In this document: positions 1 through 13,417 of the stretch, piece after piece
Layout: each line of letters begins with the position of its first letter
Position numbering within the stretch: the first letter of the stretch is position 1
Virus record (IMG/VR): IMGVR_UViG_2526164690_000043
Coordinates: 1 to 13,417 of that record
Length of the DNA: 13,417 bases
Reading direction: 5' to 3' (one strand)
Source of the DNA: a virus
Lineage: Duplodnaviria > Heunggongvirae > Uroviricota > Caudoviricetes
The notes under the pieces: model-generated
Databases searched by the model: none
What the model was told of the DNA's origin: nothing
Seen by the model: only the letters and a program-made list of their open reading frames with translations
Program-made: the position numbers and the translations under genes

Positions 1-1230
1 ATGAGCAGAGCACTTAACAAACTGAGCGATACACAGCTGAGGAAAATCAACGGCACACCCGCCCAAAAAACAGCCTTTCTTAATGACGGTGGAAACCTGA
101 GCGTCAGGCATTCAACCAGCGGCCTTTTAACCTGGTATTTCACCTACAGGGCCGGAACGGGAAGGGGAGCACGACCGGAACGGATTAAGCTGGGAAATTA
201 TCCTGATCTGAGTCTGAAAGCTGCCAGGGAAAAAGCGGCACAGTGTCGCGCTTGGCTTGCTGAGGGGAAAAATCCACGTCATGAGATGAATTACACCGTA
301 CAGAAAGCGTTAAAGCCCGTAACGGTTGGCGATGCGCTTACCTACTGGCTTGAGTCTTACGTAAAGGAAAACCGCGTGGATTATGCCGCCCTGAAAAAGC
401 GCCTTAATAATCACGTAATACAGCACATTGGTGCTATGCCGCTGGATAAATGCGAGCTACGGCACTGGCTGGCCTGTTTTGACCAGGTGGCAAAGCGAAC
501 GCCTGTTACTGCCGGATTCTTGCTACAGACGTGCAAACAGGCGCTTAAGTTCTGCCGGAGGCGGCGCTATGCAATCAGCAACGTTCTTGATGATATGAGT
601 GTGGCGGACGTTGGGAAAAAACCGGATATAAGCGAGCGTGTCTTAAGCACCAAAGAACTTGGCGAATTATTGCAGGCACTGGACAAAAAAATATTTTCCC
701 CTTACTACGTCGCACTAATCCGCCTCCTGATTGTTTTTGGATGCCGGACGGTAGAACTGAGGTTATCGGAGATCAGCGAGTGGGATTTTACCGAAATGCT
801 CTGGACCGTGCCGAAAGAACACAGCAAAACGAAGGTGGCAATATTCCGGCCCATACCGGAAGCAATACTGCCGTTCGTCACGCAGCTGGTGGAGCAGAAC
901 AGGCACACGGGCTTATTGCTGGGGGAAGTGAAACAGGAAACAAGCGTGTCGCAGTACGGCAGATTAGCGCACAGGAGGCTAAAACACCCTCACTGGTCAC
1001 TGCATGACATCCGGCGCACCTTTACAACGATGCTGAACGATTTAGGCGTGGATCCTCACGTCGTGGAGCAGCTTACAGGTCATCAGATGCCAGGGATGCA
1101 ACGAGTCTATAACCATTCCCGTTATCTGGATGCGAAACGTGACGCGCTGGATATGTGGACGGAGCGGTTAGGGATACTGGCGGGAACACATGAAAACGTA
1201 ACCACATTGCCAATAGCCAGAGAAATATAA
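1..1230 (+). CDS. int: Tyrosine integrase, P4-like (N-terminal arm-binding DUF4102-type domain plus C-terminal catalytic domain)
   Basis: 409-aa ORF. The N-terminus (LSDTQLRK..DGGNLSVRHSTSGLLTWYFTYR..LGNYPDLSLKAAREKA) fits the P4-integrase arm-binding signature. Catalytic landmarks are GCRTVELRL (Arg), LHDIRRT (His-x-x-Arg) and VYNHSRY (Tyr). Confidence 0.95.
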   Translation: MSRALNKLSDTQLRKINGTPAQKTAFLNDGGNLSVRHSTSGLLTWYFTYRAGTGRGARPERIKLGNYPDLSLKAAREKAAQCRAWLAEGKNPRHEMNYTVQKALKPVTVGDALTYWLESYVKENRVDYAALKKRLNNHVIQHIGAMPLDKCELRHWLACFDQVAKRTPVTAGFLLQTCKQALKFCRRRRYAISNVLDDMSVADVGKKPDISERVLSTKELGELLQALDKKIFSPYYVALIRLLIVFGCRTVELRLSEISEWDFTEMLWTVPKEHSKTKVAIFRPIPEAILPFVTQLVEQNRHTGLLLGEVKQETSVSQYGRLAHRRLKHPHWSLHDIRRTFTTMLNDLGVDPHVVEQLTGHQMPGMQRVYNHSRYLDAKRDALDMWTERLGILAGTHENVTTLPIAREI

Positions 1231-1251
1231 TTTTTTTGCGATTTTTCAGGA

Positions 1252-1313
1252 TGCGGACAACGTGAAACAACGAGACACAACGACGAACAACAAGGAACAA
1301 AATGGAACAACGG
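1252..1313 (+). repeat. Array A: six tandem 10-bp units, each ending in (G)AACAAC (helically phased boxes)
   Basis: ACAAC at 1257-1261, 1267-1271, 1277-1281, 1287-1291 and 1307-1311, plus ACAAA at 1297-1301. The register is exactly 10 bp and the array begins about 20 bp after the int stop. Confidence 0.8.
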
Positions 1314-1512
1314 GTTAAAAATCAGCCATCGTAATAACCATTTGATTTTTATAGGTGTACTGTTTTTTTATACACTGGCGAATCACTCTTAAAAATATGT
1401 AAAAAAGGCGTAAAAGTAAAATTTTATGCCTTTGCATCATAATGAATTAAAAGAGTTTTTATTCTCATTCCCCCTGCTTCTGTAAAACGACCGCCGCCAG
1501 TGTTTGCCATTC

Positions 1513-1566
1513 CACAAACACCCTGACACAATCCGACACAACCCAACCCAATAATCCACCCAATGA
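1513..1566 (+). promoter_or_regulatory. CA-rich tract with 10-bp-spaced GACACAA(C) boxes just upstream of alpA (degenerate relative of array A)
   Basis: GACACAA at 1525-1531 and GACACAAC at 1535-1542, preceded by ACAAACA at 1514-1520 and followed by CCCAA repeats. It lies 30-80 bp upstream of the alpA start. Function unknown. Confidence 0.4.
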
Positions 1567-1594
1567 CTCTTTAAGAAACAACAAAGGGGGAATT

Positions 1595-1783
1595 GTGTTA
1601 AGCACAGATCGCTTTATACGTGAAAAAGAATGTCAGCAACTTACAGGCCTGAGCCGCTCATGTCGGTACCGCCTGGAAAAAGCCGGACAATTCCCATCAC
1701 GGCGTAAGCTGGGCGGTCGTTCCGTTGGCTGGTCTTTATCCGAAGTTCTGGCATGGAAGGACAGCTGCGAGGCAGTTCACTAA
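1595..1783 (+). CDS. alpA: AlpA-family (Vis/excisionase-like, HTH_17) phage regulatory protein
   Basis: 62-aa ORF with a GTG start preceded by AAAGGGGG. RFIREKECQQLTGLSRSCRYRLEKAGQFPSRRKLGGRSVGWSLSEVLAWK matches the AlpA pattern (TGLSrst.Y.l...G.FP.p.kLG.rsv.W...Ev..W). Confidence 0.9.
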   Translation: MLSTDRFIREKECQQLTGLSRSCRYRLEKAGQFPSRRKLGGRSVGWSLSEVLAWKDSCEAVH

Positions 1784-1835
1784 TCAGGCTGGCGGCACAC
1801 AGCCGCCACCCATCCACTAATACAGAGATCTAACC

Positions 1836-2738
1836 ATGAATACTGGATATTCTCCCGAACAAGGGCGGGGCTTCGTTCGTCCTGAAAAACAGAATCTGCA
1901 AAATTTTGCCGAAATTATTCCGGTTATTTCCGGCCTTACTGGCGGGAGTGAAACCAATATTGTTAACGCCAGAGCGTTGCAGATGTTTGATGATAAAAAG
2001 GGAGTAAATTTAACTTACACCCCTGACGGCAATCAGAATATGAGCATTATCTCTGAGTCAGGTTTCTACAAACTAATAAAAACAAAAAGCGCCCCGTTGC
2101 CGGAGCGCCTTTGTGAACAATTAACCTACTGCGCAAAAAATGAATCTGAGCAGTGGGATTATATCAACCATGTGGAGAAGCGCCACAATTGCCGAATAAC
2201 GGGCAAAACAAAGGCCACCCGCTACGGTGGCCCCTCGACACAAGCTACACGTTATCCCCAACGCATGAGCATTGCCAACAATGCCACATTTGCGGCTGGT
2301 GGGCAATGCAATCAGTCTGGTTCAGTTCGTTGCCATACCTGCAATGAGCGCTTTTCCCTGTACTCTTTAAGGAATTGCTCAAGGGCAAAAGCACATGGCG
2401 CGAATCTTTCTGATTCATGCTCTATCTTTCTGCGCCGTCTTTTCCGTGCCGGTGATAATGTTTTGGTCAATTCTTTATCGGTCATTGTGTTGTCCTGCAT
2501 AGCAATGCGCCGTAGTTACTCACACCACGGCGCTGGTGATGGTTACTCCTGCTCTTTGGCCTTGCGACGCTGGCGGCGTTTGATCTCACCTTTAACGGCA
2601 GTAACTATAAATTGCGCCTTGCTTTCACCTTCATCTAAATTTTTTCTAAGTCTGCAACAACATCATGCGGGAATCTGGCATTTAACTGTTGCGACTTATT
2701 ATTTGTTGAACCTGTTGCCATTACTGAATCCTCTCTAA
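1836..2738 (+). CDS. Hypothetical protein. Only the first ~100 codons look coding and the 3' ~600 nt of the ORF is probably an artefactual extension.
   Basis: The N-terminal part contains NMSIISESGFYKLIKTKSAP, reminiscent of the end of a Bro-N/antirepressor-type domain (weak). From ~2150 onward the translation is Cys/Ser/Arg/Leu-rich, as expected for an antisense frame. That part overlaps two better-supported minus-strand genes and their terminator. One extra A in the A6 run at 2135-2140 would give a stop (..CAKK*) at ~2144. Confidence 0.35.
   Translation: MNTGYSPEQGRGFVRPEKQNLQNFAEIIPVISGLTGGSETNIVNARALQMFDDKKGVNLTYTPDGNQNMSIISESGFYKLIKTKSAPLPERLCEQLTYCAKNESEQWDYINHVEKRHNCRITGKTKATRYGGPSTQATRYPQRMSIANNATFAAGGQCNQSGSVRCHTCNERFSLYSLRNCSRAKAHGANLSDSCSIFLRRLFRAGDNVLVNSLSVIVLSCIAMRRSYSHHGAGDGYSCSLALRRWRRLISPLTAVTINCALLSPSSKFFLSLQQHHAGIWHLTVATYYLLNLLPLLNPL
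2204..2232 (-). terminator. Rho-independent terminator of the minus-strand two-gene unit
   Basis: The minus strand reads GGCCACC-GTAGCG-GGTGGCC followed by TTTGTTTTG: a 7-bp GC-rich stem (2213-2219/2226-2232), a 6-nt loop and a T-tract. On the + strand no T-tract follows. Confidence 0.65.
2312..2485 (-). CDS. Small, highly basic hypothetical protein (57 aa from the second ATG)
   Basis: MTDKELTKTLSPARKRRRRKIEHESERF.. with AGGA 7 nt upstream of the ATG at 2485. It lies 57 nt downstream of the RHH gene on the same strand. The 3' end is uncertain, because a frame change near 2318 would extend it to a stop at 2245, just before the terminator. Confidence 0.45.
   Translation of the reverse strand: MTDKELTKTLSPARKRRRRKIEHESERFAPCAFALEQFLKEYREKRSLQVWQRTEPD
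2543..2721 (-). CDS. Ribbon-helix-helix (Arc/CopG/MetJ-like) DNA-binding protein, split by a 1-nt frameshift as given
   Basis: ATG at 2721 with AGAGGA 7 nt upstream. It reads MATGSTNNKSQQLNARFPHDVVADLEKI* (stop 2635-2637). The -1 frame continues LDEGESKAQFIVTAVKGEIKRRQRRKAKEQE* (stop 2543-2545). Joined, these give a typical ~59-aa RHH (beta strand QLNARFP, then two helices). The junction is the A6 run on the coding strand (T6 at 2640-2645). Confidence 0.65.
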
Positions 2739-2740
2739 GT

Positions 2741-2835
2741 TGGTGCGATTCAGTATACACAAAAAAAATTTCAGAGAAAGACTTGAAGTGCGATTCACTT
2801 ACTGATAGGTTAAAAACGAATGGTGCGATGCACCA
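2741..2835. promoter_or_regulatory. Divergent switch region: three operator-like copies of GTGCGAT(T/G)CA plus candidate divergent promoters
   Basis: TGGTGCGATTCAGTA at 2741-2755. AAGTGCGATTCACTT at 2786-2800 (AAGTG-N5-CACTT palindrome). TGGTGCGATGCACCA at 2821-2835 (TGGTGC-N3-GCACCA palindrome). Core starts are 45 and 35 bp apart. The candidate rightward promoter is TTGAAG (2783-2788), 17 bp, TAGGTT (2806-2811), overlapping copy 2. The candidate leftward -10 is TATACT (minus strand, 2752-2757), overlapping copy 1. Confidence 0.6.
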
Positions 2836-2911
2836 AACAACAACGCCCCGCAGTGGTGGCACACATGCAGGGCGTCTAACCACCAACGATAGCGAAAGTA
2901 TCGAGGTAGCT

Positions 2912-3112
2912 ATGAGAAATCATACCATACACCCGCAAGGGCGGGACTCGCACAACCTGAATAAATACATCTGGCGTTTTATCGCCCTGAGCACGGCACA
3001 ACCGCGCGTGATTACCATTGAGGCCACCAGCGAACAGGAAGCACGCCAGCAATCTCCGGCTGGCTGCGTGATGGTATTTGCTGCCCGTATTCGTCAGGGG
3101 GTAGGCTTATGA
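2912..3112 (+). CDS. Icd-like (host cell-division inhibitor-like) small protein, first gene of the rightward early operon
   Basis: 66 aa from the ATG at 2912 (GAGGT upstream). KYIWRFIALSTAQPRVITIEATSEQEARQQSPAGCVMVFAARIRQGV resembles the Icd-like family of P4-like islands (W.F.A....P.V....A.SE.EAR.......F.AAR). The track ORF starts at TTG 2783, which lies inside the operators. Confidence 0.6.
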   Translation: MRNHTIHPQGRDSHNLNKYIWRFIALSTAQPRVITIEATSEQEARQQSPAGCVMVFAARIRQGVGL

Positions 3113-3339
3113 GCCAGGAAATCACACTACAACAGGCAGCAGAACGCGCCCACCAAATCGAAGTTATTTGCGCACTGGCAGAGGATTACCCTGGCATGAT
3201 GACCGACAGCGAATCAGGGGCAATCATCGGCTTACTTAAACGCCTTAGCGGTGAGGTCTGCGTATTCCTGAGCGATGAACAGGAAAGAAGAACGCTTATT
3301 TCTAACGAAAAAAAATGCGGAGGGGTACATGTGCAATAA
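3109..3339 (+). CDS. Hypothetical protein (76 aa)
   Basis: ATGA start/stop overlap with the upstream gene and an acidic, helical composition. No family recognised. Confidence 0.55.
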   Translation: MSQEITLQQAAERAHQIEVICALAEDYPGMMTDSESGAIIGLLKRLSGEVCVFLSDEQERRTLISNEKKCGGVHVQ

Positions 3340-3553
3340 AACCACACCGGACGCAGCCGCCGCCGCGCTCACTACGCTGATGCACGCGCTTATTGATATT
3401 TCTGTTATTGCTGACAGGGCGCATAAACACGCAGCCAGAGAATCAGAATGCATCTTCCATTATTTAACATTTGTGCAGCTAAAAGCCGATCAGGCACTGG
3501 ATAAGGCCGGAAAAATTATCATGGCTGATGTGCAGGAGGTGCACCATGCATAA
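3329..3553 (+). CDS. Hypothetical protein (74 aa)
   Basis: ATG at 3329 preceded by GGAGGGG, so the internal start is preferred over the track start at 3275. No family recognised. Confidence 0.5.
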   Translation: MCNKTTPDAAAAALTTLMHALIDISVIADRAHKHAARESECIFHYLTFVQLKADQALDKAGKIIMADVQEVHHA

Positions 3554-3911
3554 CCTGTCAATTTCTGACCTTAACAGCATTCAGTTTGACGAGAAATTTA
3601 CCGGGCAGTTGCTGGTCAATGTGGAGAACGGGCGCATAGTGCGTAATTATCACCTGCCGGATGGTGCAATTGCCGGAAGCGTTGAAGCATTGCTGGAACT
3701 GGCGGAACGTGCGCGACTGATTAAGCCGTCAACGAGCCATCACGATGATGATCTGCATTTTACCGGATGTATGGTGAGTCACTACGAAAACGGCGTCGAG
3801 GTATCCTGCGAACGGCTGCGTGATGATTGCTGTTTCGGCACACTGCCGGAATTTATCGAGTTGCTGACCAGTTGCGGTTATCAGGTCATTCAGGGGGGTA
3901 AACATGCGTGA
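3546..3911 (+). CDS. Hypothetical protein (121 aa)
   Basis: ATG at 3546 preceded by AGGAGG, overlapping the upstream stop. No family recognised. Confidence 0.6.
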   Translation: MHNLSISDLNSIQFDEKFTGQLLVNVENGRIVRNYHLPDGAIAGSVEALLELAERARLIKPSTSHHDDDLHFTGCMVSHYENGVEVSCERLRDDCCFGTLPEFIELLTSCGYQVIQGGKHA

Positions 3912-4125
3912 TGATCGTTTTAATTCCCTGAAACAGGAATTTTCCGGCGTTCCTGATGATGCGGCTGATGCGCTTTCGTCAATATCTGAAATTATGCGGG
4001 TGGCTTTTTTCTTTCTTTGCACTGATGAGCACAGAGATACAGGGCTAAATATTCTTGATATTGCCGCTAACTATGCTGATTTCGTGACAGAAGCTGTTTT
4101 AAGAAAAACAACGGACGGGGATTAA
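3904..4125 (+). CDS. Hypothetical protein (73 aa)
   Basis: ATG at 3904 preceded by GGGGGT, with an 8-nt overlap of the upstream gene. No family recognised. Confidence 0.55.
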   Translation: MRDDRFNSLKQEFSGVPDDAADALSSISEIMRVAFFFLCTDEHRDTGLNILDIAANYADFVTEAVLRKTTDGD

Positions 4126-4126
4126 T

Positions 4127-4360
4127 ATGCGTGATATTTACCACGAAACAATAGACCGCGCATTTAGTGCCCTTGCTTACGCTGAAGGTATGTACGAAAT
4201 ATTGCGCATATGGCTTGAAACACTTGGCGACAATGAACGCGACAAACAAAAATCAAGAATTGTCACGGCATTAATAACGCTTCTTGAGCCTGTAATAATG
4301 GAACTGCAAGAAATAGATCTATTGCACGACAGATATAAAGAACAGCACACCGGAGAATAA
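4127..4360 (+). CDS. Hypothetical protein (77 aa)
   Basis: ATG one nt after the upstream stop, preceded by GGGGA. Helical composition. No family recognised. Confidence 0.55.
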   Translation: MRDIYHETIDRAFSALAYAEGMYEILRIWLETLGDNERDKQKSRIVTALITLLEPVIMELQEIDLLHDRYKEQHTGE

Positions 4361-4365
4361 AAATA

Positions 4366-4665
4366 ATGAAACTTAAATATTCTGGCTTAACTGCCAGTGG
4401 CAACACTCACCCTAAATTTACGCGCGGCGATATTTACCGCGACCAGTACGGCGGCACGGTAATGATTAAGGGCGTGGCGGGACGGTGCGTAACCTACCGC
4501 CGTGAAGGTTACGAATATGATTGCGTGATGCCTGTTTATCAGTTCCGGCGTGATTTTTCTCTGGTACAGACCGCGCCGCATAACGTGCCCACCAGCAACG
4601 CCAGGGCACGGGCAAACATCCAGAAGCTGAAAACCATGATTAACGGATTCAGGGGCAAGAAATGA
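4366..4665 (+). CDS. Hypothetical protein, possibly DUF4222-like
   Basis: GDIYRDQYGGTVMIKGVAGRCVTYRREGYEYDCVMPVYQFRRDFSLV resembles the small beta-rich DUF4222 pattern seen in enterobacterial prophages. This rests on memory only. Confidence 0.45.
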   Translation: MKLKYSGLTASGNTHPKFTRGDIYRDQYGGTVMIKGVAGRCVTYRREGYEYDCVMPVYQFRRDFSLVQTAPHNVPTSNARARANIQKLKTMINGFRGKK

Positions 4666-6059
4666 AAAGCGCACCGAACTTAAAAAAACAGCCTTACGAC
4701 AAGATGACCGAAGTCATTATTTTTGCGGGTAGTGATGCCTGGGCACATGCGAAACAGTGGCAGGAACAGGACGGGCGACTGGCTGGCGATAATGTGCCTC
4801 CCGTTGTGCTGGCTGATGATCAACTGGATGAACTGGCAGACCTGAGAATCATCGACGAGGGGCGCTATTGTGTCCGGCTGTACAAGGCAGGCCACATCAG
4901 GCCATCAAATATTAATGCCATTGCGCACAAGCTGGCAGCGGCAGGTGTACAGGATGCGAATTACTACCCCGATGGGATGCACAGCCAGAAGCGGGAGAAC
5001 TGGCGCGAATATCTGGAACGGGAGCGCGGGGAAAAGCAGGAAGAAAAAGGCCACCAGCGCAAAACAAAGCTACCGATGAGCGTTGGTTCTGCCGGATATG
5101 ACACGCAACTGGATTACGTGGTTAAGGGGATTATTCCGGCGGTATCGCTTTGCAGCATATACGGGGCGAGCGGTTCCTATAAATCGTTCCTTGCGGGTTC
5201 GTGGGCGTGTCACGTTTCCACGGGCCGCCAGTGGGGAGGCCGCAGGGTGGCGCATGGCGCTGTTCTCTATGTGGTTGGTGAAGGCGGTATCGGCGTTCCG
5301 CGTCGTGTAAAAGCCTGGGAGGTTGTGCACGGTGAGCAGGTGAAAAATCTTTACCTTGTAAACCGTCCCATCTTTCCGGCTGCCCCGCTTGATGTTGATG
5401 AAATGGTTATCGCTGCCCGTCAGGTGGAGCGGGAAACGGGTAAACCTGTTCGAATGATTATTCTGGATACGCTGGCGCGCTGCTTTGGCGGCAATGATGA
5501 AAATGACTCCCGTGATATGGGGACGTTTATCCGTGGGTGTGACGAACTGAAACGACGCACAGGGGCCACGGTGCTGGTGGTTCACCATTCCGGCAAGGAT
5601 GAGACGAAAGGCGCGCGCGGTTCCAGTGCATTTCGTGCTTCGCTGGATGCTGAATACCGGATACGCAGGGAGGACGCAGGAAGCGAAGCGCTGGTTATCT
5701 CATGCACCAAAATGAAGGACGCGGAGGAACTCAAAGAAGCCGCATATGACTTACGCGTGGTGGAGCTTTTTACCGACGCTGACGGGGAGTTAATCACGTC
5801 GCTGGTGGTGGTGGATAAGCCGCGCCCTCCCGTTGAACTGGAGCGCATCGAGGAGGCAGGGAACAAGACGGAGAATCACGCCGCGCTATGGCAGTGCATC
5901 AGAACACGAACAGCACACGGGGAGGCGTGCACTATCGCCCTTCTCCGCGACGATATGAAAAAGCTGGGGTATGAGATGAAGCACTTCCGGCGCTGGCTGT
6001 ACAAGCTGGAAAATGATGGCGTAATCGTTATTGACGGTGATGACGTGCGCCCGCTGTAA
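4662..6059 (+). CDS. Replication initiator/helicase, RepA-like RecA-fold ATPase (AAA_25 type) with a C-terminal winged-helix-like tail
   Basis: 465 aa. Walker A is YGASGSYKS and Walker B is VRMIILDTLARC. VLVVHHSGKDETKGARGSSA is typical of RepA/DnaB-like AAA_25 proteins. ATGA-coupled to the upstream ORF, and the iteron array begins at its stop codon. Confidence 0.85.
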   Translation: MKSAPNLKKQPYDKMTEVIIFAGSDAWAHAKQWQEQDGRLAGDNVPPVVLADDQLDELADLRIIDEGRYCVRLYKAGHIRPSNINAIAHKLAAAGVQDANYYPDGMHSQKRENWREYLERERGEKQEEKGHQRKTKLPMSVGSAGYDTQLDYVVKGIIPAVSLCSIYGASGSYKSFLAGSWACHVSTGRQWGGRRVAHGAVLYVVGEGGIGVPRRVKAWEVVHGEQVKNLYLVNRPIFPAAPLDVDEMVIAARQVERETGKPVRMIILDTLARCFGGNDENDSRDMGTFIRGCDELKRRTGATVLVVHHSGKDETKGARGSSAFRASLDAEYRIRREDAGSEALVISCTKMKDAEELKEAAYDLRVVELFTDADGELITSLVVVDKPRPPVELERIEEAGNKTENHAALWQCIRTRTAHGEACTIALLRDDMKKLGYEMKHFRRWLYKLENDGVIVIDGDDVRPL

Positions 6060-6260
6060 AAAGTGGGGAGTAAAAGTGGGGAGAGTGGGGAATTTAACAA
6101 AATTGAAACATAATTACCCACTTTCCCACCTGTATATACCCAAAAAAGTGGGGAGTAAAAAATATATTGAAAAACATCACGTTAGAATCACAAAAAGAAG
6201 AGGTGGGGAGACGGTGGGTAATTTCAAAAAGTGGGGAGCAAAAGTGGGGAGTAGTGGGGA
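6059..6260. repeat. Iteron-type origin of replication (ori)
   Basis: Nine direct copies of RGTGGG(G/T)A start at 6062, 6075, 6084, 6147, 6202, 6213, 6230, 6243 and 6253. Two inverted copies lie at 6115-6122 and 6124-6130. A triple-iteron block (6059-6095) is repeated at 6227-6263. These flank AT-rich segments at 6092-6116 and 6155-6200. Confidence 0.8.
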
Positions 6261-6512
6261 ATGAACAGAAAAACCAGAGATAAGACAGCGCCAAAATATA
6301 AAGCGTTAGACATGACAGAGCTTTCCCTAAAGGTGGCAATCAGAACGATAGACCGACACGTAGGGGAAGGATACGCGAAGGAACATCCCGACCTGATAAG
6401 CGCATTCATGACCACAGCAGCGGCAAACTTTGCCACGCTGACAGAACGGGAGATTGCCGAAGCGGAACAGGTAACAACCATCAACGTTAAAACCGGAGAG
6501 GTGGAATCATGA
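6261..6512 (+). CDS. Hypothetical protein (83 aa; alternative start at 6312)
   Basis: The ATG follows the last iteron directly, and GGGGA could act as the SD. The gene is coupled (ATGA) to the next ORF. No family recognised. Confidence 0.5.
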   Translation: MNRKTRDKTAPKYKALDMTELSLKVAIRTIDRHVGEGYAKEHPDLISAFMTTAAANFATLTEREIAEAEQVTTINVKTGEVES

Positions 6513-6814
6513 GCGAACCAAAATTTGGTGAAAAACTTTACAAGCACAACGGACGGATCACGATTCAGCAAATAAGCGCAGCTACACCAGGCTGGTGGGT
6601 TGAAACAGACGAAGGATCATCACCCGTGGCATCATGGGCGCTTTGTGTGCTTAGTTACCCTGACCGCGATGTGTATCAGGATATTCTGCCTGTGATATCC
6701 ACTGACAAAGGCATGAAACCCGTAGACATCAAAAACATGGGTTTTCAGTGCGTAATGCTCACTGAAAAAATGATGGAAGAGATGAAAAAGAACAACGCCG
6801 GATCGCTTCACTGA
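6509..6814 (+). CDS. Hypothetical protein (101 aa)
   Basis: ATGA overlap with the upstream ORF and a plausible globular composition. No family recognised. Confidence 0.55.
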   Translation: MSEPKFGEKLYKHNGRITIQQISAATPGWWVETDEGSSPVASWALCVLSYPDRDVYQDILPVISTDKGMKPVDIKNMGFQCVMLTEKMMEEMKKNNAGSLH

Positions 6815-6823
6815 GGTGGCAAT

Positions 6824-7234
6824 ATGACAGCACAAATTGCAGCTTACGGGCGCCTGGTGGACGACCCGCTGGTAAAACAGAGCAGCAAGGGCACACCGAT
6901 GACTCTGGCGCGTATGGCGGTATCGTTGCCATGCAGCCAGGCACATGACGGACAGGCGACGTTATGGTTATCGGTTATCGCATTTGGCAAACAGGCCGAT
7001 TTCCTGGCTAAACATCAAAAAGGCGATGTTGCCAGCGTATCCGGCACGATGCAGGTAAGCCAGTGGACCGGACAGAACGGGGAAACACGGCAGGGGTATC
7101 AGGTTATTGCAGACAGCGTAATCAGTGCCCGTGCGGCACGTCCTGGCGGGAACAGACGCAAAACCACAGGCACACAGGGTAATCAGCCACCAGCGGGAGG
7201 CGATGACCCTTACGGTGATGATATTCCGTTCTGA
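6824..7234 (+). CDS. ssb: Single-stranded DNA-binding protein
   Basis: 136 aa. The OB-fold N-terminus (GRLVDDPLVKQSSKGTPMTLARMAV..WLSVIAFGKQADFLAKHQKGDVASVSGTMQVSQW) is followed by a Gly/Pro/Gln-rich linker and the canonical acidic tip DDIPF at the C-terminus. Confidence 0.9.
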   Translation: MTAQIAAYGRLVDDPLVKQSSKGTPMTLARMAVSLPCSQAHDGQATLWLSVIAFGKQADFLAKHQKGDVASVSGTMQVSQWTGQNGETRQGYQVIADSVISARAARPGGNRRKTTGTQGNQPPAGGDDPYGDDIPF

Positions 7235-7246
7235 GGGGTGGGGACG

Positions 7247-7519
7247 ATGGTACATGACCGCATAGCGGAAGAGCTGGAGGCGAAAGGCTTTTACCGGAGA
7301 GCGTCGGCGCGATGGGGTGAAGTCATGCAGCTGGTGGAGACAGACAAGGAACGGCATCACATCACGATGCGACGGCTGGAATGTTGCAGGAAGGCACAGA
7401 GGCCACCGGAGCCACCGGATAATTACGGAGACCTGAAAAAGGCAGTCGATCGCACTTATGCCGAAATGGGGATAGATGGTGCTGGTGATGAAATATGGCG
7501 CAATTACCAGGACAGCTAA
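7247..7519 (+). CDS. PerC-family transcriptional regulator-like protein
   Basis: MVHDRIAEELEAKGFYRRASARWGEVM matches the PerC/Pch N-terminal signature (A..LE..G.[WY]RRA..RW.EVM). About 90 aa, as is typical. The track start is GTG 7238, but ATG 7247 is preferred. Confidence 0.6.
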   Translation: MVHDRIAEELEAKGFYRRASARWGEVMQLVETDKERHHITMRRLECCRKAQRPPEPPDNYGDLKKAVDRTYAEMGIDGAGDEIWRNYQDS

Positions 7520-7525
7520 TCACAC

Positions 7526-7549
7526 AGCCGGAGAAATCCGGCTTTTTTT
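7526..7549 (+). terminator. Rho-independent terminator T1
   Basis: AGCCGGA-GAAA-TCCGGCT followed by a T-run through 7549, starting 7 nt after the perC-like stop. Confidence 0.8.
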
Positions 7550-7644
7550 GCACCAGTTGAAACGGTATGGCGCATTACCGGGTTTTCGTCACGGTCTGGC
7601 ATAGTTACTATCTGAAACAAACAGACACAACAGAGGAAAAAACA

Positions 7645-7986
7645 ATGCCGATGAAATTTGATGAGATATTAAAACAGCGTGATAAATACCATGCTGACAA
7701 CATGGAGACGATGAGCATCAATGATTACCGCGCATTCCTGGAGACGGGCGCACTGATTGAAAAGGATCAGCATGGTTTTGTGAGATGTGCTCTATCCGGT
7801 GAAATGCTGGCGGTAAATCCTGAACAGATAGATGCATTGATAGAATTTCTGAAAGGGATCAGGACTGAGCACGCATACAGCCGGAGCAATCCGGTCTTTT
7901 TGTCATTTTTTGTAAATTATTTGTTCGTGGTTGTTCCACGTTGTTCACTGACAGGATCGGCATATTTTACCCGAACTGAATCATGA
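7645..7986 (+). CDS. Hypothetical protein; 3' end doubtful because the ORF reads through a terminator-like hairpin
   Basis: ATG at 7645 preceded by AGAGGA. MPMKFDEILKQRDKYHADNMETMSINDYRAFLETGALIEKDQHGFVRCALSGEMLAVNPEQIDALIEFLKG looks coding. The tail (..FLSFFVNYLFVVVPRCSL..) crosses hairpin T2 and repeat array B. One extra G in the G3 run at 7855-7857 would end the protein as ..FLKGDQD* just before T2. Confidence 0.45.
   Translation: MPMKFDEILKQRDKYHADNMETMSINDYRAFLETGALIEKDQHGFVRCALSGEMLAVNPEQIDALIEFLKGIRTEHAYSRSNPVFLSFFVNYLFVVVPRCSLTGSAYFTRTES
7879..7901 (+). terminator. Terminator-like hairpin T2, a near-copy of T1
   Basis: CAGCCGGAGCAATCCGGTCTTTTTG compared with T1 CAGCCGGAGAAATCCGGCTTTTTTTG. 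The stem is shorter (GCCGGA/TCCGGT with a G-U pair) and is followed by CTTTTTGTCATTTTTTG. Confidence 0.5.
7917..7950 (-). repeat. Array B: three 10-bp-phased GAACAA(C) boxes, inverted relative to array A
   Basis: On the + strand, TTGTTC sits at 7921-7926, 7931-7936 and 7941-7946. The minus strand reads GTGAACAACGTGGAACAACCACGAACAAATAA, the same unit and register as 1252-1313. Confidence 0.75.
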
Positions 7987-8022
7987 GTATTCTCGCCCGT
8001 GGTGCCAGGACGCTGGGGCCAC

Positions 8023-8070
8023 TTTCCCGCCTGTTAATGTGCTCGCCAATATTCATTACCAGGCGGGAAA
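8023..8070 (+). promoter_or_regulatory. Perfect 11-bp inverted repeat in the leader of the head operon
   Basis: TTTCCCGCCTG (8023-8033) and CAGGCGGGAAA (8060-8070) are separated by 26 nt. No T-tract follows on either strand, so this is an RNA stem-loop or a protein-binding palindrome rather than a terminator. Confidence 0.55.
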
Positions 8071-8123
8071 ACGATCGGTGCGATTGCTGATTTCCTTATG
8101 AAAAACGGTTGAGTGTTTGCCGC

Positions 8124-8160
8124 GTCCTGGAGTTCCTTACTTAACCCCAGGACTTTTTTT
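8124..8160 (+). terminator. Intrinsic terminator-like hairpin abutting the capsid start codon
   Basis: GTCCTGG (8124-8130) pairs with CCAGGAC (8147-8153), and 8132-8134/8143-8145 can extend the stem. T7 (8154-8160) follows, then ATG at 8161. The only SD-like element for the capsid gene (AGGA, 8149-8152) lies in the 3' arm of the stem. Confidence 0.65.
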
Positions 8161-9318
8161 ATGCCGAGAATAATCGAATTACGCCAGCAGAAAACCGCCA
8201 TTAAAAATCAGATGCGCGACATGCTGGAGAACGCGGAAAAAGAAAACCGCAGTCTTAACGATGCTGAGGGCGCAAAATTTGACGAATTACGCGCTAAAGC
8301 TGAATCCCTCGATAAAGACATTTCCCGCCTTGAAGCCATTGCAGACGAAGAGCGCAGCAAGCCAGGTAAAAGCAGTCAGACCACTGACCCCGCAGAACTA
8401 CGCAACTACATTCTGACAGGTGAAACCCGCGCATTAAGTACAGGCGTTCCCGCTGATGGTGGTTATACCGTTATCCCTGAACTGAACACCGAAATCATGC
8501 GAATGCTGGCGGATGAATCCACCATGCGCCGCATCTGTACCGTGAAGAAAATCAGCAGCAACGAGTTTAAGCAGCTTGTTTCCGCTGGCGGTGCGACCGT
8601 TAACCACGGTGAAGAGGGTAAGGCACGCGAACAGACCAGCCCCCCGCAGATTAACGAGGTGAGCATTAAGCTGTATCCGGTCTATGCGTACCCGCGCACC
8701 ACACAGGAAATCGTGGATTTTTCCGATGTGGACATCCTTTCATGGCTGACGGGTGAGATTGGCGACACCTTCACGGAAACCGAAGAAAGCGATCTGGTTG
8801 TGGGCGACGGTGACAAAAAAGCAAAAGGTTTTTTATCCGTACCCCGTGCAGAGAAGAACGACAAAGAGCGTGATTTTGGTACGTTGCAGGTAATTAAACC
8901 TTCCGAATCTCTGGCGTGGACATCTGCGGACCCGCTGATCGACCTGAAATTTGCATTACGTAAAAATAACCGCAAAAACGCGGTCTGGGTGGTTAACTCC
9001 ACGACGGCGGCAAAACTTCAGAAGGTGAAGAACGCGAACGGTGATTATATCTGGCGCGACCGTTTACAGGCGGGTGATCCTGATACGTTGCTGGGCCTTC
9101 CGGTCGAATATCTGGAGTTTATGCCTGATAACGTTATTGCCCTGGGTGACTTCAAACGCGGTTACTACATTGTTGATCACGAAACAGGTGTTCGCACCAG
9201 ACCGGACAACCTCACAGAGCCGGGCTTCATCAAAATTTTCACGCAGAAATATTTAGGCGGTGGCGTGGTGGATTCGAACGCGATCAAGATTCTGGAACTG
9301 CCACAGGACGACGATTAA
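8161..9318 (+). CDS. Major capsid protein, HK97 fold/family, with an N-terminal coiled-coil delta (scaffolding) domain
   Basis: 385 aa from the ATG at 8161 (the track ORF starts at GTG 8113, inside the leader). The N-terminus IELRQQKTAIKNQMRDMLENAEKENRSLNDAEGAKFDELRAKAESLDKDISRLEAIADEER is typical of HK97-family delta domains. The body carries family-like stretches such as GGYTVIPELNTEIMRML and ..NAVWVVNSTTAAKLQKVKNANGDYIWRD..LLGLPVEY. Confidence 0.92.
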   Translation: MPRIIELRQQKTAIKNQMRDMLENAEKENRSLNDAEGAKFDELRAKAESLDKDISRLEAIADEERSKPGKSSQTTDPAELRNYILTGETRALSTGVPADGGYTVIPELNTEIMRMLADESTMRRICTVKKISSNEFKQLVSAGGATVNHGEEGKAREQTSPPQINEVSIKLYPVYAYPRTTQEIVDFSDVDILSWLTGEIGDTFTETEESDLVVGDGDKKAKGFLSVPRAEKNDKERDFGTLQVIKPSESLAWTSADPLIDLKFALRKNNRKNAVWVVNSTTAAKLQKVKNANGDYIWRDRLQAGDPDTLLGLPVEYLEFMPDNVIALGDFKRGYYIVDHETGVRTRPDNLTEPGFIKIFTQKYLGGGVVDSNAIKILELPQDDD

Positions 9319-9328
9319 CAGCATACAG

Positions 9329-9348
9329 AAGGGGCTTAAAAGCCCCTT
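9329..9348 (+). other. Stem-loop between the capsid and protease genes
   Basis: AAGGGGCT-TAAA-AGCCCCTT, followed by TAGTGTTTTAT (a weak T-tract). It may act as a partial terminator or mRNA-stabilising hairpin that raises capsid output relative to downstream genes. Confidence 0.5.
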
Positions 9349-9380
9349 TAGTGTTTTATGGGTGAAAAATTATGAAGAGT

Positions 9381-9930
9381 ATGGAAATCCGGTCATACGG
9401 AAATCACCACCAGCGCCAGCAACACGCTGACAGGCTACGTTGTTCGCTGGGATAAGCTTTCAGAGCTGCTATGGGGGGAGTTTTACGAAAAATTCCAGCG
9501 GGGAGCGTTTACTGAATGGCTTGCGGCGGGTAATGACGTTCGCGGCCTGTATGAGCATGACCACAGCATGTTGCTGGGGCGTACCCGTTCCGGCACGCTG
9601 AAACTGGAAGAGGACGAAACAGGGTTACGCTTTGAACTGACCCCACCGGATACCAGCACAGGGCGGGACGTTATCGAACTGGTTAAACGTGGTGATATAT
9701 CCGGCATGAGCTTTGGCTTTCGTTCCCGTAAGGATGTATGGGATACCACAACAGATCCATGCGTGCGCACCGTGCTGGTTGCGGAACTGTACGAAATTAC
9801 CGTCACATCCGTACCGGCTTACCCTGATTCCGGCGTGGAGCTGGCCCGCCGCTCCCTGTACGAGCAGCACCCCGAAAAAATGCCGCGTGCGGATAATCGC
9901 CGCTGGTGGGCGGATTTAGCGGGGGTGTGA
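9381..9930 (+). CDS. Prohead (capsid maturation) serine protease, HK97 gp4 family, frameshifted near codon 7 as given
   Basis: ATG 9381 gives MEIRSYG, then runs out of frame to a stop at 9450-9452. The frame opening at 9400 reads EITTSASNTLTGYVVRWDKLSELLWGEFYEKFQRGAFTEWLAAGNDVRGLYEHDHSMLLGRTRSGTLKLEEDETGLRFEL..RGDISGMSFGF.., which carries the family His (EHDH) and Ser (GMSFGF) motifs. The track ORF 9568-9930 covers only the distal part. The junction is at GG 9399-9400. Confidence 0.85.
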
Positions 9931-9931
9931 T

Positions 9932-11146
9932 ATGTGGCCTTTTCAGAAGAAAAAAAAGAGCAGCGCTAGCATGACGCTTGATGAGTTTATGGCGCTGGCT
10001 GGCACATCGAACACGGGGGCGGGTGAGTACGTATCATCGGGGACAGCGGAATCACTGCCCGCCGTCATGAACGCCGTCACGGTCATCTCTGAGGCGGTGG
10101 CTACCATGCCGTGTTACCTGTACCTGGTACGCAATGAGAAGGGGAAGGAGGCCCGAGAGTGGCTTGATTCTCATCCGGTCGATCACATCCTCAACGAGCG
10201 CCCGAACGCATGGCAAACCCCCTACCAGTTTAAGCGAATGATGATCCGCCACTGCCTGTTAAACGGTAATGCTTATGCGGTGATTCAGTGGGGGCGTGAT
10301 GGTTTTCCGGTGGCTTTACATCCTTACCCGCCGCAGTCGGTGAACGTTGAGCAGACAGGTGAGCATAACTGGCGCTACTGCATCACTGACGCCTACACCG
10401 GAAACACCCGCAACTATTTACCGTGGGAGGTTCTCCACCTTCGTTACTCCACGGATGACGGTTTTATGGGGCGCTCACCTGTAACCATCTGCCGCGAATC
10501 GCTGGGGCTTGGGCTGGCCCAACAACGCCACGGCGCGAGCGTGATGCGTGATGGCATGATGGCGGCAGGGGTTATCACGTCAGGCGAATGGCTGGACGGC
10601 GTGAAGGGCAAACAGGCATTAGCCGCACTGGAACGCTACAAAGGGGCCAGAAACGCCGGAAAAACGCCCATCCTTGAAGGGGGTATGAGCTATCAGCAGC
10701 TGGGCATGAGTAATCAGGATGCTGAATGGCTGGCCTCCCGTCGCTTCACCATTGAAGACATCGCCCGAATGTTCAACGTCTCGCCGATTTTTCTGCAGGA
10801 ATACAGCAACAGCACCTATAGCAATTTCAGCGAGGCAAGCCGCGCATTTCTCACCATGACGATGCGCCCGTGGCTGGCGAACTTTGAGCAGCAGATAAAA
10901 AACGCCCTGCTGGTGGCCTCGCCTGTACCTGGTATCCGGTATCAGGTGGAGTTTGTACAGCGCGGACCTGTTACGGGCCACACCTGGCGAACGCTTTGCC
11001 ACCTATGAACGCGGCATCAAATCCGGCGTTATGTGCCCGAACGAAGCCCGCGAACGTGAAGGGCTGTCCCGCGTGATGGTGGTGATGAGTTCAGCCAGGC
11101 ATGGAAACAGGAAGTAAAAATCAGCGAGGGAGAAAAACCGGAATGA
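9932..11146 (+). CDS. Portal protein, HK97 family, with two compensating frameshifts in the 3' end as given
   Basis: ORF 9932-11008 (358 aa) has portal-like content (..HPVDHILNERPNAWQTPYQFKRMMIRHCLLNGNAYAVI.., ..FTIEDIARMFNVSPIFLQEY..). The conserved C-terminus is readable only by moving to another frame from ~10953 (LYSADLLRATPGERFATYERGIKSGVMCPNEAREREGLS) and back at ~11070 (..DGGDEFSQAWKQEVKISEGEKPE*, stop 11144-11146). That stop overlaps the next gene's ATG in an ATGA. Confidence 0.88.
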
Positions 11147-11481
11147 ACATAGGGCGACTGCGTGACAGGGTAACGATTCAGACCCTGAAACAGACCAGGG
11201 ATATAACCGGCGAAATACTCGAAACGTGGGTGGACGGTCACACACTCTGGGCAAGCGTGAACATGATCAGCAGCAAGGAGGCCATTTCATCGGGTGCAGA
11301 ACTGGCGACTGGAACGGTAAGGATATGGATACGCTACAGGAAGGACATCAACGCCACCAGCCGGATAAAGGTCAATACGGGGCCGCTGGCGGGGCGTGTA
11401 CTGAATATCATCGGGCAACCGCTGCCGGATGCCGCCAGGACACGCCTTGAAATTCTTTGTCGTGAGGGCGCGGAAAAATGA
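11143..11481 (+). CDS. Head-closure / head-tail joining protein (Phage_H_T_join, SPP1 gp16-like)
   Basis: MNIGRLRDRVTIQ...ETWVDGHTLWASVNMISSKEAISSG...VRIWIRYRKDINATSRIKV...LEILCRE matches the family pattern (L..RV.I......W......WA.v...s..E........i.IRYR.di....RI.....l.l.C.E). The track start at 11101 is replaced by ATG 11143, which is ATGA-coupled to the portal gene. Confidence 0.85.
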   Translation: MNIGRLRDRVTIQTLKQTRDITGEILETWVDGHTLWASVNMISSKEAISSGAELATGTVRIWIRYRKDINATSRIKVNTGPLAGRVLNIIGQPLPDAARTRLEILCREGAEK

Positions 11482-11774
11482 CAGAAGAACTTATCACCCT
11501 GGAAGAAGTGAAACTCCATTGCCGCATCGATGGCGACGAGGAAGACCAGTTAATCAGCGGATACATTGCCGCATCGCTTGAGGCGTGCCAGATACATATA
11601 GGCAGGCGCTTTGATGACGGGCTGGAGTTCACGCCGGCCATAAAGATTGGCTGCATGATGTTTATCGCTCACCTGTACGAGAATCGCCAGCTGGTAGCGG
11701 ATAACGCAAAAACACGCGTACCCATGACGATAGGCGCACTCTGGACGGCTTACCGTGATGTGGGGGTGTACTGA
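11478..11774 (+). CDS. gp6-like head-tail connector (adaptor) protein (Phage_connect_1)
   Basis: LITLEEVKLHCRIDGDEEDQLISGYIAASLEACQIHIGRRF....IAHLYENRQ matches the gp6-like signature (l.evK.hlRid.d.eD.li..li.aA......y.gr......lva.lYenR). ATGA-coupled upstream. Confidence 0.85.
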   Translation: MTEELITLEEVKLHCRIDGDEEDQLISGYIAASLEACQIHIGRRFDDGLEFTPAIKIGCMMFIAHLYENRQLVADNAKTRVPMTIGALWTAYRDVGVY

Positions 11775-12213
11775 TGCCGTGGCAACCATTAAGACGATGT
11801 ACAGAACCAGGCTGTAACAGGCGCGTTAAGTCCGGCAAGTGTGAGGAGCACAGGCGGGCGGCATGGCGTGCAGAGGATGCCAGACGAGGACACCGCCGCG
11901 CGCGTGGGTACTCCAGACAGTGGGAAAAATACCGCGCCATGTATCTGAGTAAAACCCGTTATGCGTGCGATGCCTTGAGAAGGGGATATATACGCCCGCC
12001 GTGGTGGTGGATCACATTATCCCGATTAATGGCGGTGATGATGTTCTCTTCTGGCCCGAATGGAACCATCAGCCATTGTGCCAGGCGTGTCATAACCAGA
12101 AAACGAAGTGGCTTGATCCGGCAACAAAAAGCAAGCGTGCCGCAGGTGGATTTCGTGAAGAGGAAGAACGGGCCGCTAACCGCAATAACTGGATGTATGA
12201 CGCTGATGAATGA
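11774..12213 (+). CDS. HNH endonuclease (HK97 gp74-like packaging accessory nuclease), frameshifted as given
   Basis: The N-terminal part (11774 onward) reads MPWQPLRRCTEPGCNRRVKSGKCEEHRR...RGYSRQWEKYRAMYLSK. The core, in the -1 frame (open from 11953; track ORF 11965-12213), reads NPLCVRCLEKGIYTPAVVVDHIIPINGGDDVLFWPEWNHQPLCQACHNQKT (H-N-H motif). The junction is the A4 run at 11951-11954, and A5 would fuse the two as ..YLSKNPLCVRC... Confidence 0.85.
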
Positions 12214-12379
12214 GCGGGAACAAAACCGCCTTATCCGTGGACTTATAAGGCAGCGTGACGCATGGAAGACACAGGAAACAGGGCATAAAGATAAAGCGTC
12301 AGGACGCGCAGAACGCATCACAGCGAAGCGATTAACCGACCGTGACCGCGAGGTTATGGAATGTTTCCGCAATCGCTGA
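12197..12379 (+). CDS. Possible small charged protein (57-60 aa) between HNH and the cos/terS region
   Basis: This is the distal part of track ORF 11774-12379, which becomes an independent ORF once the HNH frame is corrected. ATGs at 12197 and 12206 overlap the HNH stop. It reads NEREQNRLIRGLIRQRDAWKTQETGHKDKASGRAERITAKRLTDRDREVMECFRNR. No family recognised. Confidence 0.35.
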   Translation: MTLMNEREQNRLIRGLIRQRDAWKTQETGHKDKASGRAERITAKRLTDRDREVMECFRNR

Positions 12380-12501
12380 TGAGGCTGTATGACGGGGTGG
12401 GGGGCGTTTTCAGGACAAACCCGACCCCGCCGGGCACCGAACGCCTCCTCAAATTTTTATGCACGGGAATTTTTTGAAAAATAATCTGGCGAAAAATAAG
12501 C
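12380..12501. other. Candidate cos / terminase recognition region
   Basis: This is the only sizeable non-coding gap in the packaging module, and it lies just upstream of terS, as in HNH-dependent HK97-like cos phages. A G-rich block ACGGGGTGGGGGGCG (12392-12406) faces a C-rich block CCCGACCCCGCCGGG (12420-12434). Phased A/T tracts follow (AAATTTTTAT, AATTTTTTGAAAAATAAT; 12451-12485). Confidence 0.45.
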
Positions 12502-12858
12502 ATGGCAAGACCACCGAAAGCCCCCGCCTACCTGAATGACATCGCCGTGAAGCAGTGGCGGGAAAAATCGCGGCAGCTTGCGGAACGGGGAGACCTTACC
12601 CCCGCCGACTGGAGTAATCTGGAACTGTATTGCGTCAATTACTCGATATACCGGAAAGCCGTCGCAGACCTTGCGGCGCGCGGGTTCAGCATTGTTAACA
12701 GTCAGGGTGGCGAGAGCAGAAACCCCGCATTAAGCGCAAAATCCGACGCTGAAAGAGTGATGATAAAAATGGCCTCCTTGCTCGGTTTTGACCCGATAAG
12801 CCGCCGTAAAAATCCACCGGAAACAGAAGAAGAGGACGAGCTTGACCGCCTGGAATAA
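12502..12858 (+). CDS. terS: Terminase small subunit, P27 family
   Basis: PKAPAYLNDIAVKQWREKSRQLAERGDLTPADWSNLELYCVNYSIYRKAVADLAARGFSIVNSQGGESRNPALSAKSDAERVMIKMASLLGFDPISRRK follows the P27-family TerS pattern (P..L...a...W..l...l...g.l...D...l..yc......r.a...l...G.......g....nPa........l......efGltP.sR.k). Confidence 0.9.
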   Translation: MARPPKAPAYLNDIAVKQWREKSRQLAERGDLTPADWSNLELYCVNYSIYRKAVADLAARGFSIVNSQGGESRNPALSAKSDAERVMIKMASLLGFDPISRRKNPPETEEEDELDRLE

Positions 12859-13417
12859 GTACGCAGAAGACGTAAAAACGGGCAAAATTCCGGCCTGTAA
12901 ACGGCTGAAACAGGCCGTTAAACGGTACTTTTCGGACCTTGAAAGCCCCCTTTACACGTTCGATCGTGAGGTTGTGGAGCGGTTTATTGCCTTTTCCAGG
13001 GTGTGCCCGCACGTAAAAGGGCCGATGCGTGGCAGACCCATTGAGCTGGAGCCGTGGCAGCAGTTCGCCTTTGCGTGCATCCTCGGCTTTAAGGTTAAGG
13101 CCACCGGACGGCGCAAATACACGAGCGCCTTTATCGAAGTGCCGCGCAAAAATGCGAAATCCACGACCGCCGCGATTCTGGCTAACTGGTTTCTGATTAT
13201 GGAGAACGGTCAGCAGGATATCTACACCGCAGCGGTGAGCCGTGACCAGGCGCGGATCGTCTTTGATGATGCGCGTCAGATGTGCCTTTTATCCCGACCG
13301 TTACGCAGGCGGGTGAATATTCAGGCGCATAAGGTGATACACCCGAAAAGCAACAGCCTGTTAAAGCCGCTGGCAGCAAAAGCGGCAACCATCGAGGGAA
13401 CAAACCCCAGCCTTTCC
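12842..13417 (+). CDS. terL: Terminase large subunit (Terminase_1-like ATPase domain), 5' partial, running off the window
   Basis: The frame is open from 12800 to the window end and is absent from the track because it has no stop. The likely TTG start at 12842 has GAGGA 5 nt upstream and overlaps the terS end. It reads TAWNKYAEDVKTGKIPACKRLKQAVKRYFSDL..HVKGPMRGRPIELEPWQQFAFACILGF..IEVPRKNAKSTTAA (Walker A-like PRKNxKS)..IYTAAVSRDQARIVFDDA. Confidence 0.9.
   Translation, partial: MTAWNKYAEDVKTGKIPACKRLKQAVKRYFSDLESPLYTFDREVVERFIAFSRVCPHVKGPMRGRPIELEPWQQFAFACILGFKVKATGRRKYTSAFIEVPRKNAKSTTAAILANWFLIMENGQQDIYTAAVSRDQARIVFDDARQMCLLSRPLRRRVNIQAHKVIHPKSNSLLKPLAAKAATIEGTNPSLS

Follow-up and report, generated by a model that had tools for sequence, protein, structure and literature searches.

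The window, which is the whole stretch of 13,417 nucleotides analyzed here, combines satellite genes with genes for a phage head, and this raises the questions of which kind of element it belongs to and whether this copy could work as written. An earlier note, made from the sequence alone, had read it as a capsid-forming PICI (cf-PICI) with a complete head and packaging module and without tail or lysis genes.

Identity and boundaries of the element

The cf-PICI family (Penades laboratory) is defined by its gene set and by the order capsid, protease, portal, two head-tail joining proteins, HNH, TerS, and TerL (10.1101/2025.02.11.637232). Its prototype is EcCIEDL933 from E. coli O157:H7 EDL933, which has been characterized experimentally (Alqurainy et al., bioRxiv 10.1101/2022.09.08.507074) and structurally (10.1101/2025.02.11.637232). 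Profile searches with Pfam and PHROGs upheld every gene call of the earlier note. The order was integrase, AlpA, RepA-type helicase with an iteron origin, SSB, and PerC, followed by major capsid protein, S78 protease, portal, head closure protein, head-tail adaptor, HNH, TerS, and the N-terminus of TerL. Among the ORFs of at least 60 aa on both strands of the window, none had a Pfam or PHROGs match to tail or lysis families, in agreement with the earlier reading, and searches for tRNAs and Rfam families gave no match.

Over its full length, the window was 99.7% identical to islands in STEC chromosomes. Matches were present in 1903 of 5426 complete E. coli genomes, and 147 genomes covered at least 80% of the window. 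L001, the nearest relative of the window, is an island of 15,586 bp between roxA and phoQ. EcCIEDL933, the nearest relative among the known systems, occupies the same site with 15,461 bp (15.46 versus 15.59 kb), and its published size of 15.4–15.5 kb and published gene order agree with the island described here. The empty site in strain E2863 set the island limits, a 10-bp direct repeat core GGACATATTT that is also the core of EcCIEDL933. The core overlaps the phoQ stop codon, and therefore the attachment site is the 3′ end of a conserved gene, as had been predicted; this result comes from the empty-site comparison in relatives.

The window itself contains neither att site. Its first letters are the int ATG, which lies 171 bp inward of attL, its end falls about 2.0 kb short of attR, and the last 2.2 kb of the island are not included; therefore, the absence of tail genes downstream rests on the relatives. 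In L001, a 93-aa ORF comes after terL, and the remaining 0.6 kb or so up to the island end is non-coding. Eight relatives (L001, L003, L005, L009, L011–L014) all showed the 93-aa ORF and, after a non-coding stretch of about 0.5–0.9 kb, phoQ, and the island ended 0.9–1.2 kb beyond terL in every relative examined. In five further copies at a second site, the 93-aa ORF leads directly into host genes. The expectation that nothing tail- or lysis-like follows terL was thus borne out in these eight relatives and five second-site copies.

The window ends inside terL, which would leave room for an ordinary small HK97-like prophage or remnant with tail and lysis genes just beyond. However, all examined relatives reach phoQ or the other att site shortly after terL with only the 93-aa ORF in between, and the empty site shows a 15.6-kb insert. 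In addition, the capsid gene before the terminase genes and int-alpA-rep upstream represent the cf-PICI order and not that of HK97-like prophages, and the share of the window DNA covered by any one of 50,697 phage records is at most 11%. The prophage reading was rejected for the relatives, in which island ends and the empty site were seen, and for the window it is extremely improbable. We also give hardly any credence to a classical PICI or P4-like satellite that remodels helper-encoded capsids. The int-alpA-DUF4222-rep-ori backbone is indeed common to classical E. coli PICIs, but the window has genes for a protease, a portal, connector proteins, and a terminase of its own as well as for a full-length capsid protein 98.7% identical to that of the solved EcCIEDL933 capsid, and helper capsid mutants leave the transfer of the prototype unreduced.

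The class assigned by the earlier note is right: the roxA/phoQ site and the module order are those of EcCIEDL933, and the structural and packaging proteins are 94–100% identical. We are highly confident that the window represents 86% of an E. coli cf-PICI, a replicon-swapped sibling of EcCIEDL933 integrated at the phoQ 3′ end. The EcCIEDL933-like satellite system is already known from work published in 2022/2023, and a structure of its capsid has been solved; the window is an ordinary close variant.

Integration, induction, and replication modules

The satellite part of the window comprises the following features:

1..1230, plus strand: tyrosine integrase with arm-DNA-binding domain (Pfam Arm-DNA-bind_3, Phage_integrase; phrog_1)
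1595..1783, plus strand: AlpA, excisionase and activator (Pfam Phage_AlpA, E=3e-18)
1836..2738, plus strand: variable ORF downstream of alpA, overlapping two small minus-strand genes annotated in relatives
2543..2721, minus strand: small gene of the YlcI/YnfO family, broken (L001 annotation; phrog_949 for the intact homologue)
2912..3112, plus strand: Icd-like small protein (L001 annotation; phrog_6196, E=9.5e-45)
3109..4360, plus strand: five small ORFs of the satellite backbone (matches limited to PHROGs of unknown function; also annotated in L001)
4366..4665, plus strand: DUF4222 protein (Pfam DUF4222, E=2e-23)
4662..6059, plus strand: RepA-family (AAA_25) replicative helicase/initiator (Pfam AAA_25, E=8e-43; phrog_2850, full length)
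6058..6270, plus strand: replication origin; eight GTGGGGA iterons, grouped in three clusters, surround an AT-rich spacer
6261..6814, plus strand: two small ORFs (phrog_1231 and phrog_27268, both of unknown function)
6824..7234, plus strand: single-strand DNA-binding protein (Pfam SSB, E=6.5e-16; phrog_44)
7247..7519, plus strand: PerC-family transcriptional activator (Pfam PerC, E=2.9e-43)
7645..7986, plus strand: small ORF, 74 aa in relatives (phrog_1957)

Integrase and AlpA are identical to their EcCIEDL933 counterparts at 398 of 407 and 58 of 62 residues, respectively. In Gram-negative PICIs, AlpA acts as the helper-sensed switch for induction, and induction and transfer were lost in an alpA mutant of EcCIEDL933. 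The slot downstream of alpA has been described as variable (10.1101/2025.02.11.637232). The ORF at this position in the window has no Pfam match, PHROGs yielded just weak Ant-like matches over about 30 residues, and its C-terminal half looks non-coding. The Icd-like protein is named a cell-division inhibitor in RefSeq versus a "transcriptional repressor" in its PHROG. The place of the DUF4222 gene, just upstream of the replication gene, is conserved among E. coli PICIs.

GTGGGGA occurs 10 times in the window versus 1.5 expected occurrences, and none of 200 shuffles reached 10. Eight of the copies lie within 6063–6260, immediately 3′ of the helicase stop codon. This enrichment and clustering confirm the iteron origin read in the earlier note.

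The order int-alpA...DUF4222-rep-ori-SSB-PerC-capsid-protease-portal-Hc1-Ad1-HNH-1792-terS-terL is common to EcCIEDL933 and the window, and from SSB to terL (6813 to 13414) their DNA is 97.2% identical. In contrast, the int-alpA DNA is only 89% identical, despite 98% identity of the integrase proteins, and the genes between alpA and DUF4222 differ. The replication module has been swapped: the window has a 465-aa RepA/AAA_25 protein and GTGGGGA iterons, whereas EcCIEDL933 has a 710-aa DUF927 protein and TAACCCGCA iterons. Two classical PICIs of E. coli, EcCICFT073 and EcCIED1a, resemble the window in the int-alpA-rep backbone, in AlpA induction, and in an origin just 3′ of the replication gene. 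However, they encode no capsid protein, protease, portal, or terminase themselves; they rely on capsids of the helper and redirect its TerS via Rpp.

Head and packaging genes

The packaging half of the window comprises the following features:

8161..9318, plus strand: HK97-fold major capsid protein, 385 aa, intact (Pfam Phage_capsid, E=1e-60; phrog_10)
9372..9930, plus strand: HK97-family prohead serine protease (Peptidase_S78), interrupted (profile search)
9932..11146, plus strand: portal protein, interrupted (Pfam Phage_portal, profile positions 1–286 of 321; phrog_12)
11143..11481, plus strand: head closure protein Hc1 (Phage_HCP; Pfam, PHROGs)
11478..11774, plus strand: head-tail adaptor Ad1, gp6-like (Pfam Phage_connect_1; phrog_40)
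11774..12213, plus strand: HNH endonuclease, packaging co-factor, split (Pfam HNH on the second-frame piece; phrog_5956)
12197..12379, plus strand: 60-aa ORF (phrog_3173)
12380..12501, no strand assigned: intergenic region upstream of terS, G+C-rich and then A+T-rich
12502..12858, plus strand: small terminase subunit TerS, P27/Terminase_4 (Pfam Terminase_4, E=1e-23; phrog_83)
12842..13417, plus strand: large terminase subunit TerL, TTG start (Pfam TerL_ATPase; phrog_4914, phrog_9)

The capsid protein is identical at 380 of 385 residues (98.7%) to PDB 9gyi and likewise at 380 of 385 to the EcCIEDL933 protein, and carries at residues 93–99 the SxGxxAD maturation motif described in 10.1101/2025.02.11.637232. 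Identity to the EcCIEDL933 proteins was similarly high for the protease (175/176 in the frame from 9400 on), the portal (333/340), the adaptor (97/98), both HNH pieces together (140/142), TerS (117/118), and TerL (190/192). TerL is cut by the window end after 192 of its 553 codons and is full length in L001. The 60-aa ORF is identical at 60 of 60 residues to the ORF in the same slot of EcCIEDL933 and, by its position, is probably the counterpart of "gene 1792", mutation of which severely lowered transfer of EcCIEDL933. The region 12380..12501 is a candidate cos site. LR881103, a related satellite genome from induced particles, has its ends written within the counterpart of this region, 22 nt before terS.

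The Hc1/Ad1 pair (here 11143–11774) sets which helper tail fits, and published cf-PICI relatives have different adaptor/connector alleles and therefore different helper tails (10.1101/2025.02.11.637232). Hc1 is identical to its EcCIEDL933 counterpart at 105 of 112 residues, and the seven differing residues could change tail compatibility. The exact Hc1 of the window is listed in 9834 blocks of a public collection and is also found in L004–L011. These relatives belong, with EcCIGN02175 and KpCIDSM30104, to the other cf-PICIs, which have the same order of the packaging module; they are of the D5_N/DUF5906 type, and their packaging genes are 98.0–98.6% DNA-identical to the window. In contrast, integrases, att sites (one adjoins ydgV/mdtJI), and replication modules of the other cf-PICIs differ from those of the window.

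The phage HK97 and the helper phage HK106 have in common with the window the HK97-fold capsid protein, S78 protease, portal, and gp6-like adaptor, as well as cos packaging by TerS/TerL that depends on HNH. Unlike the window, they encode tail, lysis, and immunity functions, build T=7 capsids that take about 40 kb, and carry terS-terL ahead of portal-protease-capsid. At E<=0.001, the phmmer matches of the window capsid protein did not include HK97 gp5. Among solved structures, the next nearest relative by sequence after 9gyi was the capsid protein of RcGTA, the Rhodobacter capsulatus gene transfer agent (E=1.6e-44), and the RcGTA portal was among the matches to the window portal (E=1.6e-19). Both RcGTA and the island are small-headed. 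However, RcGTA is domesticated and non-replicating, packages host DNA at random, and forms tails of its own, whereas the island replicates, packages itself, and lacks tail genes.

Single-base indels private to the window

Twelve single-base indels are private to the window; they are absent from all 13 relatives. In the protease gene, a one-base insertion at 9397 causes a frameshift at codon 9. The largest ATG-started piece has 120 aa and covers only profile positions 63–160; it begins after the HDH stretch, which we take to hold the catalytic histidine of S78 proteases. The portal gene has three insertions at codons 3–12 (net +3), and a stop codon that ends at 11008 lies between +1 at 10956 (codon 342) and −1 at 11067, so that the portal as written stops at residue 358 of about 404. 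A one-base deletion at 11950 (A5 to A4), near codon 59, splits HNH into two frames, and a one-base deletion at 2639 (T7 to T6) affects the YlcI-like minus-strand gene. The indels at 7861 and 7895 change and lengthen the end of the small ORF at 7645..7986, and one indel, at 6197, lies in the replication origin. Because protease, portal, HNH, and the YlcI-like gene are broken, the module is not "complete" as written, in contrast to the claim of the earlier note.

Most likely, and with fairly good confidence, the 12 indels are errors of the source sequence, made in sequencing or assembly. They outnumber the private substitutions (about 4–7), whereas in the E. coli mutation-accumulation spectrum indels amount to roughly a tenth of substitutions. 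In the packaging half, 26 of 30 substitutions are alleles common to other cf-PICIs. The indels are also clustered, with 10 of the 12 within 4.1 kb and tight groups at 7861/7895, 9364/9397, and 9940/9957/9967. Four of them are insertions outside homopolymers, and one TA/AT swap occurs in addition. Furthermore, the frameshifted products were absent from a collection of 153 billion gene positions, and no public assembly encodes them. The interpretation as errors is thus based on privacy, excess over substitutions, clustering, partly non-homopolymer context, and absence of the products from the public collection.

If the indels were real, the window would represent a decaying, non-autonomous cf-PICI copy that integrates, excises, and replicates, but forms no capsids and does not package itself; it would be mobile only when another element supplies protease, portal, and HNH. 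Four genes are broken in the sequence as given, and island decay does occur, as the relative L013 has one annotated frameshifted gene. A second cf-PICI with a packaging module about 98% identical, which could complement, can be carried by strains with the island, and CP028112 has both. Nevertheless, the indel-to-substitution ratio is far off the usual mutation spectrum, and the non-homopolymer insertions, the tight clustering, and the absence of every indel from the relatives and of the truncated products from public assemblies also speak against real indels. We therefore regard a decaying copy as unlikely, and source-sequence errors remain the preferred explanation.

Proposed working of the island

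The integrase would integrate and excise the approximately 15.6-kb island at the core, a site seen by the empty-site comparison in relatives. As shown for EcCIEDL933, the induction of which depends on alpA, an HK106-type helper prophage would turn on alpA, and AlpA would lead to excision and expression. From the anatomy of the module, the RepA-family helicase is predicted to act at the iterons just 3′ of its own gene, together with the island SSB. Capsid protein, protease, and portal would form a T=4 capsid of about 47 nm with room for just about 15 kb, as found for EcCIEDL933. A capsid of this type takes 15.4–15.6 kb, in line with the genome of about 15 kb that the earlier note had expected. 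HNH, TerS, and TerL would cut and package island concatemers at the putative cos site, and head closure protein and adaptor would dock tails made by the helper, as they do in EcCIEDL933 and relatives.

In EcCIEDL933, every packaging gene was needed for transfer, with protease, portal, and HNH each being essential, and transfer was unaffected by helper capsid mutants and abolished by helper tail mutants. The predicted biology of own small capsids, self-packaging, and helper tails thus matches the prototype, and it applies to the window copy only if the indels are sequencing errors; if they are real, this copy could not transfer itself. As the tails would come from the helper phage, the host range of the island would follow the tail.

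Gene content of the window

Nearly all of the long ORFs were found on the plus strand. Searches against Pfam and PHROGs bore out each satellite, head, and packaging gene that the earlier note had called, as well as the gene order.

Features of the window (identified with both Pfam and PHROGs, except the block of small ORFs and the 60-aa ORF)
1-1230, plus strand: tyrosine integrase with arm-binding domain
1595-1783, plus strand: AlpA
between AlpA and the DUF4222 protein: block of small ORFs without assigned function, among them an Icd-like protein
4366-4665, plus strand: DUF4222 protein
4662-6059, plus strand: RepA-family AAA_25 helicase, 465 aa
6824-7234, plus strand: SSB
7247-7519, plus strand: PerC-family regulator (PerC, E=2.9e-43)
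8161-9318, plus strand: HK97-fold major capsid protein
9372-9930, plus strand: Peptidase_S78 prohead protease
9932-11146, plus strand: portal
11143-11481, plus strand: head closure protein Hc1
11478-11774, plus strand: gp6-like head-tail adaptor (Ad1)
11774-12213, plus strand: HNH
12197-12379, plus strand: 60-aa ORF
12502-12858, plus strand: Terminase_4 small subunit (TerS)
12842-13417, plus strand: TerL, first 192 codons, cut by the window end

The same searches yielded zero matches to tail or lysis families for any window ORF on either strand, in line with the absence of such genes claimed before, and a tRNA scan and an Rfam scan of the window were both empty. In a promoter and terminator scan of the window, the counts were not above those of shuffled sequence, and the same was true for terminator-like motifs overall. 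Individual motifs of a hairpin plus T-run are located 3' of the capsid gene (9328-9349), of perC (7526-7543), and of a 74-aa ORF (7880-7895); the third hairpin loses its last pair to a T insertion at 7895 that is private, i.e., present in the window and in none of the 13 compared relatives.

The PerC-family activator gene resides on an island of Shiga toxin-producing strains, and PerC/Pch proteins regulate the LEE virulence island. The annotation of the slot behind alpA (1836-2738, plus strand) varies among near-identical genomes, from no plus-strand gene via hypothetical proteins of 247 or 308 aa to a 305-aa "Icd-like" fusion; the ORF overlaps two small putative minus-strand genes (2312-2485 and 2543-2721).

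The capsid protein contains an SxGxxAD maturation motif at residues 93-99, the position at which the published mature protein starts (10.1101/2025.02.11.637232), and is identical to the 385-aa chain of PDB 9gyi at 380 of 385 residues. After this cf-PICI structure, the closest solved relative by sequence is the capsid of the Rhodobacter capsulatus gene transfer agent RcGTA (E=1.6e-44, query 8161-9318); HK97 gp5 was not among the matches at E<=0.001. The RcGTA portal also matches the window portal (9932-11005, E=1.6e-19), with two other portals being closer.

Assignment to the capsid-forming PICIs

Phage-inducible chromosomal islands of the capsid-forming type (cf-PICIs) have been defined as elements of 10-18 kb with an integrase, regulation and replication modules, and a private packaging module, but without lytic genes or a tail module (10.1101/2025.02.11.637232, Methods). 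In size, modules, and gene order, the window matches this definition. It comprises 13.4 kb of a cut element, and the 99.7%-identical island of strain 2013C-4225 (L001) has a length of 15,586 bp. The genes for int, AlpA, DUF4222, and the RepA helicase, the iteron origin, and the SSB gene are all on one strand. All eight packaging genes are present in the published order, with TerL cut by the window end. Family members should have intact and thus potentially functional packaging genes; the protease, portal, and HNH genes are frameshifted in the window sequence and intact in 13 of 13 relatives, a pattern suggestive of sequence error. Lysis genes and a full tail module are absent from the window ORFs, and the relatives end after terL and a 93-aa ORF.

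Two other element types were considered and rejected. A temperate HK97-like prophage would not fit, as neither the window nor the rest of the island in the relatives has a gene for a tail tube, tape measure, baseplate or fibre, holin, endolysin, or cI/Cro-type immunity. A classical, non-capsid-forming PICI, which depends on the capsid and terminase of its helper, is ruled out by the presence of own capsid, portal, and TerL genes. Across 50,697 phage records, coverage of the window did not exceed 11%, in agreement with published work that found such elements to differ from phages.

The prototype of the family, EcCIEDL933 of E. coli O157:H7 EDL933, occupies the same site between roxA and phoQ. 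DNA identity to the window is 97.2% over the part between SSB and terL. The numbers of identical residues are 398/407 for the integrase, 380/385 for the capsid protein, 175/176 for the protease, 333/340 for the portal, 105/112 for Hc1, 97/98 for Ad1, 140/142 for HNH, 60/60 for the 60-aa ORF, 117/118 for TerS, and 190/192 for TerL. In contrast, the DNA from int to alpA is 89% identical, and the genes between alpA and DUF4222 differ. The class assignment of the earlier note is thus supported by the definition, by the shared site, and by 94-100% identical proteins.

EcCIEDL933 is induced through alpA by the helper prophages HK106 or HK446, and every packaging gene is needed to transfer the island, but has no relevance for the phage. 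Its transfer is unaffected by helper capsid mutants and abolished by helper tail mutants. The capsid is a T=4 particle of 47.5 nm across that holds 15.5 kb, and the choice of a fitting tail rests with the adaptor and connector proteins (all 10.1101/2022.09.08.507074; 10.1101/2025.02.11.637232). Because of the 94-100% protein identity, this biology of induction, capsids, and tail capture would be expected to apply to the sibling island in the window as well, and helper induction via AlpA, small own capsids, and a need for helper tails only are supported by analogy. The island is already known, as it shares the site and the chassis of the published prototype, its capsid structure has been solved, and many public genomes contain a near-identical copy.

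Integration site and island limits

A chromosomal island of STEC O103, O111, and O157 strains matches the full length of the window with 99.7% identity. A match to the window was found in 1903 of 5426 complete E. coli genomes, and at least 80% of it was covered in 147. In strain 2013C-4225, the island sits between roxA and phoQ, and terL is separated from phoQ by one 93-aa ORF (phrog_1561, function unassigned) and, behind it, about 0.6 kb of non-coding DNA. The same ending was observed in seven more copies at this site (L003, which is the EcCIEDL933 locus, L005, L009, and L011-L014). In five copies at a second site adjoining ydgV/mdtJI, the 93-aa ORF is directly followed by host genes. The window itself ends inside terL, and the prediction that nothing tail-like follows holds in every relative examined (93-aa ORF, non-coding DNA, or host genes).

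One related record has a tape-measure-like gene in the accessory slot after terL. LR881103.1 (L015, "Escherichia phage vB_KppS-Ant"), a 16.5-kb "induced prophage" with the cf-PICI gene set, encodes at 2036-4333 a 765-aa protein with a full-length match to a tape-measure PHROG (phrog_2854, E=2e-176). The protein has no Pfam family, and its gene is the sole tail-type gene in the record.

The att core was found by aligning the islands to the empty roxA-phoQ site of strain E2863. It is a 10-bp repeat, GGACATATTT, that overlaps the phoQ stop codon. Measured between the repeats, the L001 island comprises 15,586 bp and that of EDL933 15,461 bp, so that the proposed att-bounded element of about 15 kb was recovered. 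The window starts with the int ATG, 171 bp inside attL, and ends about 2.0 kb short of attR. Another direct repeat of 21 bp, CGGTGTAGTTAATGGTGTAGT (tandem GGTGTAGTTAAT), was also considered as att site and rejected, because the junction reconstructed from it was only 65% covered in the empty-site test, and the true core lies further out. Its two copies are located outside of the window and just inside the island ends, one (L001 7954-7974) 27 bp upstream of window position 1 and the other (L001 23307-23327) about 80 bp ahead of attR. As the integrase has an Arm-DNA-binding domain, these repeats are probably arm-type integrase binding sites.

Replication module, origin, and cos

The heptamer GTGGGGA occurs 10 times in the window, compared to 1.5 expected copies, and 10 copies were reached in 0 of 200 shuffles. 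Eight copies are clustered within 6063-6260, directly 3' of the helicase stop codon. The iteron origin that had been postulated is therefore real, and RepA would act on the adjacent iterons.

The replication module of EcCIEDL933 is different. Instead of the 465-aa RepA helicase and GTGGGGA iterons (6058-6270), it consists of a 710-aa DUF927 protein followed by iterons of the TAACCCGCA type (TAACCCGCA/TGCGGGTTA, L003 16172-16541). The iterons differ along with the replication gene, indicating that initiator and origin were exchanged together. Judged from the sequences, the islands are otherwise 97% identical, with the replicon as a swappable cassette. A third module, D5_N/DUF5906, is present on the same packaging chassis in the relatives L004-L011, and the differences in the replicon, between alpA and DUF4222, and in the int-alpA DNA are ordinary modular variation.

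The cos site can be placed tentatively in the 122-bp intergenic region 12380-12501, because the record LR881103, a related element of 16.5 kb that was sequenced from induced particles, is given with its ends 22 nt before terS.

Frameshifts in the packaging module

The window differs from L001 by 35 substitutions and 12 one-base indels. The protease gene is broken at codon 9 by an insertion at 9397, and its longest ATG-started remnant of 120 aa covers Pfam profile positions 63-160, starting past the HDH stretch. At the portal N-terminus, three insertions (net +3) rewrite codons 3-12, and at the C-terminus, the frame is shifted at 10956 and restored at 11067, with a stop codon in between that ends at 11008. 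HNH is split at 11950, a YlcI-like gene is broken at 2639, and the end of the 74-aa ORF is altered by indels at 7861 and 7895. Two indels are outside of genes, at 6197 in the origin and at 9364 upstream of the protease. Protease, portal, and HNH are each essential in EcCIEDL933 (10.1101/2022.09.08.507074). The head and packaging module, previously described as complete, is thus not complete as written.

Several observations make sequence error the likely origin of the 12 indels. None is found in the 13 compared relatives, which come from independent genomes and in several cases share identical intact protein accessions. Besides the 12 indels, the private changes comprise a single TA/AT swap within the capsid gene and a handful of substitutions. 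In a normal mutation spectrum, indels are not in excess over substitutions, and the opposite ratio points to error. Most of the substitutions represent true polymorphism, since 26 of 30 in the packaging half are shared as alleles with other cf-PICIs. Of the 12 indels, four are insertions at non-homopolymer sites. The indels form tight clusters, and 10 of 12 lie within 7861-11950. This range is inside a stretch that is about 98% common with a second cf-PICI co-resident in at least one such strain (CP028112), which also points to error, as repeats of this kind are easily mis-polished or collapsed in assembly. Exact look-ups of the truncated products (the 358-aa portal and the 201-aa HNH fusion ORF) in a public gene collection gave no match, and a 34-nt pattern spanning the 9397 insertion was absent from the viral and metagenome contigs searched. 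Programmed frameshifting of portal, protease, and HNH was rejected, because each of them is one intact ORF in all relatives, and identical protein accessions recur among several genomes. Through the private swap at 8967-8968, residues 269-270 read NN instead of the KY of all relatives and of PDB 9gyi; the swap looks like another base-calling error.

The CP028112 chromosome carries two cf-PICIs, H1 at 2267790-2281206 (roxA/phoQ) and the relative L006 at 1662014-1682352 (adjoining ydgV/mdtJI). Their replicons differ, and their packaging modules are about 98% identical. The window has mostly alleles of the first, roxA/phoQ type in 9429-13408, with patches of the second type, e.g., at 11231-11338, as a result of either recombination between both islands or a mixed assembly. 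The alternative that the indels are real and reflect recent decay of the island copy is unlikely in view of the above observations. A special form of decay, which is less probable still, would be a defective cf-PICI that has kept int, alpA, rep/ori, the capsid protein, terS/terL, and cos and persists and spreads without own protease, portal, and HNH, receiving these proteins in trans from a co-resident second cf-PICI with its nearly identical packaging module. The island would then be a satellite of a satellite, and its mosaic alleles would record recombination between both islands. Sequence error remains the preferred explanation.

Significance

The window opens no new question, and its contribution is confined to three points: a replicon (RepA and GTGGGGA iterons) that was naturally swapped on the same chassis, the precise att core of the roxA/phoQ site, and a warning about the frameshifts, because of which automatic annotation would call the island defective. 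cf-PICIs move DNA between strains, and even genera, on any phage tail that their heads capture, and this tail-capture biology is already established for EcCIEDL933, which shares the site and nearly all packaging proteins of the window island.

Follow-up and report, generated by a model that had tools for sequence, protein, structure and literature searches.

Which protein, if any, recognises the run of short, regularly spaced boxes that separates the integrase gene from alpA, and what does it do there? The window, the whole stretch of 13,417 nucleotides that was analysed, is a capsid-forming phage-inducible chromosomal island (cf-PICI), with its main genes all on the plus strand and the following features framing the question:

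1–1230, plus strand: int, encoding a P4-type tyrosine integrase with an N-terminal arm-DNA-binding domain (stop codon at 1228–1230)
1257–1311, plus strand: distal array of six ACAA(C/A) boxes in exact 10-bp register
1595–1783, plus strand: alpA, encoding a 62-residue AlpA-family winged-helix protein, with a GTG start
4662–6059, plus strand: RepA-like helicase gene
8113–9318, plus strand: capsid gene
9932–11008, plus strand: portal gene

Int matches the Pfam families Arm-DNA-bind_3 (9.5e-19) and Phage_integrase (5.4e-17), and AlpA matches Phage_AlpA (PF05930) at 3e-18 as well as the PDB entry 8c3t, 'AlpA family phage regulatory protein', at 4.7e-10. When the PDB was searched with a profile of the PICI AlpA alignment, 8c3t alone reached a significant E-value, and chains of an RNA polymerase-AlpA complex were absent from the matches. 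The Pfam and PDB matches are enough to settle the fold class. The window extends from the ATG of int to a point within the large terminase gene and therefore includes neither att arm.

Positions 1150–1700 are a 100% match to a chromosomal island of E. coli O103 RM8385, inserted between roxA and phoQ, the Int (WP_000085269.1) and AlpA (WP_000953274.1) of which are the same RefSeq proteins that are present at the same site in CFT073. The CFT073 island at the roxA/phoQ site is EcCICFT073, the prototype Gram-negative PICI, and the int-alpA intergenic region of the window departs from it at 2 positions in ~365 nt. EcCICFT073 itself is not capsid-forming. Of 5426 complete E. coli genomes, 859 contain the int-alpA region, with an identity of 75–100%. 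Zero matches were obtained among GenBank phages by blastn with 1198–1652, and a contig search with AlpA yielded 3 loci only, of which those from Geobacter and an alphaproteobacterial MAG are distant, and was uninformative.

A conserved and helically phased array downstream of int

The first box of the distal array is 27 bp downstream of the int stop codon, and the starts of the boxes are at 1257, 1267, 1277, 1287 and 1307 (ACAAC) and at 1297 (ACAAA). Read on the minus strand, they are boxes of the type GTTGTTYC, TTGTTTCACGTTGT among them. The six units in exact 10-bp register that had been described by a sequence-only reading of this DNA are confirmed exactly, at 1257–1311. Tandem Repeats Finder assigns the array a period of 10, and when periods 6–15 were checked, chains of more than 3 units were observed with period 10 only. 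The same reading considered such a register unlikely by chance, and this is borne out by 5000 second-order Markov simulations of the whole window, in which the longest period-10 ACAA chain on either strand comprised 1 unit in 3879 cases, 2 in 1116 and 3 in 5, with no simulated window going beyond 3 or reaching 6.

Conservation was assessed with 80 further loci recovered with Int, which were pooled with earlier loci to give 54 loci of AlpA type 1, corresponding to 41 distinct intergenic sequences. Across these 41 sequences, identity is 0.994 in the ACAA columns versus 0.779 in the other columns of the array (Mann-Whitney p = 1.5e-7). An unbroken, exact register of 5–6 ACAA units is present in all but four of them, and these four exceptions have 3 units by the exact-match criterion, or 4–5 when every box in the same register is counted. 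One locus (L055) has one extra unit, which was gained as an exact +10 bp insertion, and in 39 of the 41 sequences the last box is 196–199 bp away from the -35 hexamer of the predicted alpA promoter. Among 7 islands that occupy four different chromosomal sites, no change is seen in the ACAA cores while the spacers drift. Indeed, the expectation that the boxes and their register would be conserved while the flanking bases drift holds in islands with an intergenic identity of only ~75%. The distal array is real, conserved and helically phased, and selection acts on the 4-bp cores and the register rather than on the spacers.

As a kind of element, the phased array of sites for a recombination directionality factor (RDF) or regulator is well known. 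The distal array shares the hallmarks of this kind, namely at least three head-to-tail direct repeats placed one helical turn apart, a short conserved core, drifting spacers and a register that is kept in relatives. As a conserved, helically phased set, its boxes are of the sort bound by small winged-helix recombination-directionality and regulatory proteins, as had been anticipated.

Sister arrays on the att arms and ahead of the capsid operon

Scans of full islands revealed up to four arrays of the same boxes per island, positioned at attL, after int, upstream of the capsid operon and at attR. Of these, the earlier note had missed all but the post-int array. Together with a neighbouring hairpin, they are:

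55–90 bp upstream of the int ATG and outside the window, TTGT on the plus strand: attL array, 4 units
outside the window, TTGT on the plus strand: attR array, 3 units
7880–7895, plus strand: terminator-like hairpin, the T run of which merges into the first pre-capsid boxes
7900–7946, plus strand: pre-capsid sister array, 5 units, with TTGT at 7900, 7910, 7921, 7931 and 7941

The spacing of the pre-capsid array is 10, 11, 10 and 10 bp, and its last three boxes are TTGTTC, including TTGTTCCACGTTGT. Since the attL, attR and pre-capsid arrays read TTGT on the plus strand and the post-int array reads ACAA, the post-int array is inverted. All four arrays have TTGTTYCACGTTGT in common. Matches to TTGTTYCACGTTGT in the window with 0–2 mismatches are confined to its two arrays, and when up to 3 mismatches are allowed, the window contains 11 matches versus 2.8 expected. 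In EcCICFT073, arrays are present at attL, after int and at attR.

The putative att core is GGACATATTT (positions 13671–13680 and 29257–29266 of L001), and the order at attL is arm sites, array, ~87 bp and core. On the att arms, the arrays adjoin doubled 12-mers in L001, L234, L093, L094 and L095. The post-int array is internal to the island, ~1.45 kb from the attL core, and the pre-capsid array is located ~8 kb from the core. In the vicinity of the attL and pre-capsid arrays, a search for the promoter consensus gave no match.

The pre-capsid array is present in those E. coli-type cf-PICI loci that include upstream sequence (capsid 97–99% identical), and a diverged version is observed in L141 (capsid 68% identical). 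A common TTTGTAAAT... element occupies the pre-capsid position in distant cf-PICIs that differ widely in AlpA type; it was seen by reading the sequences, exact k-mer chain detection being too strict for these islands. Because TTTGTAAAT is shared in this way and the boxes there are not specific to the AlpA type, we claim the pre-capsid array for AlpA at lower confidence than the others, and it may have another or an additional binder.

Hairpin, predicted promoter and proximal repeat between the array and alpA

The remainder of the int-alpA intergenic region contains the following features:

1231–1256, no strand assigned: T-rich conserved spacer from the int stop codon to the array, nearly invariant in 7 and in 41 relatives
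1312–1480, no strand assigned: AT-rich stretch from the array towards the promoter, with many A and T runs and a GC content of 0.22–0.32 in 60-bp windows
1404–1433, plus strand: stable hairpin of -16.6 kcal/mol, with z = -5.6 on the plus strand and z = -4.2 on the minus strand
1504–1532, plus strand: predicted alpA promoter, TTGCCA-17-CACAAT, with TG upstream
1525–1552, plus strand: proximal CA-rich repeat, comprising GACACAA twice and then CCAAT, which overlaps the -10 hexamer and the predicted transcription start

The stem at 1404–1433 is maintained through G-C, G-U and A-U changes that favour RNA from the plus strand. The hairpin probably serves as the terminator of int or as an insulator in front of alpA, and is likely to shield alpA from int transcription. 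The predicted promoter at 1504–1532 is the sole consensus-like sigma-70 promoter within 1100–1900, and TTGCCA-17-(C/A)ACAAT is kept in all 41 distinct relatives.

A second, more degenerate set of boxes had been proposed just upstream of alpA. The pair of GACACAA copies on which this proposal was based is present, at 1525–1531 and 1535–1541, as a two-copy repeat (TRF score 35), but it does not constitute a conserved phased array, because there are two copies only, the ACAAT of the first is the predicted -10 hexamer and the second is replaced by ACAT or GCAC in 17 of the 41 distinct related sequences. We have rejected the pair as a second array, and it is better read as the -10 hexamer followed by a CA-rich leader.

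AlpA as the candidate binder of the distal array

On balance, we favour the reading that the distal array is a set of phased candidate sites for AlpA, acting as excision factor and autoregulator in the manner of 186 Apl and P2 Cox. We infer both the identity of the binder and the route that would lead from binding to activation. By primer mapping, the insert of the published PalpA-lacZ plasmid pJP2038 corresponds to 1198–1652 of the window and includes the array. AlpA expressed from pBAD activates this PalpA-lacZ fusion in DH5alpha without Int, the island or a helper phage (PMC6092414), and no repeated element other than the array is under evident selection within 1198–1652. AlpA overexpression also leads to Int-dependent excision and replication (PMC6092414), and in the PICMI satellites AlpA acts as an excisionase (PMC10803314). 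The sites that known RDFs occupy, at att as well as at promoters, are direct repeats with a spacing of one helical turn (186 Apl, PMC7498355; P2 Cox, PMC3936717). As in those systems, the element here encodes a small winged-helix protein of its own, and the sister arrays place the boxes in the att arms, beside sites of the arm type.

The boxes also differ with the type of AlpA. AlpA type 2 is ~58–60% identical to type 1, with a recognition helix VCRTTRYE versus LSRSCRYR, and the boxes read TTGTTYC in type-1 islands and TTGTTCG in type-2 islands. Position 7 of the box is G in 3 of 18 type-1 boxes versus 12 of 13 type-2 boxes, a shift (Fisher p = 4e-5) that represents a single evolutionary event. 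In addition, type-2 islands have a conserved CGAAC, present three times at 10-bp spacing, ~135 bp upstream of alpA.

Several observations count against AlpA. The array is located ~230–285 bp upstream of the predicted transcription start, which is far for a direct contact with RNA polymerase. The box shift with AlpA type, as one evolutionary event, is congruent with the Int phylogeny. One type-2 island (L094) retains a pre-capsid array of the type-1 style, TGTT-rich sequence beside the arm sites persists over very different AlpA types, and the boxes that directly follow int in type-2 islands are AATATCG or AAGTTCG. Moreover, a Pint-lacZ fusion is unchanged by AlpA, although the fragment should carry the attL array (PMC6092414). 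The earlier suggestion that the boxes may control the expression of alpA and int rests, as far as alpA is concerned, on the presence of the array within the AlpA-activated fragment, but control of int expression is not supported by the unresponsive Pint-lacZ fusion (PMC6092414). In the literature searched, we found no mapped AlpA operator in E. coli PICIs, and the phased boxes are undescribed there.

Alternative binders and a shared platform

A less likely reading is that the boxes are bound by a different protein, such as a helper-phage factor (for example an Xis-type excisionase or an alpA inducer), a host response regulator of the OmpR/PhoB/ArcA type or another protein of the island. OmpR/PhoB/ArcA-type regulators bind direct repeats of 10–11 bp. 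The pre-capsid TGTAAATTATTTGTTC may resemble an ArcA direct repeat, which would speak for such a regulator. The retention of TTTGTAAAT at the pre-capsid position across islands of very different AlpA types speaks for a binder other than AlpA in general. The box sequence, however, differs between AlpA type-1 and type-2 islands within one host species, which argues against a host factor. In favour of a phage factor, helper phages induce alpA transcription independently of SOS via a factor of their own (PMC6092414), helper induction of EcCIMP1 partly remains without AlpA (PMC11773190), cross-talk between PICI and helper excisionases has been demonstrated, and the lambda X1 site TATGTTGTGTTTT has GTTGTGT in common with a box of the array. 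Against this, AlpA alone activates 1198–1652 in a strain devoid of phage and island. With respect to other island proteins, the annotations of the four islands examined in full (L001, L093, L094 and L095) have no recognisable sequence-specific DNA-binding protein in common except Int and AlpA, and L095 is without the PerC-like regulator, yet has arrays on its att arms.

A compound of the two readings, which we regard as improbable, is that the boxes form a shared platform for Xis-like winged-helix proteins, onto which, once a helper such as lambda or phi80 is induced, the RDF of that helper would load at the post-int array to switch on alpA, with AlpA then amplifying the response through these boxes. 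The observations listed above in favour of a phage factor are compatible with such a platform. If this were true, the SOS-independent helper signal for Gram-negative PICIs would be excisionase cross-talk. The helper RDF would perhaps load onto the att-arm arrays too.

We also consider it improbable that the array is no protein site at all, but an element of the 3' UTR of the int mRNA, DNA with an intrinsic curvature or the inert remnant of an att arm that was duplicated. The array is situated between the int stop codon and the probable terminator hairpin and is thus likely to be transcribed, and the presence of TTGTTYCACGTTGT in all arrays is consistent with an origin by duplication. Selection on the 4-bp cores and the register would, however, be unexpected for a relic. 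Compared with shuffled sequences, RNA from the plus strand of the array has less structure (z = +2.1), and an Rfam scan of 1150–1700 returned zero matches; we have rejected an RNA element on both grounds, the unstructured RNA and the absent Rfam match. Moreover, three of the four arrays are opposite in orientation to the post-int array, which places the common feature in double-stranded DNA.

Doubled 12-mers as candidate Int arm-type sites

The sequence-only reading offered the N-terminal domain of Int as a second possible binder. Int carries an Arm-DNA-bind_3 domain, box arrays are found on both att arms, and the arm-type sites P'1–P'3 of lambda are likewise tandem and ~10 bp apart. Rather than the boxes, however, it is the doubled 12-mer that follows the N-terminal domain of Int. 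The 12-mer GGTGTAGTTAAT is present in two copies directly beside each att-arm array and nowhere else in the island. Its sequence varies with the beta-sheet residues of the Int N-terminal domain in both arms, which are 15 kb apart: Int with RHSTSGL is found with GGTGTAGTTAAT (L001 and L234), KYLTSGK with GGTGTAGTCACT and GGTGTAGTCATT (L093) and KHSKGGK with GTGTGGTCAGTT (L094). The ACAA arrays, by contrast, are identical between the RHSTSGL and KYLTSGK types of Int. The 12-mer is also independent of the type of AlpA, which is type 1 in L001 and L093 and type 2 in L094 and L095. Because they co-vary with the Int N-terminal domain while the boxes are unchanged, the doubled 12-mers, rather than the ACAA boxes, are likely to be the Int arm-type sites.

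The geometry is in agreement with this assignment. The 12-mer copies are ~80 bp (attR) and ~130 bp (attL) from the centre of the core, which matches the 81 and 132 bp of the doubled motif TGTATTGC in helper-embedded PICIs, for which the binder was left open (PMC10111431). Arm-type sites would be expected within ~150–200 bp of the core, whereas the post-int and pre-capsid arrays lie ~1.45 kb and ~8 kb away, respectively. Given that the 12-mers, and not the boxes, vary with the Int N-terminal domain in three Int types and on both arms, and that activation of the 1198–1652 fragment by AlpA requires no Int, we consider it very improbable that the boxes are arm-type sites for Int, and the earlier suggestion is not borne out.

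Two further candidates were rejected. Iterons of a replication origin are disfavoured by the position of the array, 3.3 kb upstream of the helicase gene, and by the AAAAGTGGGGAG repeats that directly follow that gene. A loading site of the type that P. aeruginosa uses for an antiterminator, the ABE, was rejected on position (196–250 bp upstream of the -35 hexamer) and on motif.

Comparison with known systems

The closest parallels to the reading of the array as AlpA sites are the arrays of 186 Apl and P2 Cox, which likewise consist of direct repeats at a helical turn with a short degenerate core and are served by a small winged-helix protein encoded in the element. In these systems, too, the sites are divided between an att arm and a regulatory region (186 Apl at att and pR-pL; P2 Cox at att, Pe-Pc and P4 PLL; PMC7498355, PMC3936717). 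The island differs in that the candidate binder belongs to the AlpA family (PF05930), in that arrays are found on both att arms, and in that the regulatory array is ~200–250 bp upstream of the promoter, not overlapping it. The lambda Xis sites X1-X1.5-X2 are similarly arranged head-to-tail in tandem beside an Int arm-type site, ~70–90 bp from the core. Indeed, the lambda layout of P2, X1-X1.5-X2, ~67 bp and core parallels the attL layout observed here. The Xis sites are also T/G-rich, with X1 containing GTTGTGT, but they occupy one arm only and have no known promoter-activating role, whereas the post-int array lies outside the att arm.

P4 Vis and the AlpA of E. coli CP4-57 are AlpA-family proteins as well, and are linked with excision and with transcription control in P4-like elements (PMC6092414). 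CP4-57 of K-12 differs from the island, however, in having a doubled 12-mer TAGGCCCA.. beside intA, no 10-bp array and another gene order. The doubled attP motif tgTGTATTGCantgTGTATTGCa of helper-embedded PICIs resembles the 12-mers here in position and geometry (PMC10111431), but is an element distinct from the ACAA array, and phased ACAA/TTGT arrays are undescribed in that study. The doubled TGTATTGC was reported to be absent from other PICIs (PMC10111431); the TGTATTGC form of the motif is present in L155 and L207. The P. aeruginosa ABE shares with the island the protein name AlpA and a cis site required for positive control (PMC7969949). The ABE, however, is the site of a Q-like antiterminator, a single GGGACG-N5-GGTA between the -35 and -10 hexamers that is followed by a terminator (PMC7969949), and GGGACG-N5-GGTA is absent from 1198–1652 by reading.

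Proposed mechanism

We suggest that AlpA would load on 1257–1311 along a single face of the DNA, each helical turn taking up one monomer. At the att-arm arrays, next to the probable Int arm-type sites, AlpA would act as a recombination directionality factor that directs excision, and the known positive autoregulation of alpA would be mediated by AlpA at the post-int array, ~196–250 bp ahead of the -35 hexamer. Capsid-forming islands would carry a fourth AlpA array ahead of the capsid operon. A helper signal would start low AlpA synthesis, leading to the cooperative filling of the six boxes, and the bent AlpA filament may then raise the activity of PalpA at a distance. Such activation could proceed via looping or bending, or via the opening or remodelling of the AT-rich DNA before the promoter. 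H-NS is known to silence alpA promoters in Shewanella CP4So (PMC5148205). The outcome would be a positive feedback of the switch-like kind described in earlier reports.

Implications for phage-inducible islands

AlpA is the master switch of Gram-negative PICIs, islands that spread virulence and anti-phage defence genes. Its role is disputed, with AlpA being described as a transcription activator in EcCICFT073 (PMC6092414) versus an excisionase in PICMI (PMC10803314). If the boxes are AlpA sites, arrays at the att arms, at alpA and at the capsid operon would reconcile both roles. The analysis also distinguishes two elements, the 12-mers as probable Int arm sites and the boxes as probable RDF sites, and provides with the ACAA(C) or TTGTTYC box the exact sequence to mutate in existing reporter plasmids. 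The interest of the finding lies in the fact that the dual role of AlpA and helper induction become directly testable on existing constructs, and the arrays represent a concrete place to seek the helper-phage signal that turns the island on.

Probable arm-type sites of the integrase

Both att arms of the fully examined island L001, which lie outside the window, carry the same doubled element:
L001 13806-13829: doubled 12-mer, GGTGTAGTTAAT x2, first att arm
L001 29159-29182: doubled 12-mer, GGTGTAGTTAAT x2, second att arm

Equivalents, likewise outside the window, are present in L093, L094, L095 and the EcCICFT073 locus (L234), and across the three Int types compared, the N-terminal domain of Int and the doubled 12-mer vary in step. 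The geometry of the element is identical to that of the doubled TGTATTGC motif, which has been described as specific to helper-embedded PICIs (PMC10111431), and an analogous doublet, TAGGCCCA.., adjoins intA in CP4-57 (L235 2691-2714). The doubled 12-mer probably serves as the arm-type site for Int throughout this integrase clade.

Organization of the int-alpA spacer

The middle of the spacer in the window is occupied by a stable hairpin (1404-1433), which survives G-C, G-U and A-U changes favouring plus-strand RNA. Its left flank is A6 and its right flank TTTG; on the minus strand a T6 run follows it. The hairpin is probably the int terminator or an insulator.

The ACAAC array is absent from the int-alpA spacers of AlpA type-2 islands (L011, L068-L092), where an int-proximal hairpin is followed by two to three AATATCG boxes at 10-bp spacing, these being interchangeable with AAGTTCG boxes; ~135 bp 5' of alpA, an array of three CGAAC units is also conserved. 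A conserved hairpin, TACCCTCAC...GTGAGGGT, which the window lacks, sits directly 5' of alpA in other cf-PICI families (L171, L174, L196, L200, L203, L213). Because its 3' arm contains the ribosome-binding site of alpA, we suggest that alpA is under translational control in those families.

Repeats downstream of the helicase gene

Immediately 3' of the helicase gene, tandem pairs of AAAAGTGGGGAG(T/C) recur every ~85-169 bp, and probably represent replication-origin iterons:
6059-6083 and 6227-6251 (L001 19910-20123): AAAAGTGGGGAG(T/C) tandem pairs

Upstream region of the capsid operon

The region preceding the capsid start codon contains the following elements:
7526-7543 and 7880-7895: near-identical terminator-like hairpins, AGCCGGAG.AATCCGGCT, then a T run
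8020-8075: long inverted repeat, TTTCCCGCCTG ... CAGGCGGGAAA, within the leader that separates the capsid start codon from the pre-capsid array

The two hairpins are 354 bp apart and enclose a small conserved ORF, immediately 5' of the operon. The capsid leader of distant cf-PICIs differs from that of the window (GTCCACCCGG...CCGGGTGGAC), but is structured to an equal degree.

The pre-capsid array itself (7900-7946) starts with TTTGTAAATTATTTGT. Distant cf-PICIs keep a TTTGTAAAT... element upstream of the capsid gene regardless of AlpA type (pre-capsid regions of L135-L143 and L153-L229), followed in some islands by other 10-bp boxes, such as TACCC x3 in L143/L229. The TTTGTAAAT... element may be a dedicated control site of the late operon that has a binder of its own.

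What the first reader, a model, noticed from the sequence alone, without database searches (positions are those of the whole stretch)
2543..2911. Compact divergent switch: RHH gene facing the early operon across three copies of one operator motif
Seen: GTGCGAT(T/G)CA occurs three times in the 190-bp divergent intergenic region, with cores at 2743, 2788 and 2823. Two copies sit within 15-bp palindromes. Copy 2 overlaps a plausible rightward -35/spacer, and copy 1 overlaps a leftward TATACT. The leftward gene encodes an Arc/CopG-type RHH fold, followed by a small very basic ORF and a terminator.

Established knowledge: RHH repressors bind tandem or palindromic operators cooperatively. Gram-negative PICIs are generally described as AlpA-activated, without a defined master repressor.

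Inference: this could be the element's maintenance switch, with an autoregulated RHH repressor holding the Icd-like/replication operon off. That would make the RHH protein a candidate target for helper-phage-mediated induction.
Basis: partly seen in the sequence, partly recalled or inferred. Interest (0 to 1): 0.6.

Follow-up and report, generated by a model that had tools for sequence, protein, structure and literature searches.

The report
RHH repressor, operators and antisense RNA
A phage-satellite island of E. coli, of a kind described as lacking a repressor, carries a small DNA-binding protein gene facing its early genes across three matching binding sites, plus a hidden antisense RNA. 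Together these look like the island's off-switch.

Summary
GTGCGATKCA occurs exactly three times in the window, all in the 189-bp gap between a leftward small gene and the rightward Icd-like/replication operon (0.10 expected).

In 40+ related satellites from about 20 genera, the sites are 13-bp GTG-N5-CAC operators at fixed offsets. O1 lies on the leftward -10/+1, O2 on the rightward -35/spacer, and O3 just after the rightward start. The N5 core changes together in all three sites. It tracks the predicted beta-strand of the small protein (YlcI/YnfO family, Arc-like) in at least 11 specificity classes.

EcCICFT073, the prototype Gram-negative PICI, has identical AlpA and a near-identical Icd. 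It carries a swapped ~280-bp cassette with a different protein N-terminus and different operators. So the ribbon-helix-helix (RHH) protein, and neither AlpA nor Icd, is the operator binder.

It is related to SymR and to the IncQ countertranscript.

The RHH gene in this window is frameshifted (T6 versus T7). This is one of 12 indels and may be a sequencing artefact.

Repression is inferred from geometry and has not been shown. The role as helper-phage target is unsupported.

The parts
2543..2722 (-). RHH-type regulator gene (YlcI/YnfO family, 59 aa when intact). It is frameshifted here by loss of one T in the run at 2640-2645.
   Evidence: NCBIfam NF041551 scores 65.4 bits against a cutoff of 30. 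An intact WP_000190566.1 is present in relatives. The indel was located. hhalign against the Arc family gives E 1.6e-4 and probability 50%.
2742..2754 (+). Operator O1, GGTGCGATTCAGT. It overlaps the leftward -10 and the predicted leftward start.
   Evidence: It sits at a fixed offset from the RHH ATG in all loci.
2752..2757 (-). Leftward promoter -10 (TATACT on the minus strand).
   Evidence: Column entropy is 0.36 bits against 1.09 for the neighbouring A/T spacer, over 39 distinct sequences. The consensus scan did not call it because no -35 is present.
2783..2811 (+). Rightward early promoter: -35 TTGAAG (2783-2788), 17-nt spacer, -10 TAGGTT (2806-2811). The predicted start is near 2818.
   Evidence: The TTGANG hexamer has entropy 0.32 bits. 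TAnnnT lies 17-18 nt downstream in all loci. It matches only 7 of 12 consensus positions here and was not called by the scan.
2787..2799 (+). Operator O2, AGTGCGATTCACT. It spans the -35 and spacer of the rightward promoter.
2822..2834 (+). Operator O3, GGTGCGATGCACC, at about +4 to +17 of the rightward transcript.
   Evidence: It is inverted or shifted in other specificity classes.
2833..2911 (-). Predicted ~80-nt cis-antisense RNA. Its first stem-loop carries the complement of the Shine-Dalgarno sequence, followed by invariant UGGUUAGA, a long terminator hairpin (2877->2844) and a U-rich tail.
   Evidence: In alignment A6, 23 pairs are 96.9% paired, 16 have compensatory changes, and 0 of 500 shuffles match. 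Forty-nine cells are G.U on this strand against 3 on the other. Covariance-model matches to SymR are reciprocal. The model also matches the IncQ countertranscript.
2919..2927 (-). Candidate extended -10 promoter of the antisense RNA (TGGTATGAT on the minus strand). It ends 7 nt before the predicted start at 2911.
   Evidence: Read directly from the sequence. K-12 symR has the same geometry: TAGAAT, 7 nt, then AGUCAU. This is an inference. The element overlaps coding sequence, so its conservation is uninformative.
2912..3112 (+). Icd-like gene (66 aa), the first gene of the tightly packed rightward operon that runs to the RepA-family helicase (4662-6059).
   Evidence: NCBIfam NF033153, E 2.5e-19. 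GAGG lies 5 nt upstream. This start is the one annotated in CFT073 and is conserved across loci.
2312..2500 (-). Small basic ORF co-oriented with the RHH gene. It is an accessory gene found only in the E. coli loci examined here.
   Evidence: phrog_21027. It is identical in CFT073. tblastn found no match in the 42 non-E. coli loci.
2201..2235 (-). Terminator-like hairpin plus U-rich run that ends the leftward unit.
   Evidence: -18.5 kcal/mol, z = -1.3, weak. The consensus scan did not list it.

Best explanation
This is the early-gene control module of a capsid-forming PICI (EcCIEDL933 type).

A 59-aa Arc-like ribbon-helix-helix protein, transcribed leftward, binds three 13-bp GTG-N5-CAC operators. 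O2 and O3 bracket the rightward promoter, at the -35/spacer and just after the start. Occupancy there should block transcription of the Icd-like/replication operon. O1 covers the -10/+1 of the protein's own promoter, which gives autoregulation.

A second layer is an ~80-nt antisense RNA. It starts at the Icd start codon and ends at a hairpin next to O3. It pairs with the Icd ribosome-binding site, as SymR does with symE and the IncQ countertranscript does with repA.

Shown here: the sites, their positions, their co-variation with the protein, and the RNA structure.

Inferred:
- binding of the protein to the sites;
- repression of the two promoters;
- expression of the RNA;
- AlpA-driven rightward transcription, convergent with the RHH gene, as the way repression is overcome.
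For: 1. Three exact copies are found against 0.10 expected.

2. In 42 loci from Enterobacterales plus EcCICFT073, a de novo repeat search finds three copies at offsets of about 23, 68 and 91-106 nt from the RHH ATG.

3. The N5 core is the most variable part of the region (1.25-1.29 bits). The GTG arms (0.11) and the promoter hexamers (0.32-0.36) are conserved. Within the QQLNARF class, which spans 7 genera, operator entropy is 0.06 against 0.70 for other positions.

4. Each beta-strand heptad has its own core:
- QQLNARF -> CGATT
- QMTTVRI -> TATKT
- QQIVSRV -> GCATK
- LQVSVRL -> GTGTT
- QSVTVRV -> TAAGA
- QALKARV -> GGCCA
Further classes are listed.

5. An out-of-sample class, QKLQARA, showed the predicted three-site layout.

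6. The window and EcCICFT073 are 95-100% identical per 20-nt block in the flanks. They share identical AlpA, an identical basic ORF and a near-identical Icd. They are only 35-75% identical per 20-nt block over 2588-2866, which holds RHH codons 1-45 plus the operators.

7. hhalign places Q12/N14/R16 on Arc Q9/N11/R13. Weak Pfam hits go to two families (PF07704, PF18064) that I recall as belonging to the RHH clan.

8. Antisense RNA.
Against: - No binding or expression data exist.
- Pfam gives no hit for this protein at E <= 0.1.
- The consensus scan called neither promoter. The rightward promoter matches only 7 of 12 consensus positions here.
- The RHH gene is frameshifted in this window.
- Published experiments show alpA is necessary for induction. 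Over-expression of alpA is sufficient to induce an island that carries this module (PMC6092414). So the RHH cannot be the only, or the final, control point.
- Operator and gene are adjacent, so part of the co-variation could reflect linkage. The concerted change of three separate sites cannot.
Confidence: 0.62

Rival explanations
1. The module is a local safety catch on a toxic first gene (Icd-like), built like SymE-SymR with a protein repressor in place of LexA. It is not the master switch of the island. Replication and packaging genes would be driven mainly by read-through from the AlpA-activated promoter.
For: The antisense RNA targets only the Icd ribosome-binding site. AlpA is necessary for induction, and its over-expression is sufficient (PMC6092414; 10.1101/2022.09.08.507074). 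No strong rightward terminator was found between alpA and the operators.
Against: The ORFs from Icd to the helicase are contiguous or overlapping, with no gap for another promoter. The rightward promoter therefore reads the whole early operon. The cassette swap resembles exchange of a phage immunity region.
Confidence: 0.25
2. The RHH protein is the antitoxin of a type II toxin-antitoxin pair with the downstream basic ORF. On this view the repeats serve only to autoregulate that pair.
For: RHH antitoxins precede their toxins and autoregulate. The basic ORF follows 43 nt downstream.
Against: The basic ORF gave no tblastn match in any of the 42 non-E. coli loci, while the RHH gene and the operators persist. 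In several loci the RHH gene is followed directly by convergent alpA. The protein has only a roughly 10-residue tail after helix B. Two of the three operators sit on the opposite promoter. The basic ORF matches no toxin family.
Confidence: 0.04
3. Another island protein (AlpA, Icd-like) or a host factor binds the repeats, and the RHH protein does something else, as its namesake YlcI may do next to cos.
For: PHROGs labels Icd-like families 'transcriptional repressor'. K-12 YlcI sits beside cos/nohD and has no such repeats nearby.
Against: AlpA is identical and Icd nearly identical between the window and EcCICFT073, yet the operator cores differ. Only the RHH N-terminus differs with them.
Confidence: 0.04
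4. The repeats are chance, or a by-product of promoter architecture.
For: The GTG/CAC arms overlap conserved promoter elements.
Against: The expected count is 0.10. The same three-site layout, with class-specific cores, appears in more than 40 loci.
Confidence: 0.01

Closest known systems
Phage P22 immI region (Mnt and Arc, RHH repressors of the ant operon)
   Same: Both have a small RHH repressor encoded divergently from the operon it controls, with operators overlapping back-to-back promoters. The strand residues Q-N-R align with Arc Q9/N11/R13.
   Different: Here one protein has three separate 13-bp sites. There is no Mnt-type tetramerisation domain. The protein ends in an invariant arginine-rich tail (EIKRRQR). 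The controlled operon starts with Icd and replication genes, not an antirepressor. Homology to Arc is only weakly supported (probability 50%).
Stl/Rpr master repressors of Gram-positive PICIs (SaPIs)
   Same: The position and logic match. The leftward regulator faces the rightward excision/replication operon and would keep the island quiescent (PMC6092414).
   Different: Stl proteins are large helix-turn-helix proteins that are inactivated by binding helper-phage proteins. Here the fold is RHH. Induction is known to require AlpA, and no anti-repressor is known.
SymE-SymR of E. coli K-12
   Same: Both have a ~77-80-nt cis-antisense RNA that starts at the start codon of a harmful gene, covers its ribosome-binding site and ends in a hairpin. 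The promoter is also held by a protein repressor. Covariance-model matches are reciprocal (35.5 bits Rfam to PICI in L005; 32.9 bits PICI to symR).
   Different: The score is below Rfam's threshold of 61 bits, and the window itself gives no Rfam match. The target is Icd-like and not SymE. The repressor is an RHH protein and not LexA.
IncQ (RSF1010/R1162) repressor F - countertranscript - repA
   Same: The leader layout is shared: hairpin, CUAACCACCAAC, a Shine-Dalgarno hairpin, then AUGGCU. The PICI model hits the antisense strand at 27.5 bits. The window's replication protein is annotated 'helicase RepA family' and matches Pfam AAA_25. IncQ repA carries the same RefSeq name.
   Different: In IncQ the repressor is co-directional, and the RNA targets repA itself.
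CopG of pMV158
   Same: As I recall it, CopG is a 45-aa RHH protein that binds a 13-bp pseudo-symmetric element over the -35 box of a replication operon. This was not tested here.
   Different: CopG is co-transcribed with its target. It has one operator and is not on an integrated satellite.

Membership tests
Ribbon-helix-helix (MetJ/Arc) superfamily | N-terminal strand with alternating outward and inward residues, followed by two helices joined by a G-x-S/T/N turn | tested here: met
   The sequence reads QQLNARF-P, HDVVADLEKNL, DEGES, KAQFIVTAVKGEIKRRQ. AlphaFold places helices at 19-26 and 35-58.
Ribbon-helix-helix (MetJ/Arc) superfamily | Significant profile similarity to an established RHH family | tested here: inconclusive
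   hhalign against the Arc family gives probability 50% and E 1.6e-4, in register. Pfam PF07704 and PF18064 are hit weakly by 10 of 39 members each. HMMER against the PDB gave nothing.
Ribbon-helix-helix (MetJ/Arc) superfamily | Intertwined dimer with a two-stranded antiparallel sheet | not testable with these tools
Ribbon-helix-helix (MetJ/Arc) superfamily | DNA specificity set by strand residues that contact repeated or palindromic sites | tested here: met
   Strand heptads co-vary one-to-one with the operator core in at least 11 classes. This evidence is indirect.
YlcI/YnfO family (NCBIfam NF041551) | Score above the curated cutoff | tested here: met
   65.4 bits against a cutoff of 30.
Pfam DUF3950 (PF13132) | Score above the gathering threshold | tested here: not met
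   The island protein gives no hit at E <= 0.1. K-12 YlcI scores 72.8 bits.
PICI master repressor (Stl/Rpr type) | Encoded divergently from the early excision/replication operon | tested here: met
PICI master repressor (Stl/Rpr type) | Represses the early operon; loss causes uncontrolled replication | not testable with these tools
   Only operator geometry is available.
PICI master repressor (Stl/Rpr type) | Inactivated by a helper-phage protein | not testable with these tools
   The literature places the helper signal on alpA (PMC6092414).
SymR antisense RNA (Rfam RF01809) | Score at or above the gathering threshold of 61 bits | tested here: not met
   L005 scores 35.5 bits and L020 27.6 bits. 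The window gives no match.
SymR antisense RNA (Rfam RF01809) | Two stem-loops, cis-antisense to the ribosome-binding site and start codon, with a reciprocal match | tested here: met
   Model R1 hits annotated symR at the same coordinates and on the same strand.
R1162-like antisense RNA (Rfam RF00043) | Score at or above 55 bits | tested here: not met
   16.4 bits, E 1.2. R1 hits the IncQ region at 27.5 bits.
Type II toxin-antitoxin (RHH antitoxin) | Conserved co-transcribed toxin partner | tested here: not met
   The downstream ORF gave no tblastn match in any of the 42 non-E. coli loci.

The most novel reading that the evidence does not exclude
YlcI/YnfO-type RHH proteins are the missing immunity repressors of Gram-negative PICIs. 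This includes the prototypes EcCICFT073 and EcCIEDL933.

They come in a dozen or more operator specificities that are exchanged as ~280-bp cassettes. They work together with a SymR/IncQ-type antisense RNA.

AlpA-driven transcription, convergent on the repressor gene, is the anti-repression step that couples the island to its helper phage.
Probability: 0.35. Interest if true: 0.85.

Novelty: new variant of a known kind. Interest (0 to 1): 0.72.

Why it matters
[quoted passage not shown] Why they differ from Gram-positive islands is called a mystery.

This module sits in both experimentally used prototypes. It gives a concrete protein, three concrete sites and a natural specificity swap to test.

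If it is real, three things follow:
- It would define immunity groups among co-resident islands.
- It would explain how a toxic Icd-like gene is kept silent.
- It would link satellite early control to the SymE-SymR leader and to the IncQ repA leader.

Tried and rejected
- Neither Pfam nor HMMER against PDB sequences gave a significant hit for this protein.
- A profile search of the 5.8-billion-protein set listed only unannotated family members among its best 120 of 786 hits. No bridge to an annotated RHH family was seen.
- Rfam on the whole window gave no match at E <= 1.
- The consensus promoter scan called neither divergent promoter.
- I looked for a motif shared between the alpA upstream region and the switch, as a possible AlpA site. 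Only two 9-mers are shared, which is about the chance level.
- I looked for a trans partner of the invariant TCTAACCAC elsewhere in the window. Nothing rose above chance.
- The PGAP long Icd ORF from ATG 2828 is rejected. That ATG is created by the T-to-G variant inside O3. The region is a structured leader, and CFT073 is annotated from the 2912 start.
- The RSF1010 accession NC_001740.1 is not in the plasmid collection. I used an IncQ1 relative instead.
- Literature searches found no description of this protein or its operators in PICIs. Only open-access text was searched.

Full report
**What the window is.** The window is a capsid-forming PICI of E. coli. From left to right it carries:
- integrase (1-1230);
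- AlpA (1595-1783, Pfam E 3e-18);
- a leftward pair of small genes;
- a rightward block that runs from an Icd-like gene through DUF4222 and a RepA-family helicase;
- a PerC-like gene, then capsid, protease, portal, HNH and small terminase genes.

It is 99.65% identical to an island next to roxA in E. coli O103 RM8385. Its left end is shared with EcCICFT073, the prototype Gram-negative PICI. The two have the same integrase, AlpA and basic-ORF protein accessions.

**The observation.** GTGCGATKCA occurs at 2743, 2788 and 2823 and nowhere else. The expected count is 0.10, and 0 of 200 shuffles reached three.

**The protein.**
- The leftward gene (2543-2722) is broken in this window. It has T6 at 2640-2645, while all 71 complete E. 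coli genomes with this allele have T7 and an intact 59-aa protein.
- The window carries 12 single-base indels relative to RM8385. Several occur as compensating pairs inside packaging genes. The frameshift is therefore probably a sequence-quality artefact, or this copy is decaying.
- The intact protein belongs to NCBIfam YlcI/YnfO (65.4 bits against a cutoff of 30). It does not match Pfam DUF3950, and PHROGs gives it no function.
- Its pattern is that of an RHH protein: strand QQLNARF, P, helix, DEGES turn, long helix.
- Profile-profile comparison with the Arc family gives probability 50% and E 1.6e-4. It places Q12/N14/R16 on Arc Q9/N11/R13. From established knowledge, these are the base-contacting residues of Arc.
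- Ten of 39 members weakly hit each of two Pfam families (PF07704, PF18064) that I recall as belonging to the RHH clan.
- The AlphaFold monomer (pLDDT 66) shows two helices and no strand. Fold searches gave nothing significant.
- Membership of the RHH fold is therefore likely but not proven.

**The operators.** I fetched 42 loci that encode relatives, from about 20 genera of Enterobacterales.
- All share the same synteny: int, alpA, an optional Bro zone, the RHH gene leftward, then the Icd-type gene and replication genes rightward.
- A de novo repeat search finds three copies of a locus-specific motif about 23, 68 and 91-106 nt from the RHH ATG.
- Once aligned, the sites read as 13-mers, N-GTG-N5-CAC-N.
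- Across 39 distinct sequences the N5 core is the most variable stretch (1.25-1.29 bits). The GTG arms (0.11 bits), the leftward -10 (0.36) and the rightward -35 (0.32) are conserved.
- Within the window's own class, which spans seven genera, operator positions have 0.06 bits against 0.70 for the rest.
- Each strand heptad has its own core. At least eleven such classes are seen.
- One further class, chosen afterwards (QKLQARA, abundant in E. coli), showed the predicted three-site layout with a palindromic CTGGAATCCAG core.

Linkage alone could make a gene and its neighbouring DNA co-vary. It does not explain three separated sites changing to the same new core.

**A natural swap.** The window and EcCICFT073 are 95-100% identical per 20-nt block on both sides. 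Over 2588-2866 they are only 35-75% identical per block. That cassette holds RHH codons 1-45, both promoters, all three operators and the loop of the leader hairpin.
- EcCICFT073 has strand QALKARV and cores GGGGA and GGCCA.
- AlpA and the basic ORF are identical in the two islands, and Icd differs at two residues.
- Neither AlpA, the basic ORF nor Icd can therefore be the specificity-determining binder.

**Geometry.**
- O1 (2742-2754) overlaps the leftward -10 and covers the predicted start.
- O2 (2787-2799) spans the -35 and spacer of the rightward promoter (TTGAAG, 17 nt, TAGGTT).
- O3 (2822-2834) lies a few bases after the predicted start.

This layout is expected for repression of the rightward operon together with autoregulation. 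It is an inference. The consensus scan called neither promoter, and the rightward promoter is weak here.

Between O3 and the Icd start there is a long hairpin followed by an invariant TCTAACC.
- Its pairing is far better on the minus strand. Forty-nine cells are A.C on the plus strand, which is G.U on the minus strand, against three the other way. The minus-strand 3' flank is 55% U.
- On that strand, 38 distinct sequences fold into two stem-loops. These have 23 pairs that are 96.9% paired, and 16 pairs show compensatory changes. None of 500 shuffles matches, and slid controls give 36-44%.
- The first loop carries the complement of the Shine-Dalgarno sequence, and the 5' end lies at the Icd start codon.
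- An extended -10 (TGGTATGAT) sits 7 nt upstream, the same spacing as in K-12 symR.
- Rfam's SymR model matches this strand full-length, but below threshold, in two relatives (35.5 and 27.6 bits against a cutoff of 61).
- A model built from the island sequences finds the annotated K-12 symR at 32.9 bits, with the hit (3832-3918) spanning the annotated gene (3836-3912) on the same strand (E 8e-6).
- The same model finds the antisense strand of the IncQ repA leader at 27.5 bits. From my recollection of the literature, a 75-nt countertranscript is known there.

The early operon therefore probably has a second, post-transcriptional lock on its first, potentially toxic, gene.

PGAP's long Icd ORF starts at ATG 2828. 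It runs through this leader and starts inside O3, so it is probably a wrong call.

**Fit with the literature.**
- Fillol-Salom et al. (PMC6092414) state that a global repressor in Gram-negative PICIs is unclear.
- The cf-PICI paper (10.1101/2022.09.08.507074) shows the same alpA dependence for EcCIEDL933.
- Mageeney-type surveys (PMC10111431) describe the Bro zone and immunity RNAs, but not this protein.
- I found no description of the RHH/operator cassette. Only open-access text was searched.

Because AlpA alone induces an island that carries an intact module, the RHH protein is unlikely to be the direct sensor of the helper. alpA and the RHH gene are convergent. No strong rightward terminator was found between them. 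The strongest hairpins in the region, at 2085-2112 and 2210-2235, act as terminators for leftward transcription. AlpA-driven read-through that interferes with RHH expression and enters the early operon is therefore a reasonable but untested way to reconcile the two.

**Verdict.** The repeats are real operators for the adjacent Arc-like protein (high confidence). The switch reading is plausible (moderate confidence). The helper-target idea is unsupported. The region also encodes a SymR/IncQ-type antisense RNA.

This is a new variant of known kinds of control, found in a system where no repressor had been defined. It is directly testable in two existing model islands.

Noticed in passing
window 2640-2645: A one-base deletion (T6 versus T7) truncates the RHH protein after 28 residues. 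None of the 71 complete E. coli genomes with this allele shares it.
   Followed up: yes
window, whole length versus L001: There are 12 single-base indels and 35 substitutions relative to RM8385. Several indels form compensating pairs or triplets inside the protease, portal and neighbouring genes (for example 9364/9397 and 9940/9957/9967). This suggests low sequence quality or a decaying copy.
   Followed up: partly
window 2833-2927 (-): A conserved ~80-nt antisense RNA lies opposite the Icd leader. It is related to SymR and to the IncQ repA countertranscript, and no annotation of it was seen.
   Followed up: yes
L047 3832-3918 and L051 376-460: The leader and antisense region of K-12 symE/SymR, and that of IncQ repA, share layout and motifs with the island leader (AGCCAU, a CCUCC loop, UGGUUAG, then a hairpin). 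This hints at common ancestry for the three control regions.
   Followed up: partly
window 2828-2830: The ATG that RefSeq uses for a 94-aa Icd-like protein lies inside operator O3. It exists only because O3 reads CGATG instead of CGATT. The 66-aa form starting at 2912 is better supported.
   Followed up: yes
window 2588-2866 versus L045: A ~280-bp mosaic cassette (RHH N-terminus, promoters, operators) has been exchanged between otherwise near-identical EcCIEDL933-type and EcCICFT073 left ends.
   Followed up: yes
RHH residues 46-52 (window about 2566-2586): An invariant arginine-rich tail, EIKRRQR, is found in all specificity classes. It resembles arginine-rich RNA-binding peptides. Its partner (DNA backbone, RNA or protein) is unknown.
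   Followed up: no
window 1836-2252 (+): A degenerate Bro-N-like fragment (Pfam E 0.0087, below threshold) lies between alpA and the leftward unit. Relatives have longer versions. The 300-aa ORF listed here is spurious beyond this part.
   Followed up: partly
window 2085-2112 (-): A strong intrinsic terminator (-20.5 kcal/mol, z = -5.9) lies 200 nt beyond the basic ORF, with no annotated gene before it. It is a second stop for leftward transcription.
   Followed up: partly
window 2507-2533 (-): A stable hairpin (-19.4 kcal/mol) without a U-tract lies between the RHH stop codon and the basic ORF start.
   Followed up: no
window 1255-1312: About six RRACAAC repeats at roughly 9-10-nt spacing lie just after the integrase stop. 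They could be recombinase or AlpA sites. Rfam's int-alpA RNA motif was found in two relatives (L005, L018) but not here.
   Followed up: no
window 7238-7519: A PerC/ANR-like regulator is present (NCBIfam ANR, E 0.0014). A similar gene in EcCIMP1 was reported to repress LEE (PMC11773190).
   Followed up: no
L046 8252-8446: K-12 YlcI has an RHH-like pattern. It is divergent from nohD across the cos region and has no GTG-N5-CAC repeats nearby. The family name therefore covers at least two different genomic contexts.
   Followed up: partly

Follow-up and report, generated by a model that had tools for sequence, protein, structure and literature searches.

Frameshifts in a capsid-forming PICI of the Escherichia coli DEC8C draft genome most probably represent sequencing or consensus errors

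The frameshifts that interrupt several genes of the capsid-forming PICI (cf-PICI) in the draft genome of Escherichia coli DEC8C are most probably sequencing or consensus-calling errors in an ordinary element, produced by two superimposed processes, and not mutations carried by the strain. Private to the draft, the lesions are paired and clustered in a duplicated module, in which the P alleles match the paralogous copy.

Identity of the island

The analyzed stretch of 13,417 nt (the window) corresponded to positions 8855-22271 of contig AIGH01000024.1 in the 2012 draft assembly GCA_000249835.2 of strain DEC8C. The island to which it belongs spans about 14.8 kb, is flanked by roxA on the left and by phoQ on the right, and was present in an O157:H7 genome at 99.2% identity; the best match of the window in finished genomes had 99.7% identity, with 13 single-base indel events. 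Judged from its gene content and order, the element is a cf-PICI of the EcCIEDL933 type, i.e., of an already known kind. The proteins of the PICI core at the left end (Phage_integrase, Phage_AlpA, AAA_25/RepA helicase) were identical to their counterparts in the intact ortholog. Downstream, Pfam and RefSeq annotation recovered the order capsid-protease-portal-connectors-hnh-terS-terL, with three of these genes interrupted in the contig (Table 1). The whole arrangement, with int, alpA and the replication module preceding the packaging genes, is that published for EcCIEDL933, the cf-PICI prototype (Alqurainy et al., bioRxiv 10.1101/2022.09.08.507074), which has been shown by experiment to be induced by a helper phage and to use only the tails of the latter. 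As in the prototype, no tail or lysis genes were found in the finished ortholog island from int to the small ORF before phoQ (locus L001, 3001-17798). The difference from EcCIEDL933 comprised nothing biological: only the interrupted protease, portal, HNH and YlcI/YnfO genes of this single draft copy.

Table 1. Genes and other features of the DEC8C island within the window
Feature	Position	Strand	State
Tyrosine integrase	1-1230	+	Intact, identical to WP_000085269.1; island left end, adjoins roxA
AlpA-type regulator	1595-1783	+	Intact; PF05930
ORF without family match	1836-2738	+	Overlaps minus-strand genes
YlcI/YnfO family gene	2543-2721	-	Frameshift, T7 to T6 at 2640-2645
RepA-family helicase, replication module	4662-6059	+	Intact
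Intergenic A5GAA (A9 in relatives)	6192-6199		One base lost plus A to G
74-aa hypothetical gene	7645-7986	+	GGG to GG at 7862-7863
HK97-type major capsid gene	8161-9318	+	In frame; private A6TA to A5TAA at 8962-8969
Prohead protease, Peptidase_S78	9358-9930	+	Two indels near start; rest intact
Portal gene	9932-11146	+	Five indels, N- and C-terminal
Head closure gene	11143-11481	+	In frame; paralog-allele block 11231-11338
Head-tail connector gene	11478-11774	+	Protein identical to ortholog
HNH endonuclease gene	11774-12213	+	Frameshift at codon 60
Small terminase, P27 family	12502-12858	+	Intact
Large terminase, 5' part	12842-13417	+	Last 8 variant sites (13210-13408) all paralog allele

Position and nature of the lesions

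Base-by-base alignment of the window with the intact orthologs located the indel events, which disrupted the YlcI/YnfO gene, the 74-aa ORF, the protease, the portal and the HNH gene. A preliminary description of this DNA had listed seven lesions, of which three were placed exactly, three were displaced by 2-7 nt (two of these being insertions outside any run) and one did not exist, while several others had been missed. Exact were the split of the YlcI/YnfO gene (taken there for RHH) at T6, where the relatives have T7; the split of HNH at AAAA 11951-11954 (A5 in the relatives), with the HNH domain lying just downstream of the break in the other frame; and CCC at 11068-11070 (C4 in the relatives). 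The last belongs to the compensating pair proposed for the portal, which was confirmed and leaves 37 codons with 2 stops off frame, but its partner had been misplaced to TTT 10952-10954: the change is a T inserted at 10956, separated from this run by one G. The protease was indeed disrupted, not at GG 9399-9400 but by an A inserted at 9397, where there is no run; together with an A6 to A5 loss at 9365-9369 (codons 3-5), absent from the earlier list, it shifts the frame over 9 codons, one of them a TGA. The implausible extension of ORF 7645 did result from a run lesion, sited at 7862-7863 and not at GGG 7855-7857, by which the 74-aa gene lost its stop and gained 39 aa; an extra T at 7895, also unlisted, restores the length but sits past the normal stop in intergenic DNA. 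The A6 run at 2135-2140, blamed for the extension of ORF 1836, was identical in all relatives compared (L001-L003 and DEC10B).

Likewise absent from the earlier list were three insertions at the portal N-terminus (T3 to T4 at 9940-43, A7 to A8 at 9950-57 and an extra T at 9967; net +3, with 9 residues rewritten), the intergenic change of A9 and the capsid change, which replaces K by N and Y by N and yields a protein variant found in one contig alone among about 15 billion proteins. A look-up of the 358-aa portal ORF gave no match because another start had been chosen by the gene caller. The lesions formed five closely spaced length-conserving combinations. Since the partner of the 7862 deletion is intergenic, selection for frame restoration cannot explain this pairing.

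Distribution of the lesions among E. coli genomes

The junctions were searched in 5,426 finished E. coli genomes, giving 71-377 homologous places per junction. The state of the window occurred in none of them, be it at the YlcI/YnfO site, the 7862/7895 pair, the protease pair, the portal N-terminus, the portal pair or HNH, and the best junction matches differed from the window by exactly the indels. In the comparison with homologous islands suggested in the preliminary description, all indel states tested were thus absent from the finished genomes, and the finished orthologs and paralog that were examined proved intact at every site. The intact comparators, i.e., the ortholog (L001), the paralog (L006), a recombinant (L007) and a distant island (L004), agreed mutually against the window.

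The product of the T6-dependent ORF is known from just two drafts, DEC8C and DEC10B, which belong to different serotype lineages and come from the same project. The DEC10B island was otherwise identical to the finished reference, apart from a G6 to G5 change of its own; it had a T7 to T6 change in the flank in common with DEC8C, the two drafts having two such T7 to T6 sites in common. The 8.1 kb core flank of the DEC8C contig showed three T-run losses and no substitutions. The T8 to T7 change in espW, in this flank, was also present in 12 of 546 finished genomes, so that espW, taken as a control outside the island, was neutral with regard to private breakage, and length variation of long runs can be real; a T7/T8 polymorphism was found at 1231 as well.

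The private substitutions amounted to two, both synonymous, against 13 indel events, and no private missense or nonsense change was present in the window relative to the comparators. Each of the other substitutions matched a natural allele, either of the paralog or of another island, an example being the 4330/4332 variant present in L004 and L007. Such an indel-heavy spectrum is the wrong one for decay; spontaneous mutations in E. coli reportedly include substitutions and indels at roughly 10:1 (Lee et al. 2012 PNAS).

Homopolymers and the duplicated module

The association with homopolymers was real: all seven single-base losses fell into runs of 3 or more, which make up 18.6% of the bases (P about 8e-6), as did 9 of the 13 indel events taken together (P about 9e-5). 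In the earlier claim that every disrupted gene is broken at a mononucleotide run, "every" is an overstatement because four insertions lie outside runs. Moreover, 93% of positions have a run of at least 2 nt no farther than 3 nt away, so that attribution of a break to "GG" is uninformative. In unique DNA the undercalls rose with run length (affected were about 4 of the 11 runs with at least 7 nt, 1 of the 106 with 5-6 nt and 0 of the roughly 690 with 3-4 nt), while short runs (3-4 nt) were affected solely inside the duplicated module. The one-base run losses, their dependence on run length, the recurrence of sites in a sister draft and their absence from finished genomes resemble the homopolymer miscalls of flow-based or early long-read drafts, from which the non-run insertions and the damage to short runs depart. 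These four insertions are not a classic error of homopolymer chemistry.

The capsid-packaging module comprises 5.8 kb and has a second copy, 98-99% identical, in the tqsA island of related genomes. It makes up 43% of the window and contained 11 of the 13 indel events (P=0.003; P=0.0005 with the 8.1 kb core flank counted). Within it 28 substitutions matched the allele of the paralog (P), interleaved with alleles of the ortholog (O) and with switches from one to the other over 3-12 nt (at 7782, 8086 and 9429); the paralog-type block of the head closure gene corresponded to the tqsA island. The contig ended 1 nt past the window, within the two-copy repeat, in the large terminase. The same combination of alleles over about 1 kb was found in no finished genome (best 99.5 and 99.7%). 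Interleaved alleles of nearly identical copies, a locally raised error rate and a contig end in a repeat are features of a collapsed or chimeric repeat consensus in short-read drafts; at variance with this, recombination between these two copies also occurs in nature.

Other sources of the differences were considered and rejected. Miscalls at methylation motifs at 11301-11338, where two GGTACC and one GATC are lost compared to the ortholog, were discarded, since many finished genomes contain these 161 nt at 100% identity, among them RM8385 in its tqsA island. A third, decayed paralog as the indel donor was not supported either: the indels occurred in no place of any finished genome. A uniform error rate across the assembly did not fit the first 1,840 bp of the flank, which were 100% identical to RM8385, nor the 8.1 kb flank free of substitutions, and because the errors were not uniform the model was refined to two processes.

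In the first process, one-base undercalls of long homopolymers would have occurred along the whole contig, and also in the sister draft of the same project. In the second, the consensus would have been locally poor over the capsid-packaging module: reads or assembly paths from one copy were apparently combined with those from the other, which may have given rise to the interleaved alleles, the private short-run indels, the stray insertions and the contig break. This presumes that DEC8C itself carries the tqsA paralog, that the alleles were mixed during assembly and that the true island is intact and functional. As regards the choice between homopolymer miscalls and decay posed in the preliminary description, which favoured the former, the error branch gained support from the private lesions, the T6 state in two drafts of one project and the intact finished copies, but homopolymer error covers only half of the matter, given the non-run insertions and the concentration in the duplicated module.

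Alternative explanations

If the indels are artefacts, the substitutions may nevertheless be real, with the roxA-phoQ island having recombined with the tqsA island and the indels alone being erroneous. This version, which overlaps with the preferred one, is a tenable though less probable account of the allele mosaic. In strain RM6927 the island at this site has recombined naturally, its head-closure allele being of the P type and the surrounding sequence of the O type, and P alleles are common in finished genomes; the mosaic therefore need not be an artefact, and the 4330/4332 variant is natural in any case. The closely spaced allele switches, the absence of the same combination from finished genomes and the coincidence of the mosaic with the indel cluster and the contig end speak against it. 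It would alter the origin of the substitutions alone, leaving the verdict on the frameshifts unchanged.

Genuine decay by slippage, in which protease, portal C-terminus, HNH and YlcI/YnfO were truly lost, leaving a defective cf-PICI that forms no particles, is improbable. Replication slippage likewise yields losses in runs, run lengths at espW and 1231 do vary in finished genomes, and the lesions were concentrated in the island and not in the core flank, a clustering that decay of the element also predicts. As in degraded prophages and satellites, several structural genes were interrupted by frameshifts; however, such cryptic elements carry lesions inherited by descent along with substitutions and deletions, whereas those of DEC8C were private to one draft, paired and unaccompanied by damaging substitutions. 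No lesion was common by descent to related strains, the T6 state being limited to two drafts that differ in serotype lineage but originate from a single project. Furthermore, decay would hardly have produced five length-conserving combinations, one of which includes an intergenic change, in an element that shares 99.7% identity with intact copies, nor clustered the damage in the duplicated module, rather than spreading it island-wide, in the same region as the contig break.

Were the calls real, they would imply a burst of +/-1 changes in the packaging genes, several of them compensated within 24-111 nt, through a local indel-prone process (e.g., error-prone repair during recombination of two resident islands) or through run-length switching of particle production, which together are very improbable. 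Switching itself, with the homopolymers as contingency loci or programmed frameshift sites toggling particle formation, is scarcely credible: in several packaging genes the lesions did lie at runs or close to them, and the espW run is variable, but the off state occurred in 0 of about 350-370 homologous places at any packaging-gene site in finished genomes, the runs measure only 3-7 nt, four lesions are outside runs, and the intact orthologs read through the sites without a frameshift.

Implications

Published mutagenesis has shown that each gene of the packaging module is required for transfer (10.1101/2022.09.08.507074), and the earlier conditional statement that the island could not form particles if the calls were real is correct on these grounds. 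True lesions would immobilize the island and make it a routine cryptic element; the premise that the calls are real is, however, very probably false. The contig is unfit for calling a "defective" cf-PICI or for inferring the loss of protease, portal and HNH in DEC8C. The practical point is one of data hygiene: surveys of satellites or pseudogenes will score too many genes as broken if the 2012 DEC drafts are among their data, most of all in modules duplicated within a genome.

Identity of the island

By ORF listing and family searches, the left part of the window carries genes for an integrase and AlpA, an Icd-like gene, and then genes for a RepA-family helicase, SSB and PerC. The morphogenesis genes come next, for the HK97-type capsid, the protease (Peptidase_S78), the portal, and head closure and connector proteins, and the window ends with HNH, the small terminase (P27 family) and the 5' part of the large terminase gene. 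Capsid-forming PICIs (prototype EcCIEDL933; 10.1101/2022.09.08.507074) have been described with this same set of genes in this order. The window was traced by exact-protein match to positions 8855-22271 of the 22,272-nt draft contig AIGH01000024.1 (GCA_000249835.2) of E. coli DEC8C, ending one base short of the contig end, within terL. A megablast search of 5,426 finished E. coli genomes recovered this island in the interval from roxA to phoQ, at best 99.7% identical over the full length and never 100% identical. Dense substitution blocks in the O157:H7 copy (L003) relative to the window and RM8385 occupy window positions 3984-4263 and 12449-12654; they are mosaic segments, typical of inter-island recombination.

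Lesions and their association with runs

Alignment of the window with the finished ortholog island of strain RM8385 (O103; L001) gave 40 substitutions, six missing and six extra bases, and at all of these differences two more finished genomes sided with RM8385. Manual resolution of the alignment, with the lesions listed one by one, brought the total to 13 indel events.

Lesions of the window relative to the finished ortholog island
Window position	Change	Gene and effect
2640-45	T7 to T6	YlcI/YnfO gene
6192-99	A9 to A5GAA	intergenic
7862-63	GGG to GG	stop of 74-aa ORF lost
7895	+T	intergenic
8962-69	A6TA to A5TAA	capsid, two residues altered
9365-69 and 9397	A6 to A5, extra A	protease; nine off-frame codons including TGA
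9940-43, 9950-57, 9967	T3 to T4, A7 to A8, +T	portal N-terminus, net +3
10956 and 11068-70	+T, C4 to C3	portal C-terminus; 37 off-frame codons, two stops
11951-54	A5 to A4	HNH, codon 60

The surviving ORFs cover the Pfam models Peptidase_S78, Phage_portal and HNH only partially, while the intact orthologs match them across the junctions, in agreement with the preliminary description. A 300-aa ORF at 1836-2738, without a match in the family search, overlaps the minus-strand YlcI/YnfO gene and a 57-aa gene, its length being set by the T run at 2640; the 429-aa 'Icd-like' fusion annotated across this region in some records is likely an over-annotation.

All seven single-base losses fell in runs of three or more (P about 8e-6), and nine of the 13 indel events were in runs (P about 9e-5). 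The link between broken genes and homopolymers proposed in the preliminary description is therefore real, but not universal, four insertions being outside runs. Three of its seven sites (2640, 11068, 11951) were exact and three were displaced by 2-7 nt; the A6 at 2135 is the same in every relative compared. The protease and portal breaks, ascribed to GG 9399 and TTT 10952, are insertions at 9397 and 10956, outside any run, and the lesion of ORF 7645 lies not in GGG 7855 but in another run, at 7862. Since 93% of positions have a run of two or more no farther than 3 nt away, attribution to a 'GG' carries no information. Also missed were the A-run of the protease, the N-terminal portal changes, the capsid swap, and the changes at 7895 and 6192.

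Occurrence of the lesions in other genomes

Short sequences from six junctions (the YlcI/YnfO site, the 7861/7895 pair, the protease pair, the portal N-terminus, the portal pair and HNH) had 71 to 377 homologous places per junction in finished genomes, and the window's state was present in none of them, favoring the sequencing error considered previously; the top matches were separated from the window only by the indels. The ortholog, the paralog, a natural recombinant and a 96% relative were mutually concordant and all against the window. The capsid variant occurred in one contig only among about 15 billion proteins, and the T6-dependent 300-aa ORF only in DEC8C and DEC10B, a draft from the same collection. 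The 173-kb DEC10B contig across the island equaled the finished reference except for the shared T6 and its own G6 to G5 change (L008 20564, window-equivalent 12399) in the spacer ahead of terS, which is a further sign of run undercalls in the drafts of this project. A second T7 to T6 change common to both drafts was located in the flank.

The 8.1 kb of DEC8C core flank was free of substitutions but had lost three single bases, each from a T run. One of these losses, outside the window, is in the T8/T7 run of the T3SS effector gene espW (L009 884-891), whose shorter state truncates the call from 352 to 153 aa. As 12 of 546 finished genomes share this state with DEC8C, espW was counted as a neutral control; the shorter run may be either a true polymorphism or a miscall that recurs. 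The T run just past the integrase stop (1231-1237) is T7 in the window and RM8385, whereas the finished genomes L002 and L003 have T8, so that run length varies in finished assemblies too.

A second copy of the packaging module

RM8385 and other EHEC genomes have a second, 98-99% identical copy of the window from about 7140 on; this copy is part of an island inserted in tqsA and encodes an identical portal protein. That part, the final 43% of the window, harbored 11 of the 13 events (P=0.003; P=0.0005 with the flank included). In the duplicated region, 28 window substitutions matched the paralog allele, interleaved with ortholog alleles and with some switches within 3-12 nt; the final eight variant sites ahead of the contig end were all of paralog type, and the contig stops within the repeat, about 1.4 kb short of its end.

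In RM8385 the tqsA island occupies L006 2633-16561 and the roxA-phoQ island L001 3001-17798. Related EHEC genomes have two cf-PICI-type islands with 98-99% identical capsid-to-terL and strongly diverged int-to-SSB modules, an arrangement suggestive of modules shared by co-resident satellites. The roxA-phoQ island of RM6927 (L007 10090-16430) is a natural recombinant of the two allele sets at the same site: its connector/HNH region is of roxA type except for the head-closure allele, which is of tqsA type, and it shows a real exchange between both island lineages. The 4330/4332 variant is likewise a natural allele, and the window's allele combination over about 1 kb was found in no finished genome. 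Part of the substitution mosaic may be genuine recombination; whether genuine or artefactual, its origin is without effect on the verdict on the frameshifts.

Origin and consequences of the lesions

The best-supported account of the lesions, and on sequence comparison a highly probable one, is an artefact with two components: long homopolymers would have been undercalled, as is typical of these drafts, and a low-quality, probably mixed consensus would have been produced over a module presumed to be two-copy in DEC8C. Real decay of the island, the other explanation offered in the preliminary description, is improbable: under it, lesions would be shared through common descent, damaging substitutions would be present and the duplicated module would not be hit preferentially, whereas the first two were not seen and such a preference was. 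Only two private substitutions, both synonymous, accompany the indels, and comparison with the ortholog, paralog, recombinant and 96% relative revealed no private missense or nonsense change in the window, a mutation spectrum that argues against decay. Several lesion combinations, spaced 1-111 nt, conserve length, and selection for frame restoration cannot explain the pairing because the loss at 7862 has an intergenic partner. Functional run-length switching is hardly credible; the roughly 350-370 intact homologous places lend it no support.

The pattern of broken genes is very probably not a property of the organism. Were the calls true, the island would be immobile, since every packaging-module gene of the prototype EcCIEDL933 is needed for transfer (10.1101/2022.09.08.507074), and it would represent a routine cryptic element.

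Follow-up and report, generated by a model that had tools for sequence, protein, structure and literature searches.

The island and the region downstream of rep

The window, by which we mean the whole 13,417-nucleotide stretch analysed here, carries an integrase, regulators, DUF4222, rep, ssb and perC, followed by capsid, protease, portal, connector, HNH and terminase genes. This is the gene content of a PICI, with an integrase, unidirectional early genes and rep and with no lysis or tail genes, and the packaging module is of the capsid-forming PICI (cf-PICI) type. An island in strain O103 RM8385 matches the window at 99.9% identity, and the left arm of the window shares 99.8% identity with that of EcCICFT073. 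Judged by these comparisons, it is an E. coli capsid-forming PICI. Most of its rep-ori region is present in 567 of 5426 complete genomes, with a median of 2 and up to 12 matching places per E. coli genome. A search with the rep-ori DNA gave no match in a phage collection and two records in a plasmid collection, of which the 1.4-Mb one looks like a mis-assigned chromosome. The features discussed below are as follows.

4662-6059, + strand: rep, a 465-aa RepA-family (AAA_25, RecA-fold) helicase-initiator, from Pfam, phrog and RefSeq matches and the EcCIO42 Rep
5859-6056, + strand: region coding for the predicted C-terminal winged-helix domain of Rep (about residues 400-465), from the AF2 model and Foldseek
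5982-5984, + strand: His441 codon (CAC), the residue that covaries with iteron base 4
6058-6091, + strand: left block of three direct iterons (cores at 6063, 6076 and 6085), beginning inside the rep stop codon; position and number are the same in relatives
6092-6114, no strand: AT-rich spacer A, a candidate melting segment; the 25-mer at 6092 (dG -24.8) is the third least stable of the window
6115-6129, - strand: two inverted iterons, GTGGGTA and GTGGGAA
6131-6138, no strand: non-iteron motif TGTATATA (YRTATAYA), conserved in relatives
6143-6156, + strand: central single direct iteron (core 6148-6154), conserved in relatives
6157-6199, no strand: AT-rich spacer B (79% AT), a candidate DNA-unwinding element; the 25-mer at 6154 (dG -24.9) is the fourth least stable of the window
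6200-6222, + strand: pair of direct iterons, GTGGGGA at 6203 and GTGGGTA at 6214, from repeat mapping and relatives
6226-6260, + strand: right block of three direct iterons (cores at 6231, 6244 and 6254); the penultimate copy of the array holds a likely Shine-Dalgarno (SD) sequence, GGAG at 6248-6251
6261-6512, + strand: downstream ORF (83 aa, phrog_1231), which precedes ssb and forms the right boundary of the swapped rep-ori cassette

Organisation of the repeat array

From the stop codon of rep (6057-6059) to the ATG at 6261 there is a gap of 201 nt, which holds 11 GTGGG-core repeats, nine direct and two inverted (6115-6121 and 6123-6129). An earlier reading of the sequence alone (hereafter the sequence-only reading) had counted the same nine direct and two inverted copies as RGTGGG(G/T)A; the count stands for the GTGGG core, but the second inverted copy falls outside that strict consensus because it has an A at position 6. 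The array fills the gap from end to end, as had been described: the A-tract of the first iteron overlaps the TAA stop of rep, and the last iteron (6254-6260) adjoins the ATG with zero spacer.

Such a concentration of repeats is not expected by chance. GTGGGKA occurs 13 times in the window compared to 2.7 ± 1.5 times in shuffled sequences, none of 200 shuffles reached 13, and 10 of the 13 matches lie within 6063-6260. The remaining three are isolated, and the window holds no second iteron cluster. When the 20 GTGGG cores in the remaining 13.2 kb were used as background, about 0.3 cores would be expected in 207 bp, in which at least 11 were found (Poisson P ~5e-14).

The 7-bp iteron cores stand 9-17 bp apart, and the central iteron lies 85 and 83 nt from the first iteron of each outer block. 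The two triple-iteron blocks are nearly identical, in line with the sequence-only reading (80% ungapped identity between 6058-6102 and 6226-6270, with one substitution and a 1-nt indel in the iteron part). They flank DNA predicted to melt easily, another feature that had been pointed out: AT content reaches 69% in 6092-6142 and 79% in 6157-6199, compared to 49% for the whole window, and of the four 25-mers with the lowest stability in the window, two fall inside the array, at 6092 and 6154 (dG about -24.8; window mean -34.6, sd 3.1). Three mechanically called ORFs also run over the array (6031-6264 on the + strand, 6094-6339 and 6224-6571 on the - strand); RefSeq annotates none of them, and we took them as spurious.

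This layout is conserved across E. coli, Xenorhabdus, Kosakonia, Pantoea, Pectobacterium and Morganella. In 19 mapped relatives, one or two inverted copies were found at the same offset past the rep stop. Of 80 loci, 59 carry the TGTATATA motif, almost always 60-79 nt past the rep stop (background 0.48 per kb) and unchanged across iteron types. Scans for other known elements gave little: Rfam returned no RNA family in the window, and no IHF consensus site was found in the array. There was also no DnaA box with ≤1 mismatch in the array, and the two-mismatch look-alikes are the GTGGGTA iterons themselves; the scan gave no indication of DnaA dependence.

The Rep protein and its match to the repeats

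The sole Pfam match of Rep is AAA_25 (E=7.8e-43), a RecA-like domain of the RepA type; phrog_2850 covers the protein over its full length, RefSeq names it "helicase RepA family protein", and the nearest solved sequence, although only a weak match, is RSF1010 RepA (1G8Y). Pfam gave no recognisable primase domain, no AAA+ superfamily-3 ATPase core, and no Rep_3 or similar domain in Rep, and no RepB or RepC homologue was found in the window. Since the full-length AF2 model was poor (pLDDT 62), the C-terminal 74 residues were re-modelled alone; the Foldseek search with the full-length model, which returned meaningless or generic RecA-fold matches only, was set aside. The model of residues 392-465 reached a pLDDT of 87 with a topology of three helices and two strands (H-H-H-strand-strand), and its Foldseek neighbours are the winged helix-turn-helix domains of DtxR, LexA, PcaR, histone H1 and MCM (TM ~0.6-0.67, probability up to 0.99, with E-values that are weak, 0.04 or higher, for a small domain). 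A single protein thus carries both the helicase and a predicted DNA-binding domain. In this model, H441 stands directly before helix 442-451, within a motif K-X-[FLM]-x-R-W in which X is residue 441.

Within the RepA-helicase class, the iteron sequence is matched to the cognate Rep, with residue 441 tracking the fourth base of the iteron (N in GTGNG). We scored 77 loci, of which 68 were callable, i.e., had an array of at least four copies and a callable base, and nine had too few copies. No exception was found in the 68 callable loci, in four prospective tests, or in EcCIO42. Asparagine was found with A (25/25 loci), histidine with G (11/11), serine with C (7/7) and lysine with G (25/25), and in three Enterobacter loci in which the Rep residue is glycine, base 4 is C. 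The four prospective predictions, all correct, included the pair P0007 and P0014, whose Reps differ in their last 40 residues by V/M and H/N alone. In origin alignments, N-type origins had A in place of G at position 4 in 8 of 11 copies, and H-type origins in 0 of 11. For Ec042T5, there were 0 mismatches in 30 core columns, with the non-position-4 columns 23% diverged. This covariation and the confident model of the domain agree with the proposal of the sequence-only reading that the C-terminal winged-helix tail of Rep is the reader of the iterons, and predict that Rep binds them.

The association could in part reflect co-inheritance as one cassette, and not independent co-evolution, since residue 441 is encoded within ~300 bp of the iterons. 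We see an even balance for and against the stronger proposal that origin specificity in RepA-type satellite initiators might be set largely by one residue reading one iteron base, with H or K for G, N for A, and S or G for C. If true, natural H/N switches, such as between this island and EcCIO42 or between P0007 and P0014, would create mutually orthogonal replicons, related islands could share one cell without cross-activation, and the rule would be usable for designing orthogonal origins. As it stands, the match between residue 441 and base 4 offers a cheap and testable handle on replicon specificity and on the compatibility of co-resident satellites. A literature search did not find this residue-base rule described.

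The array as a candidate replication origin

The array (6058-6260) is very probably the vegetative replication origin of the PICI, recognised by the initiator-helicase encoded just upstream. As in PICI origins, it lies directly 3' of the initiator gene, has three copies on the left, five on the right and a central copy with AT-rich spacers, and holds iterons in both orientations. The sequence-only reading had likewise proposed an iteron origin of the satellite's own, and the synteny with EcCICFT073, the relative EcCIO42 and the conserved architecture bear this out. Because of this synteny, the 94% identity to the EcCIO42 Rep, the conserved layout, and the combination of covariation with a predicted winged helix, both the origin interpretation and the predicted binding by Rep are well supported by comparison. 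The kind of origin is already known, and the current picture of PICI replication is unchanged; what the interpretation would add is a pinned cis-acting replication site for a capsid-forming PICI that many pathogenic E. coli carry. A literature search for the repeat sequence together with "iteron" returned nothing relevant, and the cf-PICI papers, 10.1101/2022.09.08.507074 among them, do not discuss the origin.

The closest described relative is EcCIO42 of E. coli 042, a published Gram-negative PICI (Fillol-Salom et al. 2018, PMC6092414). Besides the similar Rep, its rep and the shared downstream ORF are separated by an array of 200 nt in which a left block, an inverted copy, the TGTATA motif, a central copy and a right block follow one another as they do here. 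The core is however GTGAGG where it is GTGGGG here, Rep residue 441 is N where it is H here, and the packaging and morphogenesis module around the replicon is another one; the two origins thus probably differ in specificity. The rep-ori of EcCICFT073 is described as tested by plasmid maintenance (PMC6092414). This island shares the attachment region and an identical integrase with the window, and its origin occupies the corresponding site, downstream of rep and ahead of the ORF that precedes ssb, with short iterons in both orientations around AT-rich DNA. The tested origin nevertheless belongs to another initiator class: its initiator (584 aa, "DNA primase family protein") resembles the window Rep over no more than the first ~122 residues, its iterons read GGTAGAYA, and there is no sequence similarity across 5027-6333.

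The same pattern of exchange is seen more broadly. Islands with DUF927 or primase-family initiators have the same flanks and different iterons, and homology to islands with other initiators breaks at 5027 and returns at ~6260 (H21-H24) or 6333 (EcCICFT073), so that Rep body and origin move as one cassette between islands otherwise sharing flanks. Across the islands compared, the repeats travel with Rep and not with the packaging genes: in L005 an identical rep-ori is combined with another set of capsid and terminase genes, while L006, whose capsid type is that of the window, carries another rep-ori with different repeats.

These exchanges bear on what else the repeats might be. As cf-PICIs use a terminase of their own to package their DNA, a packaging site must lie somewhere in the island (10.1101/2022.09.08.507074), but a cos or pac function for the array is the least credible of the alternatives, given that the repeats follow Rep in L005 and L006 and that the array is >6 kb from the terminase genes. 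Only slightly less improbable is an operator or promoter of the downstream operon (ORF 6261, ssb and perC) to which a non-Rep transcription factor binds. The array does lie directly upstream of the ORF, with repeats overlapping its ribosome-binding region; however, no sigma-70-like promoter or terminator was found on the + strand of 5800-6500, the ORF is preceded by other repeats in islands that use other initiators, and the repeats vary with the type of Rep, and with one of its residues, against a constant set of regulators and downstream genes.

It is harder to set aside, though still unlikely, that the repeats are Rep-binding sites serving mainly for control (titration or handcuffing of Rep, incompatibility of co-resident islands, or a block to transcription reading through into the genes downstream), with unwinding elsewhere. 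Covariation shows a match between Rep and repeats and not that synthesis starts at the array, the array overlaps the translation start region of ORF 6261, and several related islands are often found in one E. coli genome. Yet the only other iteron matches in the window are isolated ones, two of its least stable segments lie inside the array, the layout matches the tested origins of EcCICFT073 and SaPIs, and iteron replicons normally use the same sites for control and initiation.

If the array is the origin, induction would lead to the production of Rep, a RepA-family helicase of RecA fold, whose predicted C-terminal winged-helix domains would bind the 7-bp iterons, with H441 at the start of the recognition helix reading the fourth base of GTGGGGA. 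Rep oligomers would form on the iteron groups flanking the AT-rich spacers, the duplex might then open at the AT-rich and TGTATATA segments, and the Rep helicase would self-load at the opened DNA, with the island SSB and the host primase and polymerase completing initiation.

Such a scheme has parallels among known replicons. The SaPI Rep-ori of S. aureus is described as 6-12 penta- or hexanucleotide iterons in both orientations directly after the rep ORF, with an AT-rich centre and a self-loading helicase whose C-terminal winged helix recognises the iterons (PMC9371898). The window shares iterons just past rep in both orientations and an AT-rich centre, and a winged helix is predicted at the C-terminus of its Rep; however, SaPI Reps are AAA+ superfamily-3/MCM-like motors whereas the window Rep, with its RecA fold and AAA_25 as its only Pfam match, is of the RSF1010 RepA type and has no superfamily-3 core. 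We therefore rejected membership of the SaPI Rep family, and the likeness is functional, not one of protein family. Opposite translocation polarity is expected for the two motors. The alpha protein of satellite phage P4, also mentioned in PMC6092414, likewise unites a helicase with recognition of the origin in one satellite-encoded protein, as predicted here, by way of short repeats and a DNA-binding domain at its C-terminus; it differs in having a primase domain and a helicase of superfamily 3, and its repeats are split between ori and the distant crr, whereas the window has no recognisable primase domain in Rep and a single compact array.

The iteron plasmids pPS10, F, R6K and RK2 also have direct initiator-binding repeats beside an AT-rich unwinding element. 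Their iterons are 17-22 bp long, and their Rep_3-type or RepC initiators recruit a separate helicase, usually with DnaA boxes. A classical Rep_3-type replicon was rejected for the window, which has 7-bp cores at 9-17 bp spacing, a helicase with its own predicted DNA-binding domain, no Rep_3 Pfam match and no good DnaA box. In IncQ plasmids such as RSF1010, the RepA helicase, which is the nearest solved relative of the window Rep motor domain, the RepB primase and the RepC iteron-binding initiator are separate proteins; with a single protein and no RepB or RepC homologue in the window, this type was rejected as well.

Finally, the array meets the translation start of the downstream ORF. The sequence-only reading had suggested the last iteron as the SD of ORF 6261, which is not borne out: this copy leaves no spacer to the ATG, and the penultimate iteron is better placed, with the best anti-SD pairing (-8.0 kcal/mol) at 6244-6252 and a 9-nt spacer to the ATG at 6261. 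The further idea that occupancy by the initiator is coupled to translation of the ORF is not supported either, as Rep bound to duplex DNA would have no direct effect on ribosome-mRNA binding. The penultimate iteron is likely the source of the SD of ORF 6261, while in islands with other rep-ori cassettes the counterpart of this ORF has an ordinary SD outside any iteron.

Repeat array between rep and the next gene

The gene content identifies the window as a capsid-forming phage-inducible chromosomal island (PICI):

1-1230, integrase gene (early)
early region, small regulators
4366-4665, DUF4222 gene (early)
4662-6059 (+), rep, encoding a 465-aa AAA_25 RepA-family helicase (early)
early region, after rep: two small ORFs and the genes for SSB and PerC
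late genes: HK97-type capsid, protease, portal, head closure, connector, HNH and terminase

A short repeat fills the 201-nt gap from the TAA that ends rep (6057-6059) to the following ATG (6261):

6063, 6076, 6085, 6148, 6203, 6214, 6231, 6244 and 6254, direct GTGGG cores (n = 9)
6115-6121 (GTGGGTA) and 6123-6129 (GTGGGAA), inverted GTGGG cores (n = 2)
6058-6102 and 6226-6270, outer triple blocks, near-duplicates of each other
6131-6138, non-iteron motif TGTATATA (YRTATAYA), directly after the inverted iterons

The array is a real feature of the window. Across its 13.4 kb there are 13 copies of GTGGGKA where 2.7 would be expected, 10 of them within 6063-6260, and the core density outside the array predicts 0.31 copies in 207 bp (Poisson P(≥11) = 5e-14), ruling out chance clustering. 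The spacers separating the repeat groups are AT-rich. Of all 25-mers in the window, those with starts at 6092 and 6154 rank third and fourth from the least stable, >3 sd under the mean. The sequence-only reading had thus described the copy numbers and orientations, the duplicated triple blocks and the AT-rich segments accurately; its consensus RGTGGG(G/T)A fits the array copies generally but not the second inverted one, which carries A at position 6.

That reading had also suggested that the last iteron could act as the Shine-Dalgarno (SD) sequence of the ORF at 6261, an assignment that is not supported, as this iteron (6254-6260) abuts the ATG with zero spacer. The strongest anti-SD pairing instead involves the penultimate iteron (6244-6252, -8.0 kcal/mol), whose GGAG ends 9 nt upstream of the ATG, and where an island carries another cassette, this ORF is preceded by an ordinary SD that is not part of any iteron. 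The associated proposal that initiator occupancy is coupled to translation is likewise unsupported, since binding of Rep to duplex DNA would have no direct influence on ribosome access to mRNA. A scan of the array for a DnaA box, IHF site, promoter or terminator found no good candidate; without promoter or terminator, rep and the downstream genes are probably co-transcribed through it.

Comparison with published PICI origins

In Gram-negative PICIs, the origin is the region directly 3' of the initiator gene, and plasmid maintenance by the rep-ori segment of EcCICFT073 requires both an intact rep and an intact ori (Fillol-Salom et al. 2018, PMC6092414). EcCICFT073 shares with the window its attachment region, an identical integrase, and a left arm with 99.8% identity. 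Similarity extends across the DUF4222 gene into rep, where it covers the first ~365 nt and ends at 5027, and it restarts at 6333; the gap is occupied at the syntenic position by iterons of EcCICFT073's own, GGTAGAYA in both orientations, so that its tested origin is positionally equivalent to the window array. In the second published reference island, EcCIO42, Rep is 94% identical to the window Rep and the array has the same layout, but is built from GTGAGG.

Similar replacements were seen in other islands. Comparison loci L006 and L008 encode a DUF927 initiator and L007 a primase-family initiator, and in each the gap holds repeats of a different family; all three have the upstream DUF4222 gene, and downstream L006 and L007 retain the same ORF and ssb, L008 only an ssb fragment. 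Because the same flanks carry other initiators and other repeats, the Rep body and array are taken to be exchanged together, as a single cassette. Conversely, L005 pairs a window-type rep-ori with capsid and terminase genes of another set, and L006 a window-type capsid with different repeats; judged by these pairings, the array goes with Rep and not with the packaging genes.

Several observations concern the wider island. Rep residues 1-122 (4662-5027) and the upstream DUF4222 gene recur, at 75-87% nucleotide identity, in islands with initiators of otherwise unrelated types (DUF927 and 'DNA primase family' proteins). One N-terminal module of ~122 residues, for which the model gives an alpha/beta domain at fair confidence, seems to have been joined to three different initiator bodies. 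The island is mosaic: over its integrase and regulator arm (1-2592) it matches the classical PICI EcCICFT073 at 99.8% identity, and the right arm (7521-13417; HK97-type capsid, protease, portal, terminase) has no DNA-level relation to that of EcCICFT073. A 300-aa ORF at 1836-2738 (+) has weak anti-repressor (Ant) PHROG matches and no RefSeq annotation; RefSeq has instead a pair of small genes on the minus strand, one of which belongs to the YlcI/YnfO family. The window is 99.9% identical to an island adjoining roxA/pepT in E. coli O103 RM8385, and of 5426 complete E. coli genomes, 567 contain most of the rep-ori segment. Genomes with any match contain a median of 2 matching places (maximum 12; RM8385, 4). 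Co-residence of several related islands follows from these counts and would favour divergent origin specificity.

Covariation of Rep and iterons

We gathered 80 loci with Rep homologues from one-genome-per-species contigs, including Xenorhabdus, Kosakonia, Pantoea, Pectobacterium, Serratia, Morganella and others. Base 4 of the iteron core (GTGNG) varies among elements and tracks residue X of a C-terminal Rep motif, K-X-[FLM]-x-R-W, which in the window is H441 (codon 5982-5984). Nine further loci with <4 repeat copies were left uncalled.

Rep residue X and iteron base 4; independent events are fewer than loci, since residue 441 and the array are physically linked
X = N, base 4 = A, 25/25 loci
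X = H, base 4 = G, 11/11 loci
X = S, base 4 = C, 7/7 loci
X = K, base 4 = G, 25/25 loci

Enterobacter Reps with G at X have (G/A)TGCG repeats, i.e., base 4 = C as in the S type. Close relatives can be of different types: the window (H, G) and O157 F6667 (N, A) have helicase cores with 98% identity, and H-type and S-type elements of Kosakonia/Kluyvera have cores with 94-95% identity. For four Rep homologues, base 4 was predicted from the Rep residue prior to inspecting the DNA, and each prediction held. P0007 (H) had 8 GTGGG and 1 GTGAG, whereas P0014 (N) had 9 GTGAG and 0 GTGGG, the last 40 residues of these two Reps differing only by V/M and H/N; P0042 (N) had 10 GTGAG and 0 GTGGG, and P0057 (N) 4 and 2. 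In alignments, both N-type E. coli origins changed base 4 from G to A in 8/11 copies, with 23-38% of other columns differing, while in the H-type origin of Ec042T5 0/30 core columns differed and non-position-4 columns were 23% diverged. Such coordinated change across many copies, always matched by the protein, is what would be predicted for an initiator-binding site.

These patterns contradict a role for the array as operator of another regulator or as packaging site, since the repeats vary with Rep alone. That Rep sites serve control only, rather than initiation, is unlikely, as the window has no second repeat cluster and the array layout matches that of tested origins. The array is thus very probably the island's replication origin: comparison with EcCIO42 and EcCICFT073, along with Rep-iteron covariation, bears out the earlier proposal of a satellite ori with its cognate Rep. 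By the same comparisons, it belongs with PICI origins of a known kind, as a specificity variant closely related to the EcCIO42 origin. Only the exception-free 441/base 4 rule, for which we found no earlier description in the searchable literature, goes beyond that literature, and it represents a testable lead on replicon specificity rather than a new type of system.

Architecture of the probable origin and proposed initiation

The order of elements 3' of the rep stop was identical in all 19 mapped loci:

1, two or three direct copies
2, spacer
3, one or two inverted copies, ~+47 to +69 from the rep stop
4, TGTATATA-like motif
5, one direct copy, ~29 nt past the inverted one
6, ~55-nt spacer
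7, four or five direct copies

YRTATAYA was detected in 59/80 loci, nearly always 60-79 nt past the rep stop (background, 0.48 per kb). The motif is unchanged across iteron types, and may be a melting nucleus or host-factor site. Many RepA-type origins carry another motif, CCATTACTGG, in their second spacer (spacer B of L034, L080, L084, L041 and L089; L092 7190-7205). It also occurs in primase-family initiator origins (EcCICFT073; L007, ~2850), and is not in the second spacer of the window array. In L010 (Xenorhabdus beddingii), a second origin-like array starts right behind the GTGAGG origin, ~225-290 nt past the rep stop, with GTGGGG/ATGGGG repeats, then an inverted copy, and a predicted specificity unlike that of the first.

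The full-length Rep model was poor and its fold search uninformative. Modelled alone, residues 392-465 (pLDDT 87) form three helices followed by a hairpin, with structural neighbours among winged helix-turn-helix domains (DtxR/IdeR, LexA, PcaR, histone H1, MCM WH) at TM-scores of ~0.6-0.67, probabilities up to 0.99, and weak E-values, as is usual for 70-residue domains. H441 is the residue just before helix 442-451, the third of the model and, in this fold, usually the one for recognition.

By analogy with EcCICFT073 and SaPIs, we infer that Rep oligomers would bind iteron groups via their winged helices and open the AT-rich and TGTATATA DNA lying between these groups; the helicase would self-load, and the island SSB and host enzymes would complete the remaining steps. 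The Rep motor domain is RecA-like (AAA_25), with RSF1010 RepA as nearest solved relative, which sets it apart from SaPI Reps and their AAA+ SF3 motor. SaPI Reps nevertheless follow the same logic: a C-terminal winged helix reads 5-6-nt iterons just after rep, around an AT-rich centre, and loading of two hexamers has been proposed (PMC9371898).

Follow-up and report, generated by a model that had tools for sequence, protein, structure and literature searches.

The stretch of DNA analysed here (the window; IMGVR_UViG_2526164690_000043, 13,417 nt) opens at the start codon of a P4-type integrase gene and continues with an AlpA-family gene (1595-1783; PF05930, E = 3e-18), a RepA-type helicase gene (4662-6059; AAA_25), the small early genes that lie between these two, and an iteron region (6058-6270). 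The last invariant gene of the replication module is ssb (6824-7234, plus strand; Pfam SSB, E = 6.5e-16), which forms the left border of a variable slot; two short genes occupy this slot, between ssb and the leader of an HK97-type capsid gene (8161-9318), and the remaining head and packaging genes lie downstream. By its gene content and its relatives, the window is a capsid-forming PICI (cf-PICI) of the EcCIEDL933 family, an E. coli phage satellite; the family has been described (bioRxiv 10.1101/2022.09.08.507074). The island between roxA and phoQ in RM8385 (E. coli O103) is 99.65% identical to the window, and EDL933 is 95.8% identical across the slot. In the RM8385 island, capsid, prohead protease, portal, head closure, connector, HNH, TerS and TerL genes are annotated; taking this annotation together with the Pfam matches in the window, the cf-PICI gene set of int, alpA, replication module, capsid, protease, portal, connectors, HNH, TerS and TerL is present. 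Tail and lysis genes are absent, the size is ~15 kb and the element has its own att site, these being the further criteria for cf-PICIs of the EcCIEDL933 type. Relative to RM8385, the window carries 12 single-nucleotide indels and 35 substitutions, and several of the 12 indels disrupt the protease and portal reading frames; the window copy is either an error-rich sequence or a decaying island.

A sequence-only reading of the window had described two short genes at this position, each followed by nearly the same hairpin, and this description holds. The two hairpins, T1 (7521-7550, plus strand) and T2 (7874-7901, plus strand), match at 24 of 28 positions, lie 353 nt apart, and are both picked up by a terminator scan; over the window as a whole the scan was not enriched, with 22 terminators found against 16.0 +/- 4.1 expected in shuffles. 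The T1 stem-loop (7526-7543) reads AGCCGGA-GAAA-TCCGGCT and is followed by seven T (7544-7550); T2 (stem-loop 7879-7897, with a run of five T to 7901) has the same stem and the loop GCAA. Both thus combine a 7-bp stem containing five GC pairs with a GNRA tetraloop, and both start 7-10 nt past a stop codon. The 17-nt hairpin core occurs twice in the window against an expectation of 0.07, a count of two having been reached in one of 200 shuffles. On folding, T1 yielded -12.8 kcal/mol (z = -4.2); T2 yielded -10.6 kcal/mol (z = -2.8) in the window and -14.4 kcal/mol (z = -4.0) in its relatives, the window copy carrying an extra T (7895), compared with RM8385 and every other relative, which bulges the stem. 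The T1 stem is itself weakened by a point change in 5 of 41 loci. With a GC-rich stem, a short loop and a T-run on the coding strand, T1 and T2 have the sequence features of intrinsic terminators and would be expected to terminate transcription in vivo. A search of the whole window against Rfam at a permissive threshold gave no match for the hairpins or for the leader.

The hairpin is not peculiar to these islands. Counting one genome per species, at least 120 unrelated genomes spread over many phyla contain the 21-nt hairpin word AGCCGGAGNAATCCGGCTTTT, against an expectation of roughly one under uniform base composition; the matches listed were to unrelated MAGs, with no Enterobacteriaceae among them. 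The word is therefore generic, and the hairpin alone is neither specific to an element nor the signature of a mobile cassette system. A GNRA-loop, GC-stem terminator appears to be a frequent solution, which raises the alternative that the hairpins arose convergently and independently, that exchanges are confined to intergenic gaps, and that illegitimate recombination followed by selection, rather than homology within the hairpin, accounts for the pattern described below. In the same direction, the corresponding border in the divergent cf-PICIs FDAARGOS_1249 and SB0258h1 is occupied by terminator hairpins of unrelated sequence, with the conserved leader block again coming next; since other hairpins occupy that border in divergent islands, termination would be the function conserved there, and the identical hairpin sequence is, as far as the sequences compared indicate, limited to one island group. 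Some of the copies could be convergent. As a general account, we nevertheless judge convergence unlikely: the identity extends beyond the stem, with 5-8 CA-rich nucleotides upstream and a T-run then G downstream, and it does so at five kinds of left border, giving a shared patch of ~28 nt (CAcACAGCCGGAGmAATCCGGCTTTTTtG) that consists of the hairpin and a few flanking bases. Three features of the variation in the slot, set out below, also stand against it, namely a single patch common to nine left/right combinations, a loop variant reassorted against both flanks, and a T1/T2 hybrid in an island lacking orf2.

The first short gene (7247-7519, plus strand) encodes a PerC-family protein of 90 residues (PF06069, phrog_994), a PchE-type PICI allele which we designate P1; its start is the ATG at 7247, not the GTG at 7238. 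A PerC-like product had been proposed from an N-terminal signature, along with a Pfam search and an alignment to Pch proteins as ways of checking it, and both bear the proposal out. The PF06069 match is full length (residues 1-89 of 90), at 146.6 bits against a cut-off of 22.6 (E = 2.6e-43). In alignment A5, which takes in the PchABC-type protein WP_001303878, residues L10, E11, G14, Y16, R17, R18, A19, R22, W23, V26 and M27 are invariant, and the N-terminal block LE..G.YRRA..RW..VM is common to the window PerC and this LEE-activating type of Pch protein. Identity of the window PerC is 88-96% to the island PerC of EDL933, CB9615 and JNEC-KY174, ~80% to the shorter CFT073 allele, and only 41% to the PchABC-type protein, which has 104 residues and is encoded after Rz1 in lambdoid prophages; dN/dS for perC is 0.10-0.54. 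The family PF06069 and a position after hyp-ssb are shared with PchE and the other PICI-borne PerC proteins (O157:H7, CFT073, EcCIMP1), and perC genes on Gram-negative PICIs have been reported before (PMC6092414, PMC11773190). On these similarities the window protein is a PICI-borne PerC of the PchE type, already described. Among NCBIfam models, an ANR-family match alone was obtained with PerC (E = 0.0013, below the cut-off); an ANR suggestion has been made for PerC-type proteins (PMC11773190), and the sub-threshold match hints, as a lead only, that PerC acts through protein partners. A sequence search of the PDB with PerC gave no meaningful match, and PADLOC found no defence-system match for perC, orf2 or four neighbouring ORFs.

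What such a protein might do can be approached from the published alleles. In the report of Porter 2005, as cited in PMC11773190 (see also PMC6265319), the PICI-borne PerC proteins of EDL933 and CFT073 left LEE1 fusions unaffected; LEE1 is repressed by the EcCIMP1 homologue (PMC11773190), and PchE of O157:H7 (ECs1588) represses csgD and curli and enhances flagella (PMC6265319, PMC7369912). The LEE1 result refers to the published PICI alleles and not to the window allele. The suggestion that the PerC-like protein rewires the host is therefore plausible with respect to csgD/curli and flagella; the proposed route through ler does not fit, the PICI alleles being without effect on LEE1 in that cited account, and the reading of PerC is corrected to the PchE type, known not to switch on the LEE. 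In O157, pchE is co-transcribed with two upstream genes, ECs1586 and ECs1587, from a start at a G 10 nt upstream of ECs1586 and 675-680 nt upstream of pchE (PMC7369912); it is expressed in the uninduced state and its expression drops upon SOS induction (PMC6265319, PMC7369912). These expression data and phenotypes are taken from the papers cited, not from the present analysis. In EDL933 and CB9615, hyp starts 669 nt upstream of perC, and 669 + 10 nt fits the published pchE map; in the window the G is kept at position -10 of the hyp ATG, and one additional small ORF (6509-6814) lies within the hyp-ssb-perC stretch.

This arrangement bears on whether perC is a cassette or a moron, both of which terms had been applied to the two units. 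The ssb-perC gap is 12 nt and contains no terminator, and perC (54.6% GC) does not deviate in composition from ssb (56.4% GC) as a moron would. The picture of cassettes bounded by terminators thus applies to orf2 and fails for perC; likewise, orf2 is moron-like in part, and perC is not self-contained, pchE being co-transcribed with the genes upstream of it (PMC7369912).

The second short gene, orf2 (7645-7868, plus strand), belongs to a PICI-associated family (phrog_1957, E = 7e-42; function not assigned) whose product has 74 residues in relatives (e.g. WP_001132080). The window copy lacks one G, at ~7861, that RM8385 and the other relatives all have; this removes the stop codon (TGA), and the ORF reads through T2 to 7986; in the relatives the C-terminus is ...KGIRD*, with the stop at window positions 7866-7868. 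Between alleles dN/dS is 0.11-0.24, a ratio that marks orf2 as a real gene subject to purifying selection; at 43.6% GC it contrasts with 51-56% in its surroundings. No match was obtained for orf2 in Pfam, NCBIfam or PADLOC, nor for its protein or the DNA of the whole slot among deposited phage genomes. A word-indexed protein search confined the close relatives of orf2 to E. coli; an exhaustive search recovered ~20 representative homologues of 66-106 residues and 31-44% identity, with the family consensus Y..L...A.F..DHHGFLR..LSGE.LA.N.EQ.D.LIE.L. One 1383-residue match, P0021, which aligned in seven partial matches, contained no informative Pfam domain. Kinship of the orf2 family with PerC was considered and dropped, a profile-profile comparison having indicated that the two are unrelated. 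An AF2 model of orf2 reached a pLDDT of 85.7 (53 when run without an alignment), and the predicted fold matched none of the known folds, with no detectable DNA- or RNA-binding fold.

The 5' region of the second unit (7551-7644, plus strand) yielded no sigma-70 consensus promoter above the scan threshold; the sole promoter candidate for orf2 is a weak extended -10 element, TGgCATAGT, at 7597-7605, and the minus strand carries two TTGTKY repeats in 10-bp phase (7615-7630) shortly before orf2. Phage morons such as HK97 gene 15 (PMC3594210) are the closest parallel to this unit: like them, orf2 is an extra unit that near-identical genomes carry or lack, and like them it has a deviant GC content and its own terminator, but it differs in that a promoter belonging to orf2 was not convincingly identified, and in divergent islands the orf2 homologue overlaps the gene upstream and is hence presumably co-transcribed with it. 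Three of the four moron criteria thus appear to apply to the orf2 unit, the fourth, an own promoter, being represented by a weak candidate. The perC unit differs from morons further, lacking an upstream terminator and, in O157, sharing a transcript with ssb (PMC7369912).

The slot proved to be variable. When window positions 6824-8200 were compared by megablast with 5,426 complete E. coli genomes, with up to five matching places per genome, matches stopped at 7548 (the end of T1) or 7901 (the end of T2), or skipped the ~354 nt between the hairpins. In complete E. coli genomes and IMG/VR contigs alike, the slot behind ssb contains no gene-plus-terminator unit, one or two, and what follows is one of three leaders: leader A precedes an HK97-type head module, leader B a lambda-like module of major capsid and decoration genes, and leader C a protease-capsid fusion. 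In RM7190, homology to the window reaches no further than the stop codon of ssb; the hairpin stands 8 nt beyond it, with leader B behind. Ec15103, CFT073 and JNEC-KY174 have perC, one hairpin and leader A, B or C, respectively, the perC of CFT073 being of a second allele. The window, RM8385 and EDL933 have perC-T1-orf2-T2 and leader A; CB9615 has the same units and leader B, and RM9245 has the second perC allele, a hairpin, orf2, a hairpin and leader A.

Junctions were counted in the 5,426 complete genomes with 221-nt probes at a cover of at least 80%. The slot is empty (ssb-T-leader B) in 21 genomes; it contains perC only in 181 (perC-T-leader A), 30 (CFT073 allele, leader B) and 25 (perC-T-leader C), and perC plus orf2 in 216 (orf2-T-leader A) and 360 (orf2-T-leader B), while the junction of the CFT073 perC allele with orf2 through the hairpin was found in 34. 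Islands with leader A, like those with leader B, therefore occur both with and without orf2, and the presence of perC varies too. Among 41 orf2-carrying loci in IMG/VR, leader B follows orf2 in 24 and leader A in 17, and the gene upstream is perC allele 1 in 29 and allele 2 in 4. Turnover of cargo between conserved terminators, which the sequence-only reading had predicted, was thus observed; the two outcomes it had named in advance as contrary, the lack of a PerC match and an invariant locus, were not what was found.

The breakpoints coincide with the hairpin. When the 120-nt flanks to the left and right of 13 hairpin copies were scored against one another in pairs, five left and five right classes emerged, joined in nine combinations, three packaging modules being among the right flanks; T1 links left class P1 to right class o, and T2 links left class O to right class A. 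Where flanks do not match, similarity falls to noise level exactly at the hairpin. Across the 41 IMG/VR loci, the A/C polymorphism of the loop is reassorted against both flanks, and Ec15103, which lacks orf2, has a single hybrid terminator made up of the left flank of T1 with the loop and right flank of T2. The hybrid and the reassorted loop are the pattern expected from exchange inside the hairpin, and recombination would be the cause of the breakpoints there. A length of ~28 nt is near the minimal efficient length for RecA-dependent recombination in E. coli, and near the short homologies used by Red/RecT-type phage recombinases. The loop pattern could also have arisen by repeated A/C mutation, the two GNRA loops being equally stable, and the position of the breakpoints could in part reflect selection, the survivors being those that kept genes and terminators intact; where islands share their flanks and differ in orf2, the gene could have been gained or lost without any event at the hairpin.

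The duplicated terminator had been taken as a possible cassette-insertion site, and the slot does bear a formal resemblance to an integron array, with tandem gene-plus-hairpin units numbering zero, one or two. That the hairpin is an attC-like recombination site of a dedicated cassette system, served by a site-specific or single-strand recombinase, is in our estimation scarcely credible. An 18-nt perfect stem-loop with a T-run is unlike an attC of 57-141 nt with imperfect pairing and R/L boxes; whole multi-gene modules are bordered by the same hairpin; neither a circular cassette nor a conserved core site was evident, nor was an IntI-type integrase or an attI/Pc platform, the sole recombinase being the P4-type tyrosine integrase at the end of the island, which serves chromosomal integration. 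No sign of a dedicated insertion mechanism was found, and the term insertion site is overstated because recombination at a short shared sequence suffices. REP/BIME elements and hairpin targets of the IS200/IS605 type were also considered and dropped, as no matching architecture or enzyme was present.

Directly after T2, the late leader starts with three TTGTTC repeats in 10-bp phase (7921-7946, plus strand), which alignment A4 shows to be kept in divergent cf-PICIs behind different terminators. Further TTGTTC arrays occur at 1265-1310 and 1526-1541. The leader folds at -72.7 kcal/mol (z = -4.2) and ends in a third terminator-like hairpin, T3 (8124-8160, plus strand), which has a U7 run, abuts the capsid ATG at 8161 and is conserved in SB0258h1. 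Several features of this region could be read as a switch, in which PerC and/or orf2 activate the late promoter or permit read-through, and T1, T2 and T3 are conditional barriers overridden after helper induction by an antiterminator, either AlpA-type or orf2 itself: three terminator-like hairpins stand upstream of the capsid gene, phased TTGTKY repeats are found shortly before orf2 and again immediately behind T2, and the island encodes an AlpA-family protein. The AlpA of P. aeruginosa acts as a processive antiterminator whose loading site is a promoter element lying ahead of a leader terminator (PMC7969949, PMC9371919). The island, for its part, has a repeat array followed by a leader terminator (T3); the P. 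aeruginosa element is GGGACG-N5-GGTA, against phased TTGTTC repeats in the island. This likeness bears on the adjacent leader more than on T1 and T2, and antitermination by a PICI AlpA is putative.

The placement of the orf2 family also speaks for a late role, in that its members keep a position before the capsid leader or after a replication gene even in divergent islands. In SB0258h1 and FDAARGOS_1249 the orf2 homologue lies directly before the capsid leader, overlapping perC in the former and, in the latter, a ProQ/FinO-family gene standing in place of perC; the homologue of a distant cf-PICI (L131) lies between primase and capsid, and those on three further contigs immediately after a RepA-type helicase gene. 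Such a switch is nonetheless improbable in our view. In 181 genomes leader A is present although orf2 is not, and FDAARGOS_1249 (L127) has leader A but no perC; leader B is found with neither gene in 21 genomes, RM7190 (L128) being among those lacking perC; of the prototype islands, the cf-PICI EcCIEDL933 has orf2 and EcCICFT073 does not; pchE is expressed uninduced and falls on SOS induction (PMC6265319, PMC7369912), and a DNA- or RNA-binding fold was undetectable in the orf2 model. The finding of late leaders without perC marks perC as dispensable cargo and not a late activator, which argues against the part in late transcription that had been suggested for PerC. As regards orf2, our best guess, held loosely because the gene is optional with both leader types, is a part in the satellite's move towards packaging or in the handling of the helper, which would explain its conserved position; any role for it would be of this conjectural kind.

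What the sequences themselves show is which families the proteins belong to, where the hairpins lie, which units each island has or lacks, and that homology breaks at the hairpin. On this basis we consider it probable that the slot holds optional gene-terminator units, that the GNRA hairpin serves both as terminator and as homology patch, and that PerC is directed at the host and not at the late genes. The slot between the replication and packaging modules would thus accommodate two such units. Before induction, hyp-ssb-perC would be transcribed from a promoter located in the origin region, as published for pchE and by extension for the window island, and PerC of the PchE type would act on host regulons (curli, flagella) rather than on the late genes of the island. 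T1 would end the hyp-ssb-perC transcript and shield the genes downstream; orf2 would be transcribed either by read-through or, at a low level, from a weak promoter of its own, and its transcript would stop at T2. The late operon would begin behind T2, with the TTGTTC repeats, the folded leader, T3 and capsid. The ~28-nt patch, which would recur at every module border of the island group, would terminate and insulate ahead of the late leader, and co-resident or co-infecting islands would recombine at it, gaining or losing cassettes and exchanging whole packaging modules; since the same patch ends each unit, islands in one cell could exchange left or right portions. The hairpin is best read as an intrinsic terminator that doubles as a ~28-nt homology patch for module shuffling. 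As to the sequence-only reading as a whole, its description was largely right and its interpretation is partly supported.

This gives a sequence-level account of how E. coli satellites with different packaging strategies share a replication module and accessory genes, exchanges among them probably occurring at one short terminator. It also flags orf2 as a conserved small protein that lacks a fold match and sits at the border of replication and packaging. The PerC part is already known, and the whole is a tidy example of known mosaic evolution, of which morons and boundary sequences are the familiar cases; current views of PICIs are not overturned, and no new kind of system is indicated. A stronger reading, which we regard as distinctly doubtful in its entirety, would make the patch a selected universal linker of E. 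coli PICIs, kept identical since recombination at it, probably by helper Red/RecT-type recombinases, aids the satellites, and would make the orf2 family a new satellite-specific factor with its own fold that takes part in the packaging switch. Were this reading true, satellites would be able to swap both cargo and packaging strategy (own capsid, lambda-like head remodelling or protease-capsid fusion) in one step.

The boundary sequences of lambdoid phages, going by the concept as it is cited in PMC3029335, resemble the hairpin patch in being short sequences common to unrelated flanks at mosaic junctions, where they can support homologous exchange. Set against the concept as cited there, the patch differs in being a functional-looking intrinsic terminator, in occurring in satellites and not phages, and in lying at five kinds of border, one of them inside a packaging module; at that last position, within the type B module, the same hairpin stands between a head gene and the terS region.

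The late leader, the segment that separates the hairpin after orf2 (T2) from the capsid ATG (window 7902-8160), is predicted to fold strongly, at -72.7 kcal/mol (z -4.2). Two arms of a 17-nt inverted repeat (8023-8039 and 8054-8070) lie within it, and the leader's 3' end consists of a terminator-like hairpin followed by U7 (8124-8160), which abuts the capsid ATG. A 5' segment, CCAGGACGC (about 8006-8014), could base pair with GCGTCCTGG, itself a portion of the 5' arm of that hairpin. In CFT073-type islands, a hairpin plus T-run likewise closes leader B, immediately 5' of the first gene. In its layout, the late leader is reminiscent of an attenuator or of a target of antitermination.

Arrays of the hexamer TTGTKY were found at several sites, one of them where the late leader begins. 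Arrays on the minus strand lie beside int and 5' of alpA (window 1265-1310, five copies; 1526-1541, two copies) and 5' of orf2 (7615-7630, two copies), and an array of three copies on the plus strand marks the leader start (7921-7946). In 300 shuffles the mean was 0.22 arrays, none of them with at least three copies; those of the window hold 5, 3, 2 and 2. The hexamers recur with a 10-bp period in the window, in the RM8385 island and in locus L005 (array at 8523-8548); in RM8385, arrays lie close to each of the two island ends (1087-1102 and 16440-16465). Since this pattern looks like the binding arrays of Cox/Vis/Xis-type proteins, the AlpA of the island (or Int) is a likely candidate for the protein that binds them.

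The terminator hairpins were compared between loci by pattern search. T1, the hairpin after perC, carries a single base change in its 3' arm in 5 of the 41 IMG/VR loci (L143, L145, L156, L159 and L166); TCCGGC is altered to TACGGC or TCCGGA, weakening the stem about 120 nt upstream of orf2. With the search pattern used, no such change was seen in T2. The same GCCGGAGAAATCCGGC hairpin with a T-run is also present inside the lambda-like (type B) packaging module (L003, 7339; L005, 6966; RM7190, 5689), flanked by a gene for a 137-residue head-region protein and by the terS region. On its right side, the flank is similar over about 15 nt to the beginning of leader C of JNEC-KY174.

Upstream of these cassettes, iterons AAAAAGTGGGGAG, spaced 85 and 83 nt apart, and additional GTGGGGA copies occupy window 6058-6270; this region is a PICI-type replication origin, and its last iteron set contains the published start site of the pchE operon (the G 10 nt before the hyp start codon). 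The window, RM8385 and RM9245 share an extra ORF of 101 residues (window 6509-6814; phrog_27268), placed between hyp and ssb, that EDL933, CB9615 and CFT073 lack. It is another presence/absence unit of the hyp-ssb-perC operon, without a terminator of its own.

The window PerC (7247-7519) matched the ANR (AraC negative regulator) model NF033650 below threshold (E 0.0013; 18.5 bits, cut-off 32), in agreement with an earlier suggestion about the EcCIMP1 homologue. In E. coli FDAARGOS_1249, the perC position is occupied by a ProQ/FinO-family gene (L127, 3463-3993), which overlaps the orf2 homologue. Terminator hairpins with 3' tails are binding targets of FinO-domain proteins, which is curious at a border so rich in terminators.

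Over its full length, the window differs from RM8385 by 35 substitutions and 12 single-base indels. Indels at 9364, 9397, 9940, 9957, 9967, 10956 and 11067 fall in the protease/portal region, which in the window is broken up into short ORFs; this copy is either decaying or bears long-read-type errors. Finally, a distant orf2 homologue, P0022 (L136, 6001-6231; L137, 1867-2097), neighbours a divergently oriented pair of T6SS Hcp and Tlde1-domain genes, with no replication or capsid genes adjacent.

Follow-up and report, generated by a model that had tools for sequence, protein, structure and literature searches.

The 13,417-nt stretch of DNA analysed here (hereafter the window, meaning this stretch at its full length) is a capsid-forming PICI (cf-PICI) of the EcCIEDL933 type. 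It is 99.7% identical to a chromosomal island of O103 and O111 E. coli strains, and the annotation of that locus places the island between roxA and phoQ. The window carries int, alpA, rep and its own capsid-to-TerL set, contains no tail or lysis genes, uses a site that prophages do not use, and matches the published description of EcCIEDL933-type cf-PICIs (bioRxiv 10.1101/2022.09.08.507074). Up to the capsid operon the genes stand in the order int, alpA (Phage_AlpA), small early genes, a gene for a RepA-family helicase, iterons, SSB, a PerC-family gene and a small ORF. The capsid/packaging operon opens with the major capsid protein gene (8161..9318, + strand) and continues with protease, portal, head closure, connector, HNH, TerS and TerL. 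cf-PICIs are phage satellites that make heads of their own, a widespread class described only recently; in the searchable literature we found no description of the mechanism that switches on their late operon, and neither defined binding sites for a PICI AlpA nor a late promoter of EcCIEDL933.

Just upstream of the capsid operon lies, as in many cf-PICIs, ORF7645 (7645..7871, + strand), which encodes a conserved small protein (75 aa in relatives) with no Pfam match. The window is one G short at 7862/7863 (CAG-GAC vs. CAGGGAC in relatives), and the reading frame therefore stays open to 7986, across the array of boxes that we call array B. In relatives, ORF7645 stops after ...FLKGIRD, ahead of both the array and a terminator-like hairpin (GCCGGAGCAATCCGG followed by a T run; 7880..7901, + strand) that closes the upstream transcription unit directly before array B; the array itself is intergenic there, just past the hairpin. 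The tail of ORF 7645-7986 that runs over array B is thus a 1-bp frameshift artefact and does not code. A near copy of the same hairpin stands after perC (7526-7549).

The core of array B (7921..7946) consists of three TTGTTC boxes on the + strand (GAACAA on the − strand, to which we assign these putative AlpA sites) at 7921-7926, 7931-7936 and 7941-7946, with a spacing of exactly 10 bp; the + strand from 7908 to 7949 reads TTTTGTAAATTAT-TTGTTCgtgg-TTGTTCcacg-TTGTTCactg. The core is preceded (7900..7920, − strand) by two weaker boxes in the same phase, TTGTCA at 7900 and TTGTAA at 7910, and by the 13-mer TTTTGTAAATTAT (7908-7920). It is the phasing that carries the signal, since the plain number of GAACAA hexamers in the window (13) is not unusual: only one of 2000 shuffles that preserve dinucleotides produced a triple of an exact hexamer at 10-bp spacing. 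The window holds three such triples, one in array B and two in array A, a second set of boxes situated between int and alpA.

Most of what the preliminary description of this region had stated about the boxes and their surroundings agrees with our measurements. The TTGTTC boxes at 7921, 7931 and 7941 are the reverse complement of the GAACAA boxes at 1285, 1295 and 1305 of array A, in the same 10-bp register; box 1 of array B reads GAACAAA on the − strand, a variant that array A shares (GGAACAAAAT); the distance to the capsid start, given as about 210 bp, is 215 bp from the end of the last box to the ATG at 8161; and the suspicion that the 3′ tail of ORF 7645-7986 is non-coding was correct, as the missing G and the earlier stop in relatives show. 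The inventory of boxes was accurate as far as it went but incomplete, as it lacked the six-box extent of array A, the weak boxes at 7900 and 7910, the two-box sets and the arrays in the att arms.

The 13-mer TTTTGTAAATTAT is kept across cf-PICI lineages whatever the type of box that follows it. Joined to box 1 it yields GTAAATTATTTGTTC (7912-7926), a G-N13-C element with an AT-rich core whose G..C frame is kept in most lineages. We compared this 15-mer by eye with the Fis consensus GNTYAAAWTTTRANC, a G and a C 14 bp apart around an AT-rich centre: the outer G/C and the right half agree well, and the match comprises only 8 of the 13 specified positions. That a host Fis-like factor binds at 7912-7926 is speculation. 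Other readings of the 13-mer were set aside, also by eye: the matches to CRP and IHF sites were poor, and no suitably spaced partner hexamer was found for a σ70 −35 or extended −10 element. A cos or pac site at array B is likewise unlikely; in HNH-dependent cos systems the cos site is found close to terS, and in the window terS, at 12502, is preceded by a 120-bp gap.

Downstream of the boxes we predict a weak σ70 late promoter (7966..7993, + strand), with a −35 element TTTACC (7966-7971), a 16-nt spacer and a −10 element TATTCT (7988-7993). It matches 8 of 12 consensus positions, and our promoter scan, with its threshold of 9/12, called nothing there; the alignment of 58 distinct leaders nevertheless shows TTTAC and TAT..T columns, 16-17 nt apart, conserved in at least 90% of them, with the conserved −10 a few nucleotides upstream of a conserved hairpin. 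The conserved position of these elements would place the transcription start near 8000 and the box centres at about −76, −66 and −56, with array B ~55-80 bp upstream of this predicted promoter and its boxes wholly upstream of the predicted −35. A weak promoter that escapes the scan is what one would expect of an activator-dependent promoter. A hand count in three lineage classes gives 77-80 nt between the 13-mer and this −10. The 5′ leader of the capsid operon (7999..8160, + strand) is strongly structured (MFE −66.4 kcal/mol, z = −4.39): it contains hairpin HP1 (7999-8022) with an invariant GACG loop, HP2 (8026-8067), and HP3 (8125-8153) with a U7 run, which holds the Shine-Dalgarno AGGA just before the ATG. 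Among 12 leaders, compensatory pairs between lineages are found in HP1 and in a long-range stem, and a search of the leader against Rfam gave no match.

The same boxes occur at several other places in the island. Array A (1254..1313, + strand) comprises six phased ACAA boxes at 1256-1312 (GGACAACG, GAAACAAC, GACACAAC, GAACAACA, GAACAAAA and GAACAACG), begins directly past the int stop codon, lies 280-340 bp upstream of alpA and is oriented opposite to array B. In 20 variants of the region upstream of alpA, the ACAA cores are conserved and the spacers vary. A predicted alpA-proximal promoter within this region (1504..1544, + strand; TTGCCA, 17 nt, CACAAT, with an upstream TG) is overlapped by two boxes, GACACAAT at ~1526-1527 and GACACAAC at ~1536-1537; the promoter segment differs among the variants, which all the same keep the phased ACAA boxes. 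A two-box set (GAAACAAACAGACACAAC, 7613..7633, + strand, with boxes at 7616 and 7626) stands directly upstream of ORF7645 and is 80% identical to part of array A. The island ends, fixed by comparison with the empty K-12 attB, lie at the repeat GGACATATTT. Each att arm, outside the window, carries three TTGTTY boxes ~18 bp from a doubled 12-mer GGTGTAGTTAAT (in the coordinates of locus L001, boxes at 2844-2940 in the attL arm and 18264-18292 in the attR arm, and boxes with 12-mers at 2911-2978 and 18264-18332), and five more phased boxes, GTTTC/GTTCA, stand in the attL arm. The pattern TTGTnnC-N3-TTGTTYCACGTTGT aligns across the two arm arrays, array B and array A in reverse complement; the island therefore contains four paralogous modules, of which array B and both att-arm arrays share one orientation and array A alone is inverted.

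The protein that we propose as the binder of these boxes is AlpA, a 62-aa Phage_AlpA winged-helix protein (1595..1783, + strand). It matches Pfam PF05930 (E = 3e-18) and, by sequence search, the GIsul2 excisionase (PDB 8c3t, E = 2.6e-6). The same excisionase is the best fold match of the AlpA model (pLDDT 88.5; TM 0.79/0.85), followed by RdfS, TorI (1z4h, TM 0.64) and BldC (6ama, TM 0.57-0.62); as judged from the model, AlpA is a protein of the excisionase (RDF) fold. The island thus combines several features expected of an RDF array: at least three short direct repeats at about one helical turn, as in array B and the six-box array A; the same boxes in the att arms, near the core and putative Int arm-type sites; and a small winged-helix RDF encoded by the element itself. 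Array B is present in every one of the 59 E. coli-type loci whose upstream sequence is long enough, and the AlpA alleles of these loci are 53-100% identical to that of the window. Those alleles have in common an Arg in position four of an RSCRY-type segment, where AlpA classes with other boxes have Ala; we take this segment to be the presumed recognition helix of AlpA.

Comparison beyond E. coli suggests that the type of box goes with the type of regulator. In cf-PICIs of Rosenbergiella, Citrobacter and Erwinia and in many IMG/VR contigs, the capsid gene is preceded, at the position that array B occupies in the window, by the 13-mer and then by about three phased units, which differ by lineage (e.g. 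GTACCCatgtTTACCCgcgcTTACCC). A box 1 of the GTYC type was accompanied by an AlpA-family regulator next to int in 16 of 16 distinct combinations, and a box 1 of the TACY type by a regulator of a different HTH family next to int in 5 of 6, locus L084 being the exception (Fisher p = 2e-4, for samples that are not phylogenetically independent). The similarity of the capsid protein does not predict the box: a locus with a 73% identical capsid (L003) has TTACCC, and loci at 73-75% (L054-L070) have TTGTTC. A search of L003-L005, L072, L076, L079 and L092 for TTACCC-type arrays in the att arms or upstream of the regulator gene gave nothing convincing, and L005 has palindromic TTAAGTACTTAA operators before its HTH gene. 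As the TACY lineages yielded no matching arrays elsewhere in the element, the rule that links box type to regulator is only half shown.

The presence of the arrays in both att arms raises the question of whether the boxes are instead arm-type sites of the island integrase, with Int occupying array B as well as the other arrays. Phased triple direct repeats near the att core are typical of arm-type sites, as in lambda P′1-P′3, and Int is encoded in every array B locus with enough upstream sequence. An arm-type site should co-vary with the Int allele, as the doubled 12-mers do, unlike the boxes. The 12-mers remain GGTGTAGTTAAT, the form of the window type, in L048 (Int 77%) and become TGTGTGGTCAGT in L034 and L053 (Int 65-66% identical), two loci that keep the TTGTTC arrays in both arms, after alpA and in front of the capsid gene. 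The boxes stay constant over Int identities of 42-100%. The lower end of that range comes from helper-embedded cf-PICIs, which are integrated at a different site, in prophage terL: their Int is only 42% identical, their array B is identical, they encode a pair of AlpA paralogues (of which one is 60% identical to the AlpA of the window), and their right end carries no GAACAA array (the left, attL end lies outside the fetched loci). We therefore regard occupation of array B by Int as highly unlikely.

Proteins other than Int and AlpA also deserve consideration, namely a host protein such as Fis or a response regulator, a protein of the helper phage, or another island protein such as PerC or the product of ORF7645. 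The conservation of the 13-mer TTTTGTAAATTAT irrespective of regulator type suggests a shared, possibly host, factor for part of the module; PerC belongs to a family of transcription activators and is encoded just upstream; and ORF7645 is conserved beside the operon. Loci that lack perC with an identical array (L014, L055, L056, L060, L065-L067) rule out PerC as the binder, however, and many array loci, among them L017-L019 and L023, keep the array without ORF7645, whose identity moreover does not track the box type (43% to L014, which has the same boxes, vs. 42% to L004, which has different ones). A host factor would leave unexplained why the box type changes with the regulator family within Enterobacterales, and why the same boxes stand in the att arms. 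As for a helper factor, a published purification of particles uses an alpA-overexpressing strain to drive EcCIEDL933 reproduction (10.1101/2025.02.11.637232), which we tentatively read as requiring no such factor, although the text consulted leaves the presence of a helper unstated. Altogether, a binder from among these proteins seems to us unlikely.

Array B could also have no function at all: it might be a relic, an att-arm copy that stayed behind when the packaging module recombined with a PICI backbone. Array B aligns with both the attR-arm and the attL-arm modules over ~40 bp, and an origin of this kind is plausible historically. In addition, array A and the att-arm arrays are retained in classical PICIs whose int and alpA are the same, and no array stands before the lambda-like capsid/decoration/terS late module of these islands; array B is thus part of the packaging module of cf-PICIs rather than a target that AlpA has everywhere. 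Its conservation speaks against a relic. Array B is identical or nearly so in 59 related loci, which carry three AlpA alleles and different integrases, and 444 of 5426 E. coli genomes contain it; for 84 of these the array segment (7890-7946) is the sole match, the flanks having diverged. The near-fixed 77-80 nt to the conserved −10 holds in lineages from several genera (the three hand-counted classes), and the box type at this position follows the regulator family. Conservation of the array by itself between diverged flanks, together with the near-fixed distance to the −10, argues for a present function, and we consider a functionless relic very unlikely.

The boxes of array B match those of the att arms and those before alpA, and they are therefore probably docking sites for AlpA. 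Our preferred reading, which we hold to be probable on comparative sequence evidence, is that array B is a cis-regulatory module of the late operon, composed of AlpA sites that link excision, autoregulation and late control. That a single island factor, most likely AlpA, serves the early and excision boxes as well as the late ones had been proposed in the preliminary description, and the proposal gains support from the distribution of the boxes, their TorI-like architecture, their independence of Int, PerC and ORF7645, and their co-variation with the regulator. In the mechanism that we envisage, the three strong and two weak TTGTTC-type boxes, one helical turn apart, would be the binding sites of the island AlpA, which would load head to tail on successive direct repeats as do lambda Xis and KplE1 TorI. 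The module would be used four times: in the attL and attR arms, beside putative Int arm sites, for excision; as the inverted six-box array between int and alpA, for auto-activation; and ~55-80 bp upstream of the weak, conserved σ70 promoter that would open the structured leader and the capsid gene. A helper phage that induces alpA would then bring about excision, boost AlpA's own synthesis and turn on the capsid and packaging genes, so that, given the four-fold use of the module, one small protein could trigger all three.

Published work on AlpA proteins bears on this mechanism in both directions. Induction and transfer of EcCIEDL933 need alpA (10.1101/2022.09.08.507074). The AlpA of EcCICFT073 is an activator of its own promoter (PMC6092414), so that auto-activation is published for an alpA allele of the same type as that of the window. 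AlpA left int expression unchanged in EcCICFT073 (PMC6092414), although boxes fill the region from the attL core to int, an observation that counts against the model. So does the report that the AlpA of PICMI is an excisionase without transcriptional effects (PMC10803314). AlpA switching on capsid production is nonetheless plausible, as it extends a known type of regulation. We infer AlpA as the binder, the position of the promoter and activation as the effect; the sign of the effect is a guess from position. RDFs at promoters repress more often than they activate.

AlpA might also bind array B and act there by repression, by insulation or by looping to array A rather than by simple activation. 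P2 Cox and 186 Apl repress at promoters, as characterised RDFs mostly do, and TorI represses PintS, the intS promoter (PMC2951348); array B stands directly past a terminator, and array A is inverted relative to it. Boxes that lie wholly upstream of the predicted −35, however, suit activation and are poorly placed for occlusion, and alpA is required for the island cycle (10.1101/2022.09.08.507074), its overexpression being used to drive that cycle (10.1101/2025.02.11.637232). As for looping, which the preliminary description had raised on the grounds that two inverted arrays bracket the early region, array A is indeed inverted, but the two arrays are not a special pair: they belong to a set of at least four paralogous modules in which array B has the orientation of the att arms. 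Nothing that we found supports DNA looping between the arrays, and a loop from A to B cannot be general, since array B lacks an inverted array A to pair with in several lineages, among them the helper-embedded cf-PICIs and islands of the L034 type. We consider AlpA acting on array B in one of these other ways unlikely, and return to activation as the preferred effect.

If the boxes of array B are AlpA sites, the late operon has a concrete and easily mutated cis-element, the recognition sequence of AlpA consists of GTTC-type cores at 10-bp spacing, and a one-protein model would join helper sensing, excision and capsid synthesis. Targets could then be predicted in many E. coli PICIs, which would aid the engineering of satellites as delivery vehicles. 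A broader proposal, which we put forward tentatively and with some doubt, is that the capsid operon is driven through a portable copy of an excision module of the att arms (phased RDF boxes, possibly with a host Fis-type site), that one 62-aa switch controls excision, self-amplification and head production, and that the boxes have been exchanged in evolution to match the RDF-type regulator (TTGTTC with AlpA, TTACCC with a different HTH family). TorI, Cox, Apl and Vis are already established cases of an excisionase that also regulates transcription from phased repeats; what would be new, if true, is an instance that controls a satellite's own capsid operon.

Among known systems, the AlpA of P. 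aeruginosa shares with that of the window its name, a positive role and action at a promoter with a terminator-like hairpin behind it. The P. aeruginosa protein is nevertheless distinct from the 62-aa excisionase-fold AlpA: it has a fold that recalls Q21, a C-terminal HTH and residues numbered to at least 142, and it binds one GGGACG element between the −35 and −10 (PMC7969949, PMC9371919). We rejected an antitermination unit of the Q or P. aeruginosa AlpA kind at array B, given the other protein family and the location of the boxes upstream of the −35. BldC of Streptomyces, small and of similar fold, binds direct repeats cooperatively, head to tail, and regulates transcription; it differs from AlpA in being a chromosomal developmental regulator of unrelated sequence with no role in recombination.

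Lambda Xis is likewise a small winged-helix protein, which loads head to tail on phased direct repeats in the P arm; it is not known to activate a structural-gene operon. The overlap of the 15-mer with box 1 recalls that of F and X2 in lambda attR, where X1-X1.5-X2 are combined with the Fis site F; an involvement of Fis by this likeness is pure conjecture, drawn from a partial motif match. The structure of lambda Xis (1rh6) is cited in PMC8844411. P4 Vis, P2 Cox and 186 Apl follow the same logic, by which a small excision protein sets promoter activity through multiple phased boxes. Their targets are early or lysogeny promoters, or P4 late promoters, and none is known to be a self-encoded capsid/terminase operon. 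Vis is, like the AlpA of the window, of the AlpA family and encoded by a satellite, and AlpA and Vis are distant homologues (PMC6092414).

A close architectural counterpart is TorI, the RDF of prophage KplE1/CPS-53, which is too distant to be reached from AlpA by sequence search. Its sites I3-I5 have three cores 2 nt apart (PMC2951348); on K-12 attL they read GTTCGtcatgGTTCGcttcaGATCG, with pentamers that follow one another at exactly 10 bp and adjoin the −35 of PintS, and their counterpart in array B is GTTCGtggttGTTCCacgttGTTCA. The cores are GTTCG, GTTCG and GATCG for TorI vs. GTTCG, GTTCC and GTTCA for array B, at the same 10-bp spacing. The two systems differ in placement: the TorI sites lie on attL, abut the −35 of PintS and repress, whereas array B is far from any att site and at least 20 bp upstream of the predicted −35 of the capsid operon, where activation would be expected. 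They are alike in that TorI, too, is a small winged-helix RDF, and its sites serve both recombination and promoter control.

The segment at 7908–7926 carries a 13-mer, TTTTGTAAATTAT, that is kept upstream of the capsid gene in capsid-forming PICIs (cf-PICIs) of several genera. Its conservation is independent of the regulator and of the box type, e.g. TTGTTC in AlpA lineages vs. TTACCC in lineages with another family of HTH regulator. The 13-mer and box 1 (the TTGTTC box at 7921) combine into a G-N13-C element whose core is AT-rich, and the distance of the 13-mer from the conserved −10 element (7988–7993) is 77–80 nt in the three lineage classes counted. A Fis-like host factor as the partner of the 13-mer is only a guess.

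The capsid operon has a strongly structured 5′ leader (7999–8160), with an MFE of −66.4 kcal/mol and z = −4.39. Its hairpin HP1 (7999–8022) has an invariant GACG loop and pair changes that are compensatory between cf-PICI lineages; co-variation is also present in a long-range stem. The last hairpin (8125–8153) is followed by U7 and holds the Shine-Dalgarno sequence AGGA immediately 5′ of the ATG. Rfam gave no match for 7999–8160, and this leader may be a control element for translation or stability.

ORF7645 (7645–7986) belongs to a conserved family of ~75–85 aa (30–95% identity), whose genes in many cf-PICIs sit just 5′ of the capsid operon and for which the window member gave no Pfam match; in the window, one missing G at 7862/7863 shifts the reading frame near its end. 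perC and ORF7645 each end in a terminator-like hairpin (7526–7549 and 7880–7901, respectively); the two are near-identical, with a T run after AGCCGGAGnAATCCGG, which suggests a duplicated cassette of small gene plus terminator within the accessory region. Two-box sets are located directly 5′ of ORF7645 (7613–7633; GAAACAAACAGACACAAC) and at 1525–1544 (GACACAATCCGACACAAC), the latter covering the predicted −10 element and start of the alpA-proximal promoter—a location that would fit a negative-feedback role for the factor proposed for the other boxes.

Directly 3′ of the RepA-family helicase gene, three copies of the iteron AAAAAGTGGGGAG(T/C)AAAAGTGGGGAG lie ~84 bp apart (6058–6270), and this region is likely the replication origin. 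Comparison with K-12 gives GGACATATTT as the att core. Both att arms carry doubled 12-bp direct repeats: GGTGTAGTTAAT twice in the window type (2955–2978 and 18309–18332 of the related locus L001, outside the window), and TGTGTGGTCAGT twice in islands with an integrase 65% identical (about 620–645 and 15470–15495 of L034). The sequence of these repeats follows the integrase allele; they are probably arm-type sites of Int.

Helper-embedded cf-PICIs, for which a prophage terL gene is the insertion site, have a tandem pair of AlpA paralogues 48% and 60% identical to the window AlpA (L014, 1199–1762; L015, 2067–2630). The array upstream of the capsid gene is present in them; no GAACAA array was found at the right end of these loci, which were fetched without the left end. 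This pattern would fit a division of labour between excision and transcription. Classical PICIs of the same int/alpA type (L097 and L098) retain array A (the six phased boxes between int and alpA) and the att-arm arrays; their late module is lambda-like capsid/decoration/terS, and a search 5′ of it for a phased GAACAA array found none. The Erwinia psidii cf-PICI (L005) carries, upstream of an excisionase-like HTH gene, the palindrome TTAAGTACTTAA in three to four copies ~20 bp apart (4683–4760), an operator type that differs from the TTACCC boxes ahead of its own capsid gene.

Follow-up and report, generated by a model that had tools for sequence, protein, structure and literature searches.

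Genomic Context of the Capsid Operon

The window, i.e., the whole stretch of 13,417 nt of DNA analyzed here, is a capsid-forming PICI (cf-PICI) of the EcCIEDL933 type, a family of islands described previously (10.1101/2022.09.08.507074). It shares 98.4–99.7% identity with EDL933 and RM8385; the RM8385 copy sits between roxA and phoQ and carries genes for int, HTH/AlpA, RepA helicase, capsid, protease, portal, connectors, HNH, TerS and TerL. As is characteristic for cf-PICIs, the island combines int, alpA and rep with a complete HK97-type capsid/packaging module at a chromosomal site, and it possesses neither tail nor lysis genes. The packaging operon opens with the major capsid gene (Table 1), and the alignment of 10 capsid homologues, in which Met1 is invariant, identified the ATG at 8161 as its true start. 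In relatives, the ORF upstream of the capsid promoter stops at approximately 7868, and the terminator scan detected an intrinsic terminator closing the early (replication/regulation) operon. Many E. coli matches start at approximately 7874–7877 or stop at approximately 7901, which indicates a module boundary at this site. The ORF 7567–7986, overlapping the 5' part of the leader as first annotated, was dismissed because its 3' extension is due to a 1-nt deletion peculiar to the window.

Table 1. Coordinates of the features at and around the capsid-gene leader (positions in the window).
Feature	Position	Strand	Description
Second TTGTTC-type repeat array	1257..1310	-	10-bp period; int-alpA intergenic region
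Intrinsic terminator closing the early operon	7880..7900	+	hairpin 7880-7895, then T-run
Upstream cassette	7908..7946	+	box TTTTGTAAATTAT (7908-7920) and three TTGTTC direct repeats (7921, 7931, 7941)
Predicted sigma-70 promoter	7966..7993	+	-35 TTTACC 7966-7971, 16-nt spacer, -10 TATTCT 7988-7993
H1, 5'-terminal hairpin	7999..8022	+	GUGGU-G-CCAG-GACG-CUGG-G-GCCAC; holds segment A, 8005-8013, CCAGGACGC
H2, long hairpin	8023..8070	+	arms 8023-8033/8060-8070, inner stem 8035-8039/8054-8058, apical loop 8040-8053
Antisense block 1 (H2 loop)	8034..8058	+	23/25 nt, including a perfect 16-mer, complementary to AUG (Met193) and following codons
Small weak hairpin	8073..8092	+	from folding; within a segment confined to the window leader type
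Antisense block 2	8091..8111	+	21/21 nt complementary to the SD-like AAGGA region upstream of Met193; contains the mini-ORF
Segment B	8122..8130	+	GCGUCCUGG; pairs with A 8005-8013 (9 bp) or, via 8124-8130, with segment C 8147-8153
Terminal hairpin and U7 (putative intrinsic terminator)	8124..8160	+	arms 8124-8130/8147-8153, inner pairs 8132-8134/8143-8145, U7 8154-8160
Major capsid gene, HK97 type	8161..9318	+	opens the packaging operon

Promoter and Upstream Repeats

Comparison of 90 unique related upstream regions revealed a -35 element TTTAC and a -10 element TATcTT, both at a constant spacing from the first base of H1, the 5'-terminal hairpin of the leader. In the position-by-position analysis, TTT at -33 to -31 was conserved in 88–90 of the 90 regions, and all of them carry T, A and T as first, second and sixth base of the -10 hexamer; the spacer between both elements was unconserved except for its T-richness. 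The sigma-70 promoter predicted from this family conservation places the transcription start most likely at approximately 7999–8001, giving a leader of approximately 160 nt. The leader of approximately 210 nt starting at 7951 that had been proposed in the first-pass annotation is thus probably too long, since approximately 48 nt of it, 7951–7998, are most likely promoter DNA and not leader. In the related locus L004, another upstream module with a near-consensus promoter (TTGCGA-N16-TATAAT) is joined exactly at the first base of H1.

Upstream of the promoter, a cassette in which the TTGTTC repeats follow an exact 10-bp period is presumed to be an activator binding array. Its position is constant in the 90 unique upstream regions (-89 to -51), and it is 89–91% identical in cf-PICIs with a diverged leader and capsid. 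The second TTGTTC-type array on the opposite strand comprises eight matches as compared to 1.6 expected, a count reached by none of 200 shuffles. Only in islands close to the window does the array near alpA stand out clearly; in islands farther from it, this region is noisy or has different, GTTCAT-type arrays.

Structure and Conservation of the Leader RNA

The capsid gene is preceded by a genuine structured leader RNA that belongs to a conserved, undescribed family. RNAfold z-scores of −5.35 for 7951–8175 and −5.13 for 7999–8175 were obtained, with none of 200 shuffles folding equally well in either case, in agreement with the structured leader that had been proposed before. Likewise, the 11-bp inverted repeat, the GC-rich hairpin, the T7 tract and the capsid ATG at 8161 all lie where the first-pass annotation had placed them. 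H1 folds with a ΔG of −15.6. In H2, 8023–8033 (TTTCCCGCCTG) is the perfect reverse complement of 8060–8070 (CAGGCGGGAAA); the inverted-repeat search, in which this repeat ranked top of nine in the 13.4-kb window, lengthened the arms to 17 nt (8023–8039/8054–8070) with 94% complementarity. The small hairpin that follows H2 is missing from other leader types. A mini-ORF of four codons, MKNG (ATG 8098 to TGA 8110–8112), was considered as a leader peptide and rejected, as it lacks a Shine-Dalgarno (SD) sequence and is lineage-specific; no leader ORF is conserved.

The collection of related leaders comprises 123 loci with 68 unique sequences, all of them preceding homologous capsid genes and most of them located on IMG/VR viral contigs; the non-viral members originate from genomes of Escherichia, Shigella, Citrobacter, Erwinia and Rosenbergiella. 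These leaders have a common layout of the 5' hairpin H1, the long H2 and a last hairpin (H3) hiding the SD. In 60 relatives, the H1 equivalent is 99.8% paired, with three compensatory pairs, and its variants are G-U compatible on the leader strand. In the outer stem of H2, nine of 10 pairs are altered on both sides with 95.3% of cells paired; sequence, length and branching of H2 vary freely, and single-base variants give rise to sense-strand G-U pairs. The values observed for the whole H1+H2+H3 structure were reached by none of 500 shuffles, and slid-partner controls were also far off. This pattern of change in the sequences indicates that the RNA structure of the family is under selection.

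Family model R1 aligns to H1 and H2 of the window. The model of the majority type misses the window with default filters; with filters off, it recovers H1+H2 only, at 25.9 bits, and wrongly assigns the ATG of the mini-ORF as capsid start. Searches against Rfam yielded no matches at E ≤ 1 in the window and only spurious miRNA matches elsewhere in five related loci.

Terminal Hairpin, Buried SD and the Antitermination Hypothesis

The last hairpin of the window leader, formed by pairing of GTCCTGG (8124–8130) with CCAGGAC (8147–8153), has a ΔG of −12.7 kcal/mol and pair probabilities of at least 0.99. Its stem of 7 bp, five of which are G-C, is extended by three inner pairs, and the U7 tract begins at the base after the stem, so that it shows the GC-rich stem and the U-tract of at least six residues of an intrinsic terminator. 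Loops of intrinsic terminators typically comprise 3–8 nt, whereas here 16 nt lie between the main arms, or 8 nt if the three inner pairs form, and at 16 nt the hairpin departs from the short loop of such terminators. This is also the reason why it was missed by the simple terminator scan, which allows loops of up to 8 nt. From this anatomy we infer that transcription would stop at U7. The only SD-like motif, AGGA (8149–8152), lies within the 3' arm of the hairpin, as had been read directly from the sequence in the first-pass annotation.

The T-run (T7–T8) is kept in all eight unique leaders of the window type and in 14 further variants; compensatory double changes in the terminator stem were not found among the 14 natural variants. 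As compared to eight of eight window-type leaders, none of the 59 others has a T-run. Burial of the SD is general across leaders, with a mean P(unpaired) of 0.15–0.22. Since the T-run is lineage-restricted and SD burial general, the conserved function appears to be translational gating, with termination as an add-on. The earlier proposal that head-gene expression is held off by termination and/or SD occlusion therefore stands with respect to the hidden SD and the terminator anatomy in the window; termination is not, however, a conserved feature of the family.

The late operon of lambda is controlled by the promoter PR', the 6S RNA, the terminator tR' and the antiterminator Q. By analogy to PR'/tR', a Q-like factor of the island or the helper could load at the promoter and carry the polymerase through U7. 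The arrangement of promoter, approximately 160-nt leader and terminator before the first late gene indeed resembles PR'-6S-tR', further terminator-like sites are present in the co-oriented gene string (7526–7543, 7880–7895 and 9328–9349), and induction requires alpA. However, such protein-mediated processive antitermination is unlikely here. No antiterminator gene, including any of the Q family, is annotated in the island, and neither Q-binding nor pause elements were found at the promoter, where the -35/-10 spacer is unconserved as described above. AlpA belongs to the excisionase-type Pfam family Phage_AlpA, and its sole match in the PDB at E ≤ 1 is 8c3t_A, named AlpA family phage regulatory protein; the name shared with AlpA of P. 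aeruginosa, which had been considered as a model, was dropped as evidence. Moreover, the terminator is absent from 59 of 59 other leaders sharing the promoter cassette, and antitermination leaves the conserved complementarity between H1 and segment B, described below, unexplained. The antiterminator that the first-pass annotation expected from either the island or the helper thus finds no annotated candidate gene in the island, and the visible release element lies in the RNA itself.

[quoted passage not shown] Capsid formation without helper induction speaks against such antitermination, and it does not agree with the leader being a sensor of helper infection, as had been supposed earlier. Basal capsid production without helper fits a leaky gate.

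Competing Folds and the Proposed Switch

Segment A in H1 and segment B in the 5' arm of the last hairpin are perfectly complementary over 9 nt (P = 0.0012 in 5000 dinucleotide shuffles). Pairing of A with B excludes pairing of B with C, and the terminator fold consequently has a rival of the anti-terminator/anti-sequestor kind. The alternative RNA fold suggested in the first-pass annotation was thereby found in the form of the exclusive helix 8005–8013:8122–8130, which recurs with different sequences in relatives. In prefixes that end at 8131–8140, the A:B helix gives the lowest energy. Complementarity between H1 and the last hairpin's 5' arm holds throughout the family: in the 60 relatives, a 12-pair helix between the 3' half of H1 and the 5' arm of H3 is 98.3% paired as compared to 92.8% for the SD hairpin, and eight of its 12 pairs are invariant, one compensatory and one G-U change being observed. 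The window type and the majority type use different registers of the competing helix, and the helix persists where the last hairpin is rebuilt, as in the L002 type and the window type; in L148 it changes in step, from U-A to G-C and from A-U to G-U. In most relatives, H1 and segment B hardly vary, and the covariation of the competing helix comes from three to four lineages (majority, L002 type, L148 and window type). Changes of this kind are also the pattern expected of co-evolving DNA sites.

The energy balance between both folds shifts as the transcript grows. Before the 3' arm is made, the difference between the alternative fold and H1 has a median of −0.35 kcal/mol in the 68 leaders (−0.4 kcal/mol in the window), whereas for the full leader it amounts to a median of +6.4 kcal/mol (+11.2 kcal/mol in the window). 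Structures, conservation, competing complementarity and energy balance were all established by computation. Because the folds are energy-matched at the decision point and the closed fold of the window is better by approximately 11 kcal/mol later, the outcome would be set kinetically during transcription, and which fold wins in vivo we infer from this balance.

Following this, we propose that RNA made from the activator-type promoter folds H1 first and H2 thereafter. Emerging segment B would then use the H1 loop GACG as a toehold, invade H1 and pair with A, which would leave AGGA free and block the terminator. Alternatively, B would wait and pair with C, forming the hairpin-U7 terminator and burying the SD. 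Read-through transcripts without quick ribosome loading would relax to the closed form. The balance might be shifted by the elongation rate, by a protein acting on the near-invariant H1, or by the conserved phrog_1957 protein encoded just upstream. Taken together, we consider it probable, at roughly 0.58, that the promoter and the approximately 160-nt leader constitute a leaky, tunable gate on transcription and translation of the capsid gene and not an on/off helper sensor. With respect to a fold-selecting signal, neither a conserved leader ORF nor, in the window and five related loci, an Rfam aptamer was found. At equilibrium, the closed fold wins by 6–11 kcal/mol, yet capsid protein is needed in bulk; a factor that helps opening may therefore be required.

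The elements of the leader could also be merely passive: H1 and H2 would stabilize the 5' end of the mRNA, the hairpin-U7 would be a constitutively leaky terminator or insulator, and the complementarity would be without function. Hairpins at the 5' end often protect mRNAs, and no trigger of the proposed switch was found. Moreover, some related islands have the same promoter followed by a short, nearly unstructured leader, which implies that the switch is dispensable for a working capsid operon. Despite this, we regard a passive role as improbable, because the H1 loop and its complement are near-invariant across genera where H2 drifts, the complementarity survives rebuilding of the last hairpin, its chance probability is low in the window alone (the P value of 0.0012 given above), and in 68 leaders both alternatives are about equal in energy when the decision falls.

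Alternatively, control might be exerted at the DNA level, with H1 as a palindromic operator at +1 to +24 and B as a second copy of its core approximately 100 bp downstream, both bound by one repressor. The start site coincides with a near-perfect palindrome, H1, whose central 8–9 bp recur in inverted form in B, and both sites co-vary between lineages. It is nonetheless very improbable that this accounts for the conservation: the distance from the H1 loop to B varies from 75 to 119 bp without helical phasing, B always copies the non-palindromic center in the orientation required for RNA pairing, the departures are G-U-compatible transitions (L148, loop GGCG versus CGUC; L139; L153), and H2, located between both sites, clearly forms an RNA helix that includes G-U pairs on the sense strand.

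The put RNA of phage HK022 consists of two hairpins and makes its own polymerase terminator-resistant. H1 and H2 could similarly bind their own polymerase, so that U7 and later terminators are read through in a protein-free manner, and they are indeed two stem-loops located directly after the start and upstream of terminators. We give this option hardly any credence, since H2 is free to vary in sequence, length and branching, since the leader of most relatives lacks a terminator, and since both the H1-B complementarity and SD burial would be unexplained. In addition, model R1 had no match in the HK022 genome (E ≤ 10, default filters), which is a weak test. The kinetic gate formed by the A:B and B:C pairings is our preferred reading.

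Complementarity to a Prophage Capsid Gene

Two blocks of the window leader are antisense to the protease-capsid fusion gene of Stx-type and other lambdoid prophages (Table 1). The two target stretches are 7 nt apart in the phage and cover AAGGA-N10-AUG in frame; the AUG, Met193, lies where the S78 protease domain (residues 48–153) borders on the coiled-coil/capsid part (189–210 and 386–635). BLAST detected 1,161 E. coli genomes with any match, a large share of which join both pieces on 'phage major capsid protein', and 797 records fall in the 90–95% identity band of the two-piece match; in EDL933, six places match, one of them being the leader itself. The duplexes between leader and target were calculated at −28.5 and −30.8 kcal/mol, and P(unpaired) was 0.97 for the apical loop of H2 and 0.62 on average for block 2. 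As in antisense sRNAs, extended complementarity to a predicted translation initiation region is thus offered by accessible parts of the leader. Duplex energies of the whole leader with the phage region were uninformative, because giant artificial duplexes arose throughout. The terminator and the antisense blocks occur together only in the window leader type, and for other leader types no antisense matches were found in the phage collection.

Hence, the leader might have a dual function. The terminated RNA of approximately 160 nt would be a trans-acting antisense sRNA blocking the ribosome binding site and AUG of Met193, so that prophage capsid synthesis is lowered while the satellite makes its own capsid; the terminator would primarily be the 3' end of an sRNA gene, and the read-through form would serve as mRNA leader of the satellite capsid gene, which is compatible with the switch acting in cis. 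Such a role is suggested by the near-perfect pairing of both blocks and their spacing in the phage, by the wide distribution of the two-piece match in E. coli prophage capsid genes, by the antisense orientation of the leader strand, by the position of the target at the domain boundary, by the strong duplexes of accessible segments and by the co-occurrence of terminator and blocks solely in the window type. Moreover, the L004 leader lies behind a near-consensus promoter, and the terminated late leader StxS acting as an sRNA provides a precedent (PMC7547250).

Nevertheless, this function is to be regarded as tentative, and we consider it possible but not probable. Use of the internal AUG is deduced; annotations give a single product of 645 aa, and the match might be left over from recombination. 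Conservation of the blocks does not exceed that of the remaining leader, and the natural variant L153/L218 is mismatched in both of them. In the EHEC Hfq cross-linking table, no EcOnc entry is labeled SpLE2, which we take to be the name of this island in strain Sakai; sites at most 100 bp from genes were omitted from that screen. Esr41, a candidate from the EHEC sRNA catalogues, was discarded as it is located in SpLE1. Furthermore, EcCIEDL933 left the titre of the tested helpers HK106 and HK446 unreduced; neither phage is among the target-matching phage records listed (30 of 33).

Comparison With Known Systems

The organization described here resembles late control in lambda and Stx phages in that a promoter and a leader of 160–260 nt precede a predicted intrinsic terminator just before the late or structural genes. 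As predicted for the satellite leader, these phages also give rise to a short terminated by-product RNA with a possible function in trans; in Stx phages, the terminated leader is the sRNA StxS (PMC7547250). Unlike in these phages, neither a Q-like gene nor Q-binding or pause elements were found in the satellite, and the candidate release is an RNA fold; moreover, the satellite hairpin also hides the SD and touches the ATG, and its terminator is lineage-specific. With attenuators and riboswitch platforms, the leader shares segments A, B and C, the choice between A:B and the B:C terminator/sequestor, and a decision during transcription. It differs from them in having no recognizable leader peptide, tRNA, ligand aptamer or Rfam match, and in that the anti-terminator strand is itself locked in the 5' hairpin with the loop as toehold.

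The hok mRNA forms metastable 5' hairpins and is inhibited by a fold-back structure hiding the SD. As in hok, 5'-terminal and SD-proximal structures of the satellite leader swap partners, nascent and full-length folds differ, and refolding would set translation. In contrast to hok, no antisense partner or 3' processing signal is known for the satellite leader, the gene encodes a capsid protein and not a toxin, and there is no homology. In P4 immunity, CI RNA pairs with seqA/seqC, which leads to premature termination. As proposed for the window leader, termination in P4 thus depends on RNA-RNA pairing, either within a leader or against it; however, pairing in P4 causes termination in trans on its own early transcript, whereas pairing in the leader described here would prevent it in cis, and no sequence or Rfam similarity exists between both RNAs.

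In PLE satellites, the capsid repressor is the protein CapR. Downregulation of the helper capsid by PLEs has been described for Vibrio cholerae (PMC7567579). If the leader indeed acts as an antisense RNA, the island would similarly be a satellite lowering expression of a helper-type capsid gene; unlike in PLE, the proposed effector is an RNA acting on translation initiation and not a DNA-binding protein.

Significance

The cf-PICIs were first described in 2022–23 (10.1101/2022.09.08.507074), and in the cf-PICI and satellite literature searched, no promoter, terminator or RNA element for control of the packaging operon was found. The present analysis contributes a promoter cassette, a conserved leader family present at more than 120 loci without an Rfam match, and a testable switch model. 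A leaky kinetic gate would allow basal production of capsids without helper, whereas a helper-triggered lock would not. If the antisense function holds true, the leader would additionally be an RNA weapon of a head-building satellite against the heads of co-resident or incoming phages, leaving their tails available, and would represent, to our knowledge, the first case of a satellite interfering by means of RNA with the synthesis of helper-type capsids; a further implication would be that a very common prophage capsid gene has an internal start missing from its annotation.

Genomic setting of the leader

Over the 1.2 kb around the leader, the window shares 98-99.7% identity with chromosomal islands of E. 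coli O157:H7 EDL933, O103 RM8385 and many further strains. The RM8385 island lies between roxA and phoQ and carries int, an AlpA-type regulator, RepA helicase, SSB and a PerC-family regulator; next come capsid, protease, portal, connectors, HNH, TerS and TerL, all of them on one strand. The window island is the capsid-forming PICI EcCIEDL933, described in 10.1101/2022.09.08.507074, and the leader is located between its last early gene and the capsid gene. In relatives, this early gene ends at about 7868, directly before the early-operon terminator. In the window, a 1-nt deletion (relative to RM8385), which may reflect a true mutation or an error in sequencing, removes its stop codon, and the frameshifted ORF gains 39 codons that extend across the terminator, box and promoter as far as 7986.

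The gene immediately ahead of the capsid promoter cassette in many, not all, islands (the window; related locus L002, 5730-5978; many viral-contig loci) codes for phrog_1957, a small protein without known function (motif ..HxGF.R..SGE..A...EQ.D.LI..L..), which is a candidate for a late regulator or for a factor that binds the leader. The gene two positions upstream of the promoter differs among islands: the window has a PerC-family activator, of the family of the EPEC/EHEC LEE regulators, and loci L002 (5197-5739) and L003 have a ProQ/FinO-family RNA chaperone in the same accessory slot. Within the packaging operon, a strong terminator-like hairpin directly after the capsid gene presumably sets the capsid-to-downstream protein ratio.

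Features of the leader region and related sites in the window
Feature	Position	Remarks
Hexamer array, int-alpA	1257-1310 (minus strand)	TTGTTC type, 10-bp period
PerC-family gene	7247-7519	
phrog_1957 gene	7645-7868	7645-7986 with frameshift
ORF overlapping the promoter	7567-7986	last 39 codons peculiar to window
1-nt deletion	near 7864	
Early-operon terminator	7880-7895	
Hexamer array, capsid promoter	7921-7946	TTGTTC type, 10-bp period
Box TTTGTAAATTAT	-89 to -77 from first H1 base	common to 90 regions
Three T-rich repeats		10-11 bp period; common to 90 regions
Predicted promoter	7951-7998	
-35 TTTACC	7966-7971	family TTTAC, -33 to -29; TTT in 88-90 of 90
-10 TATTCT	7988-7993	family TATcTT, -11 to -6; positions 1, 2, 6 invariant, 90/90
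Predicted start	7999-8001	
5' hairpin H1	7999-8022	
Segment A	8005-8013	CCAGGACGC
Long hairpin H2	8023-8070	8023-8033 and 8060-8070 perfect complements
Antisense block 1	8034-8058	whole H2 loop
Antisense block 2	8091-8111	
Mini-ORF	8098-8112	ATG AAA AAC GGT TGA (MKNG)
Segment B	8122-8130	GCGUCCUGG
Terminator 5' arm	8124-8130	GTCCTGG
Terminator 3' arm	8147-8153	CCAGGAC
SD-like AGGA	8149-8152	
T7	8154-8160	
Capsid ATG	8161	conserved protein start
Hairpin after capsid gene	9328-9349	9 pairs, T-run

Promoter cassette

Related leaders were gathered in IMG/VR by a DNA pattern for H1 as well as by a degenerate pattern for the capsid N-terminus, and further ones by capsid protein searches of genomes and IMG/VR; 90 distinct upstream regions were then aligned on the first base of H1. 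Because the -35 and -10 elements of the window fit the conserved promoter positions, the RNA start is predicted at 7999-8001. A naturally recombinant locus, L004 of E. coli JNEC-KY176 (about 5940-6000), has a different module, TTGCGA-N16-TATAAT, joined exactly at this first base of H1, so that the window-type leader is kept while the box/repeat promoter is replaced; its near-consensus promoter would produce the terminated leader constitutively. Promoter conservation and the L004 junction together indicate that 7951-7998, which the first-pass annotation had counted as leader, is promoter, and that the leader is probably only about 160 nt long.

The two TTGTTC-type arrays are the only perfectly periodic hexamer arrays in the window, and the one between int and alpA has 8 matches as compared to 1.6 expected. 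This suggests that one DNA-binding regulator serves both, a link that is unproven since the int-alpA arrays of more distant islands differ, being of the GTTCAT type. Control by induction more likely acts at the promoter cassette. The same cassette is found in AT-rich islands (L140, L145, L146, L150, L183, L240-L274) and at L253, L256, L259 and L264, where it drives leaders of two further classes: the first has only about 35 nt and hardly any structure, and the second has about 140 nt and an alternative pairing of its own among three segments, CAUGUAGG / CCUGCAUG / CCUACAUGCAG, adjoining the SD.

A conserved leader RNA with a buried ribosome binding site

Direct reading of the sequence placed all elements where they had been annotated, and the described anatomy, a terminator touching the capsid ATG with the sole SD-like motif in its 3' arm, was borne out. 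With arms that can be extended to 17 nt, the first inverted repeat is the top-ranked of the nine found in the window, the region folded with much lower energy than shuffled controls (z = -5.35 for 7951-8175; z = -5.13 for 7999-8175), and the terminal hairpin (-12.7 kcal/mol) forms with a probability of at least 0.99 in the full leader. The mini-ORF inside antisense block 2 has no SD; the family covariance model took its ATGAAA for the start of the capsid gene, which makes it a possible remnant of an earlier such start.

The plan of H1 at the 5' end, H2, and a last hairpin (H3) adjoining the ATG is shared by 123 loci (68 unique leaders), the majority on IMG/VR viral contigs and a few in genomes of Escherichia, Shigella, Citrobacter, Erwinia and Rosenbergiella. 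Among 60 aligned leaders of other than the window type, H2 is 95% paired while nine of ten pairs vary on both sides (one pair, e.g., is U-A in 28 and C-G in 24), and pairing of H1, which has compensatory changes at three pairs, reaches 99.8%. The values for the whole structure were reached by none of 500 shuffles, and slid-partner controls were far off too. Where single bases vary, the result on the sense strand is a G-U pair, which indicates that the structure resides in RNA from this strand. Rfam searches with the window and five related loci returned no matching family, and a covariance model derived from these 60 leaders aligned to H1 and H2 of the window at 25.9 bits with filters off. The leader is real, more than a chance fold, and belongs to a conserved RNA family without an Rfam match.

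Burial of the SD within the last hairpin is family-wide, its mean unpaired probability being 0.15 for other types and 0.22 for the window type, whereas the T-run is confined to the latter: 7-8 T in 8/8 window-type leaders, retained in 14 further variants, against 0-3 T in 59/59 others. From this distribution, the ancestral function is SD sequestration, and the terminator an addition in the EDL933-type lineage. Types without the T-run carry a C-rich, G-poor tract, CCUCCCCUCCAAGCG and variants, after H2 (majority type, e.g., locus L006, 2945-2960), which could be a Rho entry site replacing the intrinsic terminator.

A competing fold and its proposed role

Throughout the family, H1 contains the complement of the last hairpin's 5' arm. 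In the window, segment A pairs with segment B, which contains the terminator 5' arm, and the terminator 3' arm is an exact copy of 8005-8011; this pairing competes with the terminator and gives substance to the alternative RNA fold proposed earlier. Perfect complementarity of H1 over 9 nt to the following 90 nt arose in 0.12% of dinucleotide shuffles. In the majority type, the H1 loop and 3' half form a 12-pair helix with the H3 5' arm that is 98.3% paired, as compared to 92.8% for H3 itself (60 sequences). Complementarity is kept where H3 has been rebuilt (L002 type and window type), and in locus L148 both partners change in step from U-A to G-C, and a loop A to G change gives G-U. The invariant core, GACG in the H1 loop against CGUC, would provide a toehold for strand invasion. 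The same repeats could be read as DNA operators, but their spacing ranges from 75 to 119 bp with no phasing and their deviations are G-U compatible, which makes this reading unlikely.

Folding of growing transcripts showed the alternative helix as minimum-energy fold once B has emerged and before the 3' arm is made, the two states then differing by a median of -0.35 kcal/mol among 68 leaders (window, -0.4); in full leaders, H1 plus the closed hairpin is favoured by 6.4 kcal/mol (window, +11.2). This modelled profile is that of a co-transcriptional, kinetically decided switch. We propose that the polymerase starts at about 8000 and that H1 and H2 fold, after which transcripts would be partitioned in vivo between two fates. 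Either B invades H1 via its loop, so that no terminator forms, the SD is free and the capsid operon would be transcribed and translated, or B stays free until the 3' arm emerges, and the hairpin with U7 would cause termination, with the SD closed in read-through molecules. The gate would be leaky by design, and it might be modulated by any binder of the near-invariant H1 or by the phrog_1957 protein. We give this cis-acting switch a probability of about 0.6.

The mechanism of the first-pass annotation was therefore half right: the anatomy and the alternative fold stand, whereas the analogy to lambda Q antitermination and the role as sensor of helper infection are rejected because the island has no annotated antiterminator gene, its AlpA belongs to the excisionase-type Phage_AlpA proteins (8c3t_A, named AlpA family phage regulatory protein, is the single PDB chain that it matches at E<=1), conservation is lacking in the promoter spacer, the terminator is missing from most relatives, and capsids are made without helper (10.1101/2025.02.11.637232).

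Antisense relation to prophage capsid genes

Comparison with a phage collection revealed opposite-strand matches of block 2, a perfect 21-mer (21/21 nt; E = 0.9 on its own), to 33 Stx-converting and related lambdoid phages, the leader strand being antisense to the prophage gene. On inspection, block 1 also proved to match, at 23/25 nt, including a perfect 16-mer; the blocks are 7 nt apart in the phage vs 32 nt in the leader. BLAST against all complete E. coli genomes found both pieces joined on 'phage major capsid protein'. Some match is present in 1,161 genomes, among them 359 with the leader itself; the two-piece match recurs across a large share of these genomes, and its 90-95% identity band comprises 797 records. 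EDL933 has six match places, one being the leader. The target, CAACCGUUUUUCAUAAGGAA-AAGACCA-UAAUGAAUAUUGGCGAACAGAUUAA (2966-3021 in L137, phage BP-4795, and also in L138), has AAGGA and, 10 nt later, an in-frame AUG (Met193) internal to a 645-aa protease-capsid fusion gene, where the S78 prohead-protease domain (residues 48-153) gives way to the coiled-coil (189-210) and capsid (386-635) domains. If Met193 is the internal start for an abundant scaffold-capsid product, the leader would cover its SD and start codon; such a nested arrangement would recall lambda C/Nu3. Contact would use the most accessible leader parts, with an unpaired probability of 0.97 for the H2 apical loop and duplex energies of -28.5 and -30.8 kcal/mol.

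That the terminated leader acts in trans as an antisense RNA on the Met193 start region is a tentative reading, and we consider it rather doubtful. Antisense blocks and a terminator that would set free a discrete RNA occur together only in this leader type, but the internal start is not annotated, one natural variant is mismatched in both blocks, and the match may be left over from recombination. No sign of expression was found: an EHEC Hfq-site table, from which sites <=100 bp from genes are excluded, has no entry labelled SpLE2, which we take to be the name of the island in strain Sakai. EcCIEDL933 does not reduce the titres of the tested helpers HK106 and HK446, and neither phage is among the target-match records listed (30 of 33).

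Comparison with known systems

In layout, the capsid leader is closest to lambda PR'-6S-tR' and its Stx-phage form StxS (PMC7547250), but no Q-type factor or site was found. In logic, it is closest to terminator/antiterminator attenuators and the hok mRNA refolding pathway; unlike attenuators, it has no leader peptide, aptamer or Rfam match, and it shows no homology to hok or the other systems to which it is likened. It is not a member of the lambda PR', StxS, attenuator or hok systems and is best classed as a new cis-regulatory leader RNA family, in which a familiar type of device appears in a new setting and to which the window lineage adds a terminator and possibly a trans-acting function. 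The weight of the finding lies mainly in the conserved switch architecture and in the antisense relation to prophage capsid genes.

Follow-up and report, generated by a model that had tools for sequence, protein, structure and literature searches.

Where is the DNA of a satellite that builds its own capsids cut for packaging? Capsid-forming PICIs (cf-PICIs), a widespread kind of satellite, produce their own capsids and package no DNA but their own. A search of the open-access literature, including two cf-PICI preprints, found neither mapped termini nor a mapped cos site for any cf-PICI, those of the EcCIEDL933 type included. The stretch of DNA analyzed here (the window, 13,417 nucleotides or 13.4 kb in all) is an EcCIEDL933-type cf-PICI of E. 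coli. It is 99.2–99.7% identical, over its full length, to islands in the chromosomes of E. coli O103, O111 and O157:H7, which are inserted between roxA and phoQ. An earlier note, made from the letters alone, had proposed that the terminase of the island recognizes and cuts its DNA in a non-coding gap upstream of terS, and had read a G-rich block, a C-rich partial complement and a series of A/T tracts as the elements of the site.

Packaging genes and state of the island

Genes were called from Pfam matches and from the RefSeq annotation of near-identical copies (Table 1). The 122-nt non-coding gap at 12380–12501 was confirmed, bounded by a stop codon at 12377–12379 on the left and by the terS ATG at 12502 on the right. 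Its description as the interval between the HNH gene and terS holds on the terS side; on the left, the reading frame ending at 12379 belongs to a 60-aa hypothetical protein, and the HNH frame stops at 12213 in the window. The 60-aa ORF overlaps the end of the HNH gene, and its C-terminus (..RDRE.xECFRNR) is kept in many genera. It is missing in the Citrobacter, Serratia, Xenorhabdus, Aeromonas and Leclercia relatives, in which the HNH gene ends just before the G-run, and it might be the ‘hypothetical gene 1792’ of EcCIEDL933.

Table 1. Genes of the window and elements of the terS-upstream gap, with majority fractions (MF) over 31 relatives
Feature	Position	Strand	Sequence	Basis or conservation
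Integrase	1–1230			Pfam/RefSeq
RepA-like helicase	4662–6059			Pfam/RefSeq
Major capsid protein	8113–9318			Pfam/RefSeq
Further window genes: prohead protease, portal, head-completion and connector proteins				Pfam/RefSeq
HNH endonuclease gene, frameshifted	11774–12213	+		Comparison with O157:H7 strain 2571 and O103 RM8385
Conserved hypothetical ORF, 60 aa; its stop codon is the left edge of the gap	12197–12379	+		RefSeq in relatives
terS, P27-family small terminase	12502–12858	+		Pfam Terminase_4, E = 1.3e-23
terL, large terminase, 5' part only (runs off the window)	12842–13417	+		Pfam TerL_ATPase; RefSeq of a 99.7% identical locus
G-run	12394–12404	+	GGGGTGGGGGG; consensus GGGGTGGGGG	MF 0.96; 34–44 nt 5' of predicted nick region
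Block after G-run	12407–12419	+	TTTTCAGGACAAA; family motif TTTCAGGACAAA	MF 0.82
Variable spacer, 13 nt (most of the C-rich arm of the earlier note)	12420–12432	+		MF 0.54
GG.ACC	within 12433–12438		GG.ACC	MF 0.90
Predicted cosN 10-mer	12438–12447	+	CGAACGCCTC; family consensus CGCCCGCCCC	MF 0.85; placed within about 3 nt
Block directly 3' of predicted cut	12448–12467	+	CTCAAATTTTTATGCACGGG; family CTCAAATTTTTACGCACGG	MF 0.93
Predicted TerS recognition site, G then T/A-tract	12462–12476	+	CACGGGAATTTTTTG	+15 to +29 from predicted cut
G plus T7 run, then family block	about 12467–12487		GAAAATAAAAC after the T7 run	MF 0.83
Distal cosB-like region	12477–12487	+	AAAAATAATCT; family GAAAATAAAAC	Alignment columns 96–106

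The HNH protein was expected to cooperate in the cut. An HNH domain is indeed encoded upstream of the gap, but in this copy its gene is frameshifted by the loss of one A from an A5 run at 11947–11951 (A4 in the window). The N-terminal 60 codons and the HNH domain (DHIIP...WNHQPLCQACHNQK) therefore lie in different frames, with the domain, and the sole Pfam HNH match, in the frame of 11965–12213. The 201-aa ORF that spans 11774–12379 gave no Pfam match; it is a chimera of the HNH N-terminus, an out-of-frame stretch and the downstream 60-aa ORF. In the O157:H7 and O103 relatives the HNH gene is intact and encodes 146 aa. The frameshift is one of 52 positions that differ between the window and its closest relative, the 99.7% identical island of O103 RM8385. 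About a dozen of these are single-base indels, located at 2640, 6192, 7862, 7895, 9365, 9397, 9944–9967, 10956, 11068 and 11951, several of them outside homopolymers. Indels also disrupt the protease and portal genes, the portal ORF being 358 aa in the window versus 403 aa. Such changes indicate either an error-prone source assembly or a decaying, non-transferable copy. With HNH frameshifted, this particular island may leave the site uncut, and it would be unable to cut its own cos if the changes are real. Within the gap, identity to O103 RM8385 is 100%, and 250 E. coli genomes show at least 99%. Two positions, 12449 (T for C) and 12489 (G for A), set the gap apart from that of O157:H7 strain 2571, which is closely related to EcCIEDL933.

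Conservation and anatomy of the gap

A TerS protein scan restricted to one genome per species recovered 33 loci from about 25 genera of Enterobacterales plus Aeromonas. The 31–32 homologous terS-upstream regions from this set align well, and the first 300 nt of terS, with majority fractions of 0.90, 0.92 and 0.64 at codon positions 1, 2 and 3, provide an internal scale. The gap resolves into a series of conserved non-coding blocks interrupted by one variable stretch (Table 1). The block directly 3' of the predicted cut, with which the packaged left end would begin, is as conserved as terS codon positions 1 and 2 and is still conserved in the Pasteurella element Pmp8. The columns of the T-run within the predicted TerS site are invariant among the relatives. 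Since the non-coding blocks that flank the spacer are as conserved as the first two codon positions of terS, they must be under purifying selection as DNA. The spacer at 12420–12432, the most variable stretch of the gap, is the one part free of such constraint.

The same layout is found in Pasteurella multocida element Pmp8, which the gap profile matches with 56.7 bits; the cos region is internal in both the Pmp7 and Pmp8 records, so the ends of those records are uninformative. HK97/HK106, SfV, ST64B, AbIPP1 and Pmp8 each have a counterpart of the G-run at the same distance. Two distant phages with a P27-type TerS, Acinetobacter phage AbIPP1 and Salmonella phage ST64B, carry a G-run, a C-rich block and a T-tract upstream of terS. 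Their layout suggests that a common cos architecture may accompany HNH-dependent packaging across the Gammaproteobacteria.

The window also holds a direct repeat, CACCGAACGCCTCC (12435–12448) and CACCGAAAGCCCCC (12512–12525, codons 4–8 of terS). A functional link between its two copies was rejected: the C-block of a locus matches its own terS start at 9.06 of 14 positions and the terS starts of other loci at 9.02 of 14. As the two copies do not co-vary across the 31 loci, the repeat is most likely a by-product of the Pro-rich TerS N-terminus (MARPPKAP).

Comparison with mapped cos sites

Two related systems provide experimentally placed ends. The cos of phage SfI is nearly identical to that of SfV, and its 10-nt cohesive end, TGCCCGCCCC, was defined by run-off sequencing of particle DNA (PMC3636060); we take its overhang to be 3' from the ‘gap’ reported in those run-off reads, the polarity not being stated in the paper. 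HK97 has a 10-nt 3' overhang, and its TerS recognizes a minimal site at +15 to +29, CTAACCCGATTTTTT, by way of a G and the A-tract next to it (PMC11331095). In HK97-type phages the cohesive end is CGCCGCCAAA, which forms the last 10 nt of the HK75 record and is annotated there as the cos site. In pairwise alignments the SfI and HK97-type mapped ends fall on the same ten cf-PICI columns, which correspond to window positions 12438–12447. A colinear alignment with a single 1-nt indel places the HK97 TerS site over the invariant T-run (about 12462–12476); the T-run starts at +23 in the window versus +24 in HK97. Upstream, the block at 12407–12419 aligns with TCAAATCT...(A/G)ACC of HK97 and SfV. 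A cut within the variable spacer, as the start of the SfV record would have it, was set aside in view of the mapped SfI overhang, which lies 7 nt downstream of where that record begins.

The correspondence was also recovered when the gap profile was searched with nhmmer against the complete circularized genomes of SfV (37 kb) and HK97 (39.7 kb). In both, the top match spans the cos junction in the same orientation, with 9.7 bits in SfV and 9.2 bits in HK97 against next-best scores of 5.0 and 4.4. Such scores are weak, and an unrelated 10.0-bit match to the profile occurs in the window itself, at 4394–4435 inside a DUF4222 gene, where it is probably due to chance and sets the noise level. The weight of the SfV and HK97 matches therefore lies in their location and not in their score: the match covers about 80 nt of about 75 kb searched, and it fell on cos twice independently. 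Alignments to the cos regions of SfV, HK106 and HK97 scored higher than every one of the 500 shuffles (z = 4.7–6.4).

The proteins that would act on the site are related as well. The island TerS is 36% identical to SfV TerS (E = 5e-21), and shows no detectable sequence similarity to gp1 of HK97. A full-length orthologue of the island TerL is 30% identical to SfV TerL and 26% identical to HK97 TerL, while the HNH protein shares 36% identity with the SfV HNH protein and 38% with HK97 gp74. The locus thus presents what marks a cos of the HK97/SfV type, namely a position between HNH and terS, homologous TerS, TerL and HNH proteins, and a G-run, a C-rich 10-mer and a G plus T-tract.

The closest likeness is to the cos sites of SfV, SfI and ST64B, which occupy the same position between the HNH gene and terS and show the same order of elements: a G-run, a spacer of about 30 nt, a C-rich 10-mer, a T-run and a second A/T-rich block. 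In SfV and ST64B the interval reads GAGGGGAGGGGCGGG as the G-run, then TCAAATC...GACC, a spacer, TGCCCGCCCC, an (A/C)TCG(T/A)-tract and the second A/T block. The ST64B core, ACTGCCCGCCCCCTCGAATTTTTA, is nearly identical to the cf-PICI consensus ACCGCCCGCCCCCTCAAATTTTTA. The window differs from these three in its 10-mer, in the unrelated sequence between the G-run and that 10-mer, and in the second A/T block, which is GAATTTTTTGAAAAATAA in the window and GCGAAAAATGAAATTTAA in the SfV/SfI/ST64B type. Moreover, SfV, SfI and ST64B are phages, whereas the window element is a 15-kb tail-less satellite. The cos of HK97, HK106 and HK446 consists of a G-run, ATCAAATCTTCAAAACC, a spacer and CGCCGCCAAA followed, beyond the cut, by GTTTGAATTTAACGCTAACCCGATTTTTTT. 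Its alignment with the window is colinear and nearly gap-free over the span that begins with the G-run, includes the overhang and closes with the TerS site (G plus T-tract); the sequence of the overhang and the flanks of the TerS site differ, and HK97 has 320 nt of non-coding DNA between gp74 and cos where the whole gap of the window measures 122 nt.

The position of the cut within this framework is predicted to within about 3 nt. The likely cohesive end is not the C-rich block of the earlier note (12420–12434); the conserved C-block just 3' of it, at about 12438–12447, is the better candidate, given that both mapped overhangs align there. The cut may nevertheless be shifted about 18 nt upstream, into the spacer. 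The window 10-mer differs from the family consensus at 3 of 10 positions, while the spacer contains CCCGACCCCGCC, which resembles that consensus and makes such a position conceivable.

The proposed hairpin and A/T tracts

A different anatomy can be read from the window sequence itself, in which the G-rich block would pair with the C-rich one to mark the cut by a hairpin or cruciform, and phased A/T tracts would recruit IHF-like bending proteins as in the cosB of lambda. The two blocks are present as described, ACGGGGTGGGGGGCG at 12392–12406 and CCCGACCCCGCCGGG at 12420–12434, and they do contain a 10-nt inverted repeat (12393–12402 with 12420–12429) that is complementary at 9 of 10 positions. 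An equally good repeat arises in 49 of 1000 mononucleotide shuffles of the gap (4.9%), which makes it marginal by chance. The DNA fold of 12385–12455 is not more stable than dinucleotide shuffles (z = +0.36), 123 of 200 shuffles folding at least as well.

The relatives bear on the pairing more directly. In the alignment of 32 homologous gaps, 64% of cells form the proposed pairs, a value equal to that of controls in which the 3' arm was slid by +1 (62%) or +2 (65.5%). The C-rich arm lies in the least conserved columns of the gap, with a majority fraction of 0.54 compared with 0.64 at terS third codon positions, and the Klebsiella, Aeromonas and ECO95 sequences contain no complementary arm. The percentage paired and the covariation do lie slightly above column shuffles (reached in 13/500 and 4/500, respectively). 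Being somewhat C-rich in many relatives, the spacer can usually form some G:C pairs with the long G-run. Register-specific, compensated pairing of the kind expected of a hairpin or cruciform was not found in the relatives. The RNAalifold consensus fold pairs the G-run with the conserved C-block instead, with no covariation; because both of these elements are invariant, this pairing is no evidence either way, and we treat the G-run and the conserved C-block as two separate elements.

The A/T tracts, at 12454–58, 12470–75, 12477–81 and 12492–96, are present and strongly conserved. With centers separated by 16.5, 6.5 and 15 nt, they lack the 10–11 nt spacing of helically phased tracts. The IHF consensus WATCARNNNNTTR has no match, with up to 1 mismatch allowed, on either strand of 12370–12520, and the idea of IHF-like bending is not borne out. 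Both features of a lambda-type cosB with an IHF bend, an IHF site and A-tracts phased at 10–11 bp, are thus absent from the region. Taken together, these observations make a hairpin flanked by IHF-bent tracts very unlikely. Instead, the tracts match in position the G plus A-tract element that has been mapped in HK97 as the one recognized by TerS.

Lambda cos (cosQ-cosN-cosB) has a 12-nt 5' overhang and an IHF site, I1, and is cut with no HNH protein. The gap of the window would share with it a three-part logic of upstream element, nick site and downstream TerS-binding region, and differs from it in having no IHF consensus and in a predicted overhang that is probably 10 nt long and 3'.

Ends of a relative packaged in virions

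Matches to the gap in the phage database were confined to a 1.6-kb contig and to ‘Escherichia phage vB_KppS-Ant’ (LR881103.1). The latter is a 16.5-kb linear record obtained from virion DNA by way of Nextera XT libraries and SPAdes assembly; its paper mentions no re-ordering of the sequence, and its authors report more than 99% identity to a region of K. pneumoniae DSM 30104. It was published as a filamentous ssDNA induced prophage. The record encodes int, primase, capsid, portal, HNH, terS and terL; by this gene content it is a cf-PICI, the excised island of K. pneumoniae DSM 30104 and evidently the KpCIDSM30104 element of He et al. Downstream of terL it also carries a 765-aa gene annotated as a tail tape-measure protein, a surprise in a satellite that has no tail.

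The record ends ...GGGGTGGGGGAGGTTTTCAGGAC, the equivalent of window position 12416, and starts 22 nt before the terS ATG. The integrated copy in ATCC 13883, which we take to be the same strain as DSM 30104, has 69 extra nt between these two ends, and they bracket the predicted cut. Of the 69 missing nt, 20–30 would lie on the left side of this cut and 39 on its right. An assembly break in the gap with the loss of tens of bases on both sides is what tagmentation at fixed physical ends produces, and does not fit a circular or permuted template; the contig ends bracket the termini and do not define them. He et al. attributed a high-molecular-weight band of KpCIDSM30104 DNA to the annealing of cohesive cos ends. 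In a scan of IMG/VR for the conserved motif, most matches were integrated prophage-type predictions in which the motif is internal. One metagenome contig of 16,325 nt, the size of a cf-PICI (IMGVR_UViG_3300029726_000242), has an end 8 nt upstream of its G-run (locus end at 1985) and not at the predicted cut.

This break bears on two further readings of the gap. Conservation alone is silent on the nature of the constraint, and a stretch directly upstream of terS, followed by an AGGAA-type ribosome-binding site, could be imagined to control transcription or translation of terS-terL, as a promoter, a terminator or antiterminator, or an RNA leader, and to have no part in packaging. We consider this even less probable than the hairpin: no sigma-70-like promoter or intrinsic terminator was found on the + strand, Rfam gave no match at E up to 1, and the consensus fold lacks covariation, while phages of the HK97 and SfV/SfI types have this layout at the physical ends of their genomes, and the break in the virion-DNA contig of the Klebsiella relative falls in this very gap. 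The least probable reading, headful (pac) packaging that is initiated near terS and leaves no fixed cohesive ends, has its precedent in the many satellites (pac SaPIs) that encode their own TerS and package by headful, with pac sites often in or near terS, but is opposed by the HNH gene beside the terminase genes, a hallmark of HK97-type cos packaging, by the homology of TerL, TerS and HNH to those of cos phages with mapped ends, by the cohesive-end concatemers of KpCIDSM30104 DNA (He et al.), and by the unique ends of the vB_KppS-Ant contig within the gap, where a permuted or closed assembly would have been expected.

A model for packaging and helper specificity

Conservation of the gap, homology of the packaging proteins, the positional match to mapped sites and the assembly break in the virion DNA of a relative, each of them seen directly, lead us to propose that 12394–12487 is very probably the cos site of this cf-PICI, of the HNH-dependent HK97/SfV type; we put the probability of this reading at roughly 0.8. 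The central claim of the earlier note, that the island's own terminase recognizes and cuts its DNA here, is well supported by the comparative evidence and by that break.

By positional homology with SfI/SfV and HK97, from which every step of the model derives, packaging would proceed as follows. The P27-family TerS would bind the G plus T-tract about 15–29 bp downstream of the cut (about 12462–12476), and its binding would position the nuclease of the island TerL, stimulated by HNH, on the conserved C-rich block. Staggered nicks would then leave a 10-nt 3' cohesive end, predicted to be CGAACGCCTC (12438–12447, within about 3 nt), and packaging would run rightwards, through terS and then terL, into the island's own small capsid. 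The conserved G-run 34–44 bp upstream would be a further part of the site and may serve as a cosQ-like termination element or as a docking element for TerL or HNH. The 13-nt stretch that had been seen as a complementary arm would be an unconstrained spacer.

HK106 and HK446, the published helper phages of EcCIEDL933, carry the HK97 cos, with the same geometry and with a different overhang (CGCCGCCAAA) and TerS site, and the helper TerS has no detectable sequence similarity to that of the island. The proposal that the island's cos is distinct from that of its helpers is upheld by these sequences. In published genetics, mutation of each of the packaging-module genes of EcCIEDL933 abolished island transfer, with the exception of hypothetical gene 1792, whose mutation affected it severely, and mutants in the phage homologues of packaging genes had no effect on EcCIEDL933 transfer. 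Overhang and TerS site differ between helper and island on a common geometry, in keeping with the published finding that phage and island packaging exclude each other. A distinct cos as an explanation of exclusive self-packaging would thus be consistent with both the sequences and the published genetics.

One further, tentative possibility concerns how this specificity is divided. The three-part geometry is common to systems built on HK97 gp1 and on a P27-family TerS, which show no detectable sequence similarity to each other, so it would be the conserved TerL-HNH pair, and not TerS, that sets the geometry, with the G-run as its docking or termination element. Discrimination between satellite and helper would then lie in about 25 bp, the overhang plus the TerS site. 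If true, cos specificity would be easy to swap.

Significance for cf-PICI biology

What is new here is the predicted cos of a cf-PICI; the kind of site, that of HK97 and SfV, is already well known, and no new type of mechanism is involved. Where a cos had been placed only vaguely, upstream of terS, the analysis predicts a nick region, a TerS site and an upstream G-run at near base-pair level. Satellite and helper would share a common cos geometry and differ in roughly 25 bp. Such a prediction may be of use for swaps of packaging specificity, for transduction tools based on cos plasmids, and for the annotation of cos sites in the many cf-PICIs of Enterobacterales, Aeromonas and Pasteurellaceae.
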